A stretch of DNA of 64,000 bases, taken from IMG/VR virus record IMGVR_UViG_3300029998_000020, positions 9,130 to 73,129 of that record; one strand, 5' to 3'. Both the position numbers and the translations under genes were made by a program. How positions within the stretch are numbered: the first letter of the stretch is position 1; the number at the start of each line of letters is the position of its first letter. The stretch is from a virus. Below, piece after piece: positions 1-64,000 of the stretch. The notes beneath the pieces are model-generated. The model ran no database searches. It was given only the letters and a program-made list of their open reading frames with translations, and was not told where the DNA came from.

Positions 1-173
1 AAAATATTAATTACATTATCATAAGCATCAGATTGAGCCTTTTTACAAATATAAACTGCATCACTTCTATCTAAAAATCTTCTATATTCAAAATCATTTT
101 GTAGTAGATTTTTCCAAAATCTACCAGAACCAATTTGTCTAACAAAAACTTCTTTCCATGTATCTTCTTTCAT
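1..173 (-). CDS. Hypothetical protein, partial (runs off window start)
   Basis: ATG at 173, open frame MKEDTWKEVFVRQIGSGRFWKNLL... to position 1. Confidence 0.55.
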   Translation of the reverse strand, partial: MKEDTWKEVFVRQIGSGRFWKNLLQNDFEYRRFLDRSDAVYICKKAQSDAYDNVINI

Positions 174-176
174 AAA

Positions 177-620
177 TCATTTACGATAGATTCTGTTGTT
201 GTTATATTGTTTTGTCTTTTGACTATACATTTTAGATTGCATCTTATTTGTTATAACTTTACAATTCATGTCCATTTCTTTTTTGTATAAATTATCATCA
301 ATATTTGTATACCAAAAATAAGAGTCAGGATAATGAAAATCTTTAGTGCTATCAACAATTATAGATTTTTCAATAAAACTTAAAATTAATTCTTCTTTAC
401 TATTGTGTTTTGTGTTATTAGTTACACTTAATAATTTTAACTTCCTGTATAATTTCTTATCAATACTAAAATTTACAATATGTTCATATGAGCTTTTTAT
501 GTTCAATCCAGTATAATTCATTTTTATAAACTTACAAATTTCAATATTGTAAAATTTAAGAACTGCACCATGTTTGCTTGACATATCAAATGTGAATAAT
601 ATTAAATTATTATCTATCAT
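177..620 (-). CDS. Hypothetical protein
   Basis: 147 aa ORF in co-oriented run with ATGA overlaps. Confidence 0.6.
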   Translation of the reverse strand: MIDNNLILFTFDMSSKHGAVLKFYNIEICKFIKMNYTGLNIKSSYEHIVNFSIDKKLYRKLKLLSVTNNTKHNSKEELILSFIEKSIIVDSTKDFHYPDSYFWYTNIDDNLYKKEMDMNCKVITNKMQSKMYSQKTKQYNNNRIYRK

Positions 621-919
621 TTTTCTAAATCTTTTTTAGAAATATATTCAATAACGTCTTTTGATTTTTTAATTTCAGAAATAACCAATGAATATAATGA
701 ATCTTTAATTATTATTTTGTCATCATTTGAAGAACTTTCTAATATTGCTAATAGATTACTCATAGGACTTAATTTATTTCTAACATTAGCAAGTTCTTCA
801 ATTTGATATTTTTCAATCTCTTTAAGAAGGTCTTGCTTATCATTCCAACTTGATGCTGGTTGTTGCTCGGAATCAAATTTCCAAAAACTATTTACTAAAT
901 TTAAAATTTTGCTTTTCAT
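617..919 (-). CDS. Hypothetical protein
   Basis: 100 aa ORF, ATGA overlaps both sides. Confidence 0.65.
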   Translation of the reverse strand: MKSKILNLVNSFWKFDSEQQPASSWNDKQDLLKEIEKYQIEELANVRNKLSPMSNLLAILESSSNDDKIIIKDSLYSLVISEIKKSKDVIEYISKKDLEK

Positions 920-1167
920 AACATTTTCAATTTTTCCAATTTTTCTAATCTTAATATTTTAATTTTGTAAGTTTTCATTTTATTCAAGAATAAATCTTCA
1001 TTAGTGAAATCACCTAAGAAAATATCATATCCACCGTAATATAATTTATAATTAGTAAAATATCTCATTTCTACTTCACGTACCATAAATTTGTGAGTAT
1101 AACCATACCAAGTACGATCTTCAATATCATATCTAAAATTATTTAATATTAGGGTAGCTTCTGTCAT
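916..1167 (-). CDS. Small protein with C-terminal RxxKLxxL tag
   Basis: Ends ILRLEKLEKLKML. Confidence 0.7.
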   Translation of the reverse strand: MTEATLILNNFRYDIEDRTWYGYTHKFMVREVEMRYFTNYKLYYGGYDIFLGDFTNEDLFLNKMKTYKIKILRLEKLEKLKML

Positions 1168-1204
1168 TTATATAAAGTTACAAAAATGTTTTGTAATTAC
1201 CAAA

Positions 1205-1414
1205 TTATTTTTGAATTATTTTAATTTCATAGCCGATATTACTCAATTCCTTGATTATATCTTTCACCATCTGTTCAGCTTCTTCAACTTGAAGAACAGC
1301 ATACATACCTTCACCATTTTCTGTGGTTCTGAATATGTATATTGCCTCCAATAGTGCAAATTTTATTTTTTCGTTGTCTTCTTTCAAAGATAATTCTTCT
1401 AACTTGTTATCCAT
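1205..1414 (-). CDS. Hypothetical protein
   Basis: 69 aa ORF in operon. Confidence 0.6.
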   Translation of the reverse strand: MDNKLEELSLKEDNEKIKFALLEAIYIFRTTENGEGMYAVLQVEEAEQMVKDIIKELSNIGYEIKIIQK

Positions 1415-1416
1415 AT

Positions 1417-1830
1417 TTAATTTAATTCTTTATAGTAACCTTTATATTTTATGTTTGTTGTAGAATAGCCAAGTTTTTCCATTTTATCAGGTTTTACTGT
1501 TTCAACATAACCATCCAAATAAAGCCAAGTAATACCTATTTCTTTACATTTTTCTTCATAGTGTTTTAATAATTTAACACCAATTCCAGTATTTTGATAT
1601 TTAGGTAATACACCAACACTCCATAGCATGGAGCCTTGGCATAATAATTTTTCACCTAATACAAATCCAACACATTCTTCATCTAATTCATAGGTGAAAA
1701 ATAAATCTGTTAGACTTATAAGTTCTAAATACCAATCATAGTAAGATATTCCACCTTCAGTAGATGTGTTGCTTAATCCTGGTGCATTTGAAATTTCACA
1801 GATTTTTTAATAAATCTTTTTCAATTGTTT
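1417..1830 (-). pseudogene. GNAT (RimI-like) acetyltransferase with +1 frameshift in an A6 run
   Basis: ATG at 1830 (MIRKTIEKDLL); removing one A at 1803-1808 joins it to a frame ...CVGFVLGEKLLCQGSMLWSVGVLPKYQNTGIGVKLL (GNAT motif A). Confidence 0.75.
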
Positions 1831-1859
1831 TTCTTATCATTTTTAGGTTTAATTATTTA

Positions 1860-1890
1860 CAAATATACAAAAAATAATTGACATATCAAA
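1860..1890 (-). promoter_or_regulatory. Bacteroidota sigma70-type promoter
   Basis: TTTG-N19-TATATTTG upstream of the GNAT gene. Confidence 0.7.
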
Positions 1891-2172
1891 ATTTATTTGG
1901 TTATGTTTTTATCTAAATATTCTTTCCACATCTGTTCAACAAATTCTGAACGATTTATATTGTTATCTTTGAGGTATTTATCTATCTTATCAAAAACATC
2001 ATTATTTATTGATATGCTTATGTTCTTCTTCTTTTCTTCTGTTTCTTTTTTTGGTCTACCCATGATTTATTTTATATTTTACTATTATATATGAAAAAAT
2101 ATTCTTGGTTTAAAAATAGAAAAATATGACTTATTTTTATTTATATATAGATAAAAATGATACACAATTATT

Positions 2173-2334
2173 ATGAAAACAGAAAGAAACACAAAAGTAA
2201 TGTCAATAACTATAGATAAGGATGTATATGACAAAATATCAGAATTAGTTAATAACAAATCCAAATTTACTGAATGGCTATTCATTAACTATTTAGATAA
2301 CATCGGAATTGATGTAAAAAATATAAAATTTTAA
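2173..2334 (+). CDS. Ribbon-helix-helix (CopG-like) small DNA-binding protein; not in ORF track
   Basis: MKTERNTKVMSITIDKDVYDKISELVNNKSKFTEWLFINYL..., 53 aa, 1 nt before the HNH gene. Confidence 0.65.
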   Translation: MKTERNTKVMSITIDKDVYDKISELVNNKSKFTEWLFINYLDNIGIDVKNIKF

Positions 2335-2335
2335 A

Positions 2336-3199
2336 ATGGATTATTTAAAAATATATAAAAAATTGATAACAAATGCAATAGAAAGGACAATTTCTGATAA
2401 TGAAGTATATGAAAAACATCATATAATATCAAAATGTATATTCAATGATAACTATTCTATATCAGTATTTAATGATTATTATAAATTAGTCAAATCAAAA
2501 TATAGTCTTAGTAATGTAGTTAAATTAACACTAAGAGAGCATTATATTTCACATTTATTGTTGGTTAGAATTTTTGAAAAAAATAAAAATTGTCATTTTA
2601 AATTATTATGTGCTGCAAATTTTTTGACCAACAGAACAAAAAATAATAGGGAATATGAATGGCAAAAGAAAGAATACATTGAGAAATTAAAAATATCTAT
2701 GACTGGAAAGCCAAGTAGAGCAAAAGGAAAAAAATGGTCAGAAGAATCAAAGAAAAATAAATCAGGCACAAATCATTATATGTATAATAAAAATTATGAT
2801 GAACTTTATGGATTAGAAAAATCTCAAGAGTTGAAAGAAAATAGAAGAAATTCACAATTAGGTAGAATAAAATCAACTGAAGAAAAAAATAAATTATCTA
2901 ACAGAATATTCACAGAAGAATGGAAAAATAATATATCAAAAAATAAAAAAGGTAAAAAACTATCAGAAACAAATAAAGATAATATTAAGAAGTTTATGTT
3001 AAATCCAGATTTGAACCCGAATGTGGATCAGACATTATATAAATTTTACCATATAGATGGCAGGGAAATTATATCAAGAAAAATTGAAATGAAAAAAAAT
3101 TATAATTGTACAGACATACACAAAATAATAAGCGGTATTAGAAAAATTTCTAAAGGATGGAGGTATAAAGGAGAAATAATAAAAAAAAGTGATGAATAA
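2336..3199 (+). CDS. Free-standing HNH homing endonuclease with NUMOD3-like DNA-binding repeats
   Basis: YEKHHII...NVVKLTLREHYISHLLL; K-rich S.E.K..S repeats. Confidence 0.8.
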   Translation: MDYLKIYKKLITNAIERTISDNEVYEKHHIISKCIFNDNYSISVFNDYYKLVKSKYSLSNVVKLTLREHYISHLLLVRIFEKNKNCHFKLLCAANFLTNRTKNNREYEWQKKEYIEKLKISMTGKPSRAKGKKWSEESKKNKSGTNHYMYNKNYDELYGLEKSQELKENRRNSQLGRIKSTEEKNKLSNRIFTEEWKNNISKNKKGKKLSETNKDNIKKFMLNPDLNPNVDQTLYKFYHIDGREIISRKIEMKKNYNCTDIHKIISGIRKISKGWRYKGEIIKKSDE

Positions 3200-3216
3200 T
3201 CATCACTTTTTAATTT

Positions 3217-4296
3217 TTAAATTTTATATAGAGGACAATCACGATTACAACGAATAAGGTTATTTCTAAAATTAATAGTCTTTTCGTTATTCCAAATATC
3301 ATCAATAAAATTACCACATTTTAAAACATTTAGTCCTTCTTTCCAATTTTCTGTATTTGGAGTAAATGAGCAAGGAAAATAATTTCCTTTGACATCAATA
3401 TAGCTACTATAACAACTTGACTCACATGGCTCTACACATTGCTTCATTTTGTTTCTGTATTCATCTGATAATGAGTTATCTGATTCCAAATATTTTAGAA
3501 ATTTGTGACTACTGCAACTATCAAATCCTATACTTATTTTTTCATCTAATGCAAATTTGCAAAGTTCATTAAACTTATCCTGTGGTAAAGGGTGAAATCT
3601 ATTTTCTGCTCTACCTTTAGTTTTTAAACTTAGTAAAACTAATGCGTTAAGATTTTTTAATCTTTCATCATTTTTACAATCTTTAATTACTTGCATTGTA
3701 TAGTCAAAATTTTCCAAGCAAATCATATCGTGAATGTTTACTTGTGTCATTCCTCTATCAGTTAATTCTTTTATTGCGTTGTAACTATTGTCTTTATTAT
3801 AAGATGTACCAACTGATACAGCAACTGCTCCCATTGTTTTTGATAATCTATCATACAATTCTGATGTCATTCGTGATCCATTTATTGTTACATTAGGAAC
3901 AACATCTTGAGAGCGAGTATAATCAAAAATATCCCACATATCTGGATTTGAATCAATGTCTGTTATTCCAAATGCTACCTGAGTTACAGTTAAAGGAAGC
4001 TTAGAAAAAATGTTTTTATATGTGTCTAATGACATATATTCACCATCTTTATTGTTGCTCTTGTAGCAAAATGAACAGTTTTGTTTACACGCTGTGTCAA
4101 TTTCAATATCAGCAATTTCAGGTAATCCTATTTCTAAATCACCATCATCATCTTCTGTTTTACCCCATCTGGCAAAAAACCCTGTTTTTTTGTTAAATAA
4201 GAAATTGTAGTTTTCTGATTTTAAAATTTTAACATCTTTATTATCTACAATTAGTGCTTCTTCACCGTTTGAAAGTTTTAATTTAGTTTGTTTCAT
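3217..4296 (-). CDS. Radical SAM protein with SPASM/twitch-like C-terminus
   Basis: CKQNCSFC (CxxxCxxC); C-terminal PCES.C...YIDVKGNYFPC...C. Confidence 0.85.
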   Translation of the reverse strand: MKQTKLKLSNGEEALIVDNKDVKILKSENYNFLFNKKTGFFARWGKTEDDDGDLEIGLPEIADIEIDTACKQNCSFCYKSNNKDGEYMSLDTYKNIFSKLPLTVTQVAFGITDIDSNPDMWDIFDYTRSQDVVPNVTINGSRMTSELYDRLSKTMGAVAVSVGTSYNKDNSYNAIKELTDRGMTQVNIHDMICLENFDYTMQVIKDCKNDERLKNLNALVLLSLKTKGRAENRFHPLPQDKFNELCKFALDEKISIGFDSCSSHKFLKYLESDNSLSDEYRNKMKQCVEPCESSCYSSYIDVKGNYFPCSFTPNTENWKEGLNVLKCGNFIDDIWNNEKTINFRNNLIRCNRDCPLYKI

Positions 4297-4550
4297 ATTT
4301 TGTTTAATTTGTTTAATTTGTCTCTTCTTTCAGATTTTAATGATGATTCAAATAATTCAATATAATATAATGTATAGGGTTGTTCTGATATTCCTATACG
4401 CAAAATGTCTTTGTTAATAGATGAATATTGTAGTCCATCTACAGTGTAATTTTTATCAAAACTCAAATCTGATGGTATTCCAATTTGCTCAAATATGTTT
4501 GTTGGTTTTTTGAGTATAACTTTATCACCAATTTTCAAGTTTGTTATCAT
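4293..4550 (-). CDS. KIGD-type small beta protein with C-terminal tag
   Basis: Starts LKIGDKVIL, ends ERRDKLNKLNKI. Confidence 0.7.
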   Translation of the reverse strand: MITNLKIGDKVILKKPTNIFEQIGIPSDLSFDKNYTVDGLQYSSINKDILRIGISEQPYTLYYIELFESSLKSERRDKLNKLNKI

Positions 4551-4575
4551 GTTTGATTATTTAAAACATTTTAAT

Positions 4576-4830
4576 TTAACACTCAGATATTTCTATTTCA
4601 TTTGTTTCATTTACATCACAAAAATTCTCATTTAGAATATTCAATGCTTTGTTAAAATTGTTTTCTGTTGTATCTACAACATCTTTATATTCTGATGAAC
4701 TATCAGCATATAAAATAGTCCAACCATTTTTTCCTGCTTGAATCGTTACAATTAACTGTCCTGCTCCAACTCTGAAACTTTTTTCTTTTTCTACCTCACT
4801 TGAAGGCATCATCCCACAAAATCTATTCAT
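4576..4830 (-). CDS. Hypothetical protein
   Basis: 84 aa ORF. Confidence 0.65.
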   Translation of the reverse strand: MNRFCGMMPSSEVEKEKSFRVGAGQLIVTIQAGKNGWTILYADSSSEYKDVVDTTENNFNKALNILNENFCDVNETNEIEISEC

Positions 4831-5009
4831 ATTATTTTACTGTTATTTTTACTAATTTATTCTTCTATTTGTTTATCAATCTTTCTTTTTGATGCATTAT
4901 ATAATCCTAATCTTTTAATTTTAATTGTTTTGTTTGTTAACCACCATTTAACAAAATAAGATTTTTTAATTTTCTTTTTTTGTTTTCTGATGACATAAAT
5001 TTATTTTTT

Positions 5010-5327
5010 TTAAATAGAATAAACAAAGTCTGCTGACATTCTGTGTTCAACTTGTTCTCCTGAGTCATTTTGAAAAGTTAAATATAAACTGTGAATATAT
5101 TCAGTTTTTAGTAATTTGTATGTTTCATCACATACAAATAAGTCATCAACTAGACATGCCTCTTCTATTAGATGATCAATAACTTCTTTTGACTCTAACT
5201 TTTCTTTTATTTCATTATAAGCATCAGAATAAGTGTCTGTATTTTCTACTTTGAAAACAAGTCCATTAGATACCCAGTAATCTTCTCTATCCACATTTGA
5301 GAATAAAATTGCATTTTTCTTTTTCAT
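5010..5327 (-). CDS. Hypothetical protein
   Basis: 105 aa ORF. Confidence 0.65.
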   Translation of the reverse strand: MKKKNAILFSNVDREDYWVSNGLVFKVENTDTYSDAYNEIKEKLESKEVIDHLIEEACLVDDLFVCDETYKLLKTEYIHSLYLTFQNDSGEQVEHRMSADFVYSI

Positions 5328-5339
5328 ATTTTTTATTTT

Positions 5340-5627
5340 TTATTTTTTAAAATCATTCAAAGTTATATAGAACACATCAATTAAAAAGTAATAATCTTTA
5401 TTATATAAATGTTGTTTTGTATAATCGCTATAATTACTTTTCATTGTGCCATACATCATCACACAAGGATATATTGAAGGCGATTTAAATGTTGATGTTT
5501 GGTACTCATATTGTTCTTTTTTTGAACTGTAAATTGCTTTGTTAATATTTTTATTTGGTATAATATTATAGATATCATCTAATAATTTATATAAGTATTT
5601 TTCAGTTTCTAATAATTGTTTTTTCAT
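5340..5627 (-). CDS. Hypothetical protein
   Basis: 95 aa ORF. Confidence 0.6.
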   Translation of the reverse strand: MKKQLLETEKYLYKLLDDIYNIIPNKNINKAIYSSKKEQYEYQTSTFKSPSIYPCVMMYGTMKSNYSDYTKQHLYNKDYYFLIDVFYITLNDFKK

Positions 5628-5629
5628 TT

Positions 5630-5887
5630 TTAAAATAATTTATCTGGAAATATATCTTTATCTAATTTATTGAGTCTTTCATTTAACTCATTATATTTAT
5701 CTATTTTATTTTTGTGAATAATCTTACATACTTTTTCAATTTCTTCTGTTAGATTATTAATAAATCCACATTTGATGACTGTTATCGAATCATCATTCTC
5801 AATTATTGCTACTATTGAATTTTTTTTATATTTCAATTCAATATCGACATCATATTTATCTATAAATTTCAAAATTATACTTTCCAT
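5630..5887 (-). CDS. Hypothetical protein
   Basis: 85 aa ORF, ends with tag-like ERLNKLDKD. Confidence 0.6.
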   Translation of the reverse strand: MESIILKFIDKYDVDIELKYKKNSIVAIIENDDSITVIKCGFINNLTEEIEKVCKIIHKNKIDKYNELNERLNKLDKDIFPDKLF

Positions 5888-5896
5888 TATTATTTT

Positions 5897-6322
5897 TTAT
5901 TGTATAAATATTTGTTTAATCATATTCAATCTTTCTTCATCTGTCATTGGCTTATTCATTTCATATGAATATTTTTCAGATATCAATCTCAATCTTTCAC
6001 TTTCAGAATAATCAAATAAATTATCTATATTTGAACAATCAGCTATGATATTATCTTTGTCATCATAAATTATATAATTATCTTTATTCTGTTCTAATTC
6101 ATCATATATACTATCAGATATAAAATCATTTATTATATTAGCTGTAGATACACCATAAATAGAATTTAATAAAATAATATTAATCTTATTATAAGTTTCT
6201 AAAAAATCAAATAAATCTAATCCATTTTCATGAATACACTTCTCTTTTTTTCCTTCTTCTATAGAAAGTTCAACAAATTTTGTAAATGTGTATTTTTTCA
6301 TACTATTTTTTATTTTTGTCAA
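5897..6322 (-). CDS. Hypothetical protein
   Basis: ORF in operon; true start may be the second Met (MKKYTF). Confidence 0.6.
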   Translation of the reverse strand: MTKIKNSMKKYTFTKFVELSIEEGKKEKCIHENGLDLFDFLETYNKINIILLNSIYGVSTANIINDFISDSIYDELEQNKDNYIIYDDKDNIIADCSNIDNLFDYSESERLRLISEKYSYEMNKPMTDEERLNMIKQIFIQ

Positions 6323-7106
6323 TATCAGGAAATATGTATTCCAAGTAATATCTTGTTAATGAATATACATCAGCCCATTCAGATTTGCTACCAGAAAAAT
6401 TTGTATTGATGAATGACAAACCAGTATTATAAAAATATTCTTTATTTATCTCTTTTTTAACATCTGTTATTATATAGGCATCACCCAATTTATCACCAAC
6501 TTTAAAATCAGCTATTTTATTAGCCATATCGTTTTCAGCAAACAATTCACAATGTTTACTGAAAACTTCATCACAGGCAAATAATAACAAATCTAAACTG
6601 TATATGGTTTCACCTATTTGAGCCATTTTAACCTCAGTGAATTTAGGACGAACAAATGAAAGAGTATTCCAAATAGCATGAACGTTATCTTTTTCAATAA
6701 TTTCAATTAGTGAAGGAAGAATTTGTTTCATTGTTAAAAATTTGTCATCAACATGTGCATCAGAGGTTTCATCATCCATTTTGTCACGGTCATCACTTAT
6801 TGTGAAAACAGACATTCTATCTCGATATGAAATTTCTTTATCTTTGTTAATAGATATAAATGTGAAATGACTACTATATTGTCTTACTAATAGTTGAACA
6901 TTATCCTTAACTAAGAAAAACCAATCATAGTTTTTTCCCTCACTAAATTTTAAATCGTCAAAGGTAAATTTATCATCAACAGTATTGATAGGTATATATT
7001 TTAACAAATATTCAAAACTATATTTTAATTTTTGTATCAGCTTATTTTCATAAACTATGTGTTGTTTAAAATTGCTTTCTTCAAACTTGAAAATATCTTT
7101 TTCCAT
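6303..7106 (-). CDS. Hypothetical protein
   Basis: 267 aa ORF with TATCTTTG -7 element at 7130-7137. Confidence 0.7.
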   Translation of the reverse strand: MEKDIFKFEESNFKQHIVYENKLIQKLKYSFEYLLKYIPINTVDDKFTFDDLKFSEGKNYDWFFLVKDNVQLLVRQYSSHFTFISINKDKEISYRDRMSVFTISDDRDKMDDETSDAHVDDKFLTMKQILPSLIEIIEKDNVHAIWNTLSFVRPKFTEVKMAQIGETIYSLDLLLFACDEVFSKHCELFAENDMANKIADFKVGDKLGDAYIITDVKKEINKEYFYNTGLSFINTNFSGSKSEWADVYSLTRYYLEYIFPDIDKNKK

Positions 7107-7486
7107 ATTGTTTTTATTTTTTAATTACACAAAGATACTAATTAATTTGATGATTATATTAATCAAGAGCTATTTTTTATTTATTTTTAACTATTTAACT
7201 AATATCGTGATTATTAGTTAGTTATAAATAAAAATAAACTATTTGTTTATTTAAGTCTATACAATAACATACTAAGTTAATTTATGGTAACTATTTATTA
7301 CTATATAATAATATAACTAATAATTATAAATCAAATTAGATAATCTAATTTTATAATTAATTGATGATTTAATCTGCTGATTTCCTTACTGTGAATCATA
7401 TCTTATAGGCAGATTTTACTTTTTTACTTTGAATTTATACAATAATTCTACTTTTTAAAATCATCAATCAAAAACAAATTAAAGAC

Positions 7487-7954
7487 ATGAGAAAAATTAT
7501 AATAAGCATAATAATTATGCTATTGACTTTTAGTGCTTATACTAATGCACAAAATGAACAAAAAAAATTCATAAATAAATTTGATGAATTATCTATATCA
7601 CTAAGTAATGAATTTAAAATACCAGTCAGCGTAATACTTGCTATTTCATTGTGGGAAAGTGGTTCTGGTACAAGTAGATTAAGTAGAACTAAACATAACT
7701 ATTTTGGAGTAAAACAAGGAAAAAATTATAAACGTTATGATAATGATTCTGTATCATTTAGACATTTTTGTGAATTCATTTCAAAAAGAAAATATTATAA
7801 AAAATTAACATCTAACAATGTAACTGATTATCATATATGGGTACTCAATATCAAAAGAGGAGGATATTCAGAAACAAAAACATGGGACAAACATGTTATC
7901 TCTATGATTGAAATATATAATTTAACTATGATTGATGATAAATCTGAAGAATAA
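7487..7954 (+). CDS. GH73 glucosaminidase (FlgJ-like) with N-terminal signal peptide; putative lysin
   Basis: AISLWESGSGTSRL...HNYFGVK...GGYSE; hydrophobic N-terminus. Confidence 0.8.
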   Translation: MRKIIISIIIMLLTFSAYTNAQNEQKKFINKFDELSISLSNEFKIPVSVILAISLWESGSGTSRLSRTKHNYFGVKQGKNYKRYDNDSVSFRHFCEFISKRKYYKKLTSNNVTDYHIWVLNIKRGGYSETKTWDKHVISMIEIYNLTMIDDKSEE

Positions 7955-7955
7955 T

Positions 7956-8111
7956 TTATAGATTATTTAATCTATTTAACTTTTCAGTTCTATCATTTTT
8001 TAATTTCTTTCTTTCTTCTTCTCTATCAAATATCATTTTAAATGTATAGTTATAAAATGCAGGATTTGCTACTAAGTCGTAGCTGAAAAGTTTACTTGAT
8101 TTTATTTCCAA
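7956..8111 (-). CDS. 51 aa mini-ORF: prohead-protease-like motif plus C-terminal tag; not in ORF track
   Basis: TTG start; MEIKSSKLFSYDLVANPAFYNYTFKMIFDREEERKKLKNDRTEKLNRLNNL. Confidence 0.6.
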   Translation of the reverse strand: MEIKSSKLFSYDLVANPAFYNYTFKMIFDREEERKKLKNDRTEKLNRLNNL

Positions 8112-8403
8112 TTTGCTTCAATTTCTTTTTTCTTAGATGCTTAACATATTCATTAGGAAAGTTATCATAGTCCAATACAGGCTTGTTTGAAGCTTCCTTT
8201 ATGACATCTAATTGCCATTGTATTGACTCAACTGGATCATCACATTCACTTTCATAAGATATTATAGTAATTGGATTTTCAGTACAAGCTTCAGGTAAGT
8301 CCGTTTCATCGTTATAATATACTTCATAAATACTAAAATGAACATCAGAGTATAAATCTGTTGTTATTCTTTTTGCTAAAATTCTATAATTCCAATGTGT
8401 CAT
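8092..8403 (-). CDS. Phage protein (WNYRI type) with C-terminal tag
   Basis: MTHWNYRIL...; ends HLRKKKLKQI. Confidence 0.7.
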   Translation of the reverse strand: MTHWNYRILAKRITTDLYSDVHFSIYEVYYNDETDLPEACTENPITIISYESECDDPVESIQWQLDVIKEASNKPVLDYDNFPNEYVKHLRKKKLKQIGNKIK

Positions 8404-8437
8404 AATAATTATATATCTATAAGATAAAATAGTTTAT

Positions 8438-8471
8438 AAAAAAAGTCAGAATAATTATTCTGACTTTTTTT
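8438..8471. terminator. Perfect palindrome / bidirectional terminator
   Basis: AAAAAGTCAGAATAATTATTCTGACTTTTT, identical to 14082-14113. Confidence 0.75.
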
Positions 8472-8480
8472 ATTGTTGTG

Positions 8481-8681
8481 TTATATCATAACATTTAACC
8501 AATTTGCTATTGGAATCATTACATAAATAGCCAATAAACATATAATCAATACTATTATTGAAGTTATTGGATATAATCTCCAATAAAATTTTATTCCAAT
8601 AATAACAGATGATAAATGACAAAAAGCACACACAATGAGTGAAATTATTTGTAAAAAAATAAGAAAATTTATATTTACCAT
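8481..8681 (-). CDS. Small two-helix membrane protein
   Basis: 66 aa, two hydrophobic segments. Confidence 0.55.
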   Translation of the reverse strand: MVNINFLIFLQIISLIVCAFCHLSSVIIGIKFYWRLYPITSIIVLIICLLAIYVMIPIANWLNVMI

Positions 8682-8694
8682 GATAATTTTTAAT

Positions 8695-8988
8695 TTATTG
8701 AATTGAATTTAATTTGTTTAATTTATTTTTTCTTGATAAATTTTTGATAGCATTATCAATTAGGTTATCTGTAATTTCTTTTTTATAATATCTGAAATTA
8801 TAAGAAGACTTCATTATTTCTAATTGATGTTCATTTGCATTCATTAATTTATTTAAAATACCCTCTTCTAATTCTTTATAGAATAGCATTTGACCTACCA
8901 CTTGAATATCCTTATATTTTAATGTGAGTTCTGAAATTAATTCTAAGTTATCACAACTTTTTTTTAATTGTTCAATTAATTCCTCCAT
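8695..8988 (-). CDS. Small protein with C-terminal tag
   Basis: Ends LSRKNKLNKLNSIQ. Confidence 0.7.
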   Translation of the reverse strand: MEELIEQLKKSCDNLELISELTLKYKDIQVVGQMLFYKELEEGILNKLMNANEHQLEIMKSSYNFRYYKKEITDNLIDNAIKNLSRKNKLNKLNSIQ

Positions 8989-8996
8989 TTAATTAT

Positions 8997-9329
8997 TTAG
9001 ATTAAACTTATTTTATATCCTAATTTTTTTAGACATCTATAAAAATTGTCAATATCTAAAACTCCACTATTTTTTAGTAAAATATTAATATTATCTGTTT
9101 CCTTTTTTTCTTCAATTTCAAAATCTAATTGTCCTTTTACAAATCTCTCGACATCTGAATCATTAGGATAAGAATCTACAATTTCTTGTAAATCTTCAGT
9201 AGATAAATCATACCTATTCATCATCTCACCTATTTCTGATAAATAATCTGACATTGTGTAACTACAATAATCATCATCATTTACGAATTTTTTCATTTCA
9301 ATGTAGAATTTCTCTAATTTTGTTTTCAT
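8997..9329 (-). CDS. Hypothetical protein
   Basis: 110 aa ORF. Confidence 0.65.
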   Translation of the reverse strand: MKTKLEKFYIEMKKFVNDDDYCSYTMSDYLSEIGEMMNRYDLSTEDLQEIVDSYPNDSDVERFVKGQLDFEIEEKKETDNINILLKNSGVLDIDNFYRCLKKLGYKISLI

Positions 9330-9330
9330 G

Positions 9331-9825
9331 TTACATTATTTTTTTAGTTAATTTATTGAATATTGGAGCACAGTGTTTTAATTTGCACCACTGGACAGAT
9401 TTTAATGTTTTTGTGTCATATAAGCTTCCTGTCATTTCTCCATTATATGAAATATCATGATAATAAACTTTACCCCAATGATACACAAGAACCATATTTC
9501 TTTTGTTCTCTGAATTGTGATATGGTACTTCTTTACCAAGAATATAATTATCTGATAATTTATAATCCTTATATTCAAAGTTATCTAAGCTTTGATATTC
9601 TGTACCATCAAACACCCAAGAATCTTTAATACTATTGAAGTAAATATTCATTAATCTACTGAACTCTTGAGATTTAATTATAGTAGAGTTAAGAAGAAGA
9701 AATTCATTGAATGATATTCTTTTATCTACTAACTTTATATCATTCCTTATAGAAAATGTGTCTGTATTTTCATTGTATTGCACTAATTTACCACAATCAG
9801 TTTTATAATACACTTTCTTATTCAT
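9331..9825 (-). CDS. Hypothetical protein
   Basis: 164 aa ORF. Confidence 0.65.
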   Translation of the reverse strand: MNKKVYYKTDCGKLVQYNENTDTFSIRNDIKLVDKRISFNEFLLLNSTIIKSQEFSRLMNIYFNSIKDSWVFDGTEYQSLDNFEYKDYKLSDNYILGKEVPYHNSENKRNMVLVYHWGKVYYHDISYNGEMTGSLYDTKTLKSVQWCKLKHCAPIFNKLTKKIM

Positions 9826-9828
9826 GAT

Positions 9829-10161
9829 TTATTTTTTAAGAGTAAGTAAATAATATTCATCTTTATTTATCATAGATTTATATGATAATTCAGATTTACA
9901 TTGATAATTACCAGACGGTAACATCATCAATATATCTTGTTCTTCAATAGGTAAATCAAGTTGTCCATAATCGCCATCTAAGAAACATGGAATATCAAAT
10001 TCTGCTAATTCCTCAGCATCATCGTGTATATAAGCTCCTTTTCCTATTGGAAGATTAATAAGTTTACCTAAATTAATATTCTCAGTGGATATTAATAATT
10101 CACTTTGTTCAGAAGAAAACATTCCATGCGGATTTGTTGTAGTAAATCTTAATTGCTTCAT
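9829..10161 (-). CDS. Hypothetical protein
   Basis: 110 aa ORF. Confidence 0.65.
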   Translation of the reverse strand: MKQLRFTTTNPHGMFSSEQSELLISTENINLGKLINLPIGKGAYIHDDAEELAEFDIPCFLDGDYGQLDLPIEEQDILMMLPSGNYQCKSELSYKSMINKDEYYLLTLKK

Positions 10162-10279
10162 AATTATTTTTAAAATATAAAAAATCTTATAACATTACAT
10201 AAAGATATCAAAAGACATATTAGTATAAATTTCATTTCTTTTTTCATATGATTTTTTATTAGTATACATTTTTCACATA

Positions 10280-10819
10280 TTATTTAATATCTACAAATTG
10301 ATGTAAGTTTAAACCAACACTGATTCCTTGTTCTCTTATTCCACACGTATATTTAATGTCAATTTTTTTGAATGATGAACAGATTATAATGCCTGTATTA
10401 TAATATGAACTAGAACTACCCAATTTAATATGTCCATATTCCATATCACTATATAATTGTGATTTAGAAACAAGCCCCACAAATGGTATGACATATAACC
10501 ATTTGTTTGTTGTAATACAATATCCAACTTTGAAACTTTCAAGTAATTCTTTATCTGTTAAATATCCTTCACCATATACATTTTCTGGACTCGAACCATA
10601 ATTACTACCATATGAAAAATAACAATTAAGAAAAGTAATACCAAATGATAATACGATAGGAGAAGAATAATTTGTGTTTAAATATGACACTCCTAAATCA
10701 AACGTGTTAATACCAAATGGATATTTACCAGTGTATGGTTTTTTAAAACTCCAATCTGATTTAGATTGTGAAAACACACTCACAGAAACAATCAACATTA
10801 ACAATGATATTTTTTTCAT
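10280..10819 (-). CDS. Secreted protein, possible small outer-membrane beta-barrel
   Basis: Signal peptide MKKISLLMLIVSVSVFSQ; alternating aromatic/Gly strands; ends GISVGLNL. Confidence 0.55.
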   Translation of the reverse strand: MKKISLLMLIVSVSVFSQSKSDWSFKKPYTGKYPFGINTFDLGVSYLNTNYSSPIVLSFGITFLNCYFSYGSNYGSSPENVYGEGYLTDKELLESFKVGYCITTNKWLYVIPFVGLVSKSQLYSDMEYGHIKLGSSSSYYNTGIIICSSFKKIDIKYTCGIREQGISVGLNLHQFVDIK

Positions 10820-10830
10820 ATAATTTTTTA

Positions 10831-11247
10831 TTAGTATACATTTACTTCAGAAAATTTGCAAATATTTAGTATTTCTATATCTTTTGATACATCATTACCT
10901 ATACTTCTATTATATGGTATATCAACAGTGAAAAAATAATCTTTCCTGATGTTCCACATTTTTGATTCTCTGTTACCCCAGAATATCACAAAATATGAGC
11001 TATCTGATTTCAATTTAATTGTCATGTCAGTATAATAGCTATCTTTGAAGTACATTTTAAATGTTGTGTCATTAAAACTAGCATACTCACTTAATGACAG
11101 ATAATCTTTATTCTCGATGATACAATCTTTAAAATTGTCTTTTCTGAAATCTGATTTTTCTGATATTTTAATAGCAAATTGATATATTAATGCTGAATAT
11201 AAACTGAATATCAGTATAAACCATAATGCAACTAATGTTTTTTTCAT
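10831..11247 (-). CDS. Membrane-anchored protein, paralog of 11752-12072
   Basis: N-terminal TM; shared SYYT.xTIKL...WGNR.S..W....D.FF. Confidence 0.65.
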   Translation of the reverse strand: MKKTLVALWFILIFSLYSALIYQFAIKISEKSDFRKDNFKDCIIENKDYLSLSEYASFNDTTFKMYFKDSYYTDMTIKLKSDSSYFVIFWGNRESKMWNIRKDYFFTVDIPYNRSIGNDVSKDIEILNICKFSEVNVY

Positions 11248-11255
11248 ACTTTTTA

Positions 11256-11771
11256 TTATTCTTCTATAAAATTACCAATTAAATTATCACTAAATAGACT
11301 ATCTGATTTGATAAAAATAGTATAACCATTTTCATATTTTTCTATGAAATTTTCATAATTATCATCAATTGTTCCTTTGAGTTCTTTAAGTTCAAGACAA
11401 TCAAAAACTTTAAATGCATTATAATCATACTCTTTTGATTTTTTACTCAGCCAGTCCTTTCTTTCTTCTTTTGTTTTAAAAGACTCAACGCCATGCCTAT
11501 GTTCATATGCAATAAAATCATGCTCTACTATTACCACATTTCCGTCGTCAATTATAATGTATGATTTCTCAGATAATTTAGATTTTGTTATACTTTTATC
11601 ATATTCATATAACAATGAATCAACATCACCCTTATTTTCAACAAAACTGGATAACCAATAGTCATTGAATTTATTTTTATCATTAGATTTTTTAAATTCT
11701 TCAATGAGTTCTTGCCTAATGGACAAATATCTTGAAATTAAATCATTATCTTTATTTACTATTGGTTTCAT
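11256..11771 (-). CDS. Hypothetical protein
   Basis: 171 aa ORF. Confidence 0.65.
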   Translation of the reverse strand: MKPIVNKDNDLISRYLSIRQELIEEFKKSNDKNKFNDYWLSSFVENKGDVDSLLYEYDKSITKSKLSEKSYIIIDDGNVVIVEHDFIAYEHRHGVESFKTKEERKDWLSKKSKEYDYNAFKVFDCLELKELKGTIDDNYENFIEKYENGYTIFIKSDSLFSDNLIGNFIEE

Positions 11772-12072
11772 AATAATGAGTTTTTGATTTAAGAATGTTC
11801 AAAATATGAGTATCAATATCTGTGTGTTTGGTTTTACTGACAATGTTAGCACAAAAAAAGAAATCTTCTTTAAAATACCATAACCATGATTTTCTATTAC
11901 CCCAGTAACACACACAATAAAATCTATCATCATTCCCACATTCAGATAGTTTAATAGTTAACATGGTATAATAACTATTTTTTATAGGCATAAAAAAATG
12001 ATGATTAATACTATCATATTCAAACTTATCAAAGTTTTTTAGTATGAAATCTTTACATTTTGATTTTCTCAT
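11752..12072 (-). CDS. Hypothetical protein, paralog of 10831-11247
   Basis: SYYTMLTIKL...YWGNRKSWLW. Confidence 0.65.
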   Translation of the reverse strand: MRKSKCKDFILKNFDKFEYDSINHHFFMPIKNSYYTMLTIKLSECGNDDRFYCVCYWGNRKSWLWYFKEDFFFCANIVSKTKHTDIDTHILNILKSKTHYYETNSK

Positions 12073-12443
12073 GATTCAATTTTTAAATCACCAAAAATAT
12101 CTTTATTGTCATTCACCATCTCTTGTAGCTGTTTTGATCTTGGTGCCATTTTAAATACATTTAAATAAAGTTGAGCAACATCATTTAAATCTATTATGAT
12201 CAAGTGAGTATATAACAAGTCGATTGTCATTTCTTCTATGTTCCAACCTTCTTTTTCCCTAATACCATCAGATAATTCTTCAATTAATGCAAAATCTCCA
12301 CAGATTAACTTAATTAATCTTGAAACTTCAGAATTATACTTTTTTTCTTTGTGACATATTGTAATTACTTTATCAGATTTTTTTCTAATTTTTTTCAATA
12401 TTTCCTCAAAATTACCAAGTGGCTTTATATCTTCTATTTTCAT
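12069..12443 (-). CDS. Hypothetical protein
   Basis: 124 aa ORF, ATGA overlaps. Confidence 0.65.
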   Translation of the reverse strand: MKIEDIKPLGNFEEILKKIRKKSDKVITICHKEKKYNSEVSRLIKLICGDFALIEELSDGIREKEGWNIEEMTIDLLYTHLIIIDLNDVAQLYLNVFKMAPRSKQLQEMVNDNKDIFGDLKIES

Positions 12444-12676
12444 ATCTTAGATTCTTCTTTTGTCTTTTTTAATTCTATTTCTTTGAATTTCTTCTTTGTT
12501 TCTTCAATGTTTTTATTCATTTTTCTGATAATTGAACGAATTTCATCTTCTCTTTGTTCAGCTAAACTATCTTCACTCCATTGTTCGTACCTAAAATGAT
12601 ATTTTGGATGATAAATTTTAGCAATACTATTCAATGCTTCACTTTTATACTGTCGTATGATTTCATTTTTTGTCAT
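12440..12676 (-). CDS. Hypothetical protein, tandem paralog of 12715-12921
   Basis: EALN.IAKIY.PKY.F.Y shared. Confidence 0.7.
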   Translation of the reverse strand: MTKNEIIRQYKSEALNSIAKIYHPKYHFRYEQWSEDSLAEQREDEIRSIIRKMNKNIEETKKKFKEIELKKTKEESKI

Positions 12677-12714
12677 TGCCTTATAATTTAGATTGTTTTA
12701 TATTTTCTCTTTGT

Positions 12715-12921
12715 TTACTCAATGTCTTTATGCATCTGTTCAATGATAGAACTTATTTTATGCTCCCTTTGTTCAGAACAACTTACATCATCACCAAAGT
12801 CATAGTAATCTCCTATATCATCCCTGTCATAGTAGTCAAACTTATATTTTGGATTATAAATTTTCGCAATATTATTCAATGCCTCATTTCTAATTTGTTG
12901 TAATATTTGATCTCTTGTCAT
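12715..12921 (-). CDS. Hypothetical protein, tandem paralog of 12440-12676 (C-terminus possibly truncated)
   Basis: Stops early relative to paralog (HKDIE*). Confidence 0.65.
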   Translation of the reverse strand: MTRDQILQQIRNEALNNIAKIYNPKYKFDYYDRDDIGDYYDFGDDVSCSEQREHKISSIIEQMHKDIE

Positions 12922-12941
12922 TGAATTATATTTTAGAATGT

Positions 12942-13121
12942 TTATTCATTAAGTCCAGATAGTTCAATAACAATATCTTCTTTTAATTTACCAGTACAAA
13001 TTGCAAGAACCTCACTAATTTCAAAAATTGAAATTTGGTTTTCAACGTCTGCTTGATTTTTGTTTGATCTAACAAATGCTCTTGCATTATTAATCATCAT
13101 TTGATAATAAGGATTTTCCAT
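12942..13121 (-). CDS. 59 aa hypothetical protein; not in ORF track
   Basis: MENPYYQMMINNARAFVRSN...ELSGLNE fills the gap in the operon. Confidence 0.55.
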   Translation of the reverse strand: MENPYYQMMINNARAFVRSNKNQADVENQISIFEISEVLAICTGKLKEDIVIELSGLNE

Positions 13122-13122
13122 T

Positions 13123-13365
13123 TTATTTAGTTTTTATTGATAATTCATTAACTATAGTATTCATGTCCTCAACTATTGGAACAATCTTGGCTCTTACTTC
13201 TTCTGATAGAATATAGTCCTTTACAAATAACAATTGGCACGAAATAGAGTCAAACTCATTCTTCAATTTGTTTAGTTCCTCAGATATTTTTCTGTACTTT
13301 TCTTTTTGATCTGGATTAAGCTGTTTCATTTTATTTAGTTTTATAATTATGATACAAAGATACAA
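13123..13365 (-). CDS. Small coiled-coil protein (true start probably MKQLNP)
   Basis: Annotated 5' part overlaps the promoter at 13355-13383. Confidence 0.6.
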   Translation of the reverse strand: MYLCIIIIKLNKMKQLNPDQKEKYRKISEELNKLKNEFDSISCQLLFVKDYILSEEVRAKIVPIVEDMNTIVNELSIKTK

Positions 13366-13383
13366 CTATTTTTTATGATTCAA
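13355..13383 (-). promoter_or_regulatory. Bacteroidota sigma70-type promoter
   Basis: TTG-N18-TATCTTTG. Confidence 0.6.
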
Positions 13384-13675
13384 GTAAAATATTATTATTT
13401 TTTGTGATTTTTTGTGATTCTTCTATTTGTTTTAATTTTACTTTCCTTTCTTCTTTCTCAGAATAAAAAAATCTATTAAAATTAGGAAGTTCTTCATAAT
13501 CTTTTTCTAATGAGAAACAATAATAAGTATATCGATTATTTTCATTAATATTACGCATCTCAACAAAATATCTAAATAACTCATTCATAACATAATAATT
13601 ACCTCTAACGAAATCATATATTGATTCTTTACAACAATATTTCCTTTTTGTGTTTTTAATTCTACTATCCAACAT
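13373..13675 (-). CDS. Small protein with C-terminal tag, paralog of 13665-13913
   Basis: KYCCKESIY...FFYSEKEERKVKLKQI. Confidence 0.7.
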   Translation of the reverse strand: MLDSRIKNTKRKYCCKESIYDFVRGNYYVMNELFRYFVEMRNINENNRYTYYCFSLEKDYEELPNFNRFFYSEKEERKVKLKQIEESQKITKNNNILLES

Positions 13676-13913
13676 TATTGAGGCTTTCTAATTTTAACAT
13701 TCTTTCTTCTTTTTCACTGTAAAAATAATCATAAAAATAAAAATAGTAAGTTGTATATTTAAATATACAGAAAATTTCATCAAACTCTATTCCATCCACT
13801 ATCAAACGTAATATAACATCACTGTTGCTACACCAAGTTGTGTAATAACTATGCCCTTTTTCAAATCTATATATTGACTTCTTACAAAGATACTTTGTAC
13901 CTATTTTCAACAT
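13665..13913 (-). CDS. KIG-type small protein with C-terminal tag
   Basis: MLKIGTKYLCKKSIY...YFYSEKEERMLKLESL. Confidence 0.7.
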   Translation of the reverse strand: MLKIGTKYLCKKSIYRFEKGHSYYTTWCSNSDVILRLIVDGIEFDEIFCIFKYTTYYFYFYDYFYSEKEERMLKLESLNNVG

Positions 13914-13928
13914 TGTTTATATTTTTTA

Positions 13929-13958
13929 CAAAGATAATAAAAATATTTTATATGACAA
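13929..13958 (-). promoter_or_regulatory. Bacteroidota sigma70-type promoter
   Basis: TTG-N19-TATCTTTG. Confidence 0.7.
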
Positions 13959-13991
13959 TTTTTTTATATAAGAGAAATAAAAAAATTAAAT

Positions 13992-14081
13992 ATGAAATAT
14001 GCAAAAATATTTGAATTGTATCATGAGTATGATATAAATTATGTGGGTACTCGTGGTGGCTCTCCTAATAATAAAAAATAA
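13992..14081 (+). CDS. 29 aa micro-ORF with MKY.K.FE N-terminus; not in ORF track
   Basis: MKYAKIFELYHEYDINYVGTRGGSPNNKK, preceded by TTTTATATA, followed by terminator. Confidence 0.4.
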   Translation: MKYAKIFELYHEYDINYVGTRGGSPNNKK

Positions 14082-14113
14082 AAAAAAGTCAGAATAATTA
14101 TTCTGACTTTTTT
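14082..14113. terminator. Perfect palindrome / bidirectional terminator downstream of dnaK
   Basis: Identical to 8438-8471. Confidence 0.75.
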
Positions 14114-14132
14114 ATGTTAATTATGTTAAATA

Positions 14133-16007
14133 TTATTTTATTTCCTCAAAATCCACGTCTGTTACATTTTCAGAATCATCTTTTTTGTCAGATGAATTGC
14201 TTTCATTCGTTGACTGATTTTTTGATTCTTCATAAAGTTTACCACTAATGTTTTGCCAAACATCATTAAGTTCTTTGGTGTATTTATCAATATTATCAAC
14301 ATTTTGAGTTTTGTGAGCTTCTTTAAGATTATCAAGTTTAGAATTCAATTCAGTTTTGTTTTCTTCATTCAATTTATCACCAAATTCTTCAATTTGTTTT
14401 TCAGTTTGAAAAATCATTGAGTCAGCTTGATTCAACTTATCAACTTTTTCTTTTTCTTTCTTATCAGCATCAGAATTTTGTTCAGCTTCCATTTTCATTC
14501 TTTCAATCTCTTCTTTTGTTAGAGATGAATTACCTTCAATCCTAATGTCATTCTTTTTTCCTGTTGCTTTATCAACTGCAGTAACTGTCAAAATATTATT
14601 TGCATCAATTGAAAACGAAATTTCTATTTGCGGTACTCCTCGTCTGGCTGGCATAATTCCATCTAAATTAAAAGTTCCCAACATTTTATTATCCTTAAAC
14701 ATACTTCTATTTCCAGTTGAAACATTAATCTGAACACCAGGCTGATTGTCAGTGGCTGTACTGAATATTTGTGTCTTAGTTGTAGGAATTGTTGTATTAG
14801 CCTCTACCATGACACTGGCTACACCGCCCATACTCTCCAGTGAGAAGTTTAAAGCTGTAACATCGAGTAATAAGATGTCAGTTGTATCACCAGCAAGAAC
14901 AGATGCTTGTATAGCTGCACCTGATGCAATTGCAGTATCAGGATTAAGTGACTTATTCGCTTTCTTACCAAAATATTTTTCAATACTTTCTGACAAATAT
15001 GGAATTCTAGTGCTACCTCCAACAAGTACAATTTCGTCAATATCTGAAACTTTCTTACCACTTTTATTCATTGATGATTGAATCAATGATATTGTTTTAT
15101 CAACATAGAATTGAATCAATTGTTCAAATTTAGATCTTGTTAATTTTTGAACCAAATGTTTAGGTTGTCCATCTACAGCAGTGATGTATGGTAAATTTAT
15201 TTCTGTTTGTGTAGTATTAGACAATTCTATTTTTGCTTTTTCTGATGCTTCTGTAACACGTTGTAGAGCCATTGGATCTTTACGAATATCAACGCCTGTT
15301 TCTTTTAAAAATTCATCAGATATAAAATTCACAAGTGCGTCATCAATTAAATTACCACCTAAATCTAAATCACCATCAGTTCCAATAACTTCAAATAATC
15401 CGTCCTCTATATCTAAAACTGAAAAATCACTTGTACACCCACCACTATCAACTATCATATAAAGTTTACCAGTTTTATCTTTAATATTTAATGATGCTGC
15501 TGTTGGTTCAGATATAATTCTATCAACAGTAAATCCTGCTATTTCACCTGCAACTTTTGTACTGCTTCTTTCATCTGAATTGAAATATGCTGGAGTTGTT
15601 ATGACCGCATTGGTTACATTTGTTCCAAGGTAATCTTCTGCTGTTTTTTTCATTTTTTGAAGGATCATTGCAGAAATTTCTTCTGGTGAATATATTCTTT
15701 CACCAATTTTTACACCAGCCTTACCATTATTATCAACTATATCATAAGGACGTTTAAGATGTTTAACTTCCTCATAAGTTCTACCAATAAGTCTTTTGAT
15801 ATTAAAAATTGTGTTTTTTGGATTTAATGCTGCTTGTCTTTTTGCAGATTCACCAACTTTAATTTCTCCTGTTTTTTCATCAAATGATACAATTGAAGGA
15901 GTTGATAGCGATCCTTCTGAATTAGGTATGACAATTGTTTGTCCACCTTCTACTATAGATACGGCTGAATTGTATGAACCTAAATCTATTCCAATAATTT
16001 TTCCCAT
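14133..16007 (-). CDS. dnaK: Hsp70 chaperone DnaK
   Basis: MGKIIGIDLG, IKRLIGR, EPTAA, VGGSTRIP, DNQPGV, RGVPQIEISF, C-terminal DVDFEEIK. Confidence 0.97.
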   Translation of the reverse strand: MGKIIGIDLGSYNSAVSIVEGGQTIVIPNSEGSLSTPSIVSFDEKTGEIKVGESAKRQAALNPKNTIFNIKRLIGRTYEEVKHLKRPYDIVDNNGKAGVKIGERIYSPEEISAMILQKMKKTAEDYLGTNVTNAVITTPAYFNSDERSSTKVAGEIAGFTVDRIISEPTAASLNIKDKTGKLYMIVDSGGCTSDFSVLDIEDGLFEVIGTDGDLDLGGNLIDDALVNFISDEFLKETGVDIRKDPMALQRVTEASEKAKIELSNTTQTEINLPYITAVDGQPKHLVQKLTRSKFEQLIQFYVDKTISLIQSSMNKSGKKVSDIDEIVLVGGSTRIPYLSESIEKYFGKKANKSLNPDTAIASGAAIQASVLAGDTTDILLLDVTALNFSLESMGGVASVMVEANTTIPTTKTQIFSTATDNQPGVQINVSTGNRSMFKDNKMLGTFNLDGIMPARRGVPQIEISFSIDANNILTVTAVDKATGKKNDIRIEGNSSLTKEEIERMKMEAEQNSDADKKEKEKVDKLNQADSMIFQTEKQIEEFGDKLNEENKTELNSKLDNLKEAHKTQNVDNIDKYTKELNDVWQNISGKLYEESKNQSTNESNSSDKKDDSENVTDVDFEEIK

Positions 16008-16025
16008 AATTTTTTAATTTATTTT

Positions 16026-16259
16026 TTATTTTTTATTAATTTTTATTAATTGTAATTTTCTATATTCTTTTAGTGATATGAATCTGTTAGCATCAAATCT
16101 ACCTTTTATATTAGTTAATCCTACACTATTAACATTATAACTATAACAATACTCATCTATGACATACGTAGAATATTTTTTTAAATTCTTATATGGTTCA
16201 AAAGTAGTAGCATCATCACCATCATCAATACAAACAACTATATCTCCTATTTTAAACAT
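16026..16259 (-). CDS. KIGD-type small protein with C-terminal tag
   Basis: MFKIGDIVVCIDD...FISLKEYRKLQLIKIN. Confidence 0.75.
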   Translation of the reverse strand: MFKIGDIVVCIDDGDDATTFEPYKNLKKYSTYVIDEYCYSYNVNSVGLTNIKGRFDANRFISLKEYRKLQLIKINKK

Positions 16260-16358
16260 ATAATATTTAATTACTTATTATTAATCAATAGTCATGCCAA
16301 AACAATGATAGTGTCATTGAGTCATAATATATGACAAATTGACACTATCTTTATTTTT

Positions 16359-16637
16359 TTAACTGTCAAACACGATCATCATTTTATTTATCCAAGGATG
16401 TGCTTCAAAAAAAGCTAATATCCAATAATATGCTTCTGGATCATAATCATCTTTATTTTCTTCAATTAATTCTGATTTTCTCCAATGAGATTTACCTTCG
16501 ACTGATGATATATGATGTTCTCTTATATAATCACAACATTTGTTCCATTCCATATTAGAATTTATTGTTATAAATTCTATAATATCACATTCATCCACAT
16601 AATGTATCTGTTGAGTTTCGTCTAATACTTGTTTCAT
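16359..16637 (-). CDS. Hypothetical protein
   Basis: 92 aa ORF. Confidence 0.65.
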   Translation of the reverse strand: MKQVLDETQQIHYVDECDIIEFITINSNMEWNKCCDYIREHHISSVEGKSHWRKSELIEENKDDYDPEAYYWILAFFEAHPWINKMMIVFDS

Positions 16638-16646
16638 ATTTTATAT

Positions 16647-16829
16647 TTAATAATACCAACAATTTAAACAAGCTTCAACATTATCATCAATTTGAACTAA
16701 TGATTCTAAATCTTGACTTCCATGTGGAAAATCCTCATTGCTTGAAATCTTTTCTCTCAAATCATCAATATGTTTTAATAGATTTTCTCTAAGAGTTACT
16801 TCATATTTTTTTCTATCTTCTTCTGTCAT
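16647..16829 (-). CDS. Hypothetical protein
   Basis: 60 aa ORF behind the promoter at 16844. Confidence 0.6.
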   Translation of the reverse strand: MTEEDRKKYEVTLRENLLKHIDDLREKISSNEDFPHGSQDLESLVQIDDNVEACLNCWYY

Positions 16830-16843
16830 TTTTATATTTTGTG

Positions 16844-16875
16844 CAAAGATAATAAAAATATTTGTATCTTACAAA
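16844..16875 (-). promoter_or_regulatory. Bacteroidota sigma70-type promoter
   Basis: TTTG-N20-TATCTTTG. Confidence 0.65.
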
Positions 16876-16883
16876 TTTTCGCA

Positions 16884-16918
16884 AAAAAAGGATGAAAATA
16901 ATTTTTTCATCCTTTTTT
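16884..16918 (-). terminator. Intrinsic terminator after rtcB
   Basis: AAAAAAGGATGAAAA-TAAT-TTTTCATCCTTTTTT. Confidence 0.75.
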
Positions 16919-16920
16919 AA

Positions 16921-17793
16921 TTAAAACTTTTTCATTTTTTGGTAAGAAATTTCATTTCTTTCGTTACTACGTTGCTTATCTTTCTTTTTTTGTTCTTTCT
17001 TGTCCTTCCAAGATGTACCTTCAGATTTATCTTTGATATTTAAGATTGGTTTGATTTTATCAAGAATCAAAGCAGTAGGTCCAATTGCTTTTTCAATCAT
17101 TTCAGAGTTTTTGTAAGCAAATGGTGATTCATCAATTGTACTTTTACATACAGAAGTTGAATATATACCTTTCATTACTCTCTGAAAGTCTTTTAAATCA
17201 ACTGACTCTTTTGCTTTTGATCTTGACATCAAACGACCAGAACCATGTGGAGCTGAGTTATTCCAATCTTCATTTGATTTACCTTCACATATAAGTATTC
17301 CATCTCTCATATTGAATGGTATAATCATTTTTTCTCCAACATATGAAGATATAGCACCTTTTCTTATGATAAAGTCTTTGAAATCCACATAGTTATGTAT
17401 TGAATGAATTTCTTCATCAAATTTTTTGATATTCAATGCTTTTTTTATCAAAGACAACATAGTTTTTCTGCTCCATAGAGCATATTGTTGAGCAAAAATC
17501 ATATCAAATAGATAACCAATAAGATATTCTCCGTCTAAATATTCTTTGCCAATATTAAGACTGTATCTTGTTCTCAATTCTTTTATTTTTTTATCAATAT
17601 CAGATTTTGGATAAGTATTCATAGTAATGTCATCCAATTCCATGTTATATTCTTTGGTTGCAACAAATACTTTACCATTTGCTACTTTAGTCCAGTGTTC
17701 AGCTATTTTCAAACCAAAGTTTCTTGAGCCAGAGTGAACTGTTACCCAATAATCATTAGTCTTATCTGACTTACCAAGTTCAATAAAGTGATT
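16921..17793 (-). CDS. rtcB: RNA ligase RtcB, exon 2
   Basis: NHFIELG, VHSGSRNFG, HNY, SAPHGSGR.MSR, DESP.AYK. Confidence 0.92.
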   Translation of the reverse strand, partial: NHFIELGKSDKTNDYWVTVHSGSRNFGLKIAEHWTKVANGKVFVATKEYNMELDDITMNTYPKSDIDKKIKELRTRYSLNIGKEYLDGEYLIGYLFDMIFAQQYALWSRKTMLSLIKKALNIKKFDEEIHSIHNYVDFKDFIIRKGAISSYVGEKMIIPFNMRDGILICEGKSNEDWNNSAPHGSGRLMSRSKAKESVDLKDFQRVMKGIYSTSVCKSTIDESPFAYKNSEMIEKAIGPTALILDKIKPILNIKDKSEGTSWKDKKEQKKKDKQRSNERNEISYQKMKKF

Positions 17794-18887
17794 CAATTTT
17801 GTTACTATTATTTTAATTTCAATCTAAATAACCTCATTTTTATAGATTGCTTTGTTCTTTTAAGATTTTCTATTGATTCAGATATATCATTATTTATAAT
17901 ATAATTATCTTCATAGTCTGTCCATATTTTACGTTCAAAATCTATTTTTTTGATATTAATTGGTCTTTCCCAATTTAATATTTTTTGAGCAGAATCATAT
18001 TTTCTATTTATACTCATACAATCTTTATAATATAATATTTCAATTATTTTTTGAGAATTTTCATTCATCACCATTATATTATATAAGTTATCTCTTTTAT
18101 TTTTATTTGTTATTTTTTTATATCCAATAATGTTAGATAAAAAAACAACAAATTGTTCAGCAAGTTTACTAGAACATGTAACTAAAGATATGAAAGGTAA
18201 TCCTTTTTTTGTAAATCCTAATGATCCATCGCCATCTATAACTCCTCTCCAGTAATCAATTTCTATTATATTATCTGGTTTCTGAATTGTGTGTGATTTT
18301 TTACCAACAGGTAAATACTTTTTAAATTCATTTCTTGTTTCTAATTCAAATATTTTTAATGCTGATGTATTTGAAATATATTTGTATTCTTTAATATTAA
18401 TATTTCTTGTTCTTTCAGTTATTGAAACATTACAATTAAGAATAGATTTTATATATTTTAATATATTATCATCACTTTTATTTATTTCAAGTGTGATTCT
18501 TCCTCTATTTCTAGTTGATTCGTATAAATTACCATCAGTTTGTAATAAACCTATAATGTATGCATGTTTCTTATTTAAAATGTCTATTTTCATAATGTGT
18601 TTTTATTTGTATATATAATTTCACTTTATTGAAAATTTACATTTCATTGAAATTGTAATAACGAGATAGACATTTCTGCTATCTTCAATATCTTCTTATT
18701 AAATATTGTTCAGAATGTACCTTTTACCTTTGTGTATTACAGTGAGATAAAACAAGTCCCTCCATTCGTTACAGGGTGTTATCTAAAATGACAGAGCACT
18801 TCCCTCGGTATTAGCATCACAGCCGTCCACCGATTTGGACGATTTTAACTACTATTAGCTATTAACTAATACGGTGGCAATCAATTC
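17794..18887 (-). mobile_element. Self-splicing group I intron (IA-like) in rtcB, carrying a LAGLIDADG homing endonuclease
   Basis: 5' exon ends GGUGGU pairing with intron GCCACC (U.G at splice site); UGAUU pairs with 3' exon AAUCA (P10); P7 GAAUG(18763-67)/CAUUC(18713-17); terminal G at 17794; splicing restores TLGGG|NHFIE. Confidence 0.93.
17808..18593 (-). CDS. Intron-encoded double-motif LAGLIDADG homing endonuclease
   Basis: YIIGLLQTDG and YWRGVIDGDG motifs. Confidence 0.9.
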   Translation of the reverse strand: MKIDILNKKHAYIIGLLQTDGNLYESTRNRGRITLEINKSDDNILKYIKSILNCNVSITERTRNINIKEYKYISNTSALKIFELETRNEFKKYLPVGKKSHTIQKPDNIIEIDYWRGVIDGDGSLGFTKKGLPFISLVTCSSKLAEQFVVFLSNIIGYKKITNKNKRDNLYNIMVMNENSQKIIEILYYKDCMSINRKYDSAQKILNWERPINIKKIDFERKIWTDYEDNYIINNDISESIENLKRTKQSIKMRLFRLKLK

Positions 18888-19409
18888 ACCACCGCCTAAC
18901 GTTCCAATTGATTTATAAAATTTACCTTCGTCAATACCTATATCTTTCAATTTTGATGTTAGCCATTTTTCATTGTATGTAGGTGATTCATAAGAAGTTC
19001 CAAATTTTTCATTAAATTTTACAATGAAATTATCCGCAATTACTTGAACATCGCCAAACGGTATATTTTTAAATTTAATATCTTCGTGCATACCAAATCC
19101 CATAGGAACATTTTCACGTATAAGATTGTCAATTTTCTCTAAATCTAATGAAGTCTTACCTGAAAAACTTGCGCTAAGCATCCCGCAGCCCAAATCTACT
19201 CCGATCGTCGACGGCTTAATGTATTTACCTAATTCTTGTGTATATCCGATTACGCATCCCGATCCAACATGTGTATCTGGCATTATTCTGATTTTCAATC
19301 CTTTAGATGTCTCAGAATTAATACTATCATATATTTGAGTATATACTCCTTCTTCAACTTCATCGATAAATATTTTAGCGTCAGTATATTTACCTTTTAA
19401 TTCAATCAT
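18888..19409 (-). CDS. rtcB: RNA ligase RtcB, exon 1
   Basis: IMPDTHVG, IGVDLGCG, SIGTLGGG; spliced product 464 aa. Confidence 0.92.
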
Positions 19410-19460
19410 AATTTACCTCCTTTTTTTAATTGATTTTAATTATTATTTTAATATATTTTG

Positions 19461-19490
19461 CAAATGTACTACATTTATTTTGATTGACAA
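19461..19490 (-). promoter_or_regulatory. Bacteroidota sigma70-type promoter for rtcB
   Basis: TTG-N19-TACATTTG. Confidence 0.7.
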
Positions 19491-19732
19491 AATATTTCAT
19501 TCAATTTATTTATTTTATTTATTTTATTCATTCTTAAAACTCTTTTACTAATGAAAAATGATCCATAACTTATATAACATATAACTCCAGCATCTGTCAT
19601 TATTGATATAGCTCCAAGCATTATTTCTAATACTTTATAATCTTTGCCTACTGAAATAAGGTGATCATTTGTGTTATCAATTTTGATGCAAGTAACAATT
19701 TCACCAATTTTATATTTATTTATTTTTTTCAT
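19475..19732 (-). CDS. KIG-type small protein with C-terminal tag
   Basis: YKIGEIVTCI...VLRMNKINKI. Confidence 0.7.
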   Translation of the reverse strand: MKKINKYKIGEIVTCIKIDNTNDHLISVGKDYKVLEIMLGAISIMTDAGVICYISYGSFFISKRVLRMNKINKINKLNEIFCQSK

Positions 19733-20054
19733 TTATTTTATTAAGTTTCAATGTTCTATATTCTTTTACCCCAATGAATCTTTTCATATCAAAAACAGTA
19801 TGTCCATGTATCTTTTCAACTTCATCTAATATATATGATGTGTTTTCATATGTACTACTGGTATTATCAATTTTGTCTCCACAATTTCCATCATCTCCCC
19901 AATATGTATGAATTTCTTTAATTGTATAATATTTATACTTTTCTAATGGATTTATTTTATGATATTCTAAAATACAAGAAGAATAATCATAAAATATTTC
20001 CTTTGAGTAAGGTTTATCATCAATACAAACCATAATATCACCTACTTTGTACAT
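19716..20054 (-). CDS. KVGD-type small protein with C-terminal tag
   Basis: MYKVGDIMVCIDD...FIGVKEYRTLKLNKIN. Confidence 0.75.
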   Translation of the reverse strand: MYKVGDIMVCIDDKPYSKEIFYDYSSCILEYHKINPLEKYKYYTIKEIHTYWGDDGNCGDKIDNTSSTYENTSYILDEVEKIHGHTVFDMKRFIGVKEYRTLKLNKINEKNK

Positions 20055-20282
20055 ATCTTATTAAGTTTTTCTAATTTCATTTTTCTATAATAAGAAGTTT
20101 TAATAAAATATGATGATTTAAACCATAATACAATATTTCTTGTTTCAATACGAATGTAGATTGAATAAAAAAGATGATTTGTTGATTTTATTTTATATCT
20201 TTCTCATTTTTTTTAGATATTCACGAGAAAGGTAATCTCCATCATCATTAATAAAAGTAACAGAATCACCTACTTTGAACAT
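20042..20282 (-). pseudogene. Frameshifted KVGD-family gene with C-terminal tag
   Basis: MFKVGDSVTFINDDGDYLSREYLKK / +1 shift at A8 run / ERYKIK...YYRKMKLEKLNKICTK. Confidence 0.7.
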
Positions 20283-20539
20283 ATTTTATTGAGTTTTTCT
20301 AATTTCATTTTTCTAATTGATTGATCATCTGTGAAAAATTCTATCGGTATAAATTGGGAAAATCTTTTTGTGTCAGTTTTTATACAAATTTTATTAAAAA
20401 AATGATAATCTAAATCATTGATTTTATATTTTTTGCCTATTGTTAAATGTTGTTCCCAGTAATCATCATTGTCATATTTTACGCAAGTAACAACTTGTCC
20501 AATTTTAAAATCTTGATAAGTCAATTCTTTATTTTGCAT
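20270..20539 (-). CDS. KIG-type small protein with C-terminal tag
   Basis: FKIGQVVTCV...SIRKMKLEKLNKICSK. Confidence 0.75.
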   Translation of the reverse strand: MQNKELTYQDFKIGQVVTCVKYDNDDYWEQHLTIGKKYKINDLDYHFFNKICIKTDTKRFSQFIPIEFFTDDQSIRKMKLEKLNKICSK

Positions 20540-20808
20540 AATTTATTGAGTTTTATTTTTCTTAAAATTGAAATCAATTCTCTTTCAGTTATAAAATGAT
20601 TACTTATTGATTGTCTGCATATATTTCCATTGATATTAGATTTAATAATTATTCCATATTTTGAATTATTATTGTTATAACTTATTGAAAGTATATCTAC
20701 ATCATGTGAAATATTTAAATTAAATTTTTTGTTATAATATTGTCTTAATTCTCTTAATAAGAGTAAATATGATTTAATGTCTAAGTTTGAAACTATATTG
20801 TCTGACAT
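20521..20808 (-). CDS. Small protein with C-terminal tag
   Basis: Ends ILRKIKLNKLCKIKN. Confidence 0.65.
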   Translation of the reverse strand: MSDNIVSNLDIKSYLLLLRELRQYYNKKFNLNISHDVDILSISYNNNNSKYGIIIKSNINGNICRQSISNHFITERELISILRKIKLNKLCKIKN

Positions 20809-21131
20809 AATTTTACAAGTTTTTGTTTTCTCAAAAAAATATTATGTTCTTTATCATCAACAAATTGATATAGCACATCACCTATAACTTCATGATTAGA
20901 ATACATAAGTGTATATATTTTGTGTTCAAACCTAATAGAAAAAGATGTTTCGCATGAATAGAAAATTTCAAACCTTCTATTGTATCTTTCATTAAGTAAT
21001 GTTATTGCAGCAGACCTAATTATTTCTTTTCTTTCATCTTTTGTAATAAAATTATCCATTTGATAACAATTACGAGGCATACCCCATAATCCATTATCTT
21101 GTTTTTTTGATTTTATTGGTATTATATCCAT
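20793..21131 (-). CDS. Small protein with C-terminal tag
   Basis: Ends FLRKQKLVKLCQTI. Confidence 0.65.
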   Translation of the reverse strand: MDIIPIKSKKQDNGLWGMPRNCYQMDNFITKDERKEIIRSAAITLLNERYNRRFEIFYSCETSFSIRFEHKIYTLMYSNHEVIGDVLYQFVDDKEHNIFLRKQKLVKLCQTI

Positions 21132-21141
21132 GATAATTTAA

Positions 21142-21648
21142 TTATAATTTGCCTAAACTATTCAGTTCATTATTCAGTTTAGATCCAAGCAGTTCCAAAT
21201 TTTTCAGTTGATTTTTTACTTGATTTATACTATCATTAAAATCTTCTTTGATATTATTATTAAATTCTTCTATATCATCTTTATTTATTAACTCATCTAA
21301 TTTTTTATACAATTCTTCACGTTCCATATTGTTTGCATTATAATCAAATTCATCATTTTCAGTATCTTTTTCATATTGAGATTCATTTTCAGATATCTTT
21401 TTGTTTACAGATAGTATATCATCTTTTGTTTTATTAGATAATTCTTTAAATTTGAAAGTATATTCTTCAGTTATAAGAGGACACCATTTTGGTTTATATT
21501 CATTCTCATCTAACTCGATATAATGTTCATTTAATTTTAAATAATTTGATAATACGCATATATTTGTGTCTGGATTTACTGTTGCATCATAGTCATATTC
21601 TGTGTGACAAAAAGGGCAATTCAAGCAACCATTTACTGTTTTTTTCAT
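21142..21648 (-). CDS. Cys-rich (Zn-binding-like) N-terminus plus coiled coil
   Basis: GCLNCPFC...C.LS...PKWCPL. Confidence 0.65.
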   Translation of the reverse strand: MKKTVNGCLNCPFCHTEYDYDATVNPDTNICVLSNYLKLNEHYIELDENEYKPKWCPLITEEYTFKFKELSNKTKDDILSVNKKISENESQYEKDTENDEFDYNANNMEREELYKKLDELINKDDIEEFNNNIKEDFNDSINQVKNQLKNLELLGSKLNNELNSLGKL

Positions 21649-21815
21649 TTTAAGTTATTTATTTTTTCTATCTTTTTCTTTCTTTCTATTTTTGTTATTT
21701 TTCTTTTTAGTTCAGCAGCTAATTTTTCATCTATATCAAAAGATTCTGGATATAAACTTGCATAATCAAAATTAGATATACTATATAAATCTTCAAATTT
21801 CAGATTCTTCTTCAC
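21645..21815 (-). CDS. 56 aa mini-ORF: PolB motif-A-like peptide plus C-terminal tag; not in ORF track
   Basis: GTG start; MKKNLKFEDLYSISNFDYASLYPESFDIDEKLAAELKRKITKIERKKKIEKINNLK; TGA overlaps next ATG. Confidence 0.65.
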   Translation of the reverse strand: MKKNLKFEDLYSISNFDYASLYPESFDIDEKLAAELKRKITKIERKKKIEKINNLK

Positions 21816-22452
21816 TACAATTTATTTTATTTAATTTTATTTTTCTATTGAATTTTATCAATAGTTCAGTATCCTTATATCTTAATATAGACAATTCAAA
21901 TCCGTTATTATTATAATGATTTTCTAATTTAGATATAAATAATTCAAAATTTTCAGATAGAACTCCATTTTTTTCAAATATTTTTGGCTTGTTATTTTTA
22001 TTTTCATATATTCCTCTAATTAGAACCTTATTTATACGTGTTGAAAAATTTATATAATCTTGGTCATTGCATAATTTCCAATTTTGATTTAATATTAATT
22101 TTTTAATTTTTTTATATTGTTCATCTATGATACCCCAATAGTGATATTCATTTTCACTGTCAGCTCCTTTGTTATAGCTACTTATAAATATTACATATGG
22201 AGTATCTTTATATAAAGTTTTGAATAATTCATATTTAGATTTGCAATCTAAATCAAACACTGGATAAATAACATTTTTAAATTTTGACTCAATTAAAACT
22301 TCACAATATCTATCAATATTAATCATAGTTCTGAAGTATTTCATTATACTACCAATAGATTTATATTTTAGTTTTGATGTTGTATCATAACTTCCATAAT
22401 GTGTTGTTTGATGTAGATATATTAATTCATTTTTATTTTTAAATAAAATCAT
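21793..22452 (-). CDS. Possible AEP/primase-like or nucleotidyltransferase-like protein with C-terminal tag
   Basis: PVFDLD...IFISS...HYW; ends FNRKIKLNKIN. Confidence 0.45.
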   Translation of the reverse strand: MILFKNKNELIYLHQTTHYGSYDTTSKLKYKSIGSIMKYFRTMINIDRYCEVLIESKFKNVIYPVFDLDCKSKYELFKTLYKDTPYVIFISSYNKGADSENEYHYWGIIDEQYKKIKKLILNQNWKLCNDQDYINFSTRINKVLIRGIYENKNNKPKIFEKNGVLSENFELFISKLENHYNNNGFELSILRYKDTELLIKFNRKIKLNKINCSEEESEI

Positions 22453-22464
22453 ATTATTTTTTAA

Positions 22465-22683
22465 TTATTTATACTGATGATTTCTGTTATGTTTCCAAGT
22501 TTTATACATTCTTATTTGGTACATTAACAATTGTTTCTTTTTATATTTCCTTGTTAATCTTGAGCATTCTGGATAAAAGTGTAAACCCTCATCCCAATAA
22601 GGATCAGTATTATCGTTAGTTATAATATTGTAGGTTTTGTTGTCAGTTACTACTTCTGATTTCGGACATTTTATTCTTTTCAT
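22465..22683 (-). CDS. Small basic phage protein
   Basis: Ends RMYKTWKHNRNHQYK. Confidence 0.6.
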   Translation of the reverse strand: MKRIKCPKSEVVTDNKTYNIITNDNTDPYWDEGLHFYPECSRLTRKYKKKQLLMYQIRMYKTWKHNRNHQYK

Positions 22684-22871
22684 TTCTATTTGATTATTTT
22701 TTAATAATCTAATAGTTATCTAATTTTTTCTTCATTTTGTATATTATGTCATCTTTAAATTTTATATATATGTTTTTTAATTAAATGTTTTTTAAAAATA
22801 TAAAACTTTTTTTATTTATATGATATAAGTGATATAATTTTAAATTGATTCTATACTCAAATAGATTTTTA

Positions 22872-22901
22872 CAAAGATAACAAAAATATTCAATAAAACA
22901 A
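22872..22901 (-). promoter_or_regulatory. Bacteroidota sigma70-type promoter
   Basis: TTG-N19-TATCTTTG. Confidence 0.7.
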
Positions 22902-22908
22902 TTTTTAT

Positions 22909-23199
22909 ATGGTAAATAATAAAGTTGAAAGACTTTTAGCAGGAGAAACAATTATTAGTAAAGAACCTGGTAACTCAATGCTTCCATTAATTAAATCAAA
23001 ACAACCTGTAACATTAGAACCAGCAACTTGGGAATCAGTTGAAGTAGGTGATATAGTTTATGCTAAATATCACGGAAAATTATACACTCACATAGTAAAA
23101 TCAAAAAATTCAGAACAAGGAGTTCAAATTGGAAACAATAAAGGACATATCAATGGATGGACAAAGAATGTCTATGGAAAAGTCATAAATATATCATAA
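22909..23199 (+). CDS. S24/S26 peptidase-like domain protein
   Basis: EPGNSMLPLIKS...GDIV...YTHIV. Confidence 0.7.
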   Translation: MVNNKVERLLAGETIISKEPGNSMLPLIKSKQPVTLEPATWESVEVGDIVYAKYHGKLYTHIVKSKNSEQGVQIGNNKGHINGWTKNVYGKVINIS

Positions 23200-23218
23200 A
23201 AAATAAATAACAAAATAT

Positions 23219-23407
23219 ATGAGAGCTACATGCAAGCTAGATTACGGACAGTTTGAAAACAACAAAACCTACAATTATTCATACACTAAAGACAACAAAT
23301 ACCACGTCGATGGACAATATGGAAAAACAGAATTCAATAAAAGACAATTTGGTGCACTATTCACATCAGAAAAAATAAAAAACCCAAACAAATCATTTAA
23401 TTTTTAA
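23219..23407 (+). CDS. Hypothetical protein
   Basis: 62 aa ORF. Confidence 0.55.
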   Translation: MRATCKLDYGQFENNKTYNYSYTKDNKYHVDGQYGKTEFNKRQFGALFTSEKIKNPNKSFNF

Positions 23408-23417
23408 TATCTAAGAA

Positions 23418-23675
23418 ATGAAATATCATGTCGGTGATAACGTTGTGTTCATAAATAATTCCAAAAATGCTTACGATTGGAACATAACTGAGTATAAAAT
23501 CTATAAAATTTATGGATATTCAATTCATAAATCTCAAATTGTATATTCTGTCAAATTTGGAACAACTATTCAAAGTTGGTACAGTGAATGTGACTTCATG
23601 TCATTAAAAGAATATAGAAAATTGAAAATAGAAAAAATAAATAAACTAAAAAATGGGTATATTGGAGATAGATAG
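23418..23675 (+). CDS. VGD-type small protein with C-terminal tag
   Basis: MKYHVGDNVVFI...FMSLKEYRKLKIEKIN. Confidence 0.75.
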   Translation: MKYHVGDNVVFINNSKNAYDWNITEYKIYKIYGYSIHKSQIVYSVKFGTTIQSWYSECDFMSLKEYRKLKIEKINKLKNGYIGDR

Positions 23676-23888
23676 TGAATATATACAGAAAGAAGAATTG
23701 ACTACATTAGGATTAGTTTGTCACTGAGTAAAGACAGTCAATAATAAATTTTATTATCACATTATGAATATTGGTGATAGTAAAAAAATAGACATTTATG
23801 TTACACAGCAAGAACTTAATAATATTGAAGAATATATGAAAAATTATTATAAAGAAATTAGATTAAAAAATTAAAAAAATTAAAATGA
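23653..23888 (+). pseudogene. Degenerate small gene with in-frame TGA and a 1-nt deletion in the tag
   Basis: MGILEIDSE...VCH*VKTV...YYKEIRLK(K)LKKLK; TGA at 23725-27. Confidence 0.5.
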
Positions 23889-24202
23889 AAAAAATTAAAA
23901 AAATAATAATTTTTTTAAATAAGTCATTTAATCCATATTATGAATTAAATAAACAGGCAAAAACAATTGAAAATATATATGAAAAACTTATATCAAGTCA
24001 ATTAGATAGTAGACTGAATGAACTTGAAAGACTTAGAAATATGAGTGAAGAAGATATAAAAAATGAGAAAGAAAAAATCTTAAATATAGAGGCAACTAAA
24101 ATATTAACTCAGTTAGAATGTAATCCAGAATTATATAGAGTATTTAATAATATATTAAGAATAAATAAATTTAAAAAAATAGAAGATAGTAAAAATGAGT
24201 AA
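23885..24202 (+). CDS. Helical protein with C-terminal tag
   Basis: Ends ILRINKFKKI. Confidence 0.65.
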   Translation: MKKIKKIIIFLNKSFNPYYELNKQAKTIENIYEKLISSQLDSRLNELERLRNMSEEDIKNEKEKILNIEATKILTQLECNPELYRVFNNILRINKFKKIEDSKNE

Positions 24203-24779
24203 TTTAATAGAACATGCAAAAAAAGAATTTATAGCATTAGGATATAAACCAGTTGATGAATGTGAAGAAGGACCAAATAGATGGGTACAAGAAAATGTAT
24301 TGGAATTACTTGAGATGTTTTCTAAACAAGGACATTCAGGATTTTCAGCAAAAATTGTTATTGACTATTTTAAAAAATTAGCAAATTTTAAACCAATTGC
24401 GCCAATTATGTGTACTGATGATGAATGGATCGATGTTTCTATATATAATAATGATGTGACTTATCAAAATACTCGTTGTTCTGCTGTTTTTAAAAATTCA
24501 ATAAATGACTCACCATATTATTTGGATGCAATAGTTTTTGTTGAAGATGGAAATTCATCTTATACTGGAGGTGCTTTTAATAAGAAGCATGAACGTATCA
24601 CAAGTAGTCAAGAAATAAAAATTCCGTTTATTCCAAAATCTTTTTATGTCGATGTTGTAGATATTGATGGAGAACATCACATTAAAGATGAATCTCAATT
24701 AAAGGAAATTTGGGAATATTATGAGCATCAAGAAACAAAATCATTTATTAGATTACAAAAATTAAAAGCATTAAAATGA
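24195..24779 (+). CDS. Phage protein with C-terminal tag
   Basis: MSNLIEHAKKEF...FSKQGHSGFSA; ends FIRLQKLKALK. Confidence 0.75.
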   Translation: MSNLIEHAKKEFIALGYKPVDECEEGPNRWVQENVLELLEMFSKQGHSGFSAKIVIDYFKKLANFKPIAPIMCTDDEWIDVSIYNNDVTYQNTRCSAVFKNSINDSPYYLDAIVFVEDGNSSYTGGAFNKKHERITSSQEIKIPFIPKSFYVDVVDIDGEHHIKDESQLKEIWEYYEHQETKSFIRLQKLKALK

Positions 24780-24994
24780 AAATAACAATAGATGAATCAC
24801 AATTTGATGTCAAATGGGATTTTGGAGATTTACCAGATAATCCCAGTAAAAGTTTGACTATTGATATGTTAAATAGGTGGCAAGAATTTATAAATTATGA
24901 CAAAATAAATGAAGCAAGAAAAGAAGCAAGAAAATTAAGAATTGATAAATTAAATGAAATAATTTCAAAATCAAATGACAATACAGAATTATAA
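24776..24994 (+). CDS. Small protein with WDFGD motif and C-terminal tag
   Basis: VKWDFGD...RKEARKLRIDKLNEI. Confidence 0.65.
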   Translation: MKITIDESQFDVKWDFGDLPDNPSKSLTIDMLNRWQEFINYDKINEARKEARKLRIDKLNEIISKSNDNTEL

Positions 24995-25295
24995 GAAGAA
25001 ATATTTAATATGTAAAGATGACTTTTATAAAAATATATATGCTGGCGATACAGTTGAATTGTATTGTCCAACGGAAATATCAACTACATGGAATTCAATA
25101 GTTTATTGGAATATGTTAGATGGTGCTTTTATTCATTCTCATCAGGTTGGTAAACTGTTGTATGGAGAAAATAGTATGACTAAATTATCTTCAATGATTA
25201 ATCAACAAGAATTGAATATTTGTGATGTTGGAAGTGATATTCCAATCAAATATAAGGGATATTGTAAAAAAATTAAATCTTTTTATCAAGAATAA
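24975..25295 (+). CDS. Hypothetical protein
   Basis: 106 aa ORF. Confidence 0.6.
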   Translation: MTIQNYKKKYLICKDDFYKNIYAGDTVELYCPTEISTTWNSIVYWNMLDGAFIHSHQVGKLLYGENSMTKLSSMINQQELNICDVGSDIPIKYKGYCKKIKSFYQE

Positions 25296-25345
25296 CATAT
25301 AAAATAATATAAAATAATAGAATAATATAAAATAATAGAATAAGA

Positions 25346-26089
25346 ATGTTAAATATAAATGAAATTTATTTAGGAGATTGCCTTGATGTTATGAAAGACA
25401 TTGATGACAAATCTGTTGATATGATATTAGCGGATTTACCTTATGGTACAACAAAATGTAAATGGGATTCTCAGATTGATTTAGATAAATTATGGGTTCA
25501 ATATAATAGAATAATTAAAGATCATGGAGTAATTGTATTGTTTTCTCAAACTCCTTTTGATAAAGTTCTTGGAAGTAGTAATTTAAAAATGTTAAGATAT
25601 GAATGGATATGGGAAAAATCTCAATCAACTGGACATCTAAACGCAAAAAAAATGCCAATGAAGTCTCATGAAAATTTGCTAGTATTTTATAAAAAGTTAC
25701 CAACATTTAATCCTCAAAAAACATTTAATCATAAAAGAAAAATTTCTACAGCTTTTCACAAAAGAAATACAAATACAGGAGAAATATATGGTAAATGTGA
25801 TGTATTTTCTGATTATGATTCAACAGAAAGATATCCTAGAAGTATTCAGTTGTTTCCTAGTGATAAACAAAAATTAAATCTACATAGCACACAGAAACCT
25901 TTGTCCTTATGTGAATATTTGATAAAAACTTACACGAACGAAAATGATTTAGTTCTTGATAATGTTTGTGGAAGTGGAACCACTGGGGTAGCTTGCTCAA
26001 AATTAAATAGAAATTTTATCATGATAGAAAAAGATTTGACTTTTTTTAATACCTCTACAGAAAGATTAAAAAAATTTCCTTTGGAATAA
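25346..26089 (+). CDS. Orphan N4/N6 DNA methyltransferase (beta class)
   Basis: GDCL, ILADLPYG, HSTQKP, VLDNVCGSGTTG. Confidence 0.88.
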   Translation: MLNINEIYLGDCLDVMKDIDDKSVDMILADLPYGTTKCKWDSQIDLDKLWVQYNRIIKDHGVIVLFSQTPFDKVLGSSNLKMLRYEWIWEKSQSTGHLNAKKMPMKSHENLLVFYKKLPTFNPQKTFNHKRKISTAFHKRNTNTGEIYGKCDVFSDYDSTERYPRSIQLFPSDKQKLNLHSTQKPLSLCEYLIKTYTNENDLVLDNVCGSGTTGVACSKLNRNFIMIEKDLTFFNTSTERLKKFPLE

Positions 26090-26118
26090 AAAAAGCTTCA
26101 TTAAAAATGAAGCTTTTT
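26088..26118. terminator. Bidirectional terminator between convergent genes
   Basis: AAAAAAGCTTCAT-TAAAA-ATGAAGCTTTTTT. Confidence 0.75.
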
Positions 26119-26123
26119 TGTTT

Positions 26124-26501
26124 TTAATTTATAGTTGGATCAGTAGTACCAGGATCTCCAGTAGAATTAGTTTTAGTTGTTATGATGTCTGTTTTATTAT
26201 CATTGGAATCAATTGCACTAATATTTGTTGTATTTGTTTGAGTTTTCTCTTTTTGAATTTGAAAAAGAATAAATCCAGCCAGTGTAAATTGTATACCAGC
26301 CCAAATTGCGAAATCTCCAGCAGAGATTTTACTAATATTCACAATTAAAAAATAAATCATACCCCATTGTCCTATAACAAATGCGAAAAATTCTTCAATT
26401 CTTTTTCTAGAAAAAAATGAACTTTTATCTGAGAATGTTTTTAACAATTCAGTAATGAATTTTTTTATATTTGTCCAGCCAAAAAAATAATTCTTTCTCA
26501 T
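26124..26501 (-). CDS. Two-TM membrane protein (holin-like candidate)
   Basis: FSRKRIE followed by two hydrophobic helices and a polar tail. Confidence 0.45.
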   Translation of the reverse strand: MRKNYFFGWTNIKKFITELLKTFSDKSSFFSRKRIEEFFAFVIGQWGMIYFLIVNISKISAGDFAIWAGIQFTLAGFILFQIQKEKTQTNTTNISAIDSNDNKTDIITTKTNSTGDPGTTDPTIN

Positions 26502-26504
26502 AAT

Positions 26505-27047
26505 TTATTTACCTTGTCTTTTTAAAATAGCTTTTTGTAAGCCTTCTGGTAATTTTTTTTGAGATGCGGACAATCCTTTTTTGTCTTCTTCATCATCTTC
26601 ATCATCATCATCATCATCATCTTTTTTAGATTTGCTCATTGGTTTTTTCTTTTCATCTTTATCTTTCTTATCATCATCTTTCATCTTTTTTACAACTTTG
26701 CCTTTCTTTTCACTCTTTTCATCATCGTCATCATCGTCTTCATCTTTGATGTTTTTGAATTCTTTAAGAATATCTTTTGCTACATCAGTACGTTTAGTTG
26801 GTCCTGATTTTTTAAACAAGTCTTTTTCAGAAAAATCATTAAGACAACAAAGATTGTTTAATTTACCATATGAGTTTTCTTCTTTGCTCTTTGATTTTTC
26901 TGTGATGTTTTTTCCGCCAGATTCTTCTTTGTTTTCAAAAATATCTTTTGCAACTTCAGTTCTTTTCGTAACTTTTGCGTTTTTGAATACTTCTTTTTCT
27001 GAAAAATTATCCATGCTAAGTAGATTATTTAATTTAGTATCTTTCAT
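26505..27047 (-). CDS. Acidic/basic low-complexity protein with two TKRT[DE]VAKD repeats
   Basis: Internal duplication; poly-Asp tail; TAATATATA upstream. Confidence 0.7.
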   Translation of the reverse strand: MKDTKLNNLLSMDNFSEKEVFKNAKVTKRTEVAKDIFENKEESGGKNITEKSKSKEENSYGKLNNLCCLNDFSEKDLFKKSGPTKRTDVAKDILKEFKNIKDEDDDDDDEKSEKKGKVVKKMKDDDKKDKDEKKKPMSKSKKDDDDDDDEDDEEDKKGLSASQKKLPEGLQKAILKRQGK

Positions 27048-27080
27048 GTGTTTTTATTTTATTTTTATATTGTATATATA

Positions 27081-27347
27081 TTATTTTTTATTTACTTTTT
27101 CTTCACCGCAAATGTCAATTTTTATTTTATCTAAATCTTTCGTTGCACCTTTTCCTTTAGTCCAATATTTGTTTATATTATCAAAAAATTCACTTTTCTT
27201 TTCATCTGATAATTTTGCAGGAGATTTAACATCATAGCAATCAAGTATAAATTTAAAATATTCTCTATACTCTATTTGTAAATCTGATAATTTTTCATTT
27301 AAAGATAAACTTTCATTATATTGTTTAAAATCTTTGATTTTATTCAT
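27081..27347 (-). CDS. Late small protein with CTS-like N-terminus
   Basis: MNKIKDFKQYNES; TAATATATA at 27368-76. Confidence 0.7.
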   Translation of the reverse strand: MNKIKDFKQYNESLSLNEKLSDLQIEYREYFKFILDCYDVKSPAKLSDEKKSEFFDNINKYWTKGKGATKDLDKIKIDICGEEKVNKK

Positions 27348-27393
27348 GCGTATATTTTCTTTTTTTGTATATATTAAATAATAAAAATCATTT

Positions 27394-27600
27394 TTATTTT
27401 AATGTAAATTGTCTTTTGATTAAATTACCTTTTAACTTAACTATTTTCTTAGATCCATCTTCAAAATATATAGTAATCTCAAAATTATCAAATATTAAGC
27501 CAAAATCTTGATATTCAATATTATCATATGAATTTGATATAATAATTACATTTTTGTTGTGATAAAAACCTTTTCTTCCTACATAATATTCTTTAAACAT
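27394..27600 (-). CDS. Hypothetical protein
   Basis: 68 aa ORF. Confidence 0.55.
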   Translation of the reverse strand: MFKEYYVGRKGFYHNKNVIIISNSYDNIEYQDFGLIFDNFEITIYFEDGSKKIVKLKGNLIKRQFTLK

Positions 27601-27626
27601 TTATATATTAAATTTTTGATATTTTT

Positions 27627-28115
27627 TCATCTTGGATTAATTCTATTTGCAACCTGCATCATTGAATTGTATCTTGCCTTTTCAAACATTTCTAAAGATA
27701 TATAATCAGAATTTGAGAAATCAATATTTTCATTTAATCTTTGACGTTCCTGAGTTTGTTTTATTTCATTTAATCTTTCGTCACGAAGTTTTTGCATAAC
27801 TTCATTTAACTTATTTTCTCTTTCTTCTTGTTTAACTTCATTGATAATCTGTCCATTTACTCTTTTCTCAATGTTAAATTCATTAATGTTAAAATCTTGT
27901 GAGTATTCTTGTCTTCTTACTTCATTTATATTTTGAGTTTTAAAATTACTATAATTATCGTTATAATTAGTATAGTCAGTAGTTTCTTTTAACATTTGAG
28001 TGTTGTATGAGTTGTCGTTACCTCGTAATTGCTCATATGCATAATTTGTTGATTCTGATTTTTGTGTATTTACTTGTTTAAACAAGTCTAAATACGATTG
28101 ATCGTAATATTCCAT
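27627..28115 (-). CDS. N/E/Q-rich protein with repeated [IL]NE motifs (scaffold/core-like candidate)
   Basis: INE, LNE repeated; two TAATATATA motifs upstream. Confidence 0.6.
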   Translation of the reverse strand: MEYYDQSYLDLFKQVNTQKSESTNYAYEQLRGNDNSYNTQMLKETTDYTNYNDNYSNFKTQNINEVRRQEYSQDFNINEFNIEKRVNGQIINEVKQEERENKLNEVMQKLRDERLNEIKQTQERQRLNENIDFSNSDYISLEMFEKARYNSMMQVANRINPR

Positions 28116-28165
28116 TCTATTGTATTGTTTTTGTTATATATTATTATGATGAGTATATATTAATA

Positions 28166-29113
28166 TTACAAGTTAAATTTGGTTATATCTTCATAAAATG
28201 GATTTTCCTTTATAAAATCAGCAAATCTCTCATAAAAAAGTTCTCCATTATTCTTTTTTAACATATTATAAAATTTAGGATATGCACCCAATCTCAATAA
28301 TTTTGTTGATATGTCAATACCTCCTAATCCAGATTCATAATATAATCTATTGTATATTAAAATAACAAAATCATCATACATATATTTTTTAAGTGGAGTC
28401 ATAAAATCATCTATTATATTAAAATTTTTCTCAATCATTGGTAACATATTTGAAAATGTTTTCATATCTTGAATTATCACACCATTATCAAATAGAGTTT
28501 TAAATATATTTATTACTATATTTTTACTTTTATCACTATAATGTCTTAGTTGATAAGTCAAAGGATATAAATAACTTACTTGGTCCTTACCATTTAAATT
28601 TACATTGTTTTTTATTAATAATTCTAATATTTTTTTATTTAATATGGATCCTGTGAGAACTGATTGAGAATTGATATCTATTTTATTTATATCTACTCCA
28701 TCGTTAATTATTTTTTGATATAACTCAACATTGAACAACTTCTTTATTGCTAATGTAATTAGTGTTGTTCTATTAATTTTGGTTACTTGATTAATATTAG
28801 CTCCTAAATCATACAATTTTTTGAATACTTTAAGACTCTTGCAAAAAAATAACACATTCTCGCCTGTAGATTTTACTACTTGATTTAAGTCAACTTTAAA
28901 TTTTAAAATATAATCAATCAAATCTTCATTATTAGATGAAACTACACTCATTAATACGTTTTTACCACTTTTATCACTATAATTAACTAATCTATTAATT
29001 AATGCTGAGTTTTTGTTGTCTTCTGTTTCTAATGATTTTAATATTTCAATTATATCTTCATTAGACATTGATATGTTTTCATTTAATAGAAACATGTTAT
29101 ATTTTTTTATCAT
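28166..29113 (-). CDS. Ankyrin-repeat protein with CTS-like N-terminus and KFNL C-terminus
   Basis: GKNVLM, GENVLF, LYDLGANIN, DGVDIN repeats. Confidence 0.75.
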   Translation of the reverse strand: MIKKYNMFLLNENISMSNEDIIEILKSLETEDNKNSALINRLVNYSDKSGKNVLMSVVSSNNEDLIDYILKFKVDLNQVVKSTGENVLFFCKSLKVFKKLYDLGANINQVTKINRTTLITLAIKKLFNVELYQKIINDGVDINKIDINSQSVLTGSILNKKILELLIKNNVNLNGKDQVSYLYPLTYQLRHYSDKSKNIVINIFKTLFDNGVIIQDMKTFSNMLPMIEKNFNIIDDFMTPLKKYMYDDFVILIYNRLYYESGLGGIDISTKLLRLGAYPKFYNMLKKNNGELFYERFADFIKENPFYEDITKFNL

Positions 29114-29114
29114 A

Positions 29115-29501
29115 TTATATATTGAATTTATTTGAGTTTTTATAAAATTCTAAGTTTTCTGGATGTTCTAAAAAAGAAACATTGTTATATCCTATAATTA
29201 TTCCATAATCGTCTATTAATAATCCACAATTTTTTGCATATTTCTCAGCCTCAATATCATCTTTAATTAAAATTGAGTCATCATCTTTTTGTATTTGCCA
29301 ATAATCTCCATATTTATTTGTATATGGTACATTATATTCATTTGGAATATTCAATCCTGATGCATGTGAAATAAGCCAACCTTCTTTTTTCATTATATCA
29401 TCATAAAGATTACAAAACCATTCAATGAAGGGCTGAAATAAATCTATTGGATATATTTTCTTATTATCTTTAATATTTTCATATTTTTTGATATATTTCA
29501 T
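29115..29501 (-). CDS. Late protein with CTS-like N-terminus and KFNI C-terminus
   Basis: MKYIKKYEN...FYKNSNKFNI. Confidence 0.7.
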   Translation of the reverse strand: MKYIKKYENIKDNKKIYPIDLFQPFIEWFCNLYDDIMKKEGWLISHASGLNIPNEYNVPYTNKYGDYWQIQKDDDSILIKDDIEAEKYAKNCGLLIDDYGIIIGYNNVSFLEHPENLEFYKNSNKFNI

Positions 29502-29549
29502 TTATAACATATATTTATTTATATATATTAAAAAATTAAAGTTATTTTT

Positions 29550-30176
29550 ATGAGCAAAAGTGAAACACCAACAGAGAAAGATTATAGAGAATCATTTCAA
29601 TCAAATATAGACAAATTAAAAACTGAAATTGAAGATGCACAAGAAGAATTGGATTTTGATCCATCAGAATTTTTTCCAGTTAATAATAACATAGATTTAA
29701 ATTTCAAAATTGAAATGCATGATTATGAAAAAGATTTGGAAGTAATAAGAGAAGAATCTAAAGAAACACTTGAATGCATAGCAAATTTATATTTATCAGA
29801 AGATATTATGTTAAATAAAAATATAAATAACATAATAAAAAATGATGCACTTGCAATTTCTGATTTAAAATTTTCAATTTCATGTTCAAAAAGAGGATTA
29901 ATAAATCTGATGAAGCAAATAGATAATGGCAGTTCAGACGCTGATTTATTTCAGGCTGTTTCTATGTTTCAAAGAGAAATGAAAGATTGTATTGAAACTT
30001 TATATAAATTACAAAAAAGTATGAAAGAATTTTTTAAAGATTTAAAAGAAGAATTAAAGGAAATAAACATAGGTGATAGTGAAGTAGAAATACACGATAA
30101 GTATAAAGATATGAGAATTTCAGATAGAGATATTAACAAATCAATTGATATTATATTAGCATCTAAAAAGAAATAA
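29550..30176 (+). CDS. Helical acidic hypothetical protein
   Basis: 208 aa ORF, divergent promoter region. Confidence 0.7.
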   Translation: MSKSETPTEKDYRESFQSNIDKLKTEIEDAQEELDFDPSEFFPVNNNIDLNFKIEMHDYEKDLEVIREESKETLECIANLYLSEDIMLNKNINNIIKNDALAISDLKFSISCSKRGLINLMKQIDNGSSDADLFQAVSMFQREMKDCIETLYKLQKSMKEFFKDLKEELKEINIGDSEVEIHDKYKDMRISDRDINKSIDIILASKKK

Positions 30177-30208
30177 AAAAATCAGTAGATATTCTACTGA
30201 TTTTTTTT
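30175..30208. terminator. Bidirectional terminator
   Basis: AAAAAATCAGTAG-ATATT-CTACTGATTTTTT. Confidence 0.75.
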
Positions 30209-30478
30209 AAATGTTTCTGATTTAATTTTTTCTATTGCTACTATCACTATGCTAACGTACACTTTCTTTTTTTCATCTAAAAGTTCACACATATGCTTTG
30301 TACTATCAGACAATCCTTTTAATTTATCATATTCTTCATCAGTTAAATAAACAGTTTTATTATTATTTCTTCTTGTTGAATATTCCTGAGTTTTAGTTAA
30401 CTCTCCATTTTCACTCAACTCATAAGGATTTCTAAATTTATCCTTATCAACTTCTTCATTAAATTTTTCTATTTTCAT
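30194..30478 (-). CDS. Late protein, paralog of 30493-30777
   Basis: MKIEKFNEE; NGEL...LTD[DE]EY shared. Confidence 0.7.
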   Translation of the reverse strand: MKIEKFNEEVDKDKFRNPYELSENGELTKTQEYSTRRNNNKTVYLTDEEYDKLKGLSDSTKHMCELLDEKKKVYVSIVIVAIEKIKSETFKKNQ

Positions 30479-30492
30479 ATTACTTTTTATTT

Positions 30493-30777
30493 TTATAAAT
30501 TAAATTTATTAGTTGTTCTCATAAATTCAGAGTCATCTTTAACTTTTGATATTGCAGTTCTTAGTCTTAATATCTGTGTTTCTTTCATTGCATTATAATT
30601 CTCACAAGATTTTTTTATATTATCAGCTAAATCTTTTATTCTACTATACTCATCATCAGTTAAGAAAATATTAGAACTCATGGTGTTGCCAAGTTTCAAT
30701 TCTCCATTTTTAGGTTCAATAAAATATCCTTTTTCTCTTGAACTTTCGTTTATTTCTTCAAATTTATTCACCTTCAT
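30493..30777 (-). CDS. Late protein with CTS-like N-terminus and KFNL end
   Basis: MKVNKFEEINES...TTNKFNL. Confidence 0.7.
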   Translation of the reverse strand: MKVNKFEEINESSREKGYFIEPKNGELKLGNTMSSNIFLTDDEYSRIKDLADNIKKSCENYNAMKETQILRLRTAISKVKDDSEFMRTTNKFNL

Positions 30778-30778
30778 A

Positions 30779-31120
30779 TTATATGTTAAATTTTTTTGAA
30801 TTTTTATACACCTCAGGATTGTCTACAAATTTCATTATATCATCAAATTCACTTTGATTTATAATATCACAATATTTTTTTTTAGAACTAGATTCTATAA
30901 TAATCATAACAGAATAAAAATATCCGTTATTTTCAAAATCTTTCTCAATAGTCTTTTCTATACTAATTGCTTTAACTTTTTTAAGTCCATATCCATAATG
31001 ATTTATTCTAAATTGATCATTGAAATTATAATAATCACTTATGAGATTCATAATATCTAACCTTATTCTTTCACACTCATGGTTTAATTTTAAATATTCA
31101 TCATATTTATTTACCTTCAT
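30779..31120 (-). CDS. Late protein, tandem paralog of 31122-31451 (start revised to MKVNKYDEY)
   Basis: Ends NPEVYKNSKKFNI. Confidence 0.7.
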   Translation of the reverse strand: MKVNKYDEYLKLNHECERIRLDIMNLISDYYNFNDQFRINHYGYGLKKVKAISIEKTIEKDFENNGYFYSVMIIIESSSKKKYCDIINQSEFDDIMKFVDNPEVYKNSKKFNI

Positions 31121-31121
31121 A

Positions 31122-31451
31122 TTATATGTTAAATTTTTTTGAGTTTTTATATACATCAGGATTTTCTATAAATTTAATCATATCATCATATTCACTTTGA
31201 GTTAACTTATCATAATTTCTACCTCCTGGTACATAATATTCTATCCAATAAAAATATTCTCCTGAATCATAATCTATTTCATCAGACTTACTAACATTTA
31301 AGACAATTTTAATATTATTATCTCCAATATGAGTTATTCTGAAATCATCATTCAAATTATAATAATCTTGAATTAGACTCATAATATTACTTCTTTCGAT
31401 ATCGTATTTATCTTTCAACTTTAAAAATTGTTCATATCTAGTTACTTTCAT
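31122..31451 (-). CDS. Late protein, tandem paralog of 30779-31120
   Basis: MKVTRYEQF...NPDVYKNSKKFNI. Confidence 0.7.
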   Translation of the reverse strand: MKVTRYEQFLKLKDKYDIERSNIMSLIQDYYNLNDDFRITHIGDNNIKIVLNVSKSDEIDYDSGEYFYWIEYYVPGGRNYDKLTQSEYDDMIKFIENPDVYKNSKKFNI

Positions 31452-31457
31452 GCCAAT

Positions 31458-31763
31458 TTAATTCATTTTGAAATATTTATCATAAACAAACTCAGCGGTA
31501 TATTCTTTTCTTTTATCTTTAAGATTATTTATTTCTTCTAATATTTCTGGATTGTTATCAAACATATTTTTTAGATAAGATTCCGCTTCATCTAATTGAT
31601 TAAAAGACTTTTCACTTATATGTTTTTCATTACAATATATGTGTGATATGTGATCAAATACATCATCAACATAATTTCTTACTGGAAATTTCCATCCAAA
31701 TGAATTTATTTCATATTCTGGATTTTTATTGTACATTTCCGTTATTAATTTAACGTGATTCAT
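31458..31763 (-). CDS. Late small protein with CTS-like N-terminus
   Basis: MNHVKLITE. Confidence 0.65.
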   Translation of the reverse strand: MNHVKLITEMYNKNPEYEINSFGWKFPVRNYVDDVFDHISHIYCNEKHISEKSFNQLDEAESYLKNMFDNNPEILEEINNLKDKRKEYTAEFVYDKYFKMN

Positions 31764-31793
31764 TTAAATATATTTATTTTTCAGTATATATAA

Positions 31794-31824
31794 AAAAAAA
31801 TACACTTAAATAAGTGTATTTTTT
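31794..31824 (-). terminator. Intrinsic terminator
   Basis: AAAAAATACACTTA-AA-TAAGTGTATTTTTT. Confidence 0.7.
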
Positions 31825-33665
31825 AATAATATTTCAAACTTTATATTTGTATCATTTTTAATATATACTCTATTCATTATATTGAAAATATATTTAAATA
31901 TTCTTTTAAGTTCTTTTCTTTGAGTTTTTCTTGCATCTATTAGAGTGCTACTGTAAATATCATTCAATTCAAATTTTGTATAAATTTTTTCAAATAGTAT
32001 ACTATTTTCAATGTCTTTATTTCTTTTGAAATATATTTTTTCTAAATCATTTGATTTTACTGTTCTACATTTAATTTCATTAAAGTCTGTATCTAGCCAA
32101 ATATCATATATTTTTCTGATAGTATCATTTTTGAATTTTGAAATTATATTTTCATCTTTAATACTATTTGTAATAATATAATTTAATATTTCTATTTCAT
32201 CATTTTCAACTTTAATATCATTTTCACTACTAATATTATTAATATCCATTAATTTTTTATTGACTTCATCAGGTGCAAAAACTTTGCCTTTTTCATCTGA
32301 TTCATTCCAAGCCATTGTGATACCCCACTTAACTCCTGAAATATCATTAATAATTTTATTTCTTAATAAATCTAAAAATTTAATATTTTTATAATTTTCT
32401 TTTTTGCATTTTTTGAAAATATTAGATATTGAACCAATACCAGTATGTCCACCTGCAACTGTTCTATCATCATCATATTCTAAATGTTGTTTGAAGTTTT
32501 TTAATAAACCATCCATATATGAACCTAAATTATCAATTGGTATACCATTCTTATCTTTTGGTAAATCATCTGGCGACATATCAGACATTTTAGTTGTCAA
32601 ATTTGCAATTTGAAGTGTATTACCATATTGTAACAGAACGAAATTTAATTTAGTATTATACTGAATAATACCTGATTCAACATCTTGTGAAAAAATAGCC
32701 TTAGCTCTTAATGCATTCGCCCAAGTTCCTGACGGTACATACATTAAATTTCCTATTATTTGATATACAACAGGCTTAACTTGCCATTTTAATTCATCAG
32801 TATTTATTACATTACCTTCATCATCATGATCTATGTATGGAATTTTTTGTGCAAATTTTTTCCAAAATTCATCTTGTGATGAAAATATTATTTTTTTACC
32901 ATCTTCTGTGAACCCTTGTGATTCATTTCCAATACCTTTTGTTTTTGATTTCATTTGTTCTAATCTTAAATATGCATCAGATACAAATTCAGGTTCATCA
33001 CCATTTTTGAAATTAGGATTATTTTTAGGATAGAATATTTTAAATAATCTGAAAATGTTATATATTGATGGTTCTTGAGATGCATTTATAACTTCAATAA
33101 ATGTTTTATGGTCAGAACGCTTGAGCATTTGATTAAATGATGCTGCAAAATTTAACTTTGCATTATCACTATTGATAATATTATTTAAATCAAAATCTAA
33201 TATACCTTTGATGTCTACATGATACTCATCATATTTTGCAGAATCAATCATGTCTATCCAATCTTTTGTGTCATTTGAAAATGGTATGCCTAATTGTTGA
33301 GCTAAACCTTCAGCTGCAGAACCAGTATTTGTTTTTATACTACCTTTCTTTTGTGCTATTATTTTCTCTTCTTCAGAAAAAATTCCATGGTGGTCGACAT
33401 AATAATTAAATGACTCATCATCCGAAGAAAAATCTAATGTTATATTAATCAGTGAGTTATCTAATTTGAATGCATCAACACCTTCTTGGTAATCAATCAA
33501 ACCATATCTAAGAATTTTAAAATCATGATTAATTAAATAATTCTTCATTATTATTGCGGAAACTATTCCGTCTAAATCATTGTGTGTAATTAAACATACA
33601 TTTTTTCCAGATTTGCCTTTTTTTAGCCAATAATTTATATCATTTGGAAGTCTTGGTGCAGCCAT
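31806..33665 (-). CDS. DHH/DHHA1-family phosphoesterase-like protein
   Basis: ITHNDLDG, TLDF, VDHH, AGGH. Confidence 0.75.
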   Translation of the reverse strand: MAAPRLPNDINYWLKKGKSGKNVCLITHNDLDGIVSAIIMKNYLINHDFKILRYGLIDYQEGVDAFKLDNSLINITLDFSSDDESFNYYVDHHGIFSEEEKIIAQKKGSIKTNTGSAAEGLAQQLGIPFSNDTKDWIDMIDSAKYDEYHVDIKGILDFDLNNIINSDNAKLNFAASFNQMLKRSDHKTFIEVINASQEPSIYNIFRLFKIFYPKNNPNFKNGDEPEFVSDAYLRLEQMKSKTKGIGNESQGFTEDGKKIIFSSQDEFWKKFAQKIPYIDHDDEGNVINTDELKWQVKPVVYQIIGNLMYVPSGTWANALRAKAIFSQDVESGIIQYNTKLNFVLLQYGNTLQIANLTTKMSDMSPDDLPKDKNGIPIDNLGSYMDGLLKNFKQHLEYDDDRTVAGGHTGIGSISNIFKKCKKENYKNIKFLDLLRNKIINDISGVKWGITMAWNESDEKGKVFAPDEVNKKLMDINNISSENDIKVENDEIEILNYIITNSIKDENIISKFKNDTIRKIYDIWLDTDFNEIKCRTVKSNDLEKIYFKRNKDIENSILFEKIYTKFELNDIYSSTLIDARKTQRKELKRIFKYIFNIMNRVYIKNDTNIKFEILLKNTLI

Positions 33666-33690
33666 ATTTTTTATTTTTATAATTAGATTA

Positions 33691-33720
33691 CAAAGATAAC
33701 AAAATATTTCTAATATACAA
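33691..33720 (-). promoter_or_regulatory. Bacteroidota sigma70-type promoter
   Basis: TTG-N19-TATCTTTG. Confidence 0.75.
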
Positions 33721-33732
33721 CCATTTGACTGT

Positions 33733-34218
33733 TTAATTTTTCTTGGAGAGTAGAGATGTTATATCACTAATAAACTTATCAGAATGTTTTGGATTCATAT
33801 TTTCAACAATTGAAAAATTACCATTCCCTTTTACTTTTATTCCTTCTGTGATTTTTCTAAGTTCTGGCTTAGTTGAATAGTATTTCAATAAACTATTAAC
33901 AAATTCATTAATATTCATTTTTAATTTTTCATTGTACTTAACAATGTGTAATTGATTATCTTTCTTTCTGATAAAATAATCAGTATCAGAATATTTATTT
34001 TTAATTGTTTCAAGTATATCAGTTATATTACCGTTATTGAATTTGATAATTCTTTCTTCTAATATTTCAATTGTTGAAGTAGAATCATCTTTAGGAGTCA
34101 ATAAAACTTCTTCTTTTATAGGTTCATCTTCAATATAAGTATTAATTGAAATTTTAGATTCAGTAGGTATGTTTTGTACATTTAATGTATCAAAATCACT
34201 ATAGCGTTTTATTGGCAT
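33733..34218 (-). CDS. Late protein, paralog of 48167-48571
   Basis: MPIKRYSDF; KKDNQLHIVKYN...KGN..FSIV. Confidence 0.7.
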   Translation of the reverse strand: MPIKRYSDFDTLNVQNIPTESKISINTYIEDEPIKEEVLLTPKDDSTSTIEILEERIIKFNNGNITDILETIKNKYSDTDYFIRKKDNQLHIVKYNEKLKMNINEFVNSLLKYYSTKPELRKITEGIKVKGNGNFSIVENMNPKHSDKFISDITSLLSKKN

Positions 34219-34338
34219 ATTTTTTTATTAATTTTATATTAATTTATATTATATATTAATAAATTAAAGTCATTTTATTTTTATTGACAAATAAATGTTA
34301 TTTGTAGTTAAATAAATACCTTATTCATTCAAATTGTA

Positions 34339-34368
34339 TTGTATATTTATGATAATGTTGTATCTTTG
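34339..34368 (+). promoter_or_regulatory. Bacteroidota sigma70-type promoter
   Basis: TTG-N19-TATCTTTG. Confidence 0.75.
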
Positions 34369-34478
34369 TATTCAAATTAATTGAAATGATGAAAGAATAA
34401 ATTAAAATAGACTGAATTTGCACTACAATATGACGGAGATTATTCATTTAAAGTATTTAAAATTTAATAAAAAACATT

Positions 34479-34793
34479 ATGAACTTGGAACAAATCGAAT
34501 TTAAAACAATTGAAGATTTTGATAGTATTAAAAATTCAAAATTTTATGACATTCTTAAAGATTTTGATATTCTCAAAATGACATCTGAACAGGAAGAAGA
34601 ACTTAAGATTTTTATTCTTAGTTTATCTGATGAAGAAATTGACTCTGTTATGATTAAAATTATTGATGATGATTATTGTAATTGTTCCACTATTTATGAG
34701 CACAAAAAAAATAAAAAGATGAAAGAATTCTTATCAGATTTAAGATTTGAAAAAATTTTAGAAAGAATATTATATGTACCTAAGAATTATTAA
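34479..34793 (+). CDS. Hypothetical protein with tag-like C-terminus
   Basis: Ends DLRFEKILERIL. Confidence 0.6.
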   Translation: MNLEQIEFKTIEDFDSIKNSKFYDILKDFDILKMTSEQEEELKIFILSLSDEEIDSVMIKIIDDDYCNCSTIYEHKKNKKMKEFLSDLRFEKILERILYVPKNY

Positions 34794-34809
34794 ATATTAA
34801 TAAATTCGC

Positions 34810-34848
34810 AAAAAAAAAGATTATTACTATTAAGTAATAATCTTTTTT
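34810..34848. terminator. Bidirectional terminator
   Basis: AAAAAAGATTATTACT-ATTA-AGTAATAATCTTTTTT. Confidence 0.7.
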
Positions 34849-34862
34849 TGTTTAAAAATTAA

Positions 34863-35375
34863 TTAGATTTCTTGTGCTGGAACTTGTGCAGCAGCAGATT
34901 GAGCACTTGGTTGAATAGTTGCCTGAACTTGTGCCTGAGCACTACCTGCAGGTTGAGCTTGTGCTGTACCTGGCTGAACTTGTGCTTGTGCCTGTGCTCC
35001 TTGTGCTGGCTGAACTTGTGATTCATCACCATACTCATCTTGTGCACCTTGTGCCTGTGGTTGTGCTTGAACTGGTCCTTTATCAGATCCTGTTACTATT
35101 TCAACTGGAAGATTTTCAATATTCAAATAGTTTTCATTAGCCCATTGTACTAATCTTTCAGCTAATCTTTTTTCACCCATTTCTGCTCTCAAATCTTTTC
35201 CTGTACTTTCTTTAACTTTCTTAATGAATGAGCCAACTAAAGATTTTGGAAGATCGACATCAACACTTACACGATAAAAATCGTCAATTGCGTCTACCAT
35301 TTCATTTACTGCTGATACTTGTGTTGTAGATTTCTTACCTTTGAAATCATTTAAACTTAAAATATTTTTTGTCAT
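34863..35375 (-). CDS. Late protein with Gln/Ala/Pro-rich tail
   Basis: MTKNILSLNDF...VNE; AQAQVQP repeats. Confidence 0.7.
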   Translation of the reverse strand: MTKNILSLNDFKGKKSTTQVSAVNEMVDAIDDFYRVSVDVDLPKSLVGSFIKKVKESTGKDLRAEMGEKRLAERLVQWANENYLNIENLPVEIVTGSDKGPVQAQPQAQGAQDEYGDESQVQPAQGAQAQAQVQPGTAQAQPAGSAQAQVQATIQPSAQSAAAQVPAQEI

Positions 35376-35556
35376 TTTTTCAATATTATTTTTTTTGTAT
35401 ATTAATTTTGTATATTATATATTAAAATTCATATGTTCATTTTTATTCAATCATATATATTAAATAAAAAATATGAATTTTTGTATTTTTACTAATTATT
35501 ATTTATTAAACTTTAAATGAAAATTTTTATAAATAAATTAAATTAAATTAGAAAAC

Positions 35557-36060
35557 ATGAAAATAAATATAATTGTAGCAGTATCAGAAAATTGGGTAAT
35601 TGGAAAAGATAATAAATTATTATGGAGATTGAGTAACGATCTTAAAAAATTCAAAGAATTAACATTAAATAAGCCTATTATTATGGGTGACAAAACTTTT
35701 TATTCTTTACCAAAAGGAGCATTACCAAATAGAACTAACATTATTTTGACATTAGACAAGAGTTTTAATGAACCTGATACTATTCCAGTATATTCAATAG
35801 AAGATGCTTTAAAAACAGCCGAGATGTATGGTGATGATGTGTTTATAACAGGAGGAGGAAGTATATATAAACAATTCTTAGATATATCAGATACTGTGTA
35901 TTTAACTGTAGTTCATACAATTATAGATGGAGATACTATATTTCCAGAACTTGATGATAAATGGATTTGTATATCAGAAGAATTTAAATCAAAAGATGAA
36001 AAGAATGATTATGACCATACTTATAAAATATATAATAAAAAATATGATAATGTTAAATAA
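35557..36060 (+). CDS. folA: Dihydrofolate reductase
   Basis: IVAVSENWVIG, LLWRLSNDL, IMGDKTF, LPNRTNI, GGGSIY, GDTIFP. Confidence 0.95.
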   Translation: MKINIIVAVSENWVIGKDNKLLWRLSNDLKKFKELTLNKPIIMGDKTFYSLPKGALPNRTNIILTLDKSFNEPDTIPVYSIEDALKTAEMYGDDVFITGGGSIYKQFLDISDTVYLTVVHTIIDGDTIFPELDDKWICISEEFKSKDEKNDYDHTYKIYNKKYDNVK

Positions 36061-36115
36061 TATATAAAATAACAAATCATAAAATTAACAATCAAACAAA
36101 AAATAATTAAAATAA

Positions 36116-37456
36116 ATGGCTAAAAAAGAAAAAAGTGATAAAATATTTGTACTTGATACAAGTGTAATACTTTATGATCACAATGCAATTTACAATTTTG
36201 AAGAAAATGATGTTGCAATTCCTATTACAGTATTCGAAGAATTAGATGATTTCAAAAAGGGTAATGACACAATTAATTATGAGGCAAGAGAATTTATTAG
36301 AAAAACAGATAAATTAGCATCTAAATGTAATTTGAGCGATTGGATTCCTATTGGTAAAGGAAAAGGTAGAGTTAAGGTTGTGATGAATGAAACAACTGGA
36401 ACAACTGATGCTTGTTTAGTTTTTAAATCTACAAAGCCAGATCATTTAATTTTAAATACTGCGTTGTCATTGGTAGAAGAATATCCTGACAAAAAGATTA
36501 TACTTGTATCAAAAGATATAAATTTAAGATTGAAAGCTAAATCTTTAAATGTTAATTCTGAAGATTATTTAACAGGTAAAATTAAAGATACTGATAAATT
36601 ATTTACAGGTAGATCAACAATTGAATTAGATACAGATGATATAATTACTAAACTATATCAAGATAATGTTTGTACACCACAAGAACTTGGTATTACAGAT
36701 TTATTAAATAATAAATATTTAATTATTAAATCATCTATTTCTGCTGCATCAGCTTTAGCATATTATAATTCATCAAAACAGCAAGTGGAAAGAATAGATA
36801 AAGAAACATGTTATAAAATAACACCAAGAAATTCTGAACAAGTATTTGCGTTACATGCATTATTAAATCCTGATGTTAAATTAGTATCATTACAAGGAGT
36901 TGCAGGAACAGGAAAAACATTGTTAGCTTTGGCTGCTGCACTTAGTCAGAAGAGAAATTTTAAACAAATATTTTTGGCGAGACCAATTGTGCCATTAAGT
37001 GGAAAAGACATAGGCTATCTTCCTGGCGATGTTGATCAGAAGACATCAGTGTACATGATGCCTCTGTTCGATAATCTAAAATTTATACAAAGTCAGTTTA
37101 AAGATACTGATAAGGAATATAAATTCATTCAAGATTGTATTAAAGACGAAAAAGTAATAATAACTCCTTTGACATATATTCGTGGACGTAGTATTTCAAA
37201 TGTTTTTTTTATTGTTGACGAATCTCAGAACCTTACTCCTCATGAAATAAAAACTATTATAACAAGAGCAGGAGAAGGTACAAAGATTGTGTTCACTGGA
37301 GATATAAATCAGATCGACACACCTTATTTAGATGCTCAAAGTAATGGATTATCACATTTAATTGCTAAAATAAAAGGACAACCTATTTATTCTCATGTGA
37401 CTCTTGAAAAAGGAGAACGTTCTGAATTAGCAAATATTGCAAATGAATTACTTTAA
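36116..37456 (+). CDS. phoH: PIN-PhoH (PhoH2/YlaK-type) protein
   Basis: VLDTSV PIN motif; GVAGTGKT; IRGRS; VDESQN; GDINQID. Confidence 0.92.
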   Translation: MAKKEKSDKIFVLDTSVILYDHNAIYNFEENDVAIPITVFEELDDFKKGNDTINYEAREFIRKTDKLASKCNLSDWIPIGKGKGRVKVVMNETTGTTDACLVFKSTKPDHLILNTALSLVEEYPDKKIILVSKDINLRLKAKSLNVNSEDYLTGKIKDTDKLFTGRSTIELDTDDIITKLYQDNVCTPQELGITDLLNNKYLIIKSSISAASALAYYNSSKQQVERIDKETCYKITPRNSEQVFALHALLNPDVKLVSLQGVAGTGKTLLALAAALSQKRNFKQIFLARPIVPLSGKDIGYLPGDVDQKTSVYMMPLFDNLKFIQSQFKDTDKEYKFIQDCIKDEKVIITPLTYIRGRSISNVFFIVDESQNLTPHEIKTIITRAGEGTKIVFTGDINQIDTPYLDAQSNGLSHLIAKIKGQPIYSHVTLEKGERSELANIANELL

Positions 37457-37484
37457 TCTATCCCTTTTAAAATTATTATAAACT

Positions 37485-37516
37485 AAAAAAGCTACTCATT
37501 ATGAGTAGCTTTTTTT
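37485..37516. terminator. Bidirectional terminator
   Basis: AAAAAAGCTACTCAT-T-ATGAGTAGCTTTTTT. Confidence 0.75.
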
Positions 37517-38189
37517 ATTCCTTTTTTTCTTTTTTAAGTTTAACTGCATCTTTTATGCTAAATTTCTTTATTACCATTGGTTCATCTACTGATTCTACAT
37601 AAACATCTCTACCATTTATTCTATTGACATATCCTTTAACTATATCATTATCAATAAATACACCAGCATTTAGTATAGGTCTTTCTTTTGGTGTTTGTGG
37701 GTCAATAATATTAAAGTCTGAAATCTTCTTTATTTCTTGTGCTTTAACTGCTCCAATACCAAAAAGAGGATTTGATTTGTATTCTTTTTCTTGACCTAAC
37801 ATTGTATATTTAGGCATTTCATTAGACTCTTTTACCACATCTTTTGCAACATCTGTTCTTTTAGTTTTTGTAGATTCTAAATCTTTCCAATTTTCATCAA
37901 AATCTTTAAATTTCAAAACATTTTTTATATCTTTCATATTACTATATTTATTTTCTTTTACTGTTTTATTTACTAATTTAGATTTGAATGCTATAGTTTG
38001 TAGTTTACTATCTTTAGCAGCAAATTCTTCCCAACTACTGATATGATTATCAACAGGATTTCCTATATATTGAAGATTTGGTATACCTTTATTCAATCTA
38101 TCATTTGTTGTTAAATCTCCAATGTCTTTTCCTTTTGTTTCTTTTCTTAACTTTTTTAATTGTTTAATTGTAGTATCTCTGGGTAACAT
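37515..38189 (-). CDS. Late protein with TKRTDVAKD motif
   Basis: VKENKYSNMKDIKNVLKFKDFDE...TKRTDVAKDVVKES. Confidence 0.7.
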   Translation of the reverse strand: MLPRDTTIKQLKKLRKETKGKDIGDLTTNDRLNKGIPNLQYIGNPVDNHISSWEEFAAKDSKLQTIAFKSKLVNKTVKENKYSNMKDIKNVLKFKDFDENWKDLESTKTKRTDVAKDVVKESNEMPKYTMLGQEKEYKSNPLFGIGAVKAQEIKKISDFNIIDPQTPKERPILNAGVFIDNDIVKGYVNRINGRDVYVESVDEPMVIKKFSIKDAVKLKKEKKE

Positions 38190-38262
38190 ATTAATTAGTT
38201 ATTTTTTATGTATATATTAAATATCATTTTCCGTTTTTTTATATAAAAAAATGTTGTGAAAA

Positions 38263-38790
38263 TTAATCCACAACATTTTTATTTTCTTTATTCATTTTTT
38301 CTAATAATTCAAGAATTTTTGTTTTCTCTGTGAAGGTTTGAATTTTTTCATCTGAAATTTCTAACGGTATAAAATGTAAAACTATTTCACCTCCTGCCAA
38401 TTTATGTAATTTACCTTCAACAGTATGCCAATCTAAAATTCTATGTATTCCTTTTATAGGTGGAATAACATTAACATTTTTTGAAATTTTAATAGCATGT
38501 TTTTTGAGTCTTTTATAAATTTCAATGCTAGGTGTTCCTTGATTGCTAATAACTCCAATCTCTTTACCATTCTCATCAAATAGTTTAGAATAAACAGTAA
38601 AATCAATATTACAACGTGTTACTGTATATCCAAGTTCTATACATATATCTTCCATGAATCCAACATTAAATATATCGCTTATTACATAGTAAGCTATTAT
38701 ACCATATTTTTCAATTATTGGATTTTTAATGTTGTTGTTTTTTTCTATGAATTCTTCTTTTGTCATTTTGATATTTTTACCAACAGTCAT
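38263..38790 (-). CDS. Hypothetical protein
   Basis: 175 aa ORF. Confidence 0.6.
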   Translation of the reverse strand: MTVGKNIKMTKEEFIEKNNNIKNPIIEKYGIIAYYVISDIFNVGFMEDICIELGYTVTRCNIDFTVYSKLFDENGKEIGVISNQGTPSIEIYKRLKKHAIKISKNVNVIPPIKGIHRILDWHTVEGKLHKLAGGEIVLHFIPLEISDEKIQTFTEKTKILELLEKMNKENKNVVD

Positions 38791-38995
38791 AATCAGTTAT
38801 ATTTTTTTCTTCTTTAAGATAATTATCTATTATAGTTACTGCTGTTGCTATTCCTGTTGGAGTAAATCTATAACTAAATCTACCACCTATTCCTGTTTGT
38901 GGAGATTTTTTTATTTTTTTTTGTTTTTCCATCCACTCATTTGCGGATTTTTCTTCTTTCTCTGTTAAATCAAATTTAATCATATTTTTAATCAT
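38777..38995 (-). CDS. Small phage protein
   Basis: GIGGRFSYRFTPTGIA. Confidence 0.65.
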   Translation of the reverse strand: MIKNMIKFDLTEKEEKSANEWMEKQKKIKKSPQTGIGGRFSYRFTPTGIATAVTIIDNYLKEEKNITDYDCW

Positions 38996-39857
38996 TTGGT
39001 TCTATGTGAATATAAATTTCACTTCTCTTTATTTTATTTTTTATTTCATTCTCAATTTTATCACAGACAGAATGAGCTTCTAATAAAGTTAATTCAGAAT
39101 TTAAATGTAAGTCAAATTTTATAAATGTATCTGCACCTGAGCTTCTAACTTTTAAATCATGAAATAGTTTTACATCTTCACAACTATTTAATATATCTAC
39201 TATAATATCACTCACACCTACTGGTGCTTTATCTAACAGAACATCAATTGCATTTTTAGCTAATCTATAAGAAACTAATATAATTATAAAGGCAACACCT
39301 AATGCAGCAACAGAATCAGCCCAATAAACATTAAAATTTATAAGAATCAAACCAACTAATACAACACATGAACTCCATATATCTGTTTTAAAATGAATAG
39401 AATCTGCTTCTAATGCTTGACTGTTATATTTTTTTGCTACTTTTTTTAACATTCTTGAACGATTTATATCAATTATAATAGATGATATAATAACCACATA
39501 ACTCCATATAGTTACTTCAACATCAAAATCGTTAGAAATTAATTTTGATAATGATTCTGAAATTATCCAAATGCTTGTAACACCTAATAACATTGCTTCT
39601 GCAAATGCTGATAAATTCTCTACTTTACCGTGCCCATAATTATGTTTATAATCTGCAGGTTTATCTGATACTCTAACAGAAAAATATGTAATAATAGCAG
39701 CAACCATATCCAATGTTGAATGTAATGCTTCTGATAATATTCCTAAACTGCCTGTCATCAATCCAATTATAAGCTTGAATAATGTCAATGCTCCTGATGC
39801 AATAACAGATAAAAAAGCTGCTTTCTTTTTTTCAGTTGTGTCTAATTTTTGTTCCAT
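38988..39857 (-). CDS. Cation diffusion facilitator (FieF-like) transporter
   Basis: SEALHSTLD, HNYGHGKVE, ADSIHFKTD, C-terminal IHIEP. Confidence 0.92.
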   Translation of the reverse strand: MEQKLDTTEKKKAAFLSVIASGALTLFKLIIGLMTGSLGILSEALHSTLDMVAAIITYFSVRVSDKPADYKHNYGHGKVENLSAFAEAMLLGVTSIWIISESLSKLISNDFDVEVTIWSYVVIISSIIIDINRSRMLKKVAKKYNSQALEADSIHFKTDIWSSCVVLVGLILINFNVYWADSVAALGVAFIIILVSYRLAKNAIDVLLDKAPVGVSDIIVDILNSCEDVKLFHDLKVRSSGADTFIKFDLHLNSELTLLEAHSVCDKIENEIKNKIKRSEIYIHIEPND

Positions 39858-39868
39858 TTTTCTTATAA

Positions 39869-40111
39869 TTAATTTACTTCACTAAGAGTTTTGAGTTTTT
39901 GTTTACGAATCATTTTTTTTACAAATAAATGATAATCATATAGTTTTATTGATATTTTAATATTTCTATATTTTGCCAATTCCATATCAAAATACTTTAC
40001 TGTGTAGCAAGCTACTTCATCAGAGTAAGAGTGTATTTTTATATCTTCTATTGTATTTTCCCCTAATGCATTTATAGATAATAAATAACTCTTTACTGTT
40101 GGATTTTTCAT
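39869..40111 (-). CDS. Small protein with C-terminal tag
   Basis: Ends MIRKQKLKTLSEVN. Confidence 0.65.
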   Translation of the reverse strand: MKNPTVKSYLLSINALGENTIEDIKIHSYSDEVACYTVKYFDMELAKYRNIKISIKLYDYHLFVKKMIRKQKLKTLSEVN

Positions 40112-40566
40112 GGTTTTAGTTTACCTATTGTTTCAATTTTTATATTAATTAATGATACTAATCTATTTATTTCTTGTGAATGTATACCTCCCTGTGACAT
40201 AGTCCACATTTTTTTTATTTCTACATCAAACAAATCTTTCAATTCTTTAACTGTATCAGTATCATTTATCAAAGATTCAACTTTATCACGATAATCAAAA
40301 AATACATCACTTTTTCTACTTATATTAAATGAAAATGTTATTAAAATTGAAAACATAAATGACAAACCAACAGAGAATTTCAACATAACATTATGAATCC
40401 TAATATCATCATTAGGAATAACATAATAGAATAATAGATAACAAAAACTAACAAAAAATACAAATGATAACACAAAAACAATCCATAAAGAACATGTATC
40501 AAAATACTTACTTAATGTTTTCATAATTTTTATTTTTATAAGTGTAAATAATAAAGAATTGACCAC
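40108..40566 (-). CDS. Two-TM membrane protein
   Basis: Two hydrophobic helices; start probably MKTLSK. Confidence 0.6.
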   Translation of the reverse strand: MVNSLLFTLIKIKIMKTLSKYFDTCSLWIVFVLSFVFFVSFCYLLFYYVIPNDDIRIHNVMLKFSVGLSFMFSILITFSFNISRKSDVFFDYRDKVESLINDTDTVKELKDLFDVEIKKMWTMSQGGIHSQEINRLVSLINIKIETIGKLKP

Positions 40567-40582
40567 AATAAAATTGATATTT

Positions 40583-40945
40583 TCATAATCCTATGCTTAT
40601 AAATAACATTATACAATTACTTTTAAAAATGCTAGAAAAAATACAATATGCATTTAAAAATTCAGCAAATTCAGATGTGATTTCCCTATATTTTATGTCA
40701 GCATCTTTTTGAGATATTTTTTTATCAAGTAATTTATTTTTTATATCAATCATTCTGATAGCAAGGCTAAATACTTTTTTAACCAATTTATCTGAAAAAA
40801 CTCCAACAAATTCAAAAGTTTCCATTAATTTATTGAATGCTTTATAATTATCAATATTATTCTCGTTTATCCAAGAATTTTCTAAGTCATATCCATATTC
40901 TGATTTCATGCTCATTTTATTTAGTTTTTTATAATTATTGTACAA
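40583..40945 (-). CDS. Hypothetical protein
   Basis: ORF behind TATCTTTG at 40943-50. Confidence 0.55.
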   Translation of the reverse strand: MYNNYKKLNKMSMKSEYGYDLENSWINENNIDNYKAFNKLMETFEFVGVFSDKLVKKVFSLAIRMIDIKNKLLDKKISQKDADIKYREITSEFAEFLNAYCIFSSIFKSNCIMLFISIGL

Positions 40946-40999
40946 AGATAATAAAAAAATGAGCTATAATAATCTATAGCTCATTTTATTTTTAATGAT

Positions 41000-41290
41000 T
41001 TAATGTTTTTTGTGTTTATAATATAATTTTTTACTATATTTTTCTTCTTGTTTTTTTCTTTCTTCTAATTTTTTATTAATTTCATTATAAGTGTTATTGG
41101 ATAATTTTTCCAAGTATTTCAACTTTTTCTTTCTATCTTCTTTTTTCCTTACTTGTGATTCGTATTTTTCTATTATTTTAGCAGTAATAGAATCAATAAT
41201 TACATAATTACCAGATCCGTTCAAATTTTTCTGGTGAATAATATTCGCAGCATTTAGTATTTTTTGATATAGTTCACTGTTTTTTGACAT
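41000..41290 (-). CDS. 96 aa protein: T4-gp23-like major capsid segment plus tag
   Basis: LYQKILNAANIIHQKNLNGSGNYVIIDS then RKKEDRKKKLKYLEKL. Confidence 0.65.
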   Translation of the reverse strand: MSKNSELYQKILNAANIIHQKNLNGSGNYVIIDSITAKIIEKYESQVRKKEDRKKKLKYLEKLSNNTYNEINKKLEERKKQEEKYSKKLYYKHKKH

Positions 41291-41304
41291 GTTACATTTT
41301 TAAT

Positions 41305-41331
41305 AAAAAAAGTCTCATAAAGAGACTTTTT
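41305..41331 (-). terminator. Terminator after tRNA-like gene
   Basis: AAAAAAGTCTC-ATAAA-GAGACTTTTT. Confidence 0.7.
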
Positions 41332-41333
41332 AT

Positions 41334-41405
41334 TTGAGCAAGAGGTCTGATTTGAACAGAATCTTTTTACTGGAAGTAAAAAGCATTAACATATGCTACC
41401 TCTGC
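41334..41405 (-). tRNA. tRNA-Gly(TCC), degenerate/atypical
   Basis: D arm GCAT/ATGC, anticodon arm TTTTA-CTTCCAG-TAAAA, T arm TCTG-TTCAAAT-CAGA; acceptor GCAGAGG/CCTCTTGC has a bulge; ends TCAA. Confidence 0.6.
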
Positions 41406-41576
41406 ATTTTAATAATATAGTAATAAAAAAAATTATAGTTTATAAATTATATATAAATTTTAAATTACCAGAATCAAAAATTCTATATATTTTTCTATCT
41501 AACATAATTTGTCAATTAATTGGTATCAAAAAATTAATAAATACCACCTTTTTATTTTTATATATAAAAATAAAAA

Positions 41577-41729
41577 ATGAAAAACAAATCAAAAATTTCG
41601 ATATCATTAAAAAATGAATTGATAGATTATTTAAATGACTTGAGTTTAAATAAATCTAAATTTATAGAAAAATTAATAGAAGAGTATAAAATAATAAAAA
41701 TAAATAATGATAATAACAAAAAAAGTTAA
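41577..41729 (+). CDS. Ribbon-helix-helix small protein; not in ORF track
   Basis: MKNKSKISISLKNELIDYLNDLSLNKSKFIEKLIEEY... Confidence 0.6.
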   Translation: MKNKSKISISLKNELIDYLNDLSLNKSKFIEKLIEEYKIIKINNDNNKKS

Positions 41730-42696
41730 AATTCATATTAAAGGAATATCAATAAAAAGATATAAAAAATTAGGTTATAATGTTGATACTAAAGGATTAA
41801 ATACTATTAATGTTGAAGATCTTCCTAAATGTAGTAATATTAAAGTCATGGTGAAATGTGATAATTGTGATTATGAAAAAGAATTAAAGATTCAAGATTA
41901 TTATTTATCTTTTAAAAATAATAAATATTGTTGTAATAAATGCTCATATGAAAATTATAAAAAAACAATGTTAGAAAGATATGGAGTTGAAAATGGATTT
42001 CAATATAAAGACATAAAAGAAAAATCTAATAGCACTAAAATAAAATTATATGGAGATGAAAATTACAATAATAGAGAAAAAGCGATAGAAACATGTTTAG
42101 ATAAATATGGTGTTGAAAATCCTAATCAAAATTATAAAATAAAAAAAAAATCTAATAATACTTGCTTAGAAAAATATGGATTTGAAACAGCATCTAAAAA
42201 TGAAAAAGTAAAGGAAAAAATAAAAAAAACAAATTTGAAAAGATGGAACAGTACATGTACATTACATTCAGAAAAACAAATTGATAAAATTAAACAAATA
42301 TTTATTGATAAATATGGAGTTGATAATCCTATGAAGAATTTAGAAATATTTTTAAAAGCCCAAAAAACAGCTCTAAATCGTAAAAAATTTAAAGAAACTG
42401 AATTATTATATCAAGGTACATATGAATTAGATTTTTTAAATAATTATTATGAAAAAATTAATATTGAAAATGGTAAATCAATAAAAATAATTTATAATAA
42501 TAATAAAACTGTGTATCATTCTGATTTTTTTTTATCTGAAAAAAATTTAATTATAGAAATAAAATCATCATATTGGTATAATAGATATTATGATAAAAAT
42601 ATAATTAAACAAAAAGAATGTGAAAAATTAGGATATAATTATATCATAATAATAGATAAAAATTATAATGATTTTAATAAATTAATAATGATTTAA
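41707..42696 (+). CDS. Putative free-standing endonuclease: Zn ribbon, KYGVEN repeats, PD-(D/E)xK C-terminus
   Basis: CDNC/CNKC; YGVEN/YGVDN repeats; YHSDF...IIEIKS. Confidence 0.7.
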   Translation: MIITKKVKIHIKGISIKRYKKLGYNVDTKGLNTINVEDLPKCSNIKVMVKCDNCDYEKELKIQDYYLSFKNNKYCCNKCSYENYKKTMLERYGVENGFQYKDIKEKSNSTKIKLYGDENYNNREKAIETCLDKYGVENPNQNYKIKKKSNNTCLEKYGFETASKNEKVKEKIKKTNLKRWNSTCTLHSEKQIDKIKQIFIDKYGVDNPMKNLEIFLKAQKTALNRKKFKETELLYQGTYELDFLNNYYEKINIENGKSIKIIYNNNKTVYHSDFFLSEKNLIIEIKSSYWYNRYYDKNIIKQKECEKLGYNYIIIIDKNYNDFNKLIMI

Positions 42697-42735
42697 AATA
42701 AAACAACTTAGATTTTAATCTAAGTTGTTTTATTT

Positions 42736-44217
42736 TTATATATTTGTTTCTTCTAATTTTTTTAATTCATCTTTTAACTTTTCAAGTTCTTCGTGTTTTT
42801 GATTCATTACTTTCTTCCATTTTTTTCTATCAGAATAAACTTCTCCCATTACTTGAGTAACAACACCATCTTCATTCTTAAATACTGATCCATTGAGAGT
42901 TACAATATCATCAGGTTCAATTGTTAATTGATGTCCATTAAATAATGAGTAATCTTTACCTTTTACTTTTTGTCCTTTATATGAGTCTGCTGATATGTTA
43001 AATTCTCTCATTGTGGTAGGATACAGGGATGCGAAGTCAAAACAACAAGTCCATGTTGCCATTCCTCTCACTGGATCTTTAACCCATCCACCTTTAATAG
43101 ATTCAGATTCAGAATCACTATATTCACTATCTTCATTTCTTACAAGTACAATATTCTTTTGATCTCTTAATTTTTCTCTTAAAATTCCTTCTGTCAGTGC
43201 AAGTGTTGAAATTGCATCTTTAATTTTAATTTTACCTAATACAGCCATACCATAAAGAATATCTACATATTTCATTTTAACGTGAATTCTTTGTACCAGA
43301 CAACTATCTACAGCATTATAAAAAACGAATTTCTTAAAATCTTCTCTATGTAATCTTTTTAAATCTCCATCATAGTTAATTTTCTTGACTTCTTTACCAA
43401 GAATTTTTTCTGATGCAAAATCAAGAGATAAACTTTCTTTAACTTTAACAGATTGATCCCATTTCTTAAATAATTCCATATAATCCACTATAACTCTATG
43501 AGCTGGTAATTCAGCATAATCTAAATGTATTGCATTAGGAGGATTGAATGGTTTGTTAAGTTTCTTTGTGAAAGATGCTACTTCAGGTTCTAGTCCTAAT
43601 TTTCTTGCCCTTGCAACTAAGAATGTCCAGTCATATGCAATAAAATTCCAGCCAGTCATTACTGGCATTTTTGGAACTAATTTATTGAAAAATGCATGAA
43701 GCATATCAAATTCAGTTTTATAATGAACATATTTAAATTTATAATCAGTATCAAATTTTTTGAAGTGAGTATTTAAATCTGATTCAATGTTTTCAATTTG
43801 TTTTGAATCCAGTGATTCTGTTCCAATTACTAACACTTTATTCTTATTTACAATTGATATTGTTTGAATCGCACTTTCTGCTAAATGAGGTTCAGGTTTT
43901 TTATCTAATATTTCATTTTCAATATCGACAAAGAATATATCTGGTTCATTATAACTATATATTTCATTTTTTTCATCTTCATCAAAACTATCAATAAAAT
44001 CATAAATAGAATATCTATTAGGATATTTTGTGAATATTTCTTTTACAGCACTACCATCCCATGTAACATATCTACCAGATTTTTCTGAATCATCATCAGT
44101 AGTTTTTATGAATTTTGTACATCTTGCCCAAGGTTTATATTTTAATTTTATTTGACCTGATTTATCTATGTAACTTATTATAAGGTTATTATTTCTGTAT
44201 TCTGTGTCTATAAGCAT
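42736..44217 (-). CDS. Family-B DNA polymerase, N-terminal half (3'-5' exonuclease plus motif A); split gene
   Basis: VDIE, GWNFIAYD, YNAVD, GGWV, FDFASLYP, DRKKWK; lacks KxxxNSxYG and YGDTDS. Confidence 0.88.
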   Translation of the reverse strand: MLIDTEYRNNNLIISYIDKSGQIKLKYKPWARCTKFIKTTDDDSEKSGRYVTWDGSAVKEIFTKYPNRYSIYDFIDSFDEDEKNEIYSYNEPDIFFVDIENEILDKKPEPHLAESAIQTISIVNKNKVLVIGTESLDSKQIENIESDLNTHFKKFDTDYKFKYVHYKTEFDMLHAFFNKLVPKMPVMTGWNFIAYDWTFLVARARKLGLEPEVASFTKKLNKPFNPPNAIHLDYAELPAHRVIVDYMELFKKWDQSVKVKESLSLDFASEKILGKEVKKINYDGDLKRLHREDFKKFVFYNAVDSCLVQRIHVKMKYVDILYGMAVLGKIKIKDAISTLALTEGILREKLRDQKNIVLVRNEDSEYSDSESESIKGGWVKDPVRGMATWTCCFDFASLYPTTMREFNISADSYKGQKVKGKDYSLFNGHQLTIEPDDIVTLNGSVFKNEDGVVTQVMGEVYSDRKKWKKVMNQKHEELEKLKDELKKLEETNI

Positions 44218-44376
44218 ATATTATATATTTTTATTTTATTATCTAATAAAGTTTCAATGAACTTTTACTTATTTAGTCCAATTCATATTAAAGGTTTAAT
44301 AAAAATATCATAAAAAATATCATAAAAAATGTGCATCGTTTAACGATGCACATTTATATTTTAATTGTCAATTTAT

Positions 44377-47952
<3,576 letters not shown>

Positions 47953-48166
47953 TGTTATTTAATTGTTTTTTTGATATTATATAGAATTATCATTTTTATT
48001 TATGATATATATTAAAATAAAAATGTATTTAAGACTAATCAGAAGCATTTTTTGATAAAATGTCAAGTTTTAACTTTTTTTAACTTCAAAATAAAAATAA
48101 ATATATTTTAATCAAAAATGAACCATTTAATGTTAATATATAGATGTATAAAAATAAATATATTTA

Positions 48167-48571
48167 ATGATAAATAATCAAGAGAATGATAACGATAAAA
48201 TTGTTCAATTTACTGGAAAAGTAGCTAAAATGCCAAGAAACACTAAAGCTAAAAGTGCATATACTTTTTTGGAAAATATAAAAGTGAGTAAAAGCAAGTT
48301 GTGGTATATTCTCATTGAAAAGGATGAGAATGAACTTCAGTGCATTAAATATAATAATAAGATGGGTGTAAATTTGAAAGTTTTTATTGAAGAATTGATG
48401 GAATATCATAAGAAAGACGATAAGCTATCTGAATATATGAAAAAACTCACGATTGAAGGTAATCAGATTTTTTCAATAATAAAGGGTATATCCGATGTAG
48501 AAGTTAAAGATGGTAAGAAAATGATTACATTTTTAACAGAAGAACTTATACAACTACTAAAAGATAAATAA
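48167..48571 (+). CDS. Late protein, paralog of 33733-34218
   Basis: EKDENELQCIKYN...EGNQIFSII; TAATATATA at 48134-42. Confidence 0.7.
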   Translation: MINNQENDNDKIVQFTGKVAKMPRNTKAKSAYTFLENIKVSKSKLWYILIEKDENELQCIKYNNKMGVNLKVFIEELMEYHKKDDKLSEYMKKLTIEGNQIFSIIKGISDVEVKDGKKMITFLTEELIQLLKDK

Positions 48572-48575
48572 TATT

Positions 48576-49274
48576 ATGAGAATAAATAAAGTAGATAATA
48601 ACAAATATGCAAAAGAATATAGAAATAAAAATTCTGAAAAAATAAAAGAGTATAGAAATAAAAATTCTGAAAAAAATAAAGAATATCAAAAAAAATATTT
48701 CAATGATAACAAAGAAATAATTAAAGAGAAACAAAATAAATATAATATTGAGAATAAAGAAAAAATAAAAGATACCAAAAAATTATATTCAGAAAGCAAC
48801 AGAGAAACAATATTAGAAAAAAAGAAAGAATATTATAATAACAATAAAGAAAAAATCAAAGAATATAATAAAGAATATTTTAAAAATAATAAACCTGAAC
48901 TAAATAAAAAAAGAAATATTTATTTGAAAAATAAAATATCAACTGATGATTTATTCAAATTGAAAATAAAGATAAGAACAATAATTTATAAATCTTTAAA
49001 AAAAAAGAAATATATTAAAAAAGAAAGTACTGAAGAAATACTTGGTTGTTCGTTTGAAATTTTTAAAAATTATATTGAATATCAATTCGAATCTTGGATG
49101 AATTGGGCTAATTATGTGAAATATAATGGAAATTATAAATATGGTTGGGATATTGACCATATAATAGAACTAAAAATAGCAGAAACAGATAGTGATATAT
49201 TAAAATTAAATTATTATACAAATCTAAGAACATTAGATTCTAAAATAAATAGGGTGGATAGAAATTTTCTGTAA
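48576..49274 (+). CDS. HNH-type endonuclease with KEY/KNSEK repeat stalk
   Basis: WDIDHII...LNYYTNLRTL...N. Confidence 0.7.
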   Translation: MRINKVDNNKYAKEYRNKNSEKIKEYRNKNSEKNKEYQKKYFNDNKEIIKEKQNKYNIENKEKIKDTKKLYSESNRETILEKKKEYYNNNKEKIKEYNKEYFKNNKPELNKKRNIYLKNKISTDDLFKLKIKIRTIIYKSLKKKKYIKKESTEEILGCSFEIFKNYIEYQFESWMNWANYVKYNGNYKYGWDIDHIIELKIAETDSDILKLNYYTNLRTLDSKINRVDRNFL

Positions 49275-49352
49275 TAAAAAATATACCTGATGTAGAAATA
49301 ACTCCAGGTAAATCTAATTAAGTTCATATTTTTAAATATGAACATTTTTAAT

Positions 49353-49970
49353 TTATTTTAAAACCTCTATAATTTTATCTATCCATAAAAATTTAGTAAC
49401 ATCAGATGTGTAATCATTTTGAAAAAAATATGGACCATCCTTAGGAGTTAAAAAAATATTTTCGTTAGAAGATAATGCTAAATATATATCACTAAACTCA
49501 GATTTTTCTATTGATTTTTTCATTATAGTTATATATAATTTTGCATTTTTTAGATTAGTAATTAGAATTGAGTGAGATGATAGCATATTATAAACTCTAT
49601 AATAATTTTCATTATAATTTTCAATATACATATCATATTTTATGCCTCCACAATTATATAAGCTACCTCCTAAATATATAAGATCAGATTCATCTGGAAT
49701 ATCAAAAAATTCTGGAAAATCATTTATTAAAGTTGCATCATCTTCAAATATAATAAATGGAAAATTATTATCACTTATAGCATTTTCAACCGCTGCTATG
49801 TGAGCATTGGCTATTGTTTCAGTTCTAATTGTAGATATATCATCAAATGTAATACGAGTAAATGATGATAAATTAAGACTTTTTAATGTATTTGTGATAT
49901 CATTTAACCTATGAGAAAATTTTTCAGGATTAATAAAATATCCATGAATGTCGGTATTTTTAAATTTCAT
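49353..49970 (-). CDS. GT25-like glycosyltransferase
   Basis: YFINP, AHIAA, IIFEDDA, LIYLGG, LSSHSIL. Confidence 0.7.
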   Translation of the reverse strand: MKFKNTDIHGYFINPEKFSHRLNDITNTLKSLNLSSFTRITFDDISTIRTETIANAHIAAVENAISDNNFPFIIFEDDATLINDFPEFFDIPDESDLIYLGGSLYNCGGIKYDMYIENYNENYYRVYNMLSSHSILITNLKNAKLYITIMKKSIEKSEFSDIYLALSSNENIFLTPKDGPYFFQNDYTSDVTKFLWIDKIIEVLK

Positions 49971-49984
49971 ATTTTTTTATTTTT

Positions 49985-50716
49985 TTAATAATATTTTAAT
50001 CTAGATTTATTTAAACTTATATTTCTCACTAAAGTAGAATAAGTTAAATTTAAATCTTTTGAGGCTTGTCCTATGGTATCATAAATTTTAGAAGTTAATG
50101 TATCAATAACTTTTTTTAATTTTTTGTGATTTTTACCAGATCTTTTTTCAATTTGATCAAAAGATTGAGTTATTCCAAAAAAATGAGAAGTTGTTCCTGT
50201 TTTTCCATACCAATAATTATTTTCTCCACTAGTTTTTAATTTCCTTTCTATGCTTTGTTTTTTTCCAAAATTAGGATTTTTTTCTCCTTTATTGCCAAAA
50301 TTTGCATTGCCTTCACCTTTAATTTTTTCACAAAATTCTTTAGATCTTTTTTTACCATAAGAAGGATGCAATGTTCCTTTTATTTTTCTTAATTTTTCTT
50401 TAGTTTCTTCACTATGTTTACCTTTACTACCACCTGATGCTAAATTCATCATTTCAAATCCATTTTTTTTATACTCATTTATATAAAAAATTTCTTTTTG
50501 ATCTAATATATCTTGTGTAACATCATCACAATTAAATTCGCATATTATTTCTATTGTGTGATTGTCAAAACCATATTTTACTAAAGAATTAAATATTTTT
50601 GGTTGACGTTCACATTTTAAATTTTTATATTTTCTAAAACGTTTTTTTAAATCCCAACTTTGTCCTATATAAATTTTATCAGATGGACTTGTTATTTTAT
50701 ATATTCCAATATTCAT
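49985..50716 (-). CDS. GIY-YIG homing endonuclease with NUMOD3 repeats
   Basis: GIYKI...KIYIGQS...R; HSEETKEK; HPSYGKK. Confidence 0.9.
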   Translation of the reverse strand: MNIGIYKITSPSDKIYIGQSWDLKKRFRKYKNLKCERQPKIFNSLVKYGFDNHTIEIICEFNCDDVTQDILDQKEIFYINEYKKNGFEMMNLASGGSKGKHSEETKEKLRKIKGTLHPSYGKKRSKEFCEKIKGEGNANFGNKGEKNPNFGKKQSIERKLKTSGENNYWYGKTGTTSHFFGITQSFDQIEKRSGKNHKKLKKVIDTLTSKIYDTIGQASKDLNLTYSTLVRNISLNKSRLKYY

Positions 50717-51467
50717 AAGTTAATTTGTTGTTTTGTATATTTATTGAATTGTTTTTATGTATTAACAATTCATTTTTTATATCATTAACATCTAAATCAG
50801 TGTATCTAGTTTCGCCTATACCACCTTTATCACTAATCGCAAATGCAAAATCTTTACATGAAACTACTTTTGTAGGTGGATTGAAATGAAAATAACCATT
50901 AATATAACTTTCGTCATTTACGCCGGGCTCATATGGTATTTTTTTATCTTCAAGTTGATAAAATAACATAATATTACAAAATTTTATCATGTTTTCAGAA
51001 TTACCTCCAAAAAATGCACCGTAGTAATACATTTGAGGTAATTTAGTATCAAGTGGTACATATGCTTTTGATAATGGATTTCTATCGAATCCTTTTTCAT
51101 TTTTCATCCAATCTTGATCTGCATAATGTTGTCCTCCAACCAAATCACCAACAAACCATTCTTCTGTAAAATCAGTATTTACATTAGTATCAGCATCAAA
51201 ATAAAACAAGTAATCACTTTTTAATTTATTTTTTATTGATAATATTGATGTAAATTTCAAATTAGTACCATCAACCCAATTGCTATTAGATGCATAAAAA
51301 TATTCTACATCTATATCATCAGGAATATAATCTTTTGGATTATTATCAGAGAAAAAATAAAATGTTATATTTTTATCTCCTTTATAAAAATTCATAAATC
51401 TTTTAATAAATCTCACACCCAATACAAAATATGCATTTGTTGCTAATACTACTATTCCTATATTCAT
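50697..51467 (-). CDS. GT6-family (ABO-like) glycosyltransferase
   Basis: IGIVVLATNAY, FYFDADT (DxD), YYYGAFFGG, NDESYIN. Confidence 0.82.
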   Translation of the reverse strand: MNIGIVVLATNAYFVLGVRFIKRFMNFYKGDKNITFYFFSDNNPKDYIPDDIDVEYFYASNSNWVDGTNLKFTSILSIKNKLKSDYLFYFDADTNVNTDFTEEWFVGDLVGGQHYADQDWMKNEKGFDRNPLSKAYVPLDTKLPQMYYYGAFFGGNSENMIKFCNIMLFYQLEDKKIPYEPGVNDESYINGYFHFNPPTKVVSCKDFAFAISDKGGIGETRYTDLDVNDIKNELLIHKNNSINIQNNKLTYEYWNI

Positions 51468-51485
51468 TTAATTATATTTAATTTT

Positions 51486-52397
51486 TTACCAGATGATATC
51501 TTTGAAATTCTCTTCTGTTTCTTTTATTTCTTGTACATAATTATATGTACAATTATCAGTATCAACTTTTATATCTTTATTAAATGGTGAAACTTGATAT
51601 TCAATTTTACTAAAGTGAGTATCACTTTTACCTACTATTCCTGCATTATGAAAAATATAAGTTTCATCCCATCTGTTTATATTATCAGTAGCCCAACTAA
51701 ATTCTAACTCTTTGTTAATCTCAACTTCATGATTAAAATAAACTGCATTCCATAGAACTGCCCACATATCAGACGTCCATGATTGAATAGGATGCTCAGG
51801 ATTATATATACTTTCTGTGCTTTTCATATGAGAATATAATTTTTCACAATCATTATACACTTTTTTCCAATATTCAGAATTTATTCCTTTCATTAGATAT
51901 TGTGCTCCTCCTGCATTTTCATCAATTGCTACTATATCTTCTGGTTTTACTTTAGATATTTCACACATCTCATTAAATAATTTTTCACTTTTACTTTTTA
52001 TATACACTGTATCAATATAAGATCTAGTGTCACTCAAATGCCATTTATTGTCGTTTTCCATTTCAGTGAAATCTATTTTTTTAGTAAAAATCATATCTGG
52101 ATCACAATAAAAAAATGTTTCATTATTATACTCAGGATGTTCTAAAAACATTTTTTCTAATATGTGAGGTCTTAATGAAGATGGATATTTTGGATTTATT
52201 CTTTCATCTTTATAGATGAAAAATTTAGATTTAATTTTATCATTATTCATTATTGATTTTAGAACTGGACTAGGACTTGAAGTTGATATTACATATATTG
52301 TATCATCGTCATATCCGTATTTCATAAAATTGTTAATTTGTACAAGAACTTGCCACAAATAATAATTATGATCAAAAGTTGCTACTAATATTTTCAT
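51486..52397 (-). CDS. GT-A glycosyltransferase resembling peptide O-glycosyltransferases (HPAT/SGT-like)
   Basis: YYLWQ, FYCDPDMIF, GGAQYLM, WTSDMWAVL. Confidence 0.6.
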   Translation of the reverse strand: MKILVATFDHNYYLWQVLVQINNFMKYGYDDDTIYVISTSSPSPVLKSIMNNDKIKSKFFIYKDERINPKYPSSLRPHILEKMFLEHPEYNNETFFYCDPDMIFTKKIDFTEMENDNKWHLSDTRSYIDTVYIKSKSEKLFNEMCEISKVKPEDIVAIDENAGGAQYLMKGINSEYWKKVYNDCEKLYSHMKSTESIYNPEHPIQSWTSDMWAVLWNAVYFNHEVEINKELEFSWATDNINRWDETYIFHNAGIVGKSDTHFSKIEYQVSPFNKDIKVDTDNCTYNYVQEIKETEENFKDIIW

Positions 52398-52454
52398 TTT
52401 TATATTTTTTATTTGATTATTGTATATAAAAAATATCTAAATGTTTATAATTTA

Positions 52455-52493
52455 TAAAAAAATAACTGATTACATTGATAATCAGTTATTTTT
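52455..52493 (-). terminator. Intrinsic terminator
   Basis: AAAAATAACTGATTA-CATTGA-TAATCAGTTATTTTT. Confidence 0.65.
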
Positions 52494-52511
52494 AATCATA
52501 TACTTAATGAA

Positions 52512-54542
52512 TTATGGATAAACATATAAATTCGGTTCTTGATCAATTCCAGCAGATGTTACAACTTTAATACTAGAAGGACCAGTATATCCAAGAGTAT
52601 TAGGAATGATTCCTTTTATTTCTGACTCAGATACATATTCTTGTGAATCTAAATATATATATTCTACATTACCTGTATTTCCAGATGGTATTACACTAAT
52701 GTAAGCATCTGTATAATATTTAACAAAATTTTGTCCTGATATAGTAATTAAAGATCCTTCTGAATAAGTAGAACCTGTTACATAAGTTATAGGATATGAT
52801 AGTAATGATGGTGGCAAAGATGCTTGAATATAAGATTCAAATGGAGAATGTGATATGGTTCCATTTAATGTAGTAGCATAAATATTCATAATTTCATTCG
52901 TACCAGAATGTGTTATTCCAGATGGTACAATCACTCTCAAATGATTGTTATTTATAGTCGTTGTTGTGCCATAAGTACCTGGATAAGATACACCAAAACT
53001 AATTGTACCTCCAGATAGAAGACTACCATATATGTTAATAACATCGCCATATTTTCCAAATATAGGACTTATTTTTGATATTATAGGTTCATTTACAGAA
53101 TCAACAGTAAATCCGCTCATAGTATAATTACCATTTGTACTTTCTACTCTAATATCAACATCACCTGTAGGTATGATATCAGTTGTTGATGCTGCATTTA
53201 ATATTTGTACAGTTAATCCTGATGCGCTGTTATATGAAAATCTAGACAACACATTTCCGACATATACACTCATTGAAGGATTGGTTATAAATCCAGTACC
53301 ATATAAACCTATTGAATGTAGTCCTCTTTGTGAATGAGTAGTACTAAAACTTGTTATAGATAATGGTTTGTTAGATAGTACGTCGTAAGAATAAGATAAT
53401 GATGAGCCATATTTATTTATTACTATTACAGTATTTTTACCTGGTATTACATCATTTCCTATATGAATATCGCAAGTTGTTGAACTAATTATAGTATAAT
53501 CACATATTACTCCACTAAATGTAATTGTTAAAGGTATATTAAAATTTGTACCTATCATTGTTACTGTGTTTCCTGGATAAACTGACGGACTTATACTTGA
53601 TATTGTTGGAATTATACTATTAGTAACTCCGCAAACTGTGAATCCAGATAATGATGTATCATCTACTTTTATTGATGTGTCTCCTATTGGTGTTTCATTT
53701 GAAATAACTGCTGTCATATAACCAGAATTGTGTACAGTTACATTTGTTGATTGAGTTGGACCAAAACGTATTAATGTTGTGCCAGTATTAAAATTTGCAC
53801 CAAATATATCAATTGTGTCTCCTATATTGGCATATGTAGGATTAAAACTATCAAATAATGGAATTAAGCCATTATCAATAGTTATATTTTTGAATAAACT
53901 TTGACCAATATTTGTTTGTATATATAATTGAGTAGGTCCAAGTGCCAATAAAGGTACCTTTGCAGTCAATTTAGTTGAGCTAATTACAGTTGTAACAACC
54001 TCAATTGATGGTACAAAATATAATTTTGTTTTTCCAGCTATGAAATATAATCCTTCTATAGTTATTGTAGAATTAATACTTGCAATAGAAGGACATATTG
54101 TTATTATTGGTTTATTAATTTGATTATAAACTCTATATTTTACTGCTGGCCCAAATCCAAATGGTGATGTTAATATGACATCAACTTCATTGTCATAATT
54201 TGATAGTTCAGGTATTATAACTGTTAATTGATTTGGTGAAAATATTGTTGTTACTCCTGTTACTCCACTAAATGATGCTACAGTATCATTAACAAAATTT
54301 ATTCCATATATTGTTATAGAATCTCCATTATATGCACTAGTTGGATTGAAGTTTAATATGGTTGGTACATTTGAATATCCTGCTAATAAATATGTAGAAT
54401 CACTACCATTATCATCTTTTATCCAAAATCCTTTAGTATCTCCACTACTTACAGTAGAATCATCATAACCAAAATAAACATAACCTTTTTCAGGCGTTTC
54501 AACCTCTTCTTTAAGTATTTTTTTAATTTTAATATAACTCAT
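52512..54542 (-). CDS. IPT/TIG-repeat (Ig-like) virion protein
   Basis: About seven P.I..F.P....G..ITI.G.NF repeats. Confidence 0.82.
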   Translation of the reverse strand: MSYIKIKKILKEEVETPEKGYVYFGYDDSTVSSGDTKGFWIKDDNGSDSTYLLAGYSNVPTILNFNPTSAYNGDSITIYGINFVNDTVASFSGVTGVTTIFSPNQLTVIIPELSNYDNEVDVILTSPFGFGPAVKYRVYNQINKPIITICPSIASINSTITIEGLYFIAGKTKLYFVPSIEVVTTVISSTKLTAKVPLLALGPTQLYIQTNIGQSLFKNITIDNGLIPLFDSFNPTYANIGDTIDIFGANFNTGTTLIRFGPTQSTNVTVHNSGYMTAVISNETPIGDTSIKVDDTSLSGFTVCGVTNSIIPTISSISPSVYPGNTVTMIGTNFNIPLTITFSGVICDYTIISSTTCDIHIGNDVIPGKNTVIVINKYGSSLSYSYDVLSNKPLSITSFSTTHSQRGLHSIGLYGTGFITNPSMSVYVGNVLSRFSYNSASGLTVQILNAASTTDIIPTGDVDIRVESTNGNYTMSGFTVDSVNEPIISKISPIFGKYGDVINIYGSLLSGGTISFGVSYPGTYGTTTTINNNHLRVIVPSGITHSGTNEIMNIYATTLNGTISHSPFESYIQASLPPSLLSYPITYVTGSTYSEGSLITISGQNFVKYYTDAYISVIPSGNTGNVEYIYLDSQEYVSESEIKGIIPNTLGYTGPSSIKVVTSAGIDQEPNLYVYP

Positions 54543-54577
54543 ATATAACGATTTTTCTTTTCGTTATATATAAATAT

Positions 54578-57040
54578 TTAAATTTCATATTGTATTTCCA
54601 ATATTTTATTTCTTTCATAAAATACTATTAGCAATTTGTTTGTATCTTCAAATAATTTTATTTTCGGAATACACCAACTTACACTATTTTTATTTAAAGA
54701 TATTTCAGATATTGTGTAATATGTTTTATTAGTATTTAAATCTTTAATGTCAATATTTAATGACTGCAAATCATCACCATTATAATATATCATCAATTTA
54801 TTTTCATTTCTATCATAACTTATTTTTATGTTATTTTTATCTAAATTGTAATCAATTATATATTTTTTAAAATCAAATAATTTAGGATTTTCTACCAATT
54901 TTGATTCAATTATTCTATCAGTTATCATTTCAGGAGTTATGTTAATAGAACATTCAAATTGTTTATCTGTATCTTTATGCATAGGACACCAATTCCAATC
55001 ACCTGGATCAAATTTATGAGTATTAAAACATCCATTACAAACATTAAAATTGTGTATATTTATGTTATTAGTTTTAAACTCACAAAAAGGATTAGAAAAA
55101 CCTGACATCATTACTACTTTTTTACCTACAGCCCATGCCAACCAACTCAATCCTGAACCAATTCCAATATAGAATTCACACCATTTTAATTGATTTATTC
55201 TGTGCTCAATAGGAAAATCACCAGTGTTATCTATAATATTTTTTAGATTTGTTGATTGCTTACTTATTGTCATAACTTTATACCCTTGCGTATTAAGCCA
55301 ATCAACTAAAATTTGCCATCCTTTATTACTATCTTTACAAGGATAATGCCAATGTTTAGAGTTCGCAGTTGAGAATTGCCCAATACAAATATATTTTTCT
55401 TTAATTGGTCTAACGCCTTCAGGAATTTCAATCTTTGGTATTATTTCTTCATATTCTAATCCAAGAATATCACTTGCTGTTTTTTGTAATGGTATGGTTT
55501 TATAATCAATCGGATTTTTATTACTATCAAATGGTGAATACCATCCAATTTTATATTTAGCATATAAATTTTCTGTGTTTGCTTTTCCTGGATCAACAAA
55601 TGTTATTTCTGGGTATTGTTTTATAAACCAACTATTCCAAAATGTTGAGCACTGAATATTACAATTATGTTTTTTTCTAAATTCTTCTACATATGGAAAC
55701 CATGCTAATGTATCTCCAATTGATTTACTTTCTATTGTTATTAAAACATTTCTATTTGTTAAATCAAAATCATGTGTAATTAATTCGTTATTATGAAATA
55801 TATTAATTTTATACTCCTTATAACATTCATTATTTGTACGACACCAATTATTGTTATTTAATGTTTTTTTGTATATAATTTCTTTTGTATTTTTATCTAT
55901 TATTTCAACATCAAACTCAGATTTTACATCTCCAAGAATTTCTACATTTGCACCGTTAATAAAACTAATATTATAATCATATTGTGGTTCTATTAATTTT
56001 TGAATTGTTTTATTAAGATTAAGTGTGTCATTATATTCTGTTGTTAATCTTGATTCAAATGTTACATTATTATCTATTCTTTTAATATTAAAATTATCCA
56101 AAATTCTTTTAGAATCTTTATCAACATTCATTGTTAAATATTTAATATTTTTGCATGAATCATAAGTATCTAAATATGTATTAAGATTATTTAAATAAAT
56201 AGGCATATTATATGATGTTGCTTCTTTAACAGCTAACGGGTTCAACTCTAATATAGAAGAATGAATTAACAAATCAGATGCTTGGTAAAATGTATCAACG
56301 TCACTTCTTTCTCCATGTATTATACAATTAATTGGTTTATTATTTAACAAAGGTTTCCAATAATCTTCAAAATTTTCTGCTTGATTACCAACAAAGTGAA
56401 ATTGTATTTTATAGTCTTTTAATTTTTCAGCTATTTCAAATACATATCCTTGATTTTTTCCTTTTGTGAATAACCCAACATTTAAAACATGAAAATACTC
56501 AGAATCAAATTTTAATTCGTCAATAGCTAATCCTTTATTTGCTATTAATTTTTCAGATGGATATTCAATAATAGAAGATGGAATATTGAATTTGTTATAT
56601 TGTAGTTGTGAATATTTTGATACAAATAAAAATTTATCTGGGAAATATTTTTTTTTGCTAATATCAAAAGTTGAAGTATGAGTAGTTTCTATTATTTTAT
56701 ATGGTCTGTCATTTCTATATAACCAATTTATATGCTCATTTCTCATTCCAAAAATAAATATTTCTGGTATTTCTTCCATATGAATAATATCAGGATTGAT
56801 ATTATTAATTATATCTTCAAACAAATCACGCTTTGTTTCATTTTCATTATCTCCAAGCGAAATGAATTTATCTCCTAATAACTCAATAAGTCTATTCCTC
56901 TGCACAACAAAACTCCAAGAAATTTGTCTATATTCAATAAGATATACATCATTTGTTTTTATTAAATATTCTACTCTTTTAAGAGCTACCATCGGAAGTC
57001 CTCCTGTAGATCCGTGAGGAATTATTATAAGTATTTTCAT
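54578..57040 (-). CDS. Fused GT4 plus AAH/TibC-like (autotransporter heptosyltransferase family) glycosyltransferase
   Basis: GT4 NVGLF...KNQ...E..PL...EA; SIGDTLAWFPYVEEFRKKH, GIGSGLSWLAW, CNGCFN...WCP...FEC. Confidence 0.8.
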   Translation of the reverse strand: MKILIIIPHGSTGGLPMVALKRVEYLIKTNDVYLIEYRQISWSFVVQRNRLIELLGDKFISLGDNENETKRDLFEDIINNINPDIIHMEEIPEIFIFGMRNEHINWLYRNDRPYKIIETTHTSTFDISKKKYFPDKFLFVSKYSQLQYNKFNIPSSIIEYPSEKLIANKGLAIDELKFDSEYFHVLNVGLFTKGKNQGYVFEIAEKLKDYKIQFHFVGNQAENFEDYWKPLLNNKPINCIIHGERSDVDTFYQASDLLIHSSILELNPLAVKEATSYNMPIYLNNLNTYLDTYDSCKNIKYLTMNVDKDSKRILDNFNIKRIDNNVTFESRLTTEYNDTLNLNKTIQKLIEPQYDYNISFINGANVEILGDVKSEFDVEIIDKNTKEIIYKKTLNNNNWCRTNNECYKEYKINIFHNNELITHDFDLTNRNVLITIESKSIGDTLAWFPYVEEFRKKHNCNIQCSTFWNSWFIKQYPEITFVDPGKANTENLYAKYKIGWYSPFDSNKNPIDYKTIPLQKTASDILGLEYEEIIPKIEIPEGVRPIKEKYICIGQFSTANSKHWHYPCKDSNKGWQILVDWLNTQGYKVMTISKQSTNLKNIIDNTGDFPIEHRINQLKWCEFYIGIGSGLSWLAWAVGKKVVMMSGFSNPFCEFKTNNINIHNFNVCNGCFNTHKFDPGDWNWCPMHKDTDKQFECSINITPEMITDRIIESKLVENPKLFDFKKYIIDYNLDKNNIKISYDRNENKLMIYYNGDDLQSLNIDIKDLNTNKTYYTISEISLNKNSVSWCIPKIKLFEDTNKLLIVFYERNKILEIQYEI

Positions 57041-57098
57041 TGTACATTATTTATTTTTAATTTTTATTCTAACTTTTATGATAAGTTTATAATTTTAA

Positions 57099-57137
57099 TA
57101 AAAAAAGCATCATTGACAAATCAATGATGCTTTTTTT
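57099..57137 (-). terminator. Intrinsic terminator after nadE
   Basis: AAAAAAAGCATCATTGA-CAAA-TCAATGATGCTTTTTTT. Confidence 0.75.
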
Positions 57138-57151
57138 AAAAATTTAATATA

Positions 57152-58918
57152 TTAATCAATTGAAACGTTATTAACAGGCTTGTATTTGTTAATTAATGTT
57201 TCTCTATTACTAAATCCTCTGCTTCTTGGACTCATGATAACAATAGGAGAACTTTGAGCAGCTTTATAAACTGAAATTTTCATTTTACTAACAGCAAAAT
57301 TTACTTGCTCATTCCATTGTTTGATATCATATTTATAAACTTCCTCCATTTTAGGGAAATAGTCAATATTTAATGAATGATTTTTATAATCTAAAATCAA
57401 ATCATCTCGTGTTTTTCTATCTCTAATTAAAGATGCACATATTCCACTTTGCACCCAATAATCAATAGGATCTTCATTTGCATCAGGTAATTCTGCTGCA
57501 GGTTTAAATTTACCATTATATAAATCAAAAGGTACAATCTCATCTTTATACAATTCTGTGTTTATATAATCTGACAATTCATACAATTCAACTTTTGTCA
57601 AATCACCAATAATAGCATGAACACCAATTGATCCAATATCATGAAATGAAGCCCAGCCAAGAACTATTTCAGTGTGATTTCCAGTTGATACAATACCACT
57701 TTTAAATCTGTGAGTATCTTCTAATCCTAACACAGTTCTTAGTACAGCATGAATTGATGCTTTACCTGTATCACTTAATTCAGGTGAATCACTCATATGA
57801 ATTTTATCAACTTCTAATATTTCATTGACTGTTGATTGAATAGGTTGCCAGTATGTATTTGTTCCTAATTTTTCGTCTAATTGAGTTACATAATCTTTTG
57901 ATTTAGTATTCAATGAAGATGGATTAGATATAAATATTGTATGTTCTTTACCCATAGCACGATAAACTAATGCTGCTACAATAGATGAATCAAGTCCTCC
58001 TGACACATGAACTTGAGCATTTTCAATTCCTGATAATTTGAAAAATTCTTTTTGTTCAAATAGAATTGCATCAGTAATTTCTTTATATTTACTATCATCG
58101 CTACCTACTATTGGTTCACTTTTTTTTAGTCTGAATGTTTCAGTTGTTTCTTTAAATTTAGGTAGTTCTTTAACTAATCTACCATAACTATTATAGACAA
58201 GAGAACCTCCATCGTAAATTATAATATTTTTAACAATATCTCCACAACCAACAGAATTTAATGATACTACTGGAACCATATTATTTTTTGCAATTTTAGA
58301 AAATAAATTTTTTCTGATTTTTTGCTTACCATAATAAAAATATGATTGATTAGGTATAATTAAAATTTCTGCCCCCATATTAACCATTTCTTGTGGTATG
58401 TCTCTATGATGGTTCATAAACCAAGAATCTTCACAAATTGGTATTCCTATGATAGTTTTACCTGCATTTGGTAAGTAAACTTCAAAAACTTTAGTTTCAG
58501 TTCCTTCTGTGAAATATTTTCTATCTTCATGATGATCTGTATCTGCTAACAATTGTTTATCATAGGTACGAATTCCATCTTTATCAATTACCGCTACTGA
58601 ATTTTTCAATATAGGAAATCCATTTCTGTTATTACCATGTGATGAAACGAATCCAACAATAATAATACCATGTAATCCTATTTCTTTTCTGAATTTTTGA
58701 ATTTCTTTCAATTTTGTGATTTGATCACGAATGAAATCTTCTCTATCCCAAAGAGAACCACAACAATAACCACTAATAGCAGTTTCTGGGAAAACTGATA
58801 TATCTACAAAATTTTTACTATCTAATTTTAAACAATCCATAATTTTTTGGGTATTTCCAATTAAATCACCAGTGACTGTATTAATCTGATGTAACGAAAT
58901 ATTTGCATTTTCAATCAT
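57152..58918 (-). CDS. nadE: Glutamine-dependent NAD+ synthetase
   Basis: Nitrilase triad FPE/YDK/ICED plus synthetase VSGGLDSS, IGDLTK, PAAEL. Confidence 0.9.
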   Translation of the reverse strand: MIENANISLHQINTVTGDLIGNTQKIMDCLKLDSKNFVDISVFPETAISGYCCGSLWDREDFIRDQITKLKEIQKFRKEIGLHGIIIVGFVSSHGNNRNGFPILKNSVAVIDKDGIRTYDKQLLADTDHHEDRKYFTEGTETKVFEVYLPNAGKTIIGIPICEDSWFMNHHRDIPQEMVNMGAEILIIPNQSYFYYGKQKIRKNLFSKIAKNNMVPVVSLNSVGCGDIVKNIIIYDGGSLVYNSYGRLVKELPKFKETTETFRLKKSEPIVGSDDSKYKEITDAILFEQKEFFKLSGIENAQVHVSGGLDSSIVAALVYRAMGKEHTIFISNPSSLNTKSKDYVTQLDEKLGTNTYWQPIQSTVNEILEVDKIHMSDSPELSDTGKASIHAVLRTVLGLEDTHRFKSGIVSTGNHTEIVLGWASFHDIGSIGVHAIIGDLTKVELYELSDYINTELYKDEIVPFDLYNGKFKPAAELPDANEDPIDYWVQSGICASLIRDRKTRDDLILDYKNHSLNIDYFPKMEEVYKYDIKQWNEQVNFAVSKMKISVYKAAQSSPIVIMSPRSRGFSNRETLINKYKPVNNVSID

Positions 58919-58945
58919 AATATGTGAATGTTTTTAATTTTACTA

Positions 58946-58977
58946 CAAAAATACATATAATAATTGACATAAACAAA
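58946..58977 (-). promoter_or_regulatory. Bacteroidota sigma70-type promoter for nadE
   Basis: TTTG-N20-TATTTTTG. Confidence 0.6.
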
Positions 58978-59059
58978 AAATTCATAATATAATTATGAAT
59001 TTAATCGAGTAATTAAATATAGTTGTGAAATCTTTTATTATTTTTATTTAATGTGTTAT

Positions 59060-61693
59060 TTACACTCTTATCAAACGAAGAGGACAACCAAAAGTTTTTA
59101 ACACTGCAATAGTAGCATTCGTATTAGAATTATAATTTAAATCCATAGCACCACCATTTATAGAAGCAGTTTCAAAAATAGTCCAAATTAATGATCTGTT
59201 ATTTAGTGCTTGATTATTAGATGCCCTATAGCCAGTGCCTAATGCACTAAAACCACTACTATTATCAGCATTCGTATTTGGAGTTAACCAATAAGTTAGT
59301 CCTTCTTTCTTTAGTTTTCCACCTACAACACCAATTCCACCTAAATAAGTACTAAGAGTATTATAATTAGCTATATCTGGAACTTTCCAACCCCAAGGAG
59401 TTGATGGATTAGCAGCATTATAGTAATCTATGTCCATTTGTAATAATTTAACAGCAAACCAATTATATAATTTACCGTATACAGCTCCAATAGCAGCATC
59501 ATTATTATAATAACACCACATAGCTGCTGCTTTAACTGCTGCATAAGTTTTCTGTTCTACTGTGCCTGTGGTTTGTGCATAAATAGCATCATACAATTCT
59601 TGGGAATTTGACCAACCAACTTCTTGGAGAGATATATTATCTATAGAACCTAAAAATCCACTGGTACTATTTATACCTATACTAGTAGATGTAGAAGTAA
59701 CGTATAGATATCCAGTATATATACCAATACTTGTCTTTAAACCAGTAGGACTACCAAATAAAAGTTGAACATTTCCACTAATTATATTCTTTATTTCGTA
59801 TGAGTACTTATACCAAGTATTAATTTTAATTACCATGCCTTGATAGATATAAATTCCATTTGTTGCTGAATCAATATCTATAAATCCTGATGTATTCCAA
59901 GTAGCAATACCCCCATTTAATATCCAATTATTTAAGTTAGTATCAAATCCTCCATTAACAACTTTTTCAACACTTACATTAGGTTGAACATTATTAATCA
60001 AATTACCCCGTGGTGTACATGTCATCTCACAATTAGAAGATTGCCATTGTTGAGTACCAATCGTTACATTAGGTATTTCAGGATATAAATTCTTAATAAA
60101 ATTTGACTCTGCTAAAACTTGCGTAGATGTTAATGCTTGTGAACGTATAATATGAGCTGCTATAGAACCTTTAAATGGCGTTTGATTAGTAATAGCCGTC
60201 ATCAAACAACTAAAATTAATAGAAGTTATAACTATTGGTAAAGTTTCAAATAATGTACCATTAATATAAATATCTAGTGTATTATCACCTTTAGCAACTA
60301 TAGTAATTATTGTATTTTTACCTATTAGAAAATCAACCTTTTTTAATGTTGCTGTTACTTGGGACAGTGTATTTCTTATCTTTAAAGTTCCTGATAAATT
60401 ATCAAATCCAAACAAACTTCCACTACTACTATTGTCACTAGCATAAAAATTGGAAGTAGGTTCCCTTGATGTTGTAACATTAACTAAAGTAGTCATACTC
60501 CAAGCATCCGTAGCGGAAAAACTAATTATTGGATGAATTAAATAATTCTGAGATCCGCTAGGATTCTTAATATATGGATTTTCATTTGGAGCAATAGTTC
60601 CAAGATAAAATGGATATGAAGAACCCCCAACACTAGATAAATCTAAAGGATCACCTGATAATACTTCTTTAATTGATACATTATCGATACTTAAAGTAGT
60701 AGTTCCAACAGCCATTAACCATAATGTTATGCTTGTAGCTACAAAAACCTCTGAAAATATACCATTAGTTTTTCTTTGCGTTCCTACTCCAGTACTCGAA
60801 TTTAACAGAATAGCACCTAATACATAATTAGAAATTTCAAATACTAATTTATATTGTTTTCCAACAGTTAATATAGTACTCTGAGTTATATTTATTCCTG
60901 ATGCTACGTTTAAAAAATTAGCAGTTCCTCCACTAATAGTAATACCTGCTCCTTTACTCCAAACTGTATCAGTATCAAATCCACCGTTAACGACTTTTTC
61001 AACAGTATCTAAAACCTCTGTTCCTTGTGAAGTAATAGAGTAAAGTTTTTTAATATTATTTGATGTATTAGCAATACTCCCCCCAACACCAAGCCAACCC
61101 AGTTTAATAGAATCGTACATATTATTTAACTTACACATTTTAATGTAAGAAGTTGTATTAACTTCCAATAATTCCCTAACTGAAATATTTTTAAAACTTG
61201 CTGATAATCCTAAAGTTGTTGTACTTATAACAAACCCTATGTATAAAACAGTTGAAGTTGAAGTAAAAATCATTGACGTACTGGAACTTGAAAGTAAAGT
61301 GTTATTTACAATAAGATGACTTAATGAGGAGTTTAAAGAAATACGATAAACTGCACTTGTATCGCCATACAAAAAATCAAAAGATACCTTATACTTTTTT
61401 CCTACTTTAGTATTAAAGGCTTGATAGAAATAGCCATAATTATTTGAACCATTGGTAATTTTTAAATAACTTGCATCTAAACTTAAAATTGAGGCGTTAC
61501 CTGTAACCCACCCTTCTATACTACTTCCACCACCATTGGTTACTAACTCAGGTCCGAAATTAGTGTTATCCCCTAACACTCCACCATCCGCTACAACCCT
61601 ATCTTTATAGGTATTAAATAGAGATAATGCAGAATTATAAAAATTCCACATTACTCTACCTGCCATTGCTAGTTGTTCTCTAAATAAACTCAT
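59060..61693 (-). CDS. Tail/receptor-binding protein: carbohydrate-binding repeats, LamG-like domain, C-terminal Fib_succ_major (FISUMP)-like domain
   Basis: VEKVVNGGFDT repeats; YGKLYNWFAV, GWKVP, GGKLK..G...W..PN..A.N.SGFSAL. Confidence 0.75.
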   Translation of the reverse strand: MSLFREQLAMAGRVMWNFYNSALSLFNTYKDRVVADGGVLGDNTNFGPELVTNGGGSSIEGWVTGNASILSLDASYLKITNGSNNYGYFYQAFNTKVGKKYKVSFDFLYGDTSAVYRISLNSSLSHLIVNNTLLSSSSTSMIFTSTSTVLYIGFVISTTTLGLSASFKNISVRELLEVNTTSYIKMCKLNNMYDSIKLGWLGVGGSIANTSNNIKKLYSITSQGTEVLDTVEKVVNGGFDTDTVWSKGAGITISGGTANFLNVASGINITQSTILTVGKQYKLVFEISNYVLGAILLNSSTGVGTQRKTNGIFSEVFVATSITLWLMAVGTTTLSIDNVSIKEVLSGDPLDLSSVGGSSYPFYLGTIAPNENPYIKNPSGSQNYLIHPIISFSATDAWSMTTLVNVTTSREPTSNFYASDNSSSGSLFGFDNLSGTLKIRNTLSQVTATLKKVDFLIGKNTIITIVAKGDNTLDIYINGTLFETLPIVITSINFSCLMTAITNQTPFKGSIAAHIIRSQALTSTQVLAESNFIKNLYPEIPNVTIGTQQWQSSNCEMTCTPRGNLINNVQPNVSVEKVVNGGFDTNLNNWILNGGIATWNTSGFIDIDSATNGIYIYQGMVIKINTWYKYSYEIKNIISGNVQLLFGSPTGLKTSIGIYTGYLYVTSTSTSIGINSTSGFLGSIDNISLQEVGWSNSQELYDAIYAQTTGTVEQKTYAAVKAAAMWCYYNNDAAIGAVYGKLYNWFAVKLLQMDIDYYNAANPSTPWGWKVPDIANYNTLSTYLGGIGVVGGKLKKEGLTYWLTPNTNADNSSGFSALGTGYRASNNQALNNRSLIWTIFETASINGGAMDLNYNSNTNATIAVLKTFGCPLRLIRV

Positions 61694-61696
61694 AAA

Positions 61697-64000
61697 TTAC
61701 ATCCCCCACCATAAATAAATTTGTCCTGCACTACGTATCTCACATTGTAAATAATTAGTACTTAGTGGTACGTAGTCACTTTGTAATGCTCCATAAATCC
61801 AATTACTTGTATACCCACTAAATATAGAAGTTGCTAATGTTCCCCCTGTCATAATAACCTTAAAGGGTTTTTTGATAATTGGATTCATTATAGTAAGAGC
61901 TTGATTAGTTCCCATAGTAACAGAGAACTCCTCTCCTGTAGTCATATCTATATTGAATCCTGGTAGAGCTACTGTTGTTATCGGCTGATTATATAATCCA
62001 ACTATATTTCCATTGGCATCTACTTTAAACAAAGTTACCCATGTACCACTTCCTTTGGTGGCATTAGCTACAGTACACTTTTCAAACAATACAGTACTCA
62101 TTTGATTAGAGTGTCGTATGTCTCCTACTGCATCACCTACAGCTGTAGTTATTGATTGATATACATAACGGAGAGCTAAGTCGCGATAATTTCCTAATGT
62201 ATTATTATTTATCTCTATAATTCCAGTTGTATTTTTTTGGAATGACTGAGTAGAATCGGTCATAGACAACTTCGAATATATCATAACATTATTAGAAGTA
62301 TTTACATAAAAGGAGTTAATACCTGATGTAGGAGAAAAAAACATAGCGTTACCAGAACCATCAAATGAAAACCACTTGTTATATATCCCGAACCCAAATC
62401 CATTATAATTAATACTAAAAGGACTACCAACAGTGATTGAAGTTGCACTAATATAAGTAGCAATAATACGTTCCTCTGAATTGATTATAATTTTTGCTCC
62501 TATCATTGCAGCACTGAATGCCGTACCAATGCCAGTTATAGTAGTACCATTTGTTGAAATAGTTCCAGAAATAGTCCAAGGAGTAGTATGATAGATTATA
62601 CCACCATTTTGAGAAACAAACTTAGTTATTTGATCATTTGATACAGGTAATGTATTTGGATAAATTGTTTTGAATTTTAAACTAGCAGCATCCCAAACAG
62701 ATACTCCTTTGTCGATAGGAACCTCTTCACGAGTAGCTAAAGGTTGAGTACTTCCAACGTCTCCAACTCTTGCTATACCATTATTATCAAATACTAATAA
62801 TCCATCATTAACTCCATCATATAACTTAGCCCTTATACCAACTAACTGTCCTGGAGAAAGTCCTGCAACTGCTAAATCACGAAGTATTATCTCATTTTTA
62901 GTTGTTAATACTTGTTCTGCATGAGTTTCGTAAGAAGCACCTAATTGAGATATGTTCTCTACATGTAAGGTTCCAGCAGCATCCAATAAAACAGAGTGAG
63001 TACCATTAACAAGACTTGTTGGGTCTATTGAAATTAAGGTTGAATCTATTACTTTATTATCTCCATCAATACATAGATAGTGGTTTGTAAGGTCATCTGT
63101 TTGGAATACTCCGTCAGTCAGTCTACAATAATAATAAGTGCTACCAAAATAAGCTAAAGCCCCAAAATCACCCACACAATAAGAATACTTACTATTAACT
63201 CCATTACAAGAATCTACTCCACCAATACAATTAATATAAATACTATCAGGACCGTTAAAAACTTGACCAATACCTCTACAATTTATATGTATGTTATTTA
63301 CCCCATTAAAGGCATTCTCAAGAGCTTCACAATTTATATAAGTACAATTACTACCCCTAAAACCAGATTGTCCTGCCTTACAATTAATAAATTTAGCACC
63401 TAAAGGAGAGATGGTAGTGAAAGTATTATTTAGTTTATTTCCACAATTTTCGAATGAACCAGTTAATGACCCACCGCCAGCAAACATCTCTCTGTCTAAA
63501 CTATTTATATTCTTAAAAGTACCTGAATAAATTGAACTAGAATTAAATAGAGTACCGCCTATACTATTTATATTTTCAAAGATTCCAGAGAACTCCAAAG
63601 CACTATGAAAACTTTCAACACTAGTAACTTCAATATTTCTAAATACTCCAGACAATATAGCATCACTAGTGCCATATATTCTACCTTTACAATTCTCAAC
63701 CAACAAGCCTGGATAATTACCAGATACAAGTAATCCGTTGTGAACGAAATCAAGACCCCTTAATTTTATATTATCTGCCATTACTATACACCCACTGTGA
63801 CCTATTTTAACATCAGCTTGTCCAGTATCTGATACTAAATATATATAAGAAGTATCTAAAACTAATTGTGTGTCCATACCACAGAATCTAGCTTTTATTA
63901 AAATATAAATAGGACTATCAGAAGTAGGAGACATGGTTTTTGCTATATTATATACTGATTCTAATTCCAGACCATTATCAGAATTACTTTGTCCTCCAAA
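61697..64000 (-). CDS. Tail fibre-like protein with beta-helix repeats; 5' end beyond the window
   Basis: Frame stays open from 63934 to 64000; INC.G/NC.A repeats; ISTNGTTITG.GT fibre motif. Confidence 0.7.
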   Translation of the reverse strand, partial: FGGQSNSDNGLELESVYNIAKTMSPTSDSPIYILIKARFCGMDTQLVLDTSYIYLVSDTGQADVKIGHSGCIVMADNIKLRGLDFVHNGLLVSGNYPGLLVENCKGRIYGTSDAILSGVFRNIEVTSVESFHSALEFSGIFENINSIGGTLFNSSSIYSGTFKNINSLDREMFAGGGSLTGSFENCGNKLNNTFTTISPLGAKFINCKAGQSGFRGSNCTYINCEALENAFNGVNNIHINCRGIGQVFNGPDSIYINCIGGVDSCNGVNSKYSYCVGDFGALAYFGSTYYYCRLTDGVFQTDDLTNHYLCIDGDNKVIDSTLISIDPTSLVNGTHSVLLDAAGTLHVENISQLGASYETHAEQVLTTKNEIILRDLAVAGLSPGQLVGIRAKLYDGVNDGLLVFDNNGIARVGDVGSTQPLATREEVPIDKGVSVWDAASLKFKTIYPNTLPVSNDQITKFVSQNGGIIYHTTPWTISGTISTNGTTITGIGTAFSAAMIGAKIIINSEERIIATYISATSITVGSPFSINYNGFGFGIYNKWFSFDGSGNAMFFSPTSGINSFYVNTSNNVMIYSKLSMTDSTQSFQKNTTGIIEINNNTLGNYRDLALRYVYQSITTAVGDAVGDIRHSNQMSTVLFEKCTVANATKGSGTWVTLFKVDANGNIVGLYNQPITTVALPGFNIDMTTGEEFSVTMGTNQALTIMNPIIKKPFKVIMTGGTLATSIFSGYTSNWIYGALQSDYVPLSTNYLQCEIRSAGQIYLWWGM

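Follow-up and report, generated by a model that had tools for sequence, protein, structure and literature searches.

The window (the whole stretch of 64,000 nucleotides analysed here) comes from part of the genome of an uncultured phage of the Mahaphage type, which is very large (about 700 kb) and probably infects Bacteroidota. The contig analysed comprised 92.8 kb and 141 called proteins (28,017 aa). About 20 small, non-late proteins encoded in the window carry a common motif close to their C-termini, which confirms an observation of the initial annotation. All of the instances listed there were recovered at the ends of the respective genes (Table 1). The strict motif was defined as R-x-x-K-[LI]-x-x-[LI], with positions named R1, K4, L/I5 and L/I8. 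Relatives used for comparison were loci L001 and L004 and genomes LR756502, LR756501, G001 (256 kb), G004 (385 kb) and G005 (597 kb).

Table 1. C-terminal tags and near matches in the window
Gene or frame	Sequence	Position	Strand	Remarks
916-1167	RLEKLEKL	928-951	-	gene end; 83 aa
4293-4550	RRDKLNKL	4305-4328	-	85 aa, beta-barrel family
7956-8111	RTEKLNRL	7968-7991	-	51-codon TTG ORF
8092-8403	RKKKLKQI	8110-8133	-	103 aa, phrog_21321-like
8695-8988	RKNKLNKL	8710-8733	-	97 aa
13373-13675	RKVKLKQI	13424-13447	-	100 aa, beta-barrel family; end 24 residues away
13665-13913	RMLKLESL	13680-13703	-	82 aa, beta-barrel paralogue
16026-16259	RKLQLIKI	16038-16061	-	77 aa, beta-barrel family; near match, full RKLKLEKL in L001 orthologue
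19475-19732	RMNKINKI	19511-19534	-	85 aa, beta-barrel family
19716-20054	RTLKLNKI	19734-19757	-	112 aa, beta-barrel family
ending at 20042	RKMKLEKL	20063-20086	-	53-codon frame lacking a start codon; probably a degenerate duplicate of the 20270 gene
20270-20539	RKMKLEKL	20291-20314	-	89 aa, beta-barrel family
20521-20808	RKIKLNKL	20539-20562	-	95 aa
20793-21131	RKQKLVKL	20808-20831	-	112 aa
21645-21815	RKKKIEKI	21660-21683	-	56-codon GTG ORF, kept in L001 and L004
21793-22452	RKIKLNKI	21823-21846	-	219 aa
23418-23675	RKLKIEKI	23616-23639	+	85 aa, beta-barrel paralogue
23885-24202	RINKFKKI	24158-24181	+	105 aa; near match, RRNKLGKI in L001 orthologue
24195-24779	RLQKLKAL	24750-24773	+	194 aa, Tad3-like
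24776-24994	RIDKLNEI	24938-24961	+	72 aa
39869-40111	RKQKLKTL	39884-39907	-	80 aa, not in main block
41000-41290	RKKKLKYL	41111-41134	-	K/E-rich region, 44 residues before end; doubtful as a tag

The strict motif occurred 22 times among the 141 proteins of the contig, compared with 2.2 matches expected from composition. Nineteen of these matches were located within the last 25 residues. When whole proteins were shuffled, 0.23 matches were obtained in this region, and shuffling of the last 25 residues yielded 0.58 (a maximum of 5 in 2000 shuffles); the motif is thus indeed far above shuffled controls. Neither the interior of the contig proteins (three matches, 2.0 expected) nor the two other reading frames of the same gene ends (no match) showed any excess. 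The tag does not occupy the extreme C-terminus, as R1 lies 9-24 residues (median 13) from the protein end and 0-16 variable residues follow the tag. Fixed positions are only R1, K4, L/I5 and L/I8, together with a lineage-specific position 9, while the remaining ones vary. One additional strict match absent from the earlier list, REHKISSI (12715), is of doubtful meaning.

The tag is under selection as a protein and is not a composition or DNA-level effect. Its codons vary synonymously, as had been reported (TTA/TTG/CTT/CTC/CTA, ATA/ATT, AGA/AGG/CGT and AAA/AAG at tag positions), and between the window and its L001 orthologues positions 5 and 8 switch codon family (CTC to ATT, ATA to TTG, TTT to CTT), with the residue staying L/I. 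In the lineage of the window, codon use at R1, K4, L5 and L8 equals the genome background, and the tag is also present in the locus of a relative with 47% G+C. The initial annotation had considered that A-rich codons might instead act in translation initiation of the overlapping downstream gene. However, the distance from the motif to the next start ranges from 23 to 272 nt in all three phases, and we reject this as the cause; what is left of it is a small part, namely a bias of synonymous choice towards A-ending codons at tag positions in LR756502. Loss of the tag where no gene follows, which had been named as a sign of conservation at the DNA level only, was not seen: genes without a downstream gene keep the tag, as do the 6-12% of tagged genes whose downstream neighbour is encoded on the opposite strand.

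The tag is widespread. It was counted in 108 of 458 genes in G001 (0.8 expected), 110 of 975 in LR756502 (1.6 expected) and 32 of 463 in G004 (0.6 expected), whereas LR756501 (3 of 1025) and G005 (4 of 890) remained at chance level. Among 80 IMG/VR loci with DnaK, 20 contained at least four tagged genes. Lineages differ in their preferences at position 2 (K versus D/N/E) and position 9 (N versus L/G/F), as well as in tail length. The tag can therefore be described as basic in some lineages only, since LR756502 uses D/N/E at position 2 and its tags have a mean net charge of just +1.5. As 7-24% of genes are tagged in the tag-plus related giant phages, the tag appears to be an address or docking label of an undescribed kind; a literature search found no description of such a C-terminal tag.

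AF2 predicted the tag with confidence as a terminal helix on two different bodies. The product of gene 23418-23675 was modelled as a five-strand barrel with a helix (residues 63-80) containing the tag, and in the Tad3-like protein the tag corresponds to helix 182-193. In the barrel family, the helix comes straight after a chromo/Tudor-like barrel and could be structural there; similarly, the high pLDDT of the helix could alternatively reflect packing on its own body.

In our view, the tag is best read, with a probability of about one half, as a helix by which proteins dock to a single shared partner, rather than as a capsid signal. The motif forms the core of a helix of about 16 residues, consisting of an N-cap S/T-x-K followed by R1-x-x-K4-[LI]5-x-x-[LI]8-[N/L]9, which has been added C-terminally to many otherwise unrelated, fast-evolving and mostly small accessory proteins in one Mahaphage-type group. 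R1, K4, [LI]5, [LI]8 and position 9 lie on a single helix face, and we infer that this face docks, so that all tagged proteins would plug into the same partner, which would present a hydrophobic groove and an acidic rim. Docking might bring the proteins to a site built by the phage, pass them to a chaperone or protease, or allow them to co-assemble. The partner is more likely encoded by the phage than by the host, because the tag behaves as an all-or-none trait among related genomes and its secondary preferences are lineage-specific. As the contig covers about 13% of the genome, the phage's own candidate readers would lie mostly outside it.

A special case of docking is a handle for turnover or chaperones, where the helix would be read by an AAA+ protease, an adaptor or Hsp70, and early accessory proteins would be removed or retained at a defined moment. 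The non-late class of the tagged genes is consistent with this, and so is the fact that the tagged block of the window, L001 and L004 includes the phage DnaK. ClpX is known to recognise C-terminal peptides that are both basic and hydrophobic (those of MuA and the XB tail of SspB), and DnaK favours Leu-rich cores with basic flanks. Nevertheless, we regard such a handle as unlikely, as the variable residues beyond the tag keep it from the extreme C-terminus, and DnaK, DnaJ and the ClpB-like ATPase are encoded in tag-plus and tag-minus genomes alike. The presence of DnaK in tag-free relatives also leaves its earlier proposed role as the specific reader without support. ClpP does not correlate with the tag, being missing from the tag-plus G004 and present in the tag-minus G005; in the 92.8-kb contig, ClpP, DnaJ, ClpX and a clear AAA+ match were not found.

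Alternatively, the tag might be a relic of common descent, i.e. the most constrained element of one exploded family (a small beta-barrel with a C-terminal helix) with no shared partner. The claim that tagged bodies are unrelated holds for most of them, which lack BLAST similarity to one another once the tag is removed; still, about 8 of the 21 tagged window proteins are recognisable paralogues of a single small beta-barrel family (Table 1). The modelled barrel runs directly into the helix, as in chromo-barrel/PWWP folds. In G001, 108 bodies without tags formed 70 BLAST clusters, tandem arrays were represented by clusters of 19, 9 and 6, and 64 adjacent tagged pairs (25 expected) indicated tandem clustering. 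On the other hand, 106 bodies of LR756502 fell into 105 clusters, and the products of genes 8695 and 23885 fall outside the barrel family in alignments, resembling other tagged proteins almost exclusively in the tail. In the Tad3-like family, the tail occurs in about 70 homologues with identities of 55% or more and is missing from more distant ones, and the alignment to solved Tad3 (9b7d) ends at residue 167, short of the tag helix. Likewise, the phrog_21321-like family has the tail in close homologues and lacks it in the most distant ones. From this restriction to one clade, it follows that the tail was added to these proteins as a module. Together with the codon-family swaps, the 47% G+C relative and the genes without a downstream gene, this bears out the proposal of a portable protein-level module. 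A BtpA-like protein, a DUF6011 protein and the riboflavin kinase of LR756502 are tagged as well. The last case limits the reported absence from enzymes to the window, where the polymerase and other enzymes are untagged and small orphan proteins carry the tag. Finally, two of the invariant residues are charged, which is unusual in a packing helix. Common descent as the whole explanation thus appears unlikely.

Self-association, with the helix acting as a short zipper for dimerisation or mutual co-assembly of the small proteins, is harder still to accept. It would agree with the spacing of Leu/Ile by 3-4 residues, the frequent Asn at position 9 in the lineage of the window and the oligomeric action of many small phage inhibitors. 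Nevertheless, the helix spans only about two heptads, a zipper would not need invariant R1 and K4, and the same tag on more than 100 proteins would lead to indiscriminate cross-pairing.

Packaging into the virion, with the tag acting at the C-terminus as the capsid-targeting sequence (CTS) of T4 does at the N-terminus, would benefit the Tad3-like protein and other anti-defence proteins by co-injection with DNA. We consider it improbable in view of gene class. As the initial annotation stated for late genes, tag and late-type motif almost entirely exclude each other: the full T[AT]ATATATA motif was found upstream of none of the 19 tagged contig genes, and the overall counts were 3 of 269 tagged genes, 305 of 1552 other genes and 89 of 216 genes (41%) encoding a T4-CTS-like N-terminal leader, which is present on many late genes of the same genomes. 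Leader and tag never coincided in LR756502 (12.5 cases expected) and did so once in G001. With expression timing deduced from the promoter-like motif alone, the tag would mark a non-late gene class, forming a system separate from the leader of late genes, whose products are probable capsid cargo. Moreover, packaging would imply 100 to perhaps 300 cargo species per genome, far above known virion proteomes. Least credible of all is a nucleic-acid-level role (start region of the next gene, recombination boundary) or non-specific electrostatic sticking to DNA, RNA or membrane, which the rarity of Shine-Dalgarno-like sequences (3 of 141 genes) with A-rich upstream regions, the start within 30 nt downstream of 72-78% of tagged genes and the A-ending codons of LR756502 would favour, but which is largely refuted by the spacing, strand, codon, frame and charge data given above and by the hydrophobic moment of the tag (0.04-0.30, compared with about 0.6 in MinD/FtsA membrane helices).

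Several known systems resemble the docking helix proposed here. AAA+ tethers (the SspB XB tail binding the ClpX N-domain, the MuA signal) are also C-terminal basic and hydrophobic peptides bringing varied domains to one machine; however, their L-R-V-V-K and R-R-K-K-A-I sequences stand at the very end, whereas the tag is a helix with a variable tail, and neither ClpX in the contig nor ClpP across genomes accompanies it. Hub-docking motifs (PIP box, beta-clamp and T4 gp45-binding tails, clients of the SSB C-terminal tail) similarly join many proteins to one hub by a terminal peptide, but they have other consensus sequences and belong to replication and repair enzymes, in contrast to the small orphans carrying the tag. 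The CTS of T4, found on the internal proteins IPI, IPII and IPIII and on Alt, is likewise a short peptide common to unrelated phage proteins that serves as an address. While the CTS is N-terminal, belongs to late virion proteins and is removed by the head protease, the tag is C-terminal, occurs on genes lacking the late motif and, in LR756502, is mutually exclusive with the CTS-like leader.

All copies of the tag (the C-terminal helix motif R-x-x-K-[LI]-x-x-[LI] on small phage proteins) that appeared in the initial annotation were recovered at their sites, and the excess of this motif over composition-matched shuffles was borne out. The strict pattern (R..K[LI]..[LI]) was found 22 times in the whole contig (28,017 residues), with 2.2 matches expected. 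The last 25 residues of the proteins held 19 matches, against a mean of 0.23 in 2000 whole-protein shuffles and 0.58 (maximum 5) when these residues alone were shuffled; internal matches numbered 3 (2.0 expected), and the other two frames of the same gene ends contained none. The tag is located 9-24 residues from the C-terminus and is followed by 0-16 variable residues, the final ones without conservation. A logo of 66 tags, pooled from the contig and its two syntenic relatives, reads [LI](-4) K(-3) x [LI](-1) R1 K2 x K4 L5 x K7 [IL]8 N9 x [IL]11. On a helical wheel drawn from it, R1, K4, L/I5, L/I8 and position 9 fall within about 140 degrees, and the intervening positions vary.

The bodies carrying the tag had been described as unrelated, which is true in part. 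About eight of the 21 tagged window proteins belong to a single family of paralogues marked by [FY]-K-[IV]-G-[DEQ]-x-V-x-C at the N-terminus (all-against-all BLAST and alignment), and the others match each other through the tail alone. The AF2 model of this family (pLDDT 82) shows a five-strand barrel, weakly similar to Tudor, chromo-barrel and PWWP domains and to the prophage protein YorP, followed by a helix (residues 63-80) that contains the tag. Upon removal of the tag, 106 tagged proteins of the GenBank phage genome LR756502 still fell into 105 BLAST clusters, and 108 tagged proteins of G001, an IMG/VR genome from the window's lineage, into 70. Scans against Pfam and PHROGs, covering the tagged proteins and their untagged neighbours, gave almost no matches. 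If the helix proves to be a structural relic only, the set would amount to a gene family of very large size and rapid diversification.

Two proteins point to another history. One gene (coordinates of this and other features are collected in the table) qualifies as a homologue of Tad3, the type I Thoeris inhibitor, by both profile (PF25185, E=3.3e-34, 117.7 bits with a cut-off of 27) and modelled structure (Foldseek E=1.8e-15 and TM 0.68-0.72 to 9b7d chain B of the ThsB-Tad3 complex), and is a predicted anti-Thoeris protein. Its alignment to the solved Tad3 stops at residue 167, and the tag helix spans residues 182-193. The tail E-T-x-S-Y-x-R-x-K-K-L-K-x-I-N was present in 70 of 120 homologues listed, that is, in nearly all listed ones with at least 55% identity, and the more distant among those listed end just ahead of it. 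Similarly, in about 31 homologues of the phrog_21321-like protein F-P-N-E-Y is followed by R-K-K-K-L-x-x-I, and three distant homologues terminate at F-P-N-E-Y. From the tail-less distant homologues of both proteins, it can be inferred that the tail was added to pre-existing domains. The claim that enzymes lack the tag applies to the window, where the DNA polymerase and other enzymes are indeed untagged, but fails in LR756502, where a riboflavin kinase (Pfam E=2e-22) bears it, as does a BtpA-like protein. The tag is therefore not limited to orphan mini-proteins.

Coordinates of the features discussed in the text
Feature	Sequence	Coordinates	Strand
Seven paralogues starting M-K-I-R-x-G-F-V-S-N-S-S-S-S-S-F	contig G000:C1, left of window	1984-7453	
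phrog_21321-like gene	window	8092-8403	
Hsp70/DnaK	window's contig	14133-16007	
RtcB, split by ~1.1 kb	window	16921-19409	-
RtcB, uninterrupted (464 aa)	L001	3455-4849	
56-codon GTG ORF	window	21645-21815	-
Counterpart of the 56-codon ORF	L001	7125-7295	
More distant counterpart of the 56-codon ORF	L004	7536-7706	
Gap flanked by tagged genes that diverge from 22683 (to the left) and 22909 (to the right)	window	22700-22900	
First rightward gene, weak Peptidase_S24/LexA-like match	window	22909-23199	
Tad3 homologue	window	24195-24779	
Leader gene, also ending in K-F-N-[IL]	window	27081-27347	-
Leader gene, also ending in K-F-N-[IL]	window	29115-29501	-
Leader gene, also ending in K-F-N-[IL]	window	30493-31451	-
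Riboflavin kinase, tagged	LR756502	38954-39598	-
BtpA-like protein, tagged	LR756502	618937-619842	-
D-P-Y-G-E-E-x-W, example	LR756501	499642-503434	
D-P-Y-G-E-E-x-W, example	LR756501	552409-554555	
Paralogues with common C-terminal block (genome G005 contains locus L051)	G005	~33-127 kb	
MgtC-family membrane protein	G001	218025-218654	
MgtC-family membrane protein	LR756502	435266-435733	
MgtC-family membrane protein	G004	283212-283676	

As judged from codons and spacing, selection on the tag is acting at the protein level. The codons in use are TTA, TTG, CTT, CTC and CTA for Leu5 and Leu8, ATA and ATT for Ile, and AGA, AGG and CGT for Arg. In the 14 pairs of orthologues compared between the window and L001 (a syntenic 97-kb JGI contig), positions 5 and 8 often swap codon family (CTC>ATT, ATA>TTG, TTT>CTT) and remain Leu/Ile. 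Between the same two sequences, pN/pS was 0.36 over the nine tag residues and 0.37 over the bodies, an equality due to the free change of the intervening positions. The tag was also found in a relative with 47% G+C (locus L043). The alternative offered initially, that A-rich codons of the tag serve as a Shine-Dalgarno-less start region of the next gene, had to be rejected: the motif lies 23-272 nt from the next start in all three phases, without fixed spacing, and is confined to the frame of the upstream gene. Nor is the tag lost where no gene follows, as that alternative would have it; among the tagged genes of three larger genomes, 6-12% have their next gene on the opposite strand and retain the tag. 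The one trace found of such a start-region effect is a lean towards A-ending synonyms among the tag codons of LR756502 (p about 1e-4 to 1e-5), while codon use at R1, K4, L5 and L8 in the window's lineage equals the genome background.

The contig holding the window at bases 9130-73129 (92,766 bp, 26% G+C, CheckV completeness 13%) probably derives from a genome of about 700 kb, since one of its proteins recurs in identical form on a 711-kb public contig. Its gene products include Hsp70/DnaK, PhoH, NAD synthetase, a family-B polymerase in split form and a collagen-like fibre. In GenBank, its DnaK and polymerase match best to 634-735-kb "uncultured phage" genomes (LR745206, LR756501-4), followed by Chryseobacterium and Tenacibaculum phages. 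The 634-735-kb genomes constitute the Mahaphage clade, for which Bacteroidetes hosts were predicted (PMC7162821). Of the 141 contig genes, just three possess a Shine-Dalgarno-like sequence, and A makes up about 60% of the sequence ahead of the starts; a Bacteroidota host would fit both features.

Several features of gene layout were also observed. The RtcB gene, uninterrupted in L001, is split in the window by a segment containing a 261-aa ORF with TTATATATA ahead of it, which fits an intron or homing-endonuclease insertion. In the 56-codon ORF, a sequence resembling family-B polymerase motif A (F-D-Y-A-S-L-Y-P) precedes the tag. Its conservation in L001 and in the syntenic locus L004, where it starts M-Q-N-F-N-V-D-F-S-S-L-Y-P, indicates a real, selected mini-gene. 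Two of the seven paralogues to the left of the window loosely match the tag pattern.

In L001 and L004, most small genes around DnaK are tagged, and 20 of the 80 IMG/VR loci retrieved via DnaK contained at least four tagged genes within 10 kb either side. Whole-genome counts demonstrated that the tag is all-or-none between genomes. It was abundant in G001 (256-kb fragment, DnaK 79% identical; 108 of 458 genes or 24%, expected 0.8), LR756502 (642 kb; 110/975, expected 1.6) and the IMG/VR genome G004 (385 kb, 95% complete; 32/463, expected 0.6), and practically at background in LR756501 (735 kb; 3/1025, expected 1.3) and the IMG/VR genome G005 (597 kb, 98% complete; 4/890, expected 1.2). Internal matches in LR756502 amounted to 24 (18 expected). 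The distribution is patchy, since the polymerase places the phage of the window nearer to tag-free LR756501 (55.6% identity) than to LR756502 (42.6%). Single 41-kb samples of LR756504, LR756508, LR756500, Lak-B4, MA9V-2 (Chryseobacterium phage) and pT24 (Tenacibaculum phage) had 0-1 tags, several of them being structural/replication regions and hence uninformative on tag status.

The tag is uniform within a genome and differs between lineages. In the window's lineage it reads R-K-x-K-L-x-K-[LI]-N, with R1 at a median of 13 residues from the end; in LR756502 and G004, it reads R-[DNE]-x-K-[LI]-x-x-[IL]-[LGF], with R1 10 residues from the end. Its basic character, part of the original description, suits the former (mean net charge of the ten-residue tag about +3) but is no general property, as the value drops to +1.5 in LR756502. 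In tag-free LR756501, 43 proteins, which form 42 BLAST clusters once the motif is removed, have D-P-Y-G-E-E-x-W at their C-terminus, and 57 more copies are internal to 43 other proteins. This motif, with no match in the tag-plus genomes, may constitute an alternative tag system. In G005, about 80 paralogues (median 221 aa) share the 25-residue C-terminal block I-W-N-D-D-L-S-L-N-x-x-N-F-x-x-L-x-x-E-I-x-D-G-L. Their bodies form one BLAST cluster, i.e. a gene family, and the block was rejected as a portable tag.

The sequence T[AT]ATATATA, or late motif, occurs about 30 nt upstream of 18 contig genes, mainly in the 26.5-38-kb block and at large structural-looking genes. In four genomes, it was present within 60 nt upstream of 3 of 269 tagged genes, 89 of 216 genes with a leader (a T4-CTS-like N-terminal peptide, M-K-H-L-K-x-Y) and 305 of 1552 other genes. 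With this promoter motif as a proxy, we infer that tagged genes belong to a non-late class. Tag and leader almost exclude each other: LR756502 has 110 tagged and 111 leader genes and none with both (12.5 expected), and such coincidences numbered zero in G004 and one in G001. The leader would thus mark a separate late class, probably directed to the capsid. In its looser form (M-K-x-[LIV]-K-x-[YF]), often encoded after T[AT]ATATATA, it was counted in 111 genes of LR756502, 45 of G004 and 57 of G001. The gap between diverging tagged genes looks like a control region of the non-late block.

A terminal helix that is carried by unrelated proteins, uniform within a genome and different between lineages has the look of a docking peptide, and we regard docking to one common partner, through the conserved charged-plus-apolar face, as the most likely role of the tag. 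Plain sticking to nucleic acids is disfavoured by the near-neutral tags of LR756502, and plain sticking to membranes by the low hydrophobic moment of consensus tags (0.04-0.30, compared with 0.57-0.60 in MinD/FtsA membrane helices). The all-or-none pattern and the lineage-specific secondary preferences would point to a partner of the docking peptide that is encoded by the phage instead of being a universal host protein. In the window as in L001 and L004, DnaK is encoded within the block of tagged genes, but tag-free LR756501 and G005 encode it as well. One co-folding run of its residues 380-605 with the window protein 23418 (named by start coordinate), using own alignments for both partners, returned 0.00, which gives no answer either way. 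Among the phage-encoded genes of LR756502, LR756501 and G001-G005, DnaJ and a ClpB-like AAA_2 ATPase were present in both tag-plus and tag-minus genomes and did not track the tag; neither did ClpP, which LR756502, G002, G003 and tag-minus G005 encode but tag-plus G004 and LR756501 lack. LR756502 and G004, being close relatives, had as many as 134 proteins in common that LR756501 and G005 lack. When a homologue in G001 or the window's contig was required as well, a filter weakened by their completeness (36% and 13%), only two candidates remained, a GIY-YIG homing endonuclease and a membrane protein of the MgtC family (Pfam E=3e-34). The latter alone, among non-mobile genes, was found in each of the three sampled tag-plus lineages and in neither tag-minus genome, a weak co-occurrence given the incomplete genomes.

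A broader scheme, to which we would give roughly one chance in seven, assumes two address systems in Mahaphage-type phages, the leader sending proteins to the capsid and the tag to a phage-built site or hub via a lineage-specific receptor. The tag would then direct up to a quarter of the proteome, comprising early, fast-evolving accessory and anti-defence proteins, and sister lineages would have swapped the tag-receptor pair, for example for D-P-Y-G-E-E-x-W in LR756501. If the tag is an address label, one short sequence rule would assign orphan proteins, hundreds of them in the largest phages known, to a class of non-late accessory proteins including the Tad3-type homologue. A receptor organising them would be implied, with the tag usable as bait and the tag-plus and tag-minus sister genomes as a natural comparison for the receptor search. 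Such a label would bear on whether the proteins are bound for a site that the phage builds inside the cell or for clearance at a set time, and provide a route into the cell biology of huge phages, nearly all of whose genes are unannotated.

The nearest concepts are the T4 CTS, AAA+ adaptor tethering tails and replication hub-docking motifs, and the tag departs from each in testable defining features. The T4-type CTS, a peptide that the prohead protease cuts off at L/I-x-E, is N-terminal on precursors of late virion and internal proteins, whereas the tag is C-terminal and rarely preceded by the late motif, our promoter proxy. ClpX degrons and tethers place their signal at the extreme C-terminus (LAA-like, RRKKAI-like) or follow the XB consensus, whereas variable residues follow the tag. 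Clamp-binding motifs (PIP box, beta-clamp, gp45 tails) differ in consensus (Q-x-x-[LIM]-x-x-[FY][FY] or Q-L-[SD]-L-F) and reside on replication enzymes; in the window, the DNA polymerase and other enzymes are untagged. In J-domains, the HPD tripeptide follows helix II; no tagged protein had HPD after the helix or a DnaJ Pfam match (E<=0.1), and a K-E-Y-R-K-L likeness to helix II, confined to one paralogue family, was dropped. We found no account of a shared C-terminal motif in huge phages in the papers searched, and the article on huge phages (PMC7162821) does not use the term "C-terminal" in its main text. New here are the genome-wide counts, the contrast between tag-plus and tag-minus sisters, the two tail acquisitions, the exclusivity with leader and late motif, and the different portable motif of LR756501.

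Follow-up and report, generated by a model that had tools for sequence, protein, structure and literature searches.

A conserved mini-protein gene of a peat megaphage, probably derived from a gp21-type prohead protease and predicted to be non-catalytic

The stretch of DNA analysed here (the window; 64,000 nucleotides, positions 9,130 to 73,129 of IMGVR_UViG_3300029998_000020) comes from a 92.7-kb IMG/VR virus record of about 24% G+C, with a CheckV completeness of 13%. Its gene content includes Hsp70, a split family-B DNA polymerase, PhoH, homing endonucleases, RtcB, and a collagen-like fibre, and therefore points to a very large phage. A 98%-identical copy of the product of the gene described below was found on a 711,471-bp contig, in agreement with the genome size of ~670 to 720 kb obtained from related fragments. 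The source is an uncultured ~700-kb peat phage, or megaphage. Among GenBank phages, blastn gave no match to the 4.5 kb around the locus.

The gene of interest, ORF51, lies at 7956..8111 on the minus strand and encodes 51 aa from a TTG start. It is an N-terminally shortened member of a protease-derived family of 71- to 82-aa proteins. The sequence-only reading had reported a TTG-initiated ORF at this place and quoted its translation, and the program-made ORF list contains it just so. From stop to stop the frame spans only 53 codons, with a TGA two codons ahead of the TTG. Residues 7 to 19 (KLFSYDLVANPAF; 8055..8093, minus strand) are homologous to the catalytic Asp strand of gp21-type prohead proteases, and their D12 is invariant in the family. 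Residues 29 to 51 (7959..8027, minus strand) form a C-terminal basic helix ending in the tag RTEKLNRLNNL, the family's most conserved part; the 8-residue tag core, residues 41 to 48, occupies 7968-7991 on the same strand. The product also includes LFSYDLVANPAF.

ORF51 adjoins an upstream partner gene of 103 aa (8092..8403, minus strand), which belongs to the "WNYRIL" family (phrog_21321). The two genes share a dual-coding overlap of 20 nt (8092..8111, minus strand), in which the TTG of ORF51 (8109-8111) sits in the +1 frame within the last codons of the upstream gene (…K-Q-I-G…), directly 3' of that gene's own tag, RKKKLKQI. Just upstream of the pair is a hairpin with a 17-bp stem and T runs on both sides (8436..8473), resembling a bidirectional terminator, so that the 103-aa gene and ORF51 look like one unit. 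On the other side, a convergent gene for a signal-peptide-bearing glucosaminidase (7487..7954, plus strand) ends 1 nt from the stop of ORF51, leaving no room for a terminator between them. The hairpin at 8436-8473 is a perfect AT-rich palindrome with a GTCAGAATA/TATTCTGAC core and flanking A and T runs; at least two copies occur on the contig, the other at ~14068-14128.

The length of ORF51 alone is not significant, because the 24% GC DNA of the 92.7-kb contig holds 443 ORFs of at least 35 aa. A short ORF with a TTG start, one of many of its size, might simply be a chance open frame in AT-rich DNA. Conservation at the protein level argues against this. An exhaustive HMMER search with the 51-aa sequence matched three small proteins, and a six-member profile recovered 37 family clusters of 51 to 82 aa from a collection of 5.8 billion proteins. 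The family thus comprises at least 37 small proteins, mostly of 71 to 82 aa, and wherever genomic context is available, the member lies on a fragment of a ~700-kb phage. The 37 clusters, a profile match to prohead protease at E 1e-17, and omega values below 1 (the latter two described below) rule out a chance frame, to which we give next to no probability. Comparative sequence data instead indicate that ORF51 is very probably a genuine protein-coding gene.

ORF51 is tightly coupled to its upstream neighbour. In nine of nine lineages, including the window, the ORF follows a WNYRIL-family gene and begins with TTG in the +1 frame, 17 to 44 nt before the upstream stop and right after the RKKKL.x[IL] motif of the upstream protein. 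A small ORF follows the 103-aa gene in every fetched locus of close and middle-distance relatives; among the loci fetched, it was absent only after the most distant upstream homologue (78 aa). TTG occurs in every lineage because the last hydrophobic codon of the tag (NTT) and the next G form it, so the invariance of this weak start can be explained by the upstream frame alone. We lean toward a bicistronic message shared with the 103-aa gene, on which initiation at the weak TTG would be coupled to translation of that gene's last codons.

The overlap also admits another arrangement, in which ORF51 is a C-terminal extension of the 103-aa protein, reached by a programmed +1 frameshift or cut off from it by a sequencing indel. 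In its favour are the 20 nt common to the two frames and an in-frame A AAA AAG heptamer within the tag of the upstream gene. However, all 35 homologues of the upstream protein are ~95 to 107 aa long and none is fused to the mini-protein, while the +1 frame is stopped two codons before the TTG in every lineage. The heptamer, moreover, would shift to -1 rather than +1, and the -1 frame stops after 8 codons. An indel error is ruled out by the recurrence of this layout in nine independent assemblies. With no fused homologues and a +1 stop in all lineages, we rejected the reading of ORF51 and the 103-aa gene as one frameshifted gene; its probability is very low.

The 103-aa partner belongs to a family of widespread ~100-aa phage proteins with the motif WNYR[IV]L…YEV[HY]Y…KPVLDYDNFP. 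Its predicted structure (pLDDT 85) has a three-stranded sheet plus helices (beta-beta-beta-alpha) and resembles uncharacterised small proteins of the AlphaFold DB, one of them a DUF1902 entry. It ends in a tag of its own, RKKKLKxI. We also considered the 103-aa protein as the diverged N-terminal half of a split protease and rejected this at the sequence level (hhalign probability 0.1%). At 8118-8127 (minus strand), and likewise in all relatives, the tag codons AGA AAA AAG hold an in-phase -1 slippery heptamer, A AAA AAG. A -1 shift there would add ~8 residues before a stop and would not lead into ORF51, and the heptamer is probably a by-product of the Lys codons.

Proteins of the family are built from two modules, a protease-derived beta-hairpin and a C-terminal helix of ~30 residues with the basic end motif R-x-E-K-[IL]-N-K-L-N-N-L. 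In the family alignment (A2), the long form consists of a strand (…NIFGIS.R..G), a turn (..DDG), a second strand (.V.I..I.SYD.VA.PGFSNA), a variable linker, and the tail ELERQELL..RKEKINKLNNL. The tail is nearly invariant, and R34, L37, R41, E43, K44, L48, and N49 (ORF51 numbering) are its most conserved positions; residues 41 to 51 of ORF51 fit the C-terminal helix motif R-x-E-K-[IL]-N-[KR]-L-N-N-L. AlphaFold2, run for the long form on the family alignment, predicted a beta-hairpin (residues 9-19 and 25-37) and a 30-residue helix (49-79) with a mean pLDDT of 84. Foldseek searches of the PDB with this hairpin-helix model and with the model of the 103-aa partner gave nothing usable. In the lineage of the window (the window, L005, L009/L025, and P0068), an in-frame deletion of ~22 codons has removed the first strand and the turn. 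The N-terminal segment …NIFGIS.R..G…DG.V.I is absent from the window's copy, and what is left in this short form is KLFSYDLVANPAF, the linker, and the tail.

The sequence-only reading had singled out YDLVANPAF as a prohead-protease-like motif, and profile comparison bears this out. We aligned A2 with an alignment of gp21-type proteases (A4) by hhalign, which matched mini-protein residues 10-53 to protease residues 133-174 with a probability of 98.9% and E 1.1e-17. At one end of this protease segment is the strand with the catalytic Ser140, and at the other the strand with the catalytic Asp; the window's copy covers only positions ~146-170 of it. Among the "head maturation protease" PHROGs, PHROG 207 was matched by 22 of 38 members and PHROG 3014 by 5, or 27 of 38 together. 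Full-length proteases of five huge phages were likewise recovered with the family profile (E 1e-13 to 1e-15), and ESM Atlas neighbours are small viral proteins, some of them carrying Peptidase_S77. By itself, the 51-aa sequence of the window matched nothing in Pfam or PHROGs. The link to proteases is visible only via longer relatives and profiles, because the window's sequence is too short and too reduced to score. A similarity to HK97-type (S78) proteases had been suggested as well and did not hold up: there was no Pfam match at E up to 10, PF04586 included, and the sole lead was an ESM Atlas neighbour at 0.84. Taking the profile evidence together, we consider a protease origin of the family almost certain.

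The strand itself can be traced into complete proteases. The pattern [ST]YD[LFI]V[AS]x[PS][SAG]F occurs at more than 600 places in IMG/VR, and in 79 of 80 fetched loci the motif lies ~145 residues into an ORF of 600 to 850 aa or in an ORF cut by the contig end. The N-terminal domain of these 600- to 850-aa ORFs, used as the A4 profile, matches T4 gp21 (PDB 5JBL) with E 1e-9. In the Asp strand of A4, D157, V159, and P162 are invariant, and D12 of the mini-protein family, set in a strand of the form T/S-Y-D-x-V-A-x-P-x-F, aligns with D157. The PDB 5JBL chain has Ala at the A4 positions H80, the His of "DHP," and S135, the first Ser of "ISSR"; an offset of 19 residues relates these to residues 85 and 140. 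H85A/S140A is a catalytically dead gp21 mutant (PMC12991175), and the third member of the His/Ser/Asp triad is an Asp ~25 residues after the Ser (PMC5694885). In the protease alignment, the invariant D of the YD.V strand corresponds to that triad Asp.

Compared with T4 gp21 (PDB 5JBL; Peptidase_S77) and with the phiKZ gp175 / SPN3US gp245 type (MEROPS S80), the mini-protein family is homologous to residues ~133-174 (…ISSRAAG…DG.V.I..LFTYDLVADPGF.NA). All forms share the Asp strand with the proteases, whereas the equivalent of the catalytic Ser140 is shared by the long forms only, within GIS; the window's form has the Asp strand alone, the Ser strand being missing too. The residue after this Ser is an invariant S in the proteases and Q, K, or A in most mini-proteins. 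Every family member lacks the N-terminal ~120 residues that carry His85, or two thirds of the protease domain, and nothing in the proteases corresponds to the C-terminal helix and tag. The 51 aa of ORF51 thus fall well short of a complete protease domain of ~190 to 210 residues. Because the His-bearing two thirds are missing in all members, no protein of this family can be a protease, and the ORF51 product is predicted, with near certainty, to be non-catalytic.

The 600- to 850-aa ORFs (L021-L100 in IMG/VR; also L156:2126-4249 and L157:2126-4225) make up a very large protein family and combine the N-terminal gp21-type protease domain with a long acidic, repeat-rich part, so that they appear to be protease-scaffold fusions. 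They end in a basic amphipathic helix (…AKRFKK, …ILERFKNL, …IQKRMRRW). Two complete GenBank phage genomes, of 634 kb and 642 kb, carry a ~700-aa fusion of this kind, and neither the mini-gene nor its 103-aa partner was found in them. The phage's own protease was not found with PHROG 207, PF20034, PF03420, or the A4 profile in the 92.7-kb record and six related IMG/VR fragments (15 to 256 kb, covering 2 to 36% of the genome), where the mini-gene was the sole match.

A protease origin would also fit a gene that no longer does anything, namely what is left of the 3' end of a protease gene after its duplication, functionless and drifting, with a frame that is open only by chance and through linkage to the upstream gene. 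The Ser strand is gone from the short form, the TTG start is weak, and the constraint is only moderate. Among the three short-form sequences with DNA, dN/dS was 0.25 to 0.38 (Fisher p 0.0007, 0.018, and 0.020), a measure limited to close relatives because distant comparisons are saturated; the upstream 103-aa gene is under stronger constraint, at 0.12 to 0.21. The copy in L016 (3293-3500) has a frameshifted tail, with …INKLNKLN continuing in another frame, and an omega of ~1 against the others. This copy is probably decaying, and the mini-gene can therefore be lost.

Against a relic stand several features of the other copies. The ORF is open in eight of nine lineages, across which the upstream genes are only ~50 to 60% identical to each other. 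The tail helix is nearly invariant across the 37 clusters. Omega lies significantly below 1, and each of the three short-form pairs has its highest number of changes at third positions, an excess that is clear in two of them. The deletion that produced the short form is itself in frame. We also compared two near-identical genomes, L018 and L109, which are ~98% identical over 5.2 kb (95 to 100% nearly throughout) and whose upstream genes differ by 2 nt. Their most divergent patch is the mini-gene (L018:3275-3590 versus L109:2501-2817), where 60-nt windows over the gene and ~70 nt beyond it are 78, 73, 50, 88, and 83% identical. Both alleles are intact and open, and they fall into different allele groups, each seen elsewhere in the family. 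Judging from these alignments, the patch looks like a replacement by recombination with a diverged allele. Such a swap of one intact allele for another is the reverse of the decay expected of a neutral relic in genomes otherwise ~2% apart, and we consider a relic unlikely. Weaker divergent patches were seen at L109 1498-1617 and 3838-4300.

The C-terminal tag is shared with small proteins of the phage that are otherwise unrelated, and the sequence-only reading had proposed such sharing. The pattern R..K[LIFM]..[LIFM] occurs in the last 16 residues of 15 of the 151 predicted genes of the contig, a per-position rate 26 times the internal one, and in only 1 of 292 shadow ORFs. In ORF51 it is RTEKLNRL, 3 residues from the C terminus and thus within the last-16 window. 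The tag is a peptide-level feature and not a DNA repeat, because its codons vary between genes (TTA/TTG/CTT/CTC, AGA/CGT) and nothing is conserved past the stop. We rejected a nucleotide-level origin (a repeat, a promoter, or an initiation region) as its main cause, given the variable codons, the lack of a conserved flank, and shadow ORFs without the tag.

A tail HMM of the mini-protein family retrieves other tagged genes. Two ORFs had been put forward as having the same layout as ORF51, those at 21645 and 41000, and the likeness is secure for the first and weak for the second. The mini-protein at 21645-21815 (minus strand) is built in the same way, with a short strand that bears an Asp and comes from a core enzyme, followed by a helix and then R-K-x-K-I-E-K-I-N-N-L. 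It differs in its front, FDYASLYPE, which resembles motif A of DNA polymerase B, in its GTG start, and in being found in only two clusters. It matches the mini-protein family by hhalign with E 5.6e-9 over the helix and tag, and the family profile finds it in its own genome with E 3e-6; the secure similarity is the tail helix. As for its being a mere paralogue of the protease-derived family, the invariant core NFDYASLYPES fits polymerase motif A better. In the ORF at 41000, the R..KL..L motif is internal rather than terminal, and the match to the mini-protein family is weak (hhalign probability 10%). With ORF51 as the third, well-supported case of a core-gene fragment joined to the tag on this genome, the tag itself becomes the more important target.

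Taken as a whole, the explanation we moderately favor is that ORF51 is a real, protease-derived, non-catalytic two-module mini-protein. The first module is a copy of the hairpin of a T4-gp21-type protease (MEROPS S77/S80 kind), from the Ser140-equivalent strand to the Asp strand. In the window's lineage the in-frame deletion has taken the Ser strand and left the Asp strand and the helix. More tentatively, we regard it as possible though not probable that the mini-protein acts by binding rather than by catalysis. The strand or hairpin may dock onto the edge of a beta-sheet in a gp21-type protease or in a prohead-core partner, either the phage's own or that of a co-infecting rival, and the tail helix may supply a shared address or an oligomerisation function. 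ORF51 would then be a dominant-negative or regulatory micro-protein of head maturation, in this phage or in a competitor.

The link between prohead protease and CBASS invoked in the sequence-only reading is present in the literature (10.1101/2023.05.21.541620; PMC12991175). Prohead protease activity is a major trigger of CBASS immunity (PMC12991175). The fragment might be pictured as an immune decoy, a mimic of the prohead protease that diverts binding by CBASS or other host sensors away from the real trigger. That the protease is a CBASS determinant, that sibling mini-proteins carry fragments of other core proteins, and that the allele-swap hot spot would suit an arms race are all compatible with a decoy. 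The fit is nevertheless poor, because CBASS responds to cleavage by the active protease and not to the presence of the protein: T4 gp21 needs its active site, and thus proteolysis, to activate CBASS, and the sensor is cleaved, not merely bound (PMC12991175). A fragment without the His cannot mimic a proteolytic signal. In addition, Pfam and PHROGs showed no defence-related neighbour or homologue, and nothing beyond the protease. We regard a decoy as improbable.

The tail helix suggests yet another role, as a capsid (prohead-core) address that would bring ORF51 and the other tagged small proteins into the head, as internal proteins or as ones to be ejected. The C-terminal region of the giant-phage protease has been inferred to target the protease into the prohead (PMC5694885), and the protease-scaffold fusions end in basic amphipathic helices (…AKRFKK, …ILERFKNL). 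Yet the tail of the mini-proteins aligns to no part of the full-length proteases, the hhalign match ending at residue 53, and the tagged genes lie among small early-type genes rather than in the structural module. A capsid address is, in our estimate, likewise improbable.

The sibling mini-proteins allow a broader proposal, which we consider speculative and rather unlikely: a megaphage class of mini-proteins, each made of the active-site strand of a core enzyme or capsid protein (protease in ORF51, polymerase and capsid in its siblings) and one shared helix, that would serve as dominant-negative or regulatory binders of their parent machinery. Such fragment-plus-address proteins might hold in check free prohead-protease activity, the CBASS trigger, or might poison the head maturation of rival phages, and the allele-swap hot spot would then be the trace of such conflict. 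Returning to ORF51 as a binding protein, an interaction with the protease or with the prohead core would make it a capsid-maturation regulator of a new kind. Because prohead protease activity triggers CBASS, the published T4 gp21 / EcCdnG assay would offer a direct test of such a regulator.

Eukaryotes have dominant-negative "microProteins," or small interfering peptides, which are shortened paralogues that retain a surface for interaction and titrate the parent protein. The logic shared with the ORF51 family, by analogy of mechanism only, would be that a fragment of a functional protein, without its catalytic or DNA-binding part, is kept as a separate small gene. Closer to the present case, the giant phage SPN3US encodes gp117 (with gp118), a diverged, truncated prohead protease paralogue (PMC5694885). 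It sets a precedent for giant phages with additional protease-derived genes that are incomplete and probably non-catalytic. In SPN3US gp117 most of the domain is retained and the 3' end is missing, whereas the mini-protein family is the reverse: the 3' third only, in 51 to 82 aa, with a foreign tail and away from the structural genes. In the literature searched, we found no conserved 50- to 80-residue gene that joins a protease Ser-Asp hairpin to a tail common to other tiny proteins. Non-catalytic prohead protease paralogues in giant phages are thus already known, and the 50- to 80-residue form of hairpin plus shared tail is not described in that literature. A further paralogue was seen on a 322,902-bp IMG/VR contig (L107:1189-1695), where a stand-alone 168-aa protein lies beside a 798-aa protease-scaffold fusion. 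Its DHP motif is replaced, leaving no catalytic His, and it has VASR in place of ISSR, with no catalytic Ser, so that by its sequence it is a probable pseudo-protease.

What the first reader, a model, noticed from the sequence alone, without database searches (positions are those of the whole stretch)
17794..18887. Group I intron splitting the active-site GGG|NH motif of a phage RtcB RNA ligase
Seen: P1 with U.G at the 5' splice site, a P10 guide (UGAUU/AAUCA), terminal omega-G, and a P7 with compensatory changes (GAAUG/CAUUC instead of the usual GACUA/UAGUC). A LAGLIDADG gene lies near the 3' end with its own late-type TTATATATA motif. Splicing yields a 464-aa RtcB and restores the metal-binding NH. 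Phage group I introns are best known in td, nrd, pol and lysin genes and usually carry GIY-YIG/HNH endonucleases, so an rtcB host with a LAGLIDADG passenger looks unusual. An RNA-repair ligase whose expression depends on RNA splicing is also curious.
Basis: partly seen in the sequence, partly recalled or inferred. Interest (0 to 1): 0.75.

Follow-up and report, generated by a model that had tools for sequence, protein, structure and literature searches.

The report
Mobile group I intron splitting phage rtcB
The RNA-repair ligase gene (rtcB) of an uncultured giant peat phage is interrupted, exactly inside its conserved catalytic GGGNH motif, by a self-splicing-type group I intron that carries its own DNA-cutting "homing" enzyme; it is a normal kind of selfish element, but in a host gene and site that seem not to have been described.

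Summary
Confirmed. On the minus strand, rtcB exon 1 (19409-18888) and exon 2 (17793-16921) match the RtcB profile at 15-153 and 154-425. They are separated by 1094 nt (18887-17794). Related peat phages (94% aa identity) have an uninterrupted 464-aa gene lacking exactly these 1094 nt, and both alleles occur in the same peat DNA samples.

The insert follows U, ends in G, and has P1 with U.G and a P10 guide. Eight same-site introns from other contigs, four without an ORF, support a full group I fold: 99.5% of cells paired and 31 of 55 pairs with compensatory changes. This includes P7, the exon-IGS pair in P1, and P10. The 261-aa ORF in the P9.2 loop is an intact two-motif LAGLIDADG endonuclease (pLDDT 92.8).

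Rfam does not detect this ribozyme. Same-site introns in cultured Bacillus phages (BSP36, Goe27; unannotated) score 72.6 bits. Splicing itself was not shown because no RNA data were available. The "late promoter" motif is not above chance.

Verdict: a new member of a known kind, of moderate interest.

The parts
19416..19420 (-). Shine-Dalgarno GGAGG of rtcB, 6 nt upstream of the ATG at 19409
   Evidence: sequence
18888..19409 (-). rtcB exon 1 (174 aa; carries the DTH and GVDLGCG metal-site motifs and ends ...GTLGGG)
   Evidence: Pfam RtcB 15-153 of 426; PHROG 1075 56-205; tblastn against continuous homologues
17794..18887 (-). group I intron, 1094 nt. It follows U18888 and ends with omega-G at 17794.
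   Evidence: exactly absent from alleles 94% identical in protein and from contigs of four peat DNA runs; covariation-supported fold
18872..18894 (-). P1 hairpin: 5' exon CGGUGGU (18894-18888), loop that contains the P10 guide UGAUU (18883-18879), internal guide GCCACCG (18878-18872)
   Evidence: 7 pairs, 100% paired in 8 introns. Exon GGU/GGA covaries with guide A/U, and U.G is invariant. P10 is UGAUU/AAUCA here and UGGUU/AACCA in L030.
18853..18871 (-). P2 hairpin (UAUUAG / CUAAUA)
   Evidence: 5 of 6 pairs with compensatory changes
18756..18840 (-). P3 (GUCC 18840-18837 with GGAC 18759-18756), enclosing J3/4 AAAU, P4 (18832-18828/18810-18806), P5 (18824-18822/18815-18813), P6 with an AA bulge (18804-18797/18778-18773), and the P7 5' strand
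   Evidence: P4, P5 and P6 covary. P3 is invariant, so it is neither supported nor contradicted. The Rfam alignment of the ORF-less relative places the same helices.
18712..18769 (-). P7 (A18769, bulged C18768, GAAUG 18767-18763, pairing with CAUUCU 18717-18712), enclosing the P3 3' strand and P8 (18752-18746/18728-18722). The G-C then A-U pairs next to the bulge are the presumed guanosine-binding site.
   Evidence: P7: 3 of 5 pairs compensatory, 7 different strand pairs all complementary. The extra pair is A-U, U-A or G-C with a bulge. P8: 4 of 7 pairs compensatory.
18664..18708 (-). P9 (18708-18703/18691-18686) and P9.1 (18684-18679/18669-18664, conserved loop CAGAAAUGU)
   Evidence: 5 of 6 and 6 of 6 pairs compensatory; also predicted by RNAalifold
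17801..18662 (-). P9.2 (GUUAUUA 18662-18656 with UAGUAAC 17807-17801), whose loop holds the endonuclease gene
   Evidence: Inferred from the sequence. ORF-less relatives have a short hairpin at this place and ORF-bearing relatives have their ORF here. Not tested by covariation.
17808..18593 (-). LAGLIDADG homing endonuclease gene (261 aa + stop). Motifs are IIGLLQTDG and RGVIDGDGS, followed by a C-terminal three-helix tail.
   Evidence: Pfam LAGLIDADG_3 38.1 bits, cut-off 22.5; phrog_4645; D20/G21 and D120-S124 invariant in 28 relatives; model pLDDT 92.8; best folds are bI3 maturase, I-Tsp061I, I-AniI, I-SceI
18610..18618 (-).
   Evidence: Present, but not enriched in the window. No Shine-Dalgarno sequence in front of this ATG.
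16921..17793 (-). rtcB exon 2 (290 aa + stop; begins NHFIELG; carries VHSGSR, IHNY and APHGSGR)
   Evidence: Pfam RtcB 154-425; PHROG 1075 206-452; dN/dS 0.065 against an intronless allele

Best explanation
Window 17794-18887 (minus strand) is a mobile group I intron inside the rtcB gene of an uncultured, very large peat phage.

Splicing (inferred from the anatomy and from established group I chemistry):
- The pre-mRNA folds into the group I core, P1-P9.2, with the P3/P7 pseudoknot.
- A free guanosine bound at the G-C/A-U pairs of P7 attacks after the U of the U.G pair in P1.
- The freed 5' exon, held by the internal guide GCCACC and aligned to the 3' exon by P10 (UGAUU/AAUCA), attacks after the terminal G.
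- This joins ...GGU to AAU... and restores the catalytic GGGNH motif of a 464-aa RNA ligase.

Mobility (inferred):
- The intron's P9.2 loop carries an intact two-motif LAGLIDADG homing endonuclease.
- In mixed infections this enzyme would cut the intronless rtcB allele of related phages at or near GGTGGT|AAYCAC.
- Repair from the intron-bearing copy would then spread the intron (homing).

Shown here: the exact insertion, the intronless alleles, the conserved and covarying ribozyme fold, purifying selection on the exons, and the intact endonuclease.

Not shown: splicing, DNA cleavage and homing.
For: 1. The two gene halves abut in the Pfam and PHROG RtcB profiles.
2. Alleles 93.75% identical in protein are continuous and lack exactly 1094 nt. 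In four peat DNA runs a contig joins 17790 to 18888, with only the Asn codon changed to AAC. In X1 another contig covers 17761-19107 without a difference, so both alleles coexist.
3. Eight further introns sit at the same codon boundary in RtcB genes that are 25-76% identical to this one. Four of them (253-284 nt) have no ORF. All follow U and end in G.
4. On the alignment of eight introns, 99.5% of 437 cells pair and 31 of 55 pairs show compensatory changes. None of 500 shuffles reaches this on four of the five measures (2 of 500 on the fifth, further pair types), and slid controls pair only 38-49%. RNAalifold finds the same helices on its own.
5. P7 covaries in seven versions and has the canonical bulge next to an invariant G-C/A-U. 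P1 covaries between the exon's Gly codon and the guide. P10 covaries with the Asn codon.
6. The ORF-less relative L028 aligns to Rfam RF00028 over the whole model (21.1 bits, E 0.002, below the cut-off). Same-site introns of a sister lineage in Bacillus phage BSP36 and in L078 score 72.6 and 75.4 bits.
7. dN/dS of the spliced CDS against intronless L002 is 0.065 at 89% nt identity.
8. The endonuclease keeps both catalytic Asp residues, folds with pLDDT 92.8, and matches monomeric LAGLIDADG enzymes.
Against: - No RNA evidence: splicing was not observed.
- Rfam gives no hit in the window itself, even at E<=10 on the intron alone or at E<=1 on the whole record.
- P3 is invariant, so it is untested.
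- P9.2 and any P9.0 in this copy are inferred only.
- The endonuclease ATG has no Shine-Dalgarno sequence, so how and when it is translated is open.
- The low dN/dS would also be seen if the interruption were very recent.
Confidence: 0.9

Rival explanations
1. The intron is real but cannot splice on its own. It needs its LAGLIDADG protein as a maturase (as I-AniI and bI3 do) or a host or phage factor. RtcB production would then be gated by expression of the intron ORF.
For: The best structural matches of the ORF product include the bI3 maturase and the bifunctional I-AniI. The core is compact, with short P3, P5 and P7, and scores poorly against Rfam.
Against: Four same-site relatives with the same core have no ORF at all, and one has a broken ORF, yet their exons are intact. 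That argues against an obligatory cis-encoded maturase. Fold similarity to maturases only reflects the common LAGLIDADG fold.
Confidence: 0.07
2. The insertion has inactivated rtcB. The intron is a splicing-dead relic and the gene is a young pseudogene.
For: No transcript data. No Rfam hit in the window.
Against: Every core pair of this copy is intact and fits the covarying consensus. The U.G pair, the omega-G and P10 are present. The exons have no stops or frameshifts and give dN/dS 0.065. The intron-bearing allele is as abundant as the intronless one in the peat run X1, depth 9.4 against 8.4.
Confidence: 0.02
3. The two halves are translated separately and assemble into a split RtcB. The sequence between them is just an inserted free-standing endonuclease gene.
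For: Gene callers give a 291-aa ORF from a TTG that overlaps the last 3 nt of the intron. Public records annotate the halves as separate genes.
Against: There is no ribosome-binding site before that TTG, and it is not conserved: L053 ends ...GACG and L078 ends ...ACCG. ORF-less inserts of about 255-285 nt at the same site cannot be endonuclease cassettes. The covarying P1 and P10 pairings between exon and insert only make sense for RNA splicing. The break also falls inside the catalytic GGGNH motif.
Confidence: 0.01

Closest known systems
Same-site intron in rtcB of cultured Bacillus subtilis phages BSP36 (MH707436.1, about 119429-120548) and vB_BsuM-Goe27/20/17 and 278BB001 (Herelleviridae, Bastillevirinae)
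   Same: Identical insertion point (GGAGGT|...ATTG|AATCAC). The LAGLIDADG gene is 41% identical over its full length and sits in the same place. P9, P9.1 with the CAGAAAUGA loop, and the GUAACA tail are shared.
   Different: The P3-P8 core has the textbook P/Q/R/S elements (P7 GACUA/UAGUC) and a long P5 extension, and it scores 72.6 bits in Rfam. The window's core is shorter and is not detected. In GenBank these introns are not annotated as introns: the halves are called 'tRNA processing protein 1/2', or only the 3' half is called rtcB. A 2025 survey of Bastillevirinae introns lists only pol, terL, thyA and RNR hosts (PMC11878797).
Mobile group I introns of phage T4 (td, nrdB, nrdD) and of SPO1/SP82 DNA polymerase
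   Same: Self-splicing intron in a conserved catalytic region of a phage enzyme gene, an endonuclease ORF looped out of a peripheral helix, and presence/absence polymorphism among related phages (established knowledge; reviews PMC2988022 and PMC3984707, listed).
   Different: The host gene is rtcB. The passenger is LAGLIDADG rather than GIY-YIG or HNH. No P7.1/P7.2 was seen. The subgroup was not assigned here.
Monomeric two-domain LAGLIDADG homing endonucleases and maturases (I-AniI, bI3, I-SceI, I-Tsp061I, I-SmaMI)
   Same: Fold (Foldseek probability 1.00, TM about 0.55). Two LAGLIDADG helices with conserved Asp. Encoded in an intron.
   Different: Only 12-17% sequence identity. An extra conserved C-terminal three-helix tail (W-x2-ED ... 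R-T-x-x-S-I-x-x-R-L) has no Pfam match.
Inteins in RtcB (the Pyrococcus horikoshii RtcB intein, from memory; here L020 and L021)
   Same: A selfish element with a homing function placed in a catalytic motif of the same protein.
   Different: Protein splicing, in frame, at the metal-binding Cys (GVDIGC|...HN|CGML), not RNA splicing at GGG|NH.
Free-standing endonucleases that target intron insertion sites (cyanophage psbA F-CphI; T4 mobE/I-TevIII; the Bonocora and Shub model)
   Same: Members of this LAGLIDADG family also occur free-standing next to intact rtcB (L077, L079), and ORF-less introns occupy the same site. PMC2790892 and PMC2988022 discuss the concept.
   Different: It was not tested whether the free-standing members cut the same site. 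The psbA and mobE enzymes are not LAGLIDADG (my own knowledge).

Membership tests
Group I intron | 5' splice site after a U that forms a U.G wobble at the end of P1 with an internal guide sequence | tested here: met
   CGGUGGU/GCCACCG. U.G is invariant in 8 introns, and the exon-guide pair covaries U-A/A-U.
Group I intron | Terminal omega-G and P10 pairing between the guide and the 3' exon | tested here: met
   G17794. UGAUU/AAUCA here, UGGUU/AACCA in L030. All 8 introns end in G.
Group I intron | Conserved core P3-P8 in the order P3-P4-P5-P6-P7-P3'-P8-P7' (P3/P7 pseudoknot) | tested here: met
   99.5% paired, 31 of 55 pairs compensatory, slid controls 38-49%. RNAalifold agrees. P3 itself never varies, so it is untested.
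Group I intron | Guanosine-binding site: a G-C pair in P7 next to a bulged nucleotide, followed by A-U | tested here: met
   A-bulge(C)-G-A... pairing with ...U-C-U. G-C and A-U are invariant, and the flanking pair covaries A-U/U-A/G-C. Function is not tested.
Group I intron | Score above the gathering cut-off of Rfam RF00028 | tested here: not met
   No hit in the window. The ORF-less relative L028 scores 21.1 bits against a cut-off of 50. Same-site sister-lineage introns score 72.6 and 75.4 bits. The 786-nt ORF insert and the divergent core explain the miss. This is a detection criterion, not a biological one.
Group I intron | Guanosine-dependent self-splicing | not testable with these tools
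   No RNA run was listed.
LAGLIDADG homing endonuclease (monomeric, two-motif) | Two LAGLIDADG helices, each ending in a catalytic acidic residue | tested here: met
   IIGLLQTDG and RGVIDGDGS. D20/G21 and D120-S124 are invariant in 28 relatives. Pfam PF14528 38.1 bits, cut-off 22.5.
LAGLIDADG homing endonuclease (monomeric, two-motif) | Two alpha-beta-beta-alpha-beta-beta-alpha domains forming a DNA-binding saddle | tested here: met
   Model pLDDT 92.8, pTM 0.83. Top PDB matches are all LAGLIDADG enzymes, E down to 2.8e-09.
LAGLIDADG homing endonuclease (monomeric, two-motif) | Site-specific cleavage of the intronless allele | not testable with these tools
   Needs an enzyme assay.
RtcB 3'-phosphate RNA ligase (host gene) | Full-length domain with metal-binding and guanylylation residues | tested here: met
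   The profile is covered 15-425 by the two exons. D45, H47, D72, C75, N175, H176, H194, H307 and H357 are invariant in 14 intronless relatives, and their motifs (DTH, GVDLGC, NH, VHSGSR, IHN, PHGSGR) are present in the spliced product. GGGNHF aligns with GSGNHF of T. thermophilus RtcB, 2epg. The roles of these residues are from my own knowledge of the P. horikoshii and E. coli enzymes.

The most novel reading that the evidence does not exclude
The GGG|NH codon boundary of rtcB may be a long-standing homing hot spot served by one LAGLIDADG lineage in every stage of the 'endonuclease invades a pre-existing intron at its own target site' pathway. The stages seen here are:
- free-standing next to intact rtcB (L077, L079);
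- sense passenger (window, L030, L053, BSP36);
- antisense passenger (L078);
- decaying passenger (L029);
- ORF-less introns (L028, L033, L036, L056).

These are spread over at least three ribozyme lineages and over RtcB proteins down to 25% identity. One gene (L021) carries both this intron site and an intein. If so, this would be a rich natural series for testing how composite mobile introns form, available in cultivable Bacillus phages. In addition, the endonuclease might double as a maturase for the reduced core.
Probability: 0.45. Interest if true: 0.55.

Novelty: new member of a known kind. Interest (0 to 1): 0.42.

Why it matters
1. It adds rtcB, an RNA-repair ligase that phages are thought to use against host tRNA-cutting defences, to the short list of phage genes known to host group I introns. 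The same site is occupied in cultured Bacillus phages, where the intron is unannotated and the gene is reported as two or three separate genes.
2. It gives a ribozyme lineage that the only Rfam group I model misses. That lineage now has a covariation-backed structure from which a model could be built.
3. Gene callers turn such loci into 'RtcB' fragments of about 180 and 291 aa, using a false TTG start made of the last intron bases. This pollutes protein databases.
4. Free-standing, intron-borne (both orientations), decaying and absent endonuclease genes coexist at one site. This offers a test bed for models of mobile-intron origin.

Tried and rejected
- Rfam found nothing group-I-like in the window: not at gathering threshold, not on 17500-19200 at E<=10, and not with RF00028 on the whole 92.8-kb record.
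- Expression: no RNA holder was listed for the stretch, so splicing could not be checked.
- DNA pattern scans:
  - The J8/7-P7 pattern found nothing in viral contigs.
  - A 22-mer of the core found nothing in 185,579 species genomes.
  - An 18-mer gave 41 loci in viral and metagenome contigs, but only 8 loci (5 distinct introns) were real. The rest were chance matches in unrelated genes.
- The search for related loci with the endonuclease found no relatives in viral contigs.
- TTATATATA as a late promoter: not enriched. The generic sigma-70 scan is at background, 29 against 23 +/- 4.6.
- Pfam on the C-terminal 60 residues of the endonuclease gave no family. A Myb/SANT-like reading of that tail is only an impression.
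- I looked by eye for a P9.0 pairing (J7/9 with the two bases before omega-G) and for an L2-to-3'-tail pairing. Neither covaries consistently across the nine introns, so I dropped both.
- Subgroup assignment: by memory the R and S elements resemble those of small bacterial IC3 introns such as Azoarcus, and there is no P7.1/P7.2. I had no subgroup models, so I make no claim.
- A second copy of the intron or endonuclease in this record: none.

Full report
**What is in the window.** The window is part of a 92.8-kb IMG/VR virus record. CheckV rates it about 13% complete, which implies a very large phage. Its DNA is held by many peat metagenomes.

On the minus strand an rtcB gene starts at 19409, behind a strong GGAGG ribosome-binding site. 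It is in two pieces:
- 19409-18888 (174 aa) matches the Pfam RtcB profile at positions 15-153.
- 17793-16921 (290 aa) matches positions 154-425.

PHROG 1075 shows the same abutting halves, 56-205 and 206-452. Between them lie 1094 nt with stops in all frames of the host gene and a 261-aa ORF at 18593-17808.

**The insertion is exact and polymorphic.** Of 25 related viral loci, 22 carry a continuous rtcB. Four of these (L002, L003, L010, L018) are 93.75% identical over all 464 residues of the conceptually spliced product. The DNA alignment needs one gap of exactly 1094 nt.

Contigs of four peat DNA runs join 17790 to 18888, with only the three bases between changed. On the plus strand they read GTT, which makes the Asn codon AAC instead of AAT. 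In run X1 another contig covers 17761-19107 without a single difference. Intron-bearing and intronless alleles, about 10% apart in DNA, therefore coexist in the same samples.

The spliced coding sequence against intronless L002 gives dN/dS 0.065 at 89% nucleotide identity. The interrupted gene is, or until very recently was, under the same purifying selection as an intact one.

**The boundaries obey group I rules.** Read:
- The 5' exon ends GGCGGUGGU.
- The intron begins GAAUUGAUUGCCACCG.
- CGGUGGU pairs with GCCACCG (P1), with U.G at the splice site.
- UGAUU, just 5' of the guide, pairs with the first five bases of exon 2, AAUCA (P10).
- The intron ends in G (17794).

Shifting both borders by one base would also give Gly-Asn. 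Only the stated borders fit P1 and P10.

**Relatives give the structure.** The protein search with exon 2 returned, besides hundreds of 460-aa RtcBs, several products of about 291 aa. Their contigs, together with a DNA-pattern scan, gave more introns at the same codon boundary:

| Locus | Intron length | ORF state |
|---|---|---|
| L028 | 256 nt | none |
| L033 | 266 nt | none |
| L036 | 253 nt | none |
| L056 (= L051) | 284 nt | none |
| L029 | 677 nt | broken |
| L030 | 1074 nt | intact |
| L053 | 1023 nt | intact |
| L032 (= L059) | cut by the contig end | ORF runs off the contig end |

Most of the 41 pattern hits were chance matches in unrelated genes, and I discarded them. The host RtcBs of L033, L036, L053 and L056 are only 32-45% identical to the window's.

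On an alignment of eight introns (A1) I wrote down P1, P2, P3, P4, P5, P6, P7, P8, P9 and P9.1. The results:
- 99.5% of 437 cells form standard pairs.
- 31 of 55 pairs have changes on both sides.
- None of 500 shuffles reaches these values. The one exception is the count of further pair types, which 2 of 500 shuffles reach.
- Sliding the 3' partners by 1-3 columns drops pairing to 38-49%.

RNAalifold, run independently on the same alignment, recovers P1, P2, P4-P9.1. It cannot draw the P3/P7 pseudoknot.

It is extended by one more covarying pair (A-U, U-A, G-C) across a bulged base, next to an invariant G-C and A-U. That is the canonical layout of the guanosine-binding site (established knowledge from the Tetrahymena and Azoarcus ribozymes).

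The exon takes part in the covariation. Gly codon GGU pairs with guide GCCACC, and GGA pairs with GCCUCC. Asn codon AAU pairs with UGAUU, and AAC pairs with UGGUU. P3 never varies, so it is neither supported nor contradicted.

In the ORF-less relatives a short hairpin (P9.2) follows P9.1. In the window, GUUAUUA (18662-18656) can pair with UAGUAAC (17807-17801) around the ORF. This is inferred and was not tested.

**Database models.** Rfam finds nothing in the window. The ORF-less L028 intron aligns end to end to RF00028 at 21.1 bits (E 0.002 in a 281-nt search, below the 50-bit cut-off), with P1-P6 placed as above. The ribozyme is therefore a divergent, compact lineage, and the 786-nt ORF insert further hides it.

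**The passenger.**
- The ORF hits Pfam LAGLIDADG_3 (38.1 bits, cut-off 22.5) and phrog_4645.
- A search of 5.8 billion clusters gives only 112 relatives.
- In an alignment of 28 relatives, the Asp-Gly of motif 1 and the DGDGS of motif 2 are invariant.
- The AlphaFold model is confident (pLDDT 92.8, pTM 0.83).
- Its best PDB matches are all monomeric LAGLIDADG enzymes: bI3 maturase, I-Tsp061I, I-AniI, I-SceI.
- A conserved C-terminal three-helix tail has no Pfam match.
- The ORF has no Shine-Dalgarno sequence.
- The TTATATATA 16 nt upstream is not above chance in this AT-rich window: 18 found, 10 +/- 3.7 expected.

**The same thing in cultured phages.** A tblastn search of GenBank phages with the endonuclease finds full-length relatives, 41% identical, in Bacillus subtilis phages BSP36, 278BB001 and vB_BsuM-Goe17/20/27. 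There the gene lies between 'putative tRNA processing protein 1' and '2' (BSP36), or just before a truncated 'rtcB' (Goe27).

The junctions are GGAGGT|AAAAGAGACTGCCTCC... and ...ATTG|AATCAC, the same site. That intron scores 72.6 bits in Rfam. It shares P9, P9.1 with its CAGAAAUGA loop, and the 3' tail with the window's intron. It differs in having textbook P/Q/R/S elements and a long P5 arm.

Other same-site cases:
- A 25%-identical rtcB (L078) has the same-site intron (75.4 bits) with the endonuclease gene on the opposite strand.
- L021 has a third, small ribozyme type at the same site, and also an intein at the catalytic Cys.
- Other family members are free-standing beside intact rtcB (L077, L079) or elsewhere (L076 and one next to a DNA ligase).

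**Literature.** Full-text searches for rtcB together with group I introns, self-splicing, homing endonucleases or phages returned no paper whose title or abstract describes an intron in rtcB, and the three papers I opened do not describe one either. A 2025 survey of introns in Bastillevirinae lists DNA polymerase, terminase, thymidylate synthase and ribonucleotide reductase as hosts. It contains neither 'RtcB' nor 'ligase' (PMC11878797). A jumbo-phage review notes RtcB as a phage RNA-repair ligase and mentions introns only in a DNA polymerase gene (PMC7824862). The library does not cover subscription journals, so 'not described' is provisional. My context sampling agrees in part: 3 of 5 sampled members, plus all intron-borne ones.

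**Verdict.** It is a standard mobile group I intron with a LAGLIDADG homing endonuclease. What is new is the host gene and site, plus a ribozyme lineage that Rfam does not see. Splicing, cleavage and homing are inferred, not shown. The link between 'RNA ligase' and 'RNA splicing' is coincidental, because group I splicing needs no ligase.

Noticed in passing
L020:2780-3720 and L021:2700-3610 (IMGVR_UViG_3300032163_000003 and IMGVR_UViG_3300014204_000139): These rtcB genes carry an in-frame intein at the metal-binding cysteine (GVDIGC|F...VHN|CGML). L021 also has a small (about 225 nt) group I intron of a different ribozyme type (P7 GACUA/UAGUC) at the same GGG|NH site. One gene thus holds both a protein-splicing and an RNA-splicing element.
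   Followed up: partly
L072 (MH707436.1, Bacillus phage BSP36) 2165-3284; L073 (OM728304.1, vB_BsuM-Goe27), same place: Cultured Bacillus phages have an unannotated 1120-nt group I intron (Rfam 72.6 bits) with a LAGLIDADG gene in rtcB. GenBank lists the pieces as separate genes. The annotated starts of the 3' half (a GTG inside the intron, or the TTG formed by the last intron bases) are artefacts.
   Followed up: partly
L078:642-964 and 1204-3569 (Logan contig of about 209 kb): A bacterial-type RNase P RNA (Rfam 127.7 bits) lies between an RNA ligase gene and an intron-split rtcB. The LAGLIDADG gene sits antisense inside that intron. I did not determine whether the contig is a phage or a small bacterial genome.
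   Followed up: no
window 17794-17796; proteins P0001, P0016, P0023 (291 aa): The last three intron bases, TTG, are taken as a start codon by ORF callers. Public protein collections therefore hold many 291-aa 'RtcB' fragments that mark intron-bearing alleles.
   Followed up: partly
window 18625-18650 and the equivalent places in L029, L030, L072: A short motif, (A/G)AAAUGU(A/G)A, lies 25-45 nt upstream of the endonuclease start in four introns whose surrounding sequence differs. Its meaning is unknown. The peat copies lack a Shine-Dalgarno sequence, while L053, L032 and BSP36 have one.
   Followed up: no
window 14133-16007 (minus strand): A full-length DnaK/Hsp70-like gene (624 aa) lies about 0.9 kb downstream of rtcB in this phage. 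Small paralogous genes ending in a basic R-x-x-K-L-x-x-[IL] tail flank rtcB on both sides (16026-16259, 19475-20054). Other notes of this scan already describe the tail.
   Followed up: no
L076:2001-2780 (LR756498.1, 332-kb uncultured phage): A 50%-identical member of the same LAGLIDADG family is free-standing between small ORFs and is not next to rtcB. The family is therefore not strictly tied to rtcB.
   Followed up: partly

Follow-up and report, generated by a model that had tools for sequence, protein, structure and literature searches.

A Strictly C-terminal K-[FY]-N-[ILM] Tag Paired with an N-terminal Leader on Unrelated Proteins of a Megaphage Lineage

Tagged operons of the window

The window (the whole 64,000-nt stretch of megaphage DNA that was analyzed) contained two tagged operons on the minus strand, both located directly behind class B promoter-like motifs. 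Class B refers to transcription units behind a T run plus ATATATA, and class A to those behind TAnnTTTG. The first operon (101aa-A-B-D-E, with the gene for a 101-aa protein in front) followed a motif composed of a T run and ATATATAC (31784..31800, minus strand), 20 nt 5' of the start of the 101-aa gene. A DHH-like gene of 619 aa (31806..33665, minus strand) served as a synteny anchor, and a class A motif was found 5' of it (~33691-33698). Gene A (31122..31451, minus strand) encoded a 109-aa protein with the leader MKVTRYEQF and the tail ...KNSKKFNI-COOH (tag codons 31125-31136), an ending that was kept in homologues of 70-72% identity. Its body was predicted to fold as helix-helix-three strands-helix (AlphaFold, pLDDT 89.3), residues 103-109 formed a coil with a mean pLDDT of 68 in the last block, and the model matched no fold in PDB or BFVD at E ≤ 0.001. 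Gene B (30779..31120, minus strand, 113 aa) also ended in KNSKKFNI (tag codons 30782-30793) and was a tandem paralogue of A (44% identity, E 3e-32, BLASTP/alignment). Its start codon lay one base past the stop of A, and the start is most likely at 31120 (MKVNKYDEY) rather than at the listed 31156, which overlaps A. Gene D (30493..30777, minus strand, 94 aa) combined the leader MKVNKFEE with the ending ...TTNKFNL (tag codons 30496-30507). The last gene of the operon, E (30194..30478, minus strand, 94 aa), was a paralogue of D (E 2e-11) with the leader MKIEKFNEE, and was untagged, ending in ...TFKKNQ. An intrinsic-terminator-like hairpin (30175..30207, minus strand), consisting of a 15-pair stem followed by a T run, lay between E and a convergent gene (29550-30176) and was the sole such site in 28000-34400.

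The second operon (C-F) followed a T run plus AATATATAT (29521..29537, minus strand), ~20 nt 5' of the start of C. Gene C (29115..29501, minus strand, 128 aa) carried the canonical leader (MKYIKKYE) and ended in ...NSNKFNI (tag codons 29118-29129). Gene F (28166..29113, minus strand, 315 aa) encoded an ankyrin-repeat protein (Pfam Ank_2) with the leader variant MIKKYNMFLLNE and the ending ...DITKFNL (tag codons 28169-28180). The AlphaFold model of F was an all-helical ankyrin solenoid (pLDDT 89.1), in which the leader helix 2-11 scored 49-64 and the tail 309-315 was a coil at ~69; the tail was therefore a coil of lowered pLDDT in two unrelated models (A and F). Identical copies of A and F were encoded on one 711-kb contig. 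Neither Pfam nor PHROG gave an informative family for A-E or for the conserved neighbors, none of the neighbors was recognizably structural, and a sigma-70 consensus scan performed at chance level in this AT-rich DNA. The contig also harbored an Hsp70 gene (window 14133-16007).

The tag and its leader in related megaphages

K-F-N-[IL]-stop closed exactly five ORFs in the 92,766-bp contig, all within window 28166-31451 on the minus strand and all where the preliminary description had placed them, and widening the pattern to K-F-N-[ILVM] retrieved only the same five. With the internal K[FY]N[ILM] rate (2.2e-4 per position) as the basis, ~0.03 terminal K[FY]N[ILM] were expected by chance among the 139 ORFs of the contig vs. 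five observed, and 39 terminal cases were found vs. 0.09 expected among 502 ORFs (the 92.8-kb contig plus related loci), which confirmed the terminal enrichment. The five carriers comprised four body types, namely the tandem pair A/B, C (128 aa), D (94 aa), and the ankyrin protein F. BLASTP and iterative HMM searches kept these types apart and the AlphaFold models of A and F differed, so that the earlier view of the bodies as unrelated was upheld.

In related IMG/VR megaphage records, which are fragments with an estimated completeness of 13-36%, K-[FY]-N-[ILM]-COOH ended 114 distinct proteins. These carriers were 38-460 aa long, mildly acidic (median pI 5.95), and fell into 70 BLASTP clusters or 62 iterative-HMM clusters, the largest families in the latter clustering having 21, 16, and 10 members. 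Radical SAM, ankyrin, and ExoX-like_C were among their Pfam domains. Many carriers occurred in tandem arrays, with 74 pattern hits vs. 12 controls in one 256-kb record, and the locus was hyperplastic between conserved anchor genes. The preliminary description was based on five cases; the relatives hold dozens per 100-250 kb. A profile built on the C-terminal 34 residues of 110 carriers scored its own members at ~15 bits (median; maximum, 32), and was therefore unfit for a census of 1.8 billion proteins.

The tag was exactly terminal in 114/114 carriers, as had been proposed from the five, and no protein extended 1-10 residues beyond it. When the tag was relaxed at one position, 114 of 120 proteins had K at -4, 114 of 118 had F/Y at -3, 114 of 115 had N at -2, and 114 of 115 had I/L/M/V at -1. 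The change from F to Y at -3 was lineage-wide (near clade: 72 F, 2 Y; distant clade: 0 F, 26 Y), and was also observed within one orthologous family. The codons varied synonymously and conservatively at all tag positions but Lys (TTT/TTC/TAT/TAC for F/Y, AAT/AAC for N, and six different codons for the terminal residue). The tag overlapped the next start codon (ATGA) in 49/114 cases and lay within 12 nt of it in 18 more, whereas in 30/114, including F, no start codon was present within 40 nt 3' of the tag, and one tag was followed by a convergent gene. The motif is thus real, exactly terminal, independent of the downstream gene, and switched from F to Y in concert across the lineage. Among 29 homologues of F (40-100% identity), the last four positions were K 0.96, aromatic 1.0, N 1.0, and L/I 1.0, whereas the two preceding positions were variable (0.35 and 0.19; 26 aligned members). 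Because four residues are fixed behind a variable linker while their codons vary synonymously, the tag is selected at the protein level. The tag is also an add-on relative to untagged homologues. The D family had 21 representatives in a library of 1.84 billion proteins, most of which finish ~10 residues sooner, at ...K[VI]KKDS(K), and only three carried an extra 9-12 residues closing in K[FY]NL. Likewise, the body of C recurs untagged, since its residues 62-122 resembled a protein of the same contig (window 11256-11771, E 7e-5) that continues 70 residues further and bears no tag.

At the opposite end, almost all carriers bore a short N-terminal leader. The canonical leader was M-K-[YH]-[IL]-K-x-[FY]-E, with variants, and closes in a conserved Glu. 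N-termini that resemble the T4 capsid-targeting sequence (CTS) by a strict pattern were found in 66/114 carriers vs. 27/485 non-carriers, which bears out the co-occurrence noticed earlier, and most of the carriers outside the strict pattern bore leader variants. DHH orthologues in two distant relatives had a leader of 10-13 residues ending in Glu that the window copy lacked, with the boundary between the two forms exactly after the Glu, and one F orthologue bore the other leader type; on these comparisons, the leader behaves as a module. Leaders also stood at the heads of arrays where no tag lay upstream. In the ankyrin family, E12 was invariant and usually stood within L/I-x-E. The canonical leader reads I-K-x-F-E and hence contains no [LI]-x-E cleavage motif. 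No signal-peptide-like hydrophobic stretch was seen in the leader (carrier logo), and F/Y at leader position 7 did not co-vary with F/Y in the tag (37/10/8/8).

A second C-terminal tail and two promoter classes

Another C-terminal ending, R..K[LI]..[LI], recurs among the small proteins of the same genome and is carried by many of them. The broader pattern R..K[LIFV]..[LIFMV] was found in 0/114 tag carriers vs. 43/485 non-carriers, and the two endings never occurred together, as had been reported. The carriers of the R..K tail differed in being basic (median pI 8.5). The possibility that the two endings share bodies was rejected at the sequence level because HMMs of the three largest K-F-N families matched no R..K-tailed protein.

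The preliminary description had also proposed that the two endings track two promoter classes, and this was borne out for one ending only. Class B units held 50 K-F-N-tagged genes and one R..K-tailed gene among 108, compared with six and six among 59 genes in class A units (Fisher p 9e-5), an association that came with a widened class B pattern, the first, narrow promoter patterns having given no clear one. R..K tails were not tied to class A, as 46 such genes lay in units with neither motif. The class B motif was also located 5' of a collagen-like fiber gene and a TIG-domain gene. Tagged genes appear to be co-regulated with fiber genes from the T-run+ATATATA promoter-like motif, and the designation of the carriers as late proteins is only suggested by the same two genes.

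Possible roles of the two-ended label

Literature searches on the motif itself and on terminal motifs of megaphages yielded no description of this label. The T4 CTS comprises 10 residues, of which residues 4 and 7 confer targeting, with cleavage after the Glu, and T4 Alt carries propeptides at both ends (PMC9026906, PMC5694885). The T4 leaders compared here, of the type M-K-T-[YF]-x-E-F, were MKTYQEFIAE (IPII/IPIII) and MKTFKEF (IPI). In both systems, small proteins that evolve fast, lie in variable loci, and are otherwise unrelated share a short N-terminal leader, which begins with M-K and then has two positions, hydrophobic or aromatic and three residues apart, ahead of a Glu. The leaders MKVTRYEQF, MKVNKFEE, and MKYIKTFE resemble the T4 pattern, although the T4 sequence itself is absent, and the combination of leader and tag marks both ends as in Alt. 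On the other hand, T4 has no conserved C-terminal tetrapeptide and marks a handful of basic proteins, compared with dozens to probably more than 100 mildly acidic ones here. Furthermore, the [LI]-x-E site, in which a gp21-type prohead protease would cut after the Glu, is missing from the canonical leader, and the fragments analyzed yielded neither such a protease nor a scaffold or capsid gene.

Among cellular systems with known receptors, PDZ class II ligands (hydrophobic-x-hydrophobic-COOH), PTS1 (SKL-COOH), and KDEL-COOH are likewise codes of three or four residues that are exactly terminal and movable between unrelated proteins. The ending [FY]-N-[IL]-COOH, here on a flexible tail, fits the PDZ class II pattern, and all 114 carriers, exactly terminal as they are, have hydrophobic residues at positions 0 and -2 of this free-carboxylate ligand pattern (I/L/M/V at -1 and F/Y at -3 when counted from the stop). 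These codes include neither the Lys (-4 from the stop) nor the Asn (-2 from the stop), however, and no PDZ or TPR reader was matched in the phage records searched. T4-type phages also possess hyperplastic regions and PeSL mobile regulatory cassettes, which share with the present locus tandem small genes, fast gain and loss between anchors, and a conserved gene-boundary sequence. The boundary here differs in that it falls within the coding sequence, is maintained at the peptide level, and persists without a neighboring gene; its conservation was tied neither to an adjacent start codon nor to nucleotide sequence (30/114 isolated; codons vary).

We consider it probable (roughly 0.6) that tag and leader form a two-ended label for one common reader, with K-[FY]-N-[ILM]-COOH as a portable short linear motif confined to the C-terminus. 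The tag lies on a flexible tail that was appended to many unrelated bodies in this megaphage lineage, and one common factor may read both ends as an address or docking label. Taken on its own, loading into the prohead or virion is the best guess for the destination, albeit a doubtful one. The cargo would be a large, fast-turning-over set of small proteins; the leader would work like the T4 CTS and be removed after the Glu, whereupon or before which a second contact may come from the C-terminal peptide and its free carboxylate. Only tentatively can the label be regarded as a sorting code of the phage's own, in which the terminal tetrapeptide and the leader, on perhaps a sixth of the genes, are recognized by a dedicated co-evolving receptor; under such a code, the carriers would be an interchangeable arsenal of small proteins that the receptor brings to a single place, either the capsid interior, for ejection, or a phage-built compartment. 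Several observations speak against the prohead as the destination: the carriers are very numerous (~60 above control in 256 kb) and mildly acidic (median pI 5.95) whereas T4 internal proteins are basic, enzymes (for example, a radical-SAM protein) are among them, [LI]-x-E is absent from the canonical leader, and the neighbors are not recognizably structural. Searches for a reader gave no PDZ_2, Peptidase_S41, or TPR_8 match in five phage records, all of them fragments; a reader could also be encoded by the host. Peptidase_S77 had no match in 10 related records, all of which are fragments, and the S77 control matched no genome either. A search for Gp23 in the related records, again all fragments, yielded a 40-residue Gp23-like fragment but not a complete major capsid gene.

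The case for a common reader applies unchanged if the label docks proteins elsewhere than in the capsid, for example, in a condensate or compartment made by the phage, at a hub for assembly or chaperoning, or along an export pathway of the host, so that they act inside the infected cell. Numerous, mildly acidic carriers that include enzymes would suit a subset of the cytoplasmic proteome better than capsid cargo, and the phage's own Hsp70 gene (window 14133-16007) is consistent with a chaperone hub. Such an address nevertheless appears unlikely: no candidate receptor or compartment gene was found, the leader lacks the hydrophobic stretch of an export signal, and the link with Hsp70 is a co-occurrence in a single contig. 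It is more improbable still that the termini are degrons, with the basic-aromatic-x-aliphatic C-terminal peptide and the leader timing degradation by a host or phage protease of the ClpXP, Lon, or Tsp type. A tail that is flexible and exactly terminal, has its carboxylate free, and closes in an aliphatic residue would agree with such a signal, and ClpX recognizes MuA-type C-terminal signals that are basic and have a hydrophobic end. However, degrons are usually loose, whereas the N (-2) and K (-4) of this tag hardly vary; the F/Y switch across the lineage points to a specific pocket that co-evolves, two-ended destruction marks on so many phage genes are hard to explain, and no S41 peptidase was matched in the records searched.

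Two further explanations were considered. The conserved feature could be DNA or RNA, with the stop-start junction (tag codons, ATGA, and leader codons) acting as a translational-coupling or recombination boundary and the peptide as a by-product. The 49 overlapping and 18 nearby start codons agree with this explanation, as do the recurrence of the junction sequence in more than 115 IMG/VR stretches, the preference for AAC as the Asn codon at overlapping junctions (58%), and the tandem arrays and hyperplastic locus, which suggest recombination at boundaries. Nevertheless, a nucleic-acid element is very improbable as the cause, because the 40 nt that follow the tag contain no start codon in 30/114 cases and one tag precedes a convergent gene, leaders head arrays that lack an upstream tag, codons vary under constant residues, and the F-family tetrapeptide is fixed across 40-100% identity and differing downstream contexts. 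The junction may well aid the spread of the label, but does not account for it. Simple paralogy, in which the carriers are diverged copies of one gene with best-conserved termini, is scarcely credible. Three sizeable carrier families (21, 16, and 10 members) and the tandem duplicates A/B and D/E are of the kind it predicts, but carriers of 38-460 aa remained in 62 clusters after iterative HMM (70 by BLASTP), their Pfam domains represent unrelated folds, the two confident AlphaFold folds differ, and both D and C have untagged homologues that stop or run on in a different way. Full-length homology of the entire carrier set, which would have refuted the original proposal, was not observed.

To our knowledge, terminal address peptides of phages are known essentially from the T4 CTS, which concerns a handful of proteins and the N-terminus only. 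In these phages of ~700 kb, the tag and leader mark dozens to probably well over 100 unrelated proteins per genome. If one receptor reads the label, it would define a large, easily recognized functional subset of the megaphage "dark" proteome, and peptide pull-down and co-variation with the F/Y pocket would provide a handle on the sorting machinery. The T4 CTS has served to direct foreign proteins, and a label read by one receptor would possibly be a portable tag for the same purpose. New genes could be recruited into the pathway by gaining ~10 residues at each end.

Tagged genes in the window and its relatives

The window covers positions 9130-73129 of one 92,766-bp virus record. The record (G+C 26%) is from a tailed phage and contains a split family-B DNA polymerase adjoining a homing endonuclease, as well as PhoH, Hsp70, a collagen-like fibre gene, NAD synthase, a radical-SAM gene, and several glycosyltransferases. 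Five ORFs in the entire contig, and no others, end in K-F-N-[IL]-stop, compared with approximately 0.03 terminal cases expected from the internal frequency of the tetrapeptide. These are located on the minus strand of the window: F (28166-29113, 315 aa, ankyrin repeats), C (29115-29501, 128 aa), D (30493-30777, 94 aa), B (30779-31120, 113 aa; start taken at MKVNKYDEY, not at the overlapping upstream ATG), and A (31122-31451, 109 aa). A and B are tandem paralogues (E-value 3e-32), and D has an untagged paralogue, E (30194-30478, minus strand; E-value 2e-11), followed by a terminator hairpin (30175-30207); otherwise, no relation among A/B, C, D, and F was detected by BLASTP. The likeness of A, B, and C reaches slightly upstream of the tag (E-[NH]-P ... 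Y-K-N-S-x-K-F-N-I), an extension that is absent from D and F. A contig of 711,471 bp is recorded as encoding identical copies of A and F.

Seventeen syntenic IMG/VR loci (51-86% identity) were fetched using the adjacent DHH-like gene (31806-33665, minus strand) as an anchor. Each relative harbored one to five K-[FY]-N-[ILM]-COOH genes between the same conserved anchors, and the set differed each time. A census by a degenerate DNA pattern (tag plus stop codon) gave 74 matches versus 12 controls in one 256-kb record, 30 versus 11 in a second, and 19 versus 2 in a third, with many matches in tandem arrays spaced 300-500 bp apart. More than 115 stretches of IMG/VR contain the stop-start junction sequence, and most of these come from a single sample series. 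With six fetched array regions added, the collection comprised 114 distinct carriers among 599 ORFs; the five terminal tags of the preliminary description were confirmed, as part of a phenomenon far larger than is visible from the window. Some near-tags have the lysine replaced (N-F-N-L, Q-F-N-L; L048:18853-19188, L049:13520-14026, and P0026); these lie within arrays of tagged genes and in an ankyrin orthologue, and may be decaying or tolerated variants.

Two other genes accompany the tagged block. A conserved 200-220-aa helical protein (29550-30176, plus strand; orthologues in L004, L005, L010, L013, L014, and L016) is always convergent in the middle of the variable block; its gene shares a bidirectional terminator with E and has a class B-like motif (described below) upstream. 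Beside the block, a gene conserved in all relatives (26505-27047) encodes 180 aa with extended low-complexity stretches of Asp, Glu, and Lys; no family match was found for this protein, which might be scaffold- or histone-like.

An appended peptide on unrelated bodies

Descent of all carriers from one ancestor by simple paralogy is very unlikely in view of the diversity of the bodies, and is ranked below an address code. With both termini trimmed, the carriers formed 70 BLASTP clusters. Iterative HMM searching reduced the number to 62, among them 55 singletons and three larger families. Carrier lengths spanned 38-460 aa, and the Pfam families recognised were as unrelated as those of a radical-SAM enzyme, ankyrin proteins, and an ExoX-like_C protein. 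AlphaFold modelled A with a pLDDT of 89.3, as a long helix followed by a second helix, three strands, and a last helix, and F with a pLDDT of 89.1, as an all-helical solenoid; both models were confident and their folds differed, in line with the earlier claim of unrelated bodies. In a related phage, a radical-SAM enzyme of 426 aa (L014:12228-13508) has the leader as well as a K-Y-N-L ending, and thereby shows that a large enzyme fold can bear the label. The tag has been appended: most of the 21 D/E family representatives in a library of 1.84 billion proteins end at ...K[VI]KKDS(K), with only three running 9-12 residues on to K[FY]NL, and C resembles, over its residues 62-122, an untagged protein encoded on the same contig whose continuation differs.

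The tag might instead be a stop-start junction element: in 49 cases it overlaps the start codon of the next gene (ATGA), and 18 further tags lie within 12 nt of a start codon. However, 30 tags have no start codon within 40 nt, one precedes a convergent gene, and the codons vary while the residues are fixed (aromatic TTT/TTC/TAT/TAC; Asn AAT/AAC; six codons for the last residue; stop TAA or TGA). Among 26 aligned ankyrin members (40-100% identity), conservation of the last four positions was 0.96 for K and 1.0 for the aromatic residue, N, and L/I, directly after two highly variable positions and against a body mean of 0.58. Each tag position was near invariant when relaxed singly, and no carrier had residues beyond the tag, in agreement with the exact terminality first described; the models of A and F both show the seven C-terminal residues as coil, at lowered confidence. 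Conservation acts at the protein level, not the DNA level. Readings as a degron or as a label for some other destination are ranked below the address code, as is the junction element.

In the tag codons examined (window 28169-31136 and loci L002-L053), Asn was encoded by AAC in 50 of 114 cases (44%), compared with 12% of 8,827 other Asn codons (p = 7e-18); AAC made up 58% where the tag overlaps the next start (ATGA) and still 35% in isolated tags. One possible cause is selection for an essential residue to be decoded accurately.

Leader and promoter-like motifs

The co-occurrence of the tag with N-termini resembling the T4 capsid-targeting sequence (CTS) was borne out: the strict leader M-K-[YH]-[IL]-K-x-[FY]-E was present in 66 of the 114 carriers, and most others had the variant M-I-T-x-F-K-[IL]-F-E or a form one residue shorter (as in A, B, D, and E), versus only 27 of 485 non-carriers with a leader. 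The leader is modular, since DHH orthologues in two distant relatives (L010:7974-9872 and L016:7965-9887) have 10-13 extra N-terminal residues ending in Glu, and a canonical leader replaces the variant one in an F orthologue. The DHH leaders end in ...FES or ...LES and abut A-P-R, the first residues of leaderless copies, making this 619-aa protein (leaderless in the window) a natural with/without-leader pair. A third protein set with a common N-terminus, M-K-[IL]-R-x-G-F-V-S-N-S-S-S-S, is encoded by six genes upstream of the window (contig 1984-7453).

Two recurrent promoter-like motifs precede genes. Class B, a T run then ATATATA, is located 15-50 nt before start codons, including directly before the first (31784-31800) and second (29521-29537) tagged operons of the window; its units comprised 50 carriers and one gene with an R..K[LI]..[LI] C-terminal ending among 108 genes. 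The collagen-like fibre gene and a TIG-domain gene likewise lie behind class B motifs, which hints at late expression. Class A, TTATCTTTGTA (TAnnTTTG), which matches the -7 box of Bacteroidota promoters in form, was found on the minus strand at 33691-33698, 40943, 22872, 16844, 13929, 13355, and 7130, 15-28 nt before start codons; its units comprised six carriers and six genes with the R..K[LI]..[LI] ending among 59 genes. Most starts lack a Shine-Dalgarno sequence, which together with TAnnTTTG suggests a Bacteroidota host and early transcription of class A units by the host polymerase.

A probable common reader and a possible destination of the labelled proteins

Position -3 of the tag was F in 72 of 74 near-clade carriers (this contig, G001, G002, and L002) and Y in all 26 distant-clade carriers (G003, G004, G005, and L014), and the same switch occurred within the orthologous ankyrin family. 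This concerted change over unrelated genes, including isolated ones, is as expected from co-evolution with a single binding pocket, and implies one common reader. No such reader was detected: the reader candidates PDZ_2, Peptidase_S41, and TPR_8, as well as Peptidase_S77 and full Gp23, were absent from the related records searched (fragments, 13-36% estimated completeness), and the neighbours of carriers were uninformative as to function. A literature search found no publication describing the K-[FY]-N-[ILM] motif.

In T4, IPII and IPIII begin with MKTYQEFIAE and IPI with MKTFKEF, similar to the leader described here. The first 10 residues of the T4 proteins suffice for capsid targeting, with positions 4 and 7 most important; the cut is made after Glu, and Alt loses residues at both ends (PMC9026906, PMC5694885). 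The T-even internal proteins are described as a diverse defence-countering set with only the CTS in common (PMC3012670). T4 internal proteins are basic, whereas the carriers have a median pI of 5.95 and are mildly acidic; the parallel seems real but incomplete. An address code is the best explanation of tag and leader, which together would be a portable, two-ended label recognised by a single factor, with prohead loading as the leading but unproven candidate destination of the labelled proteins.
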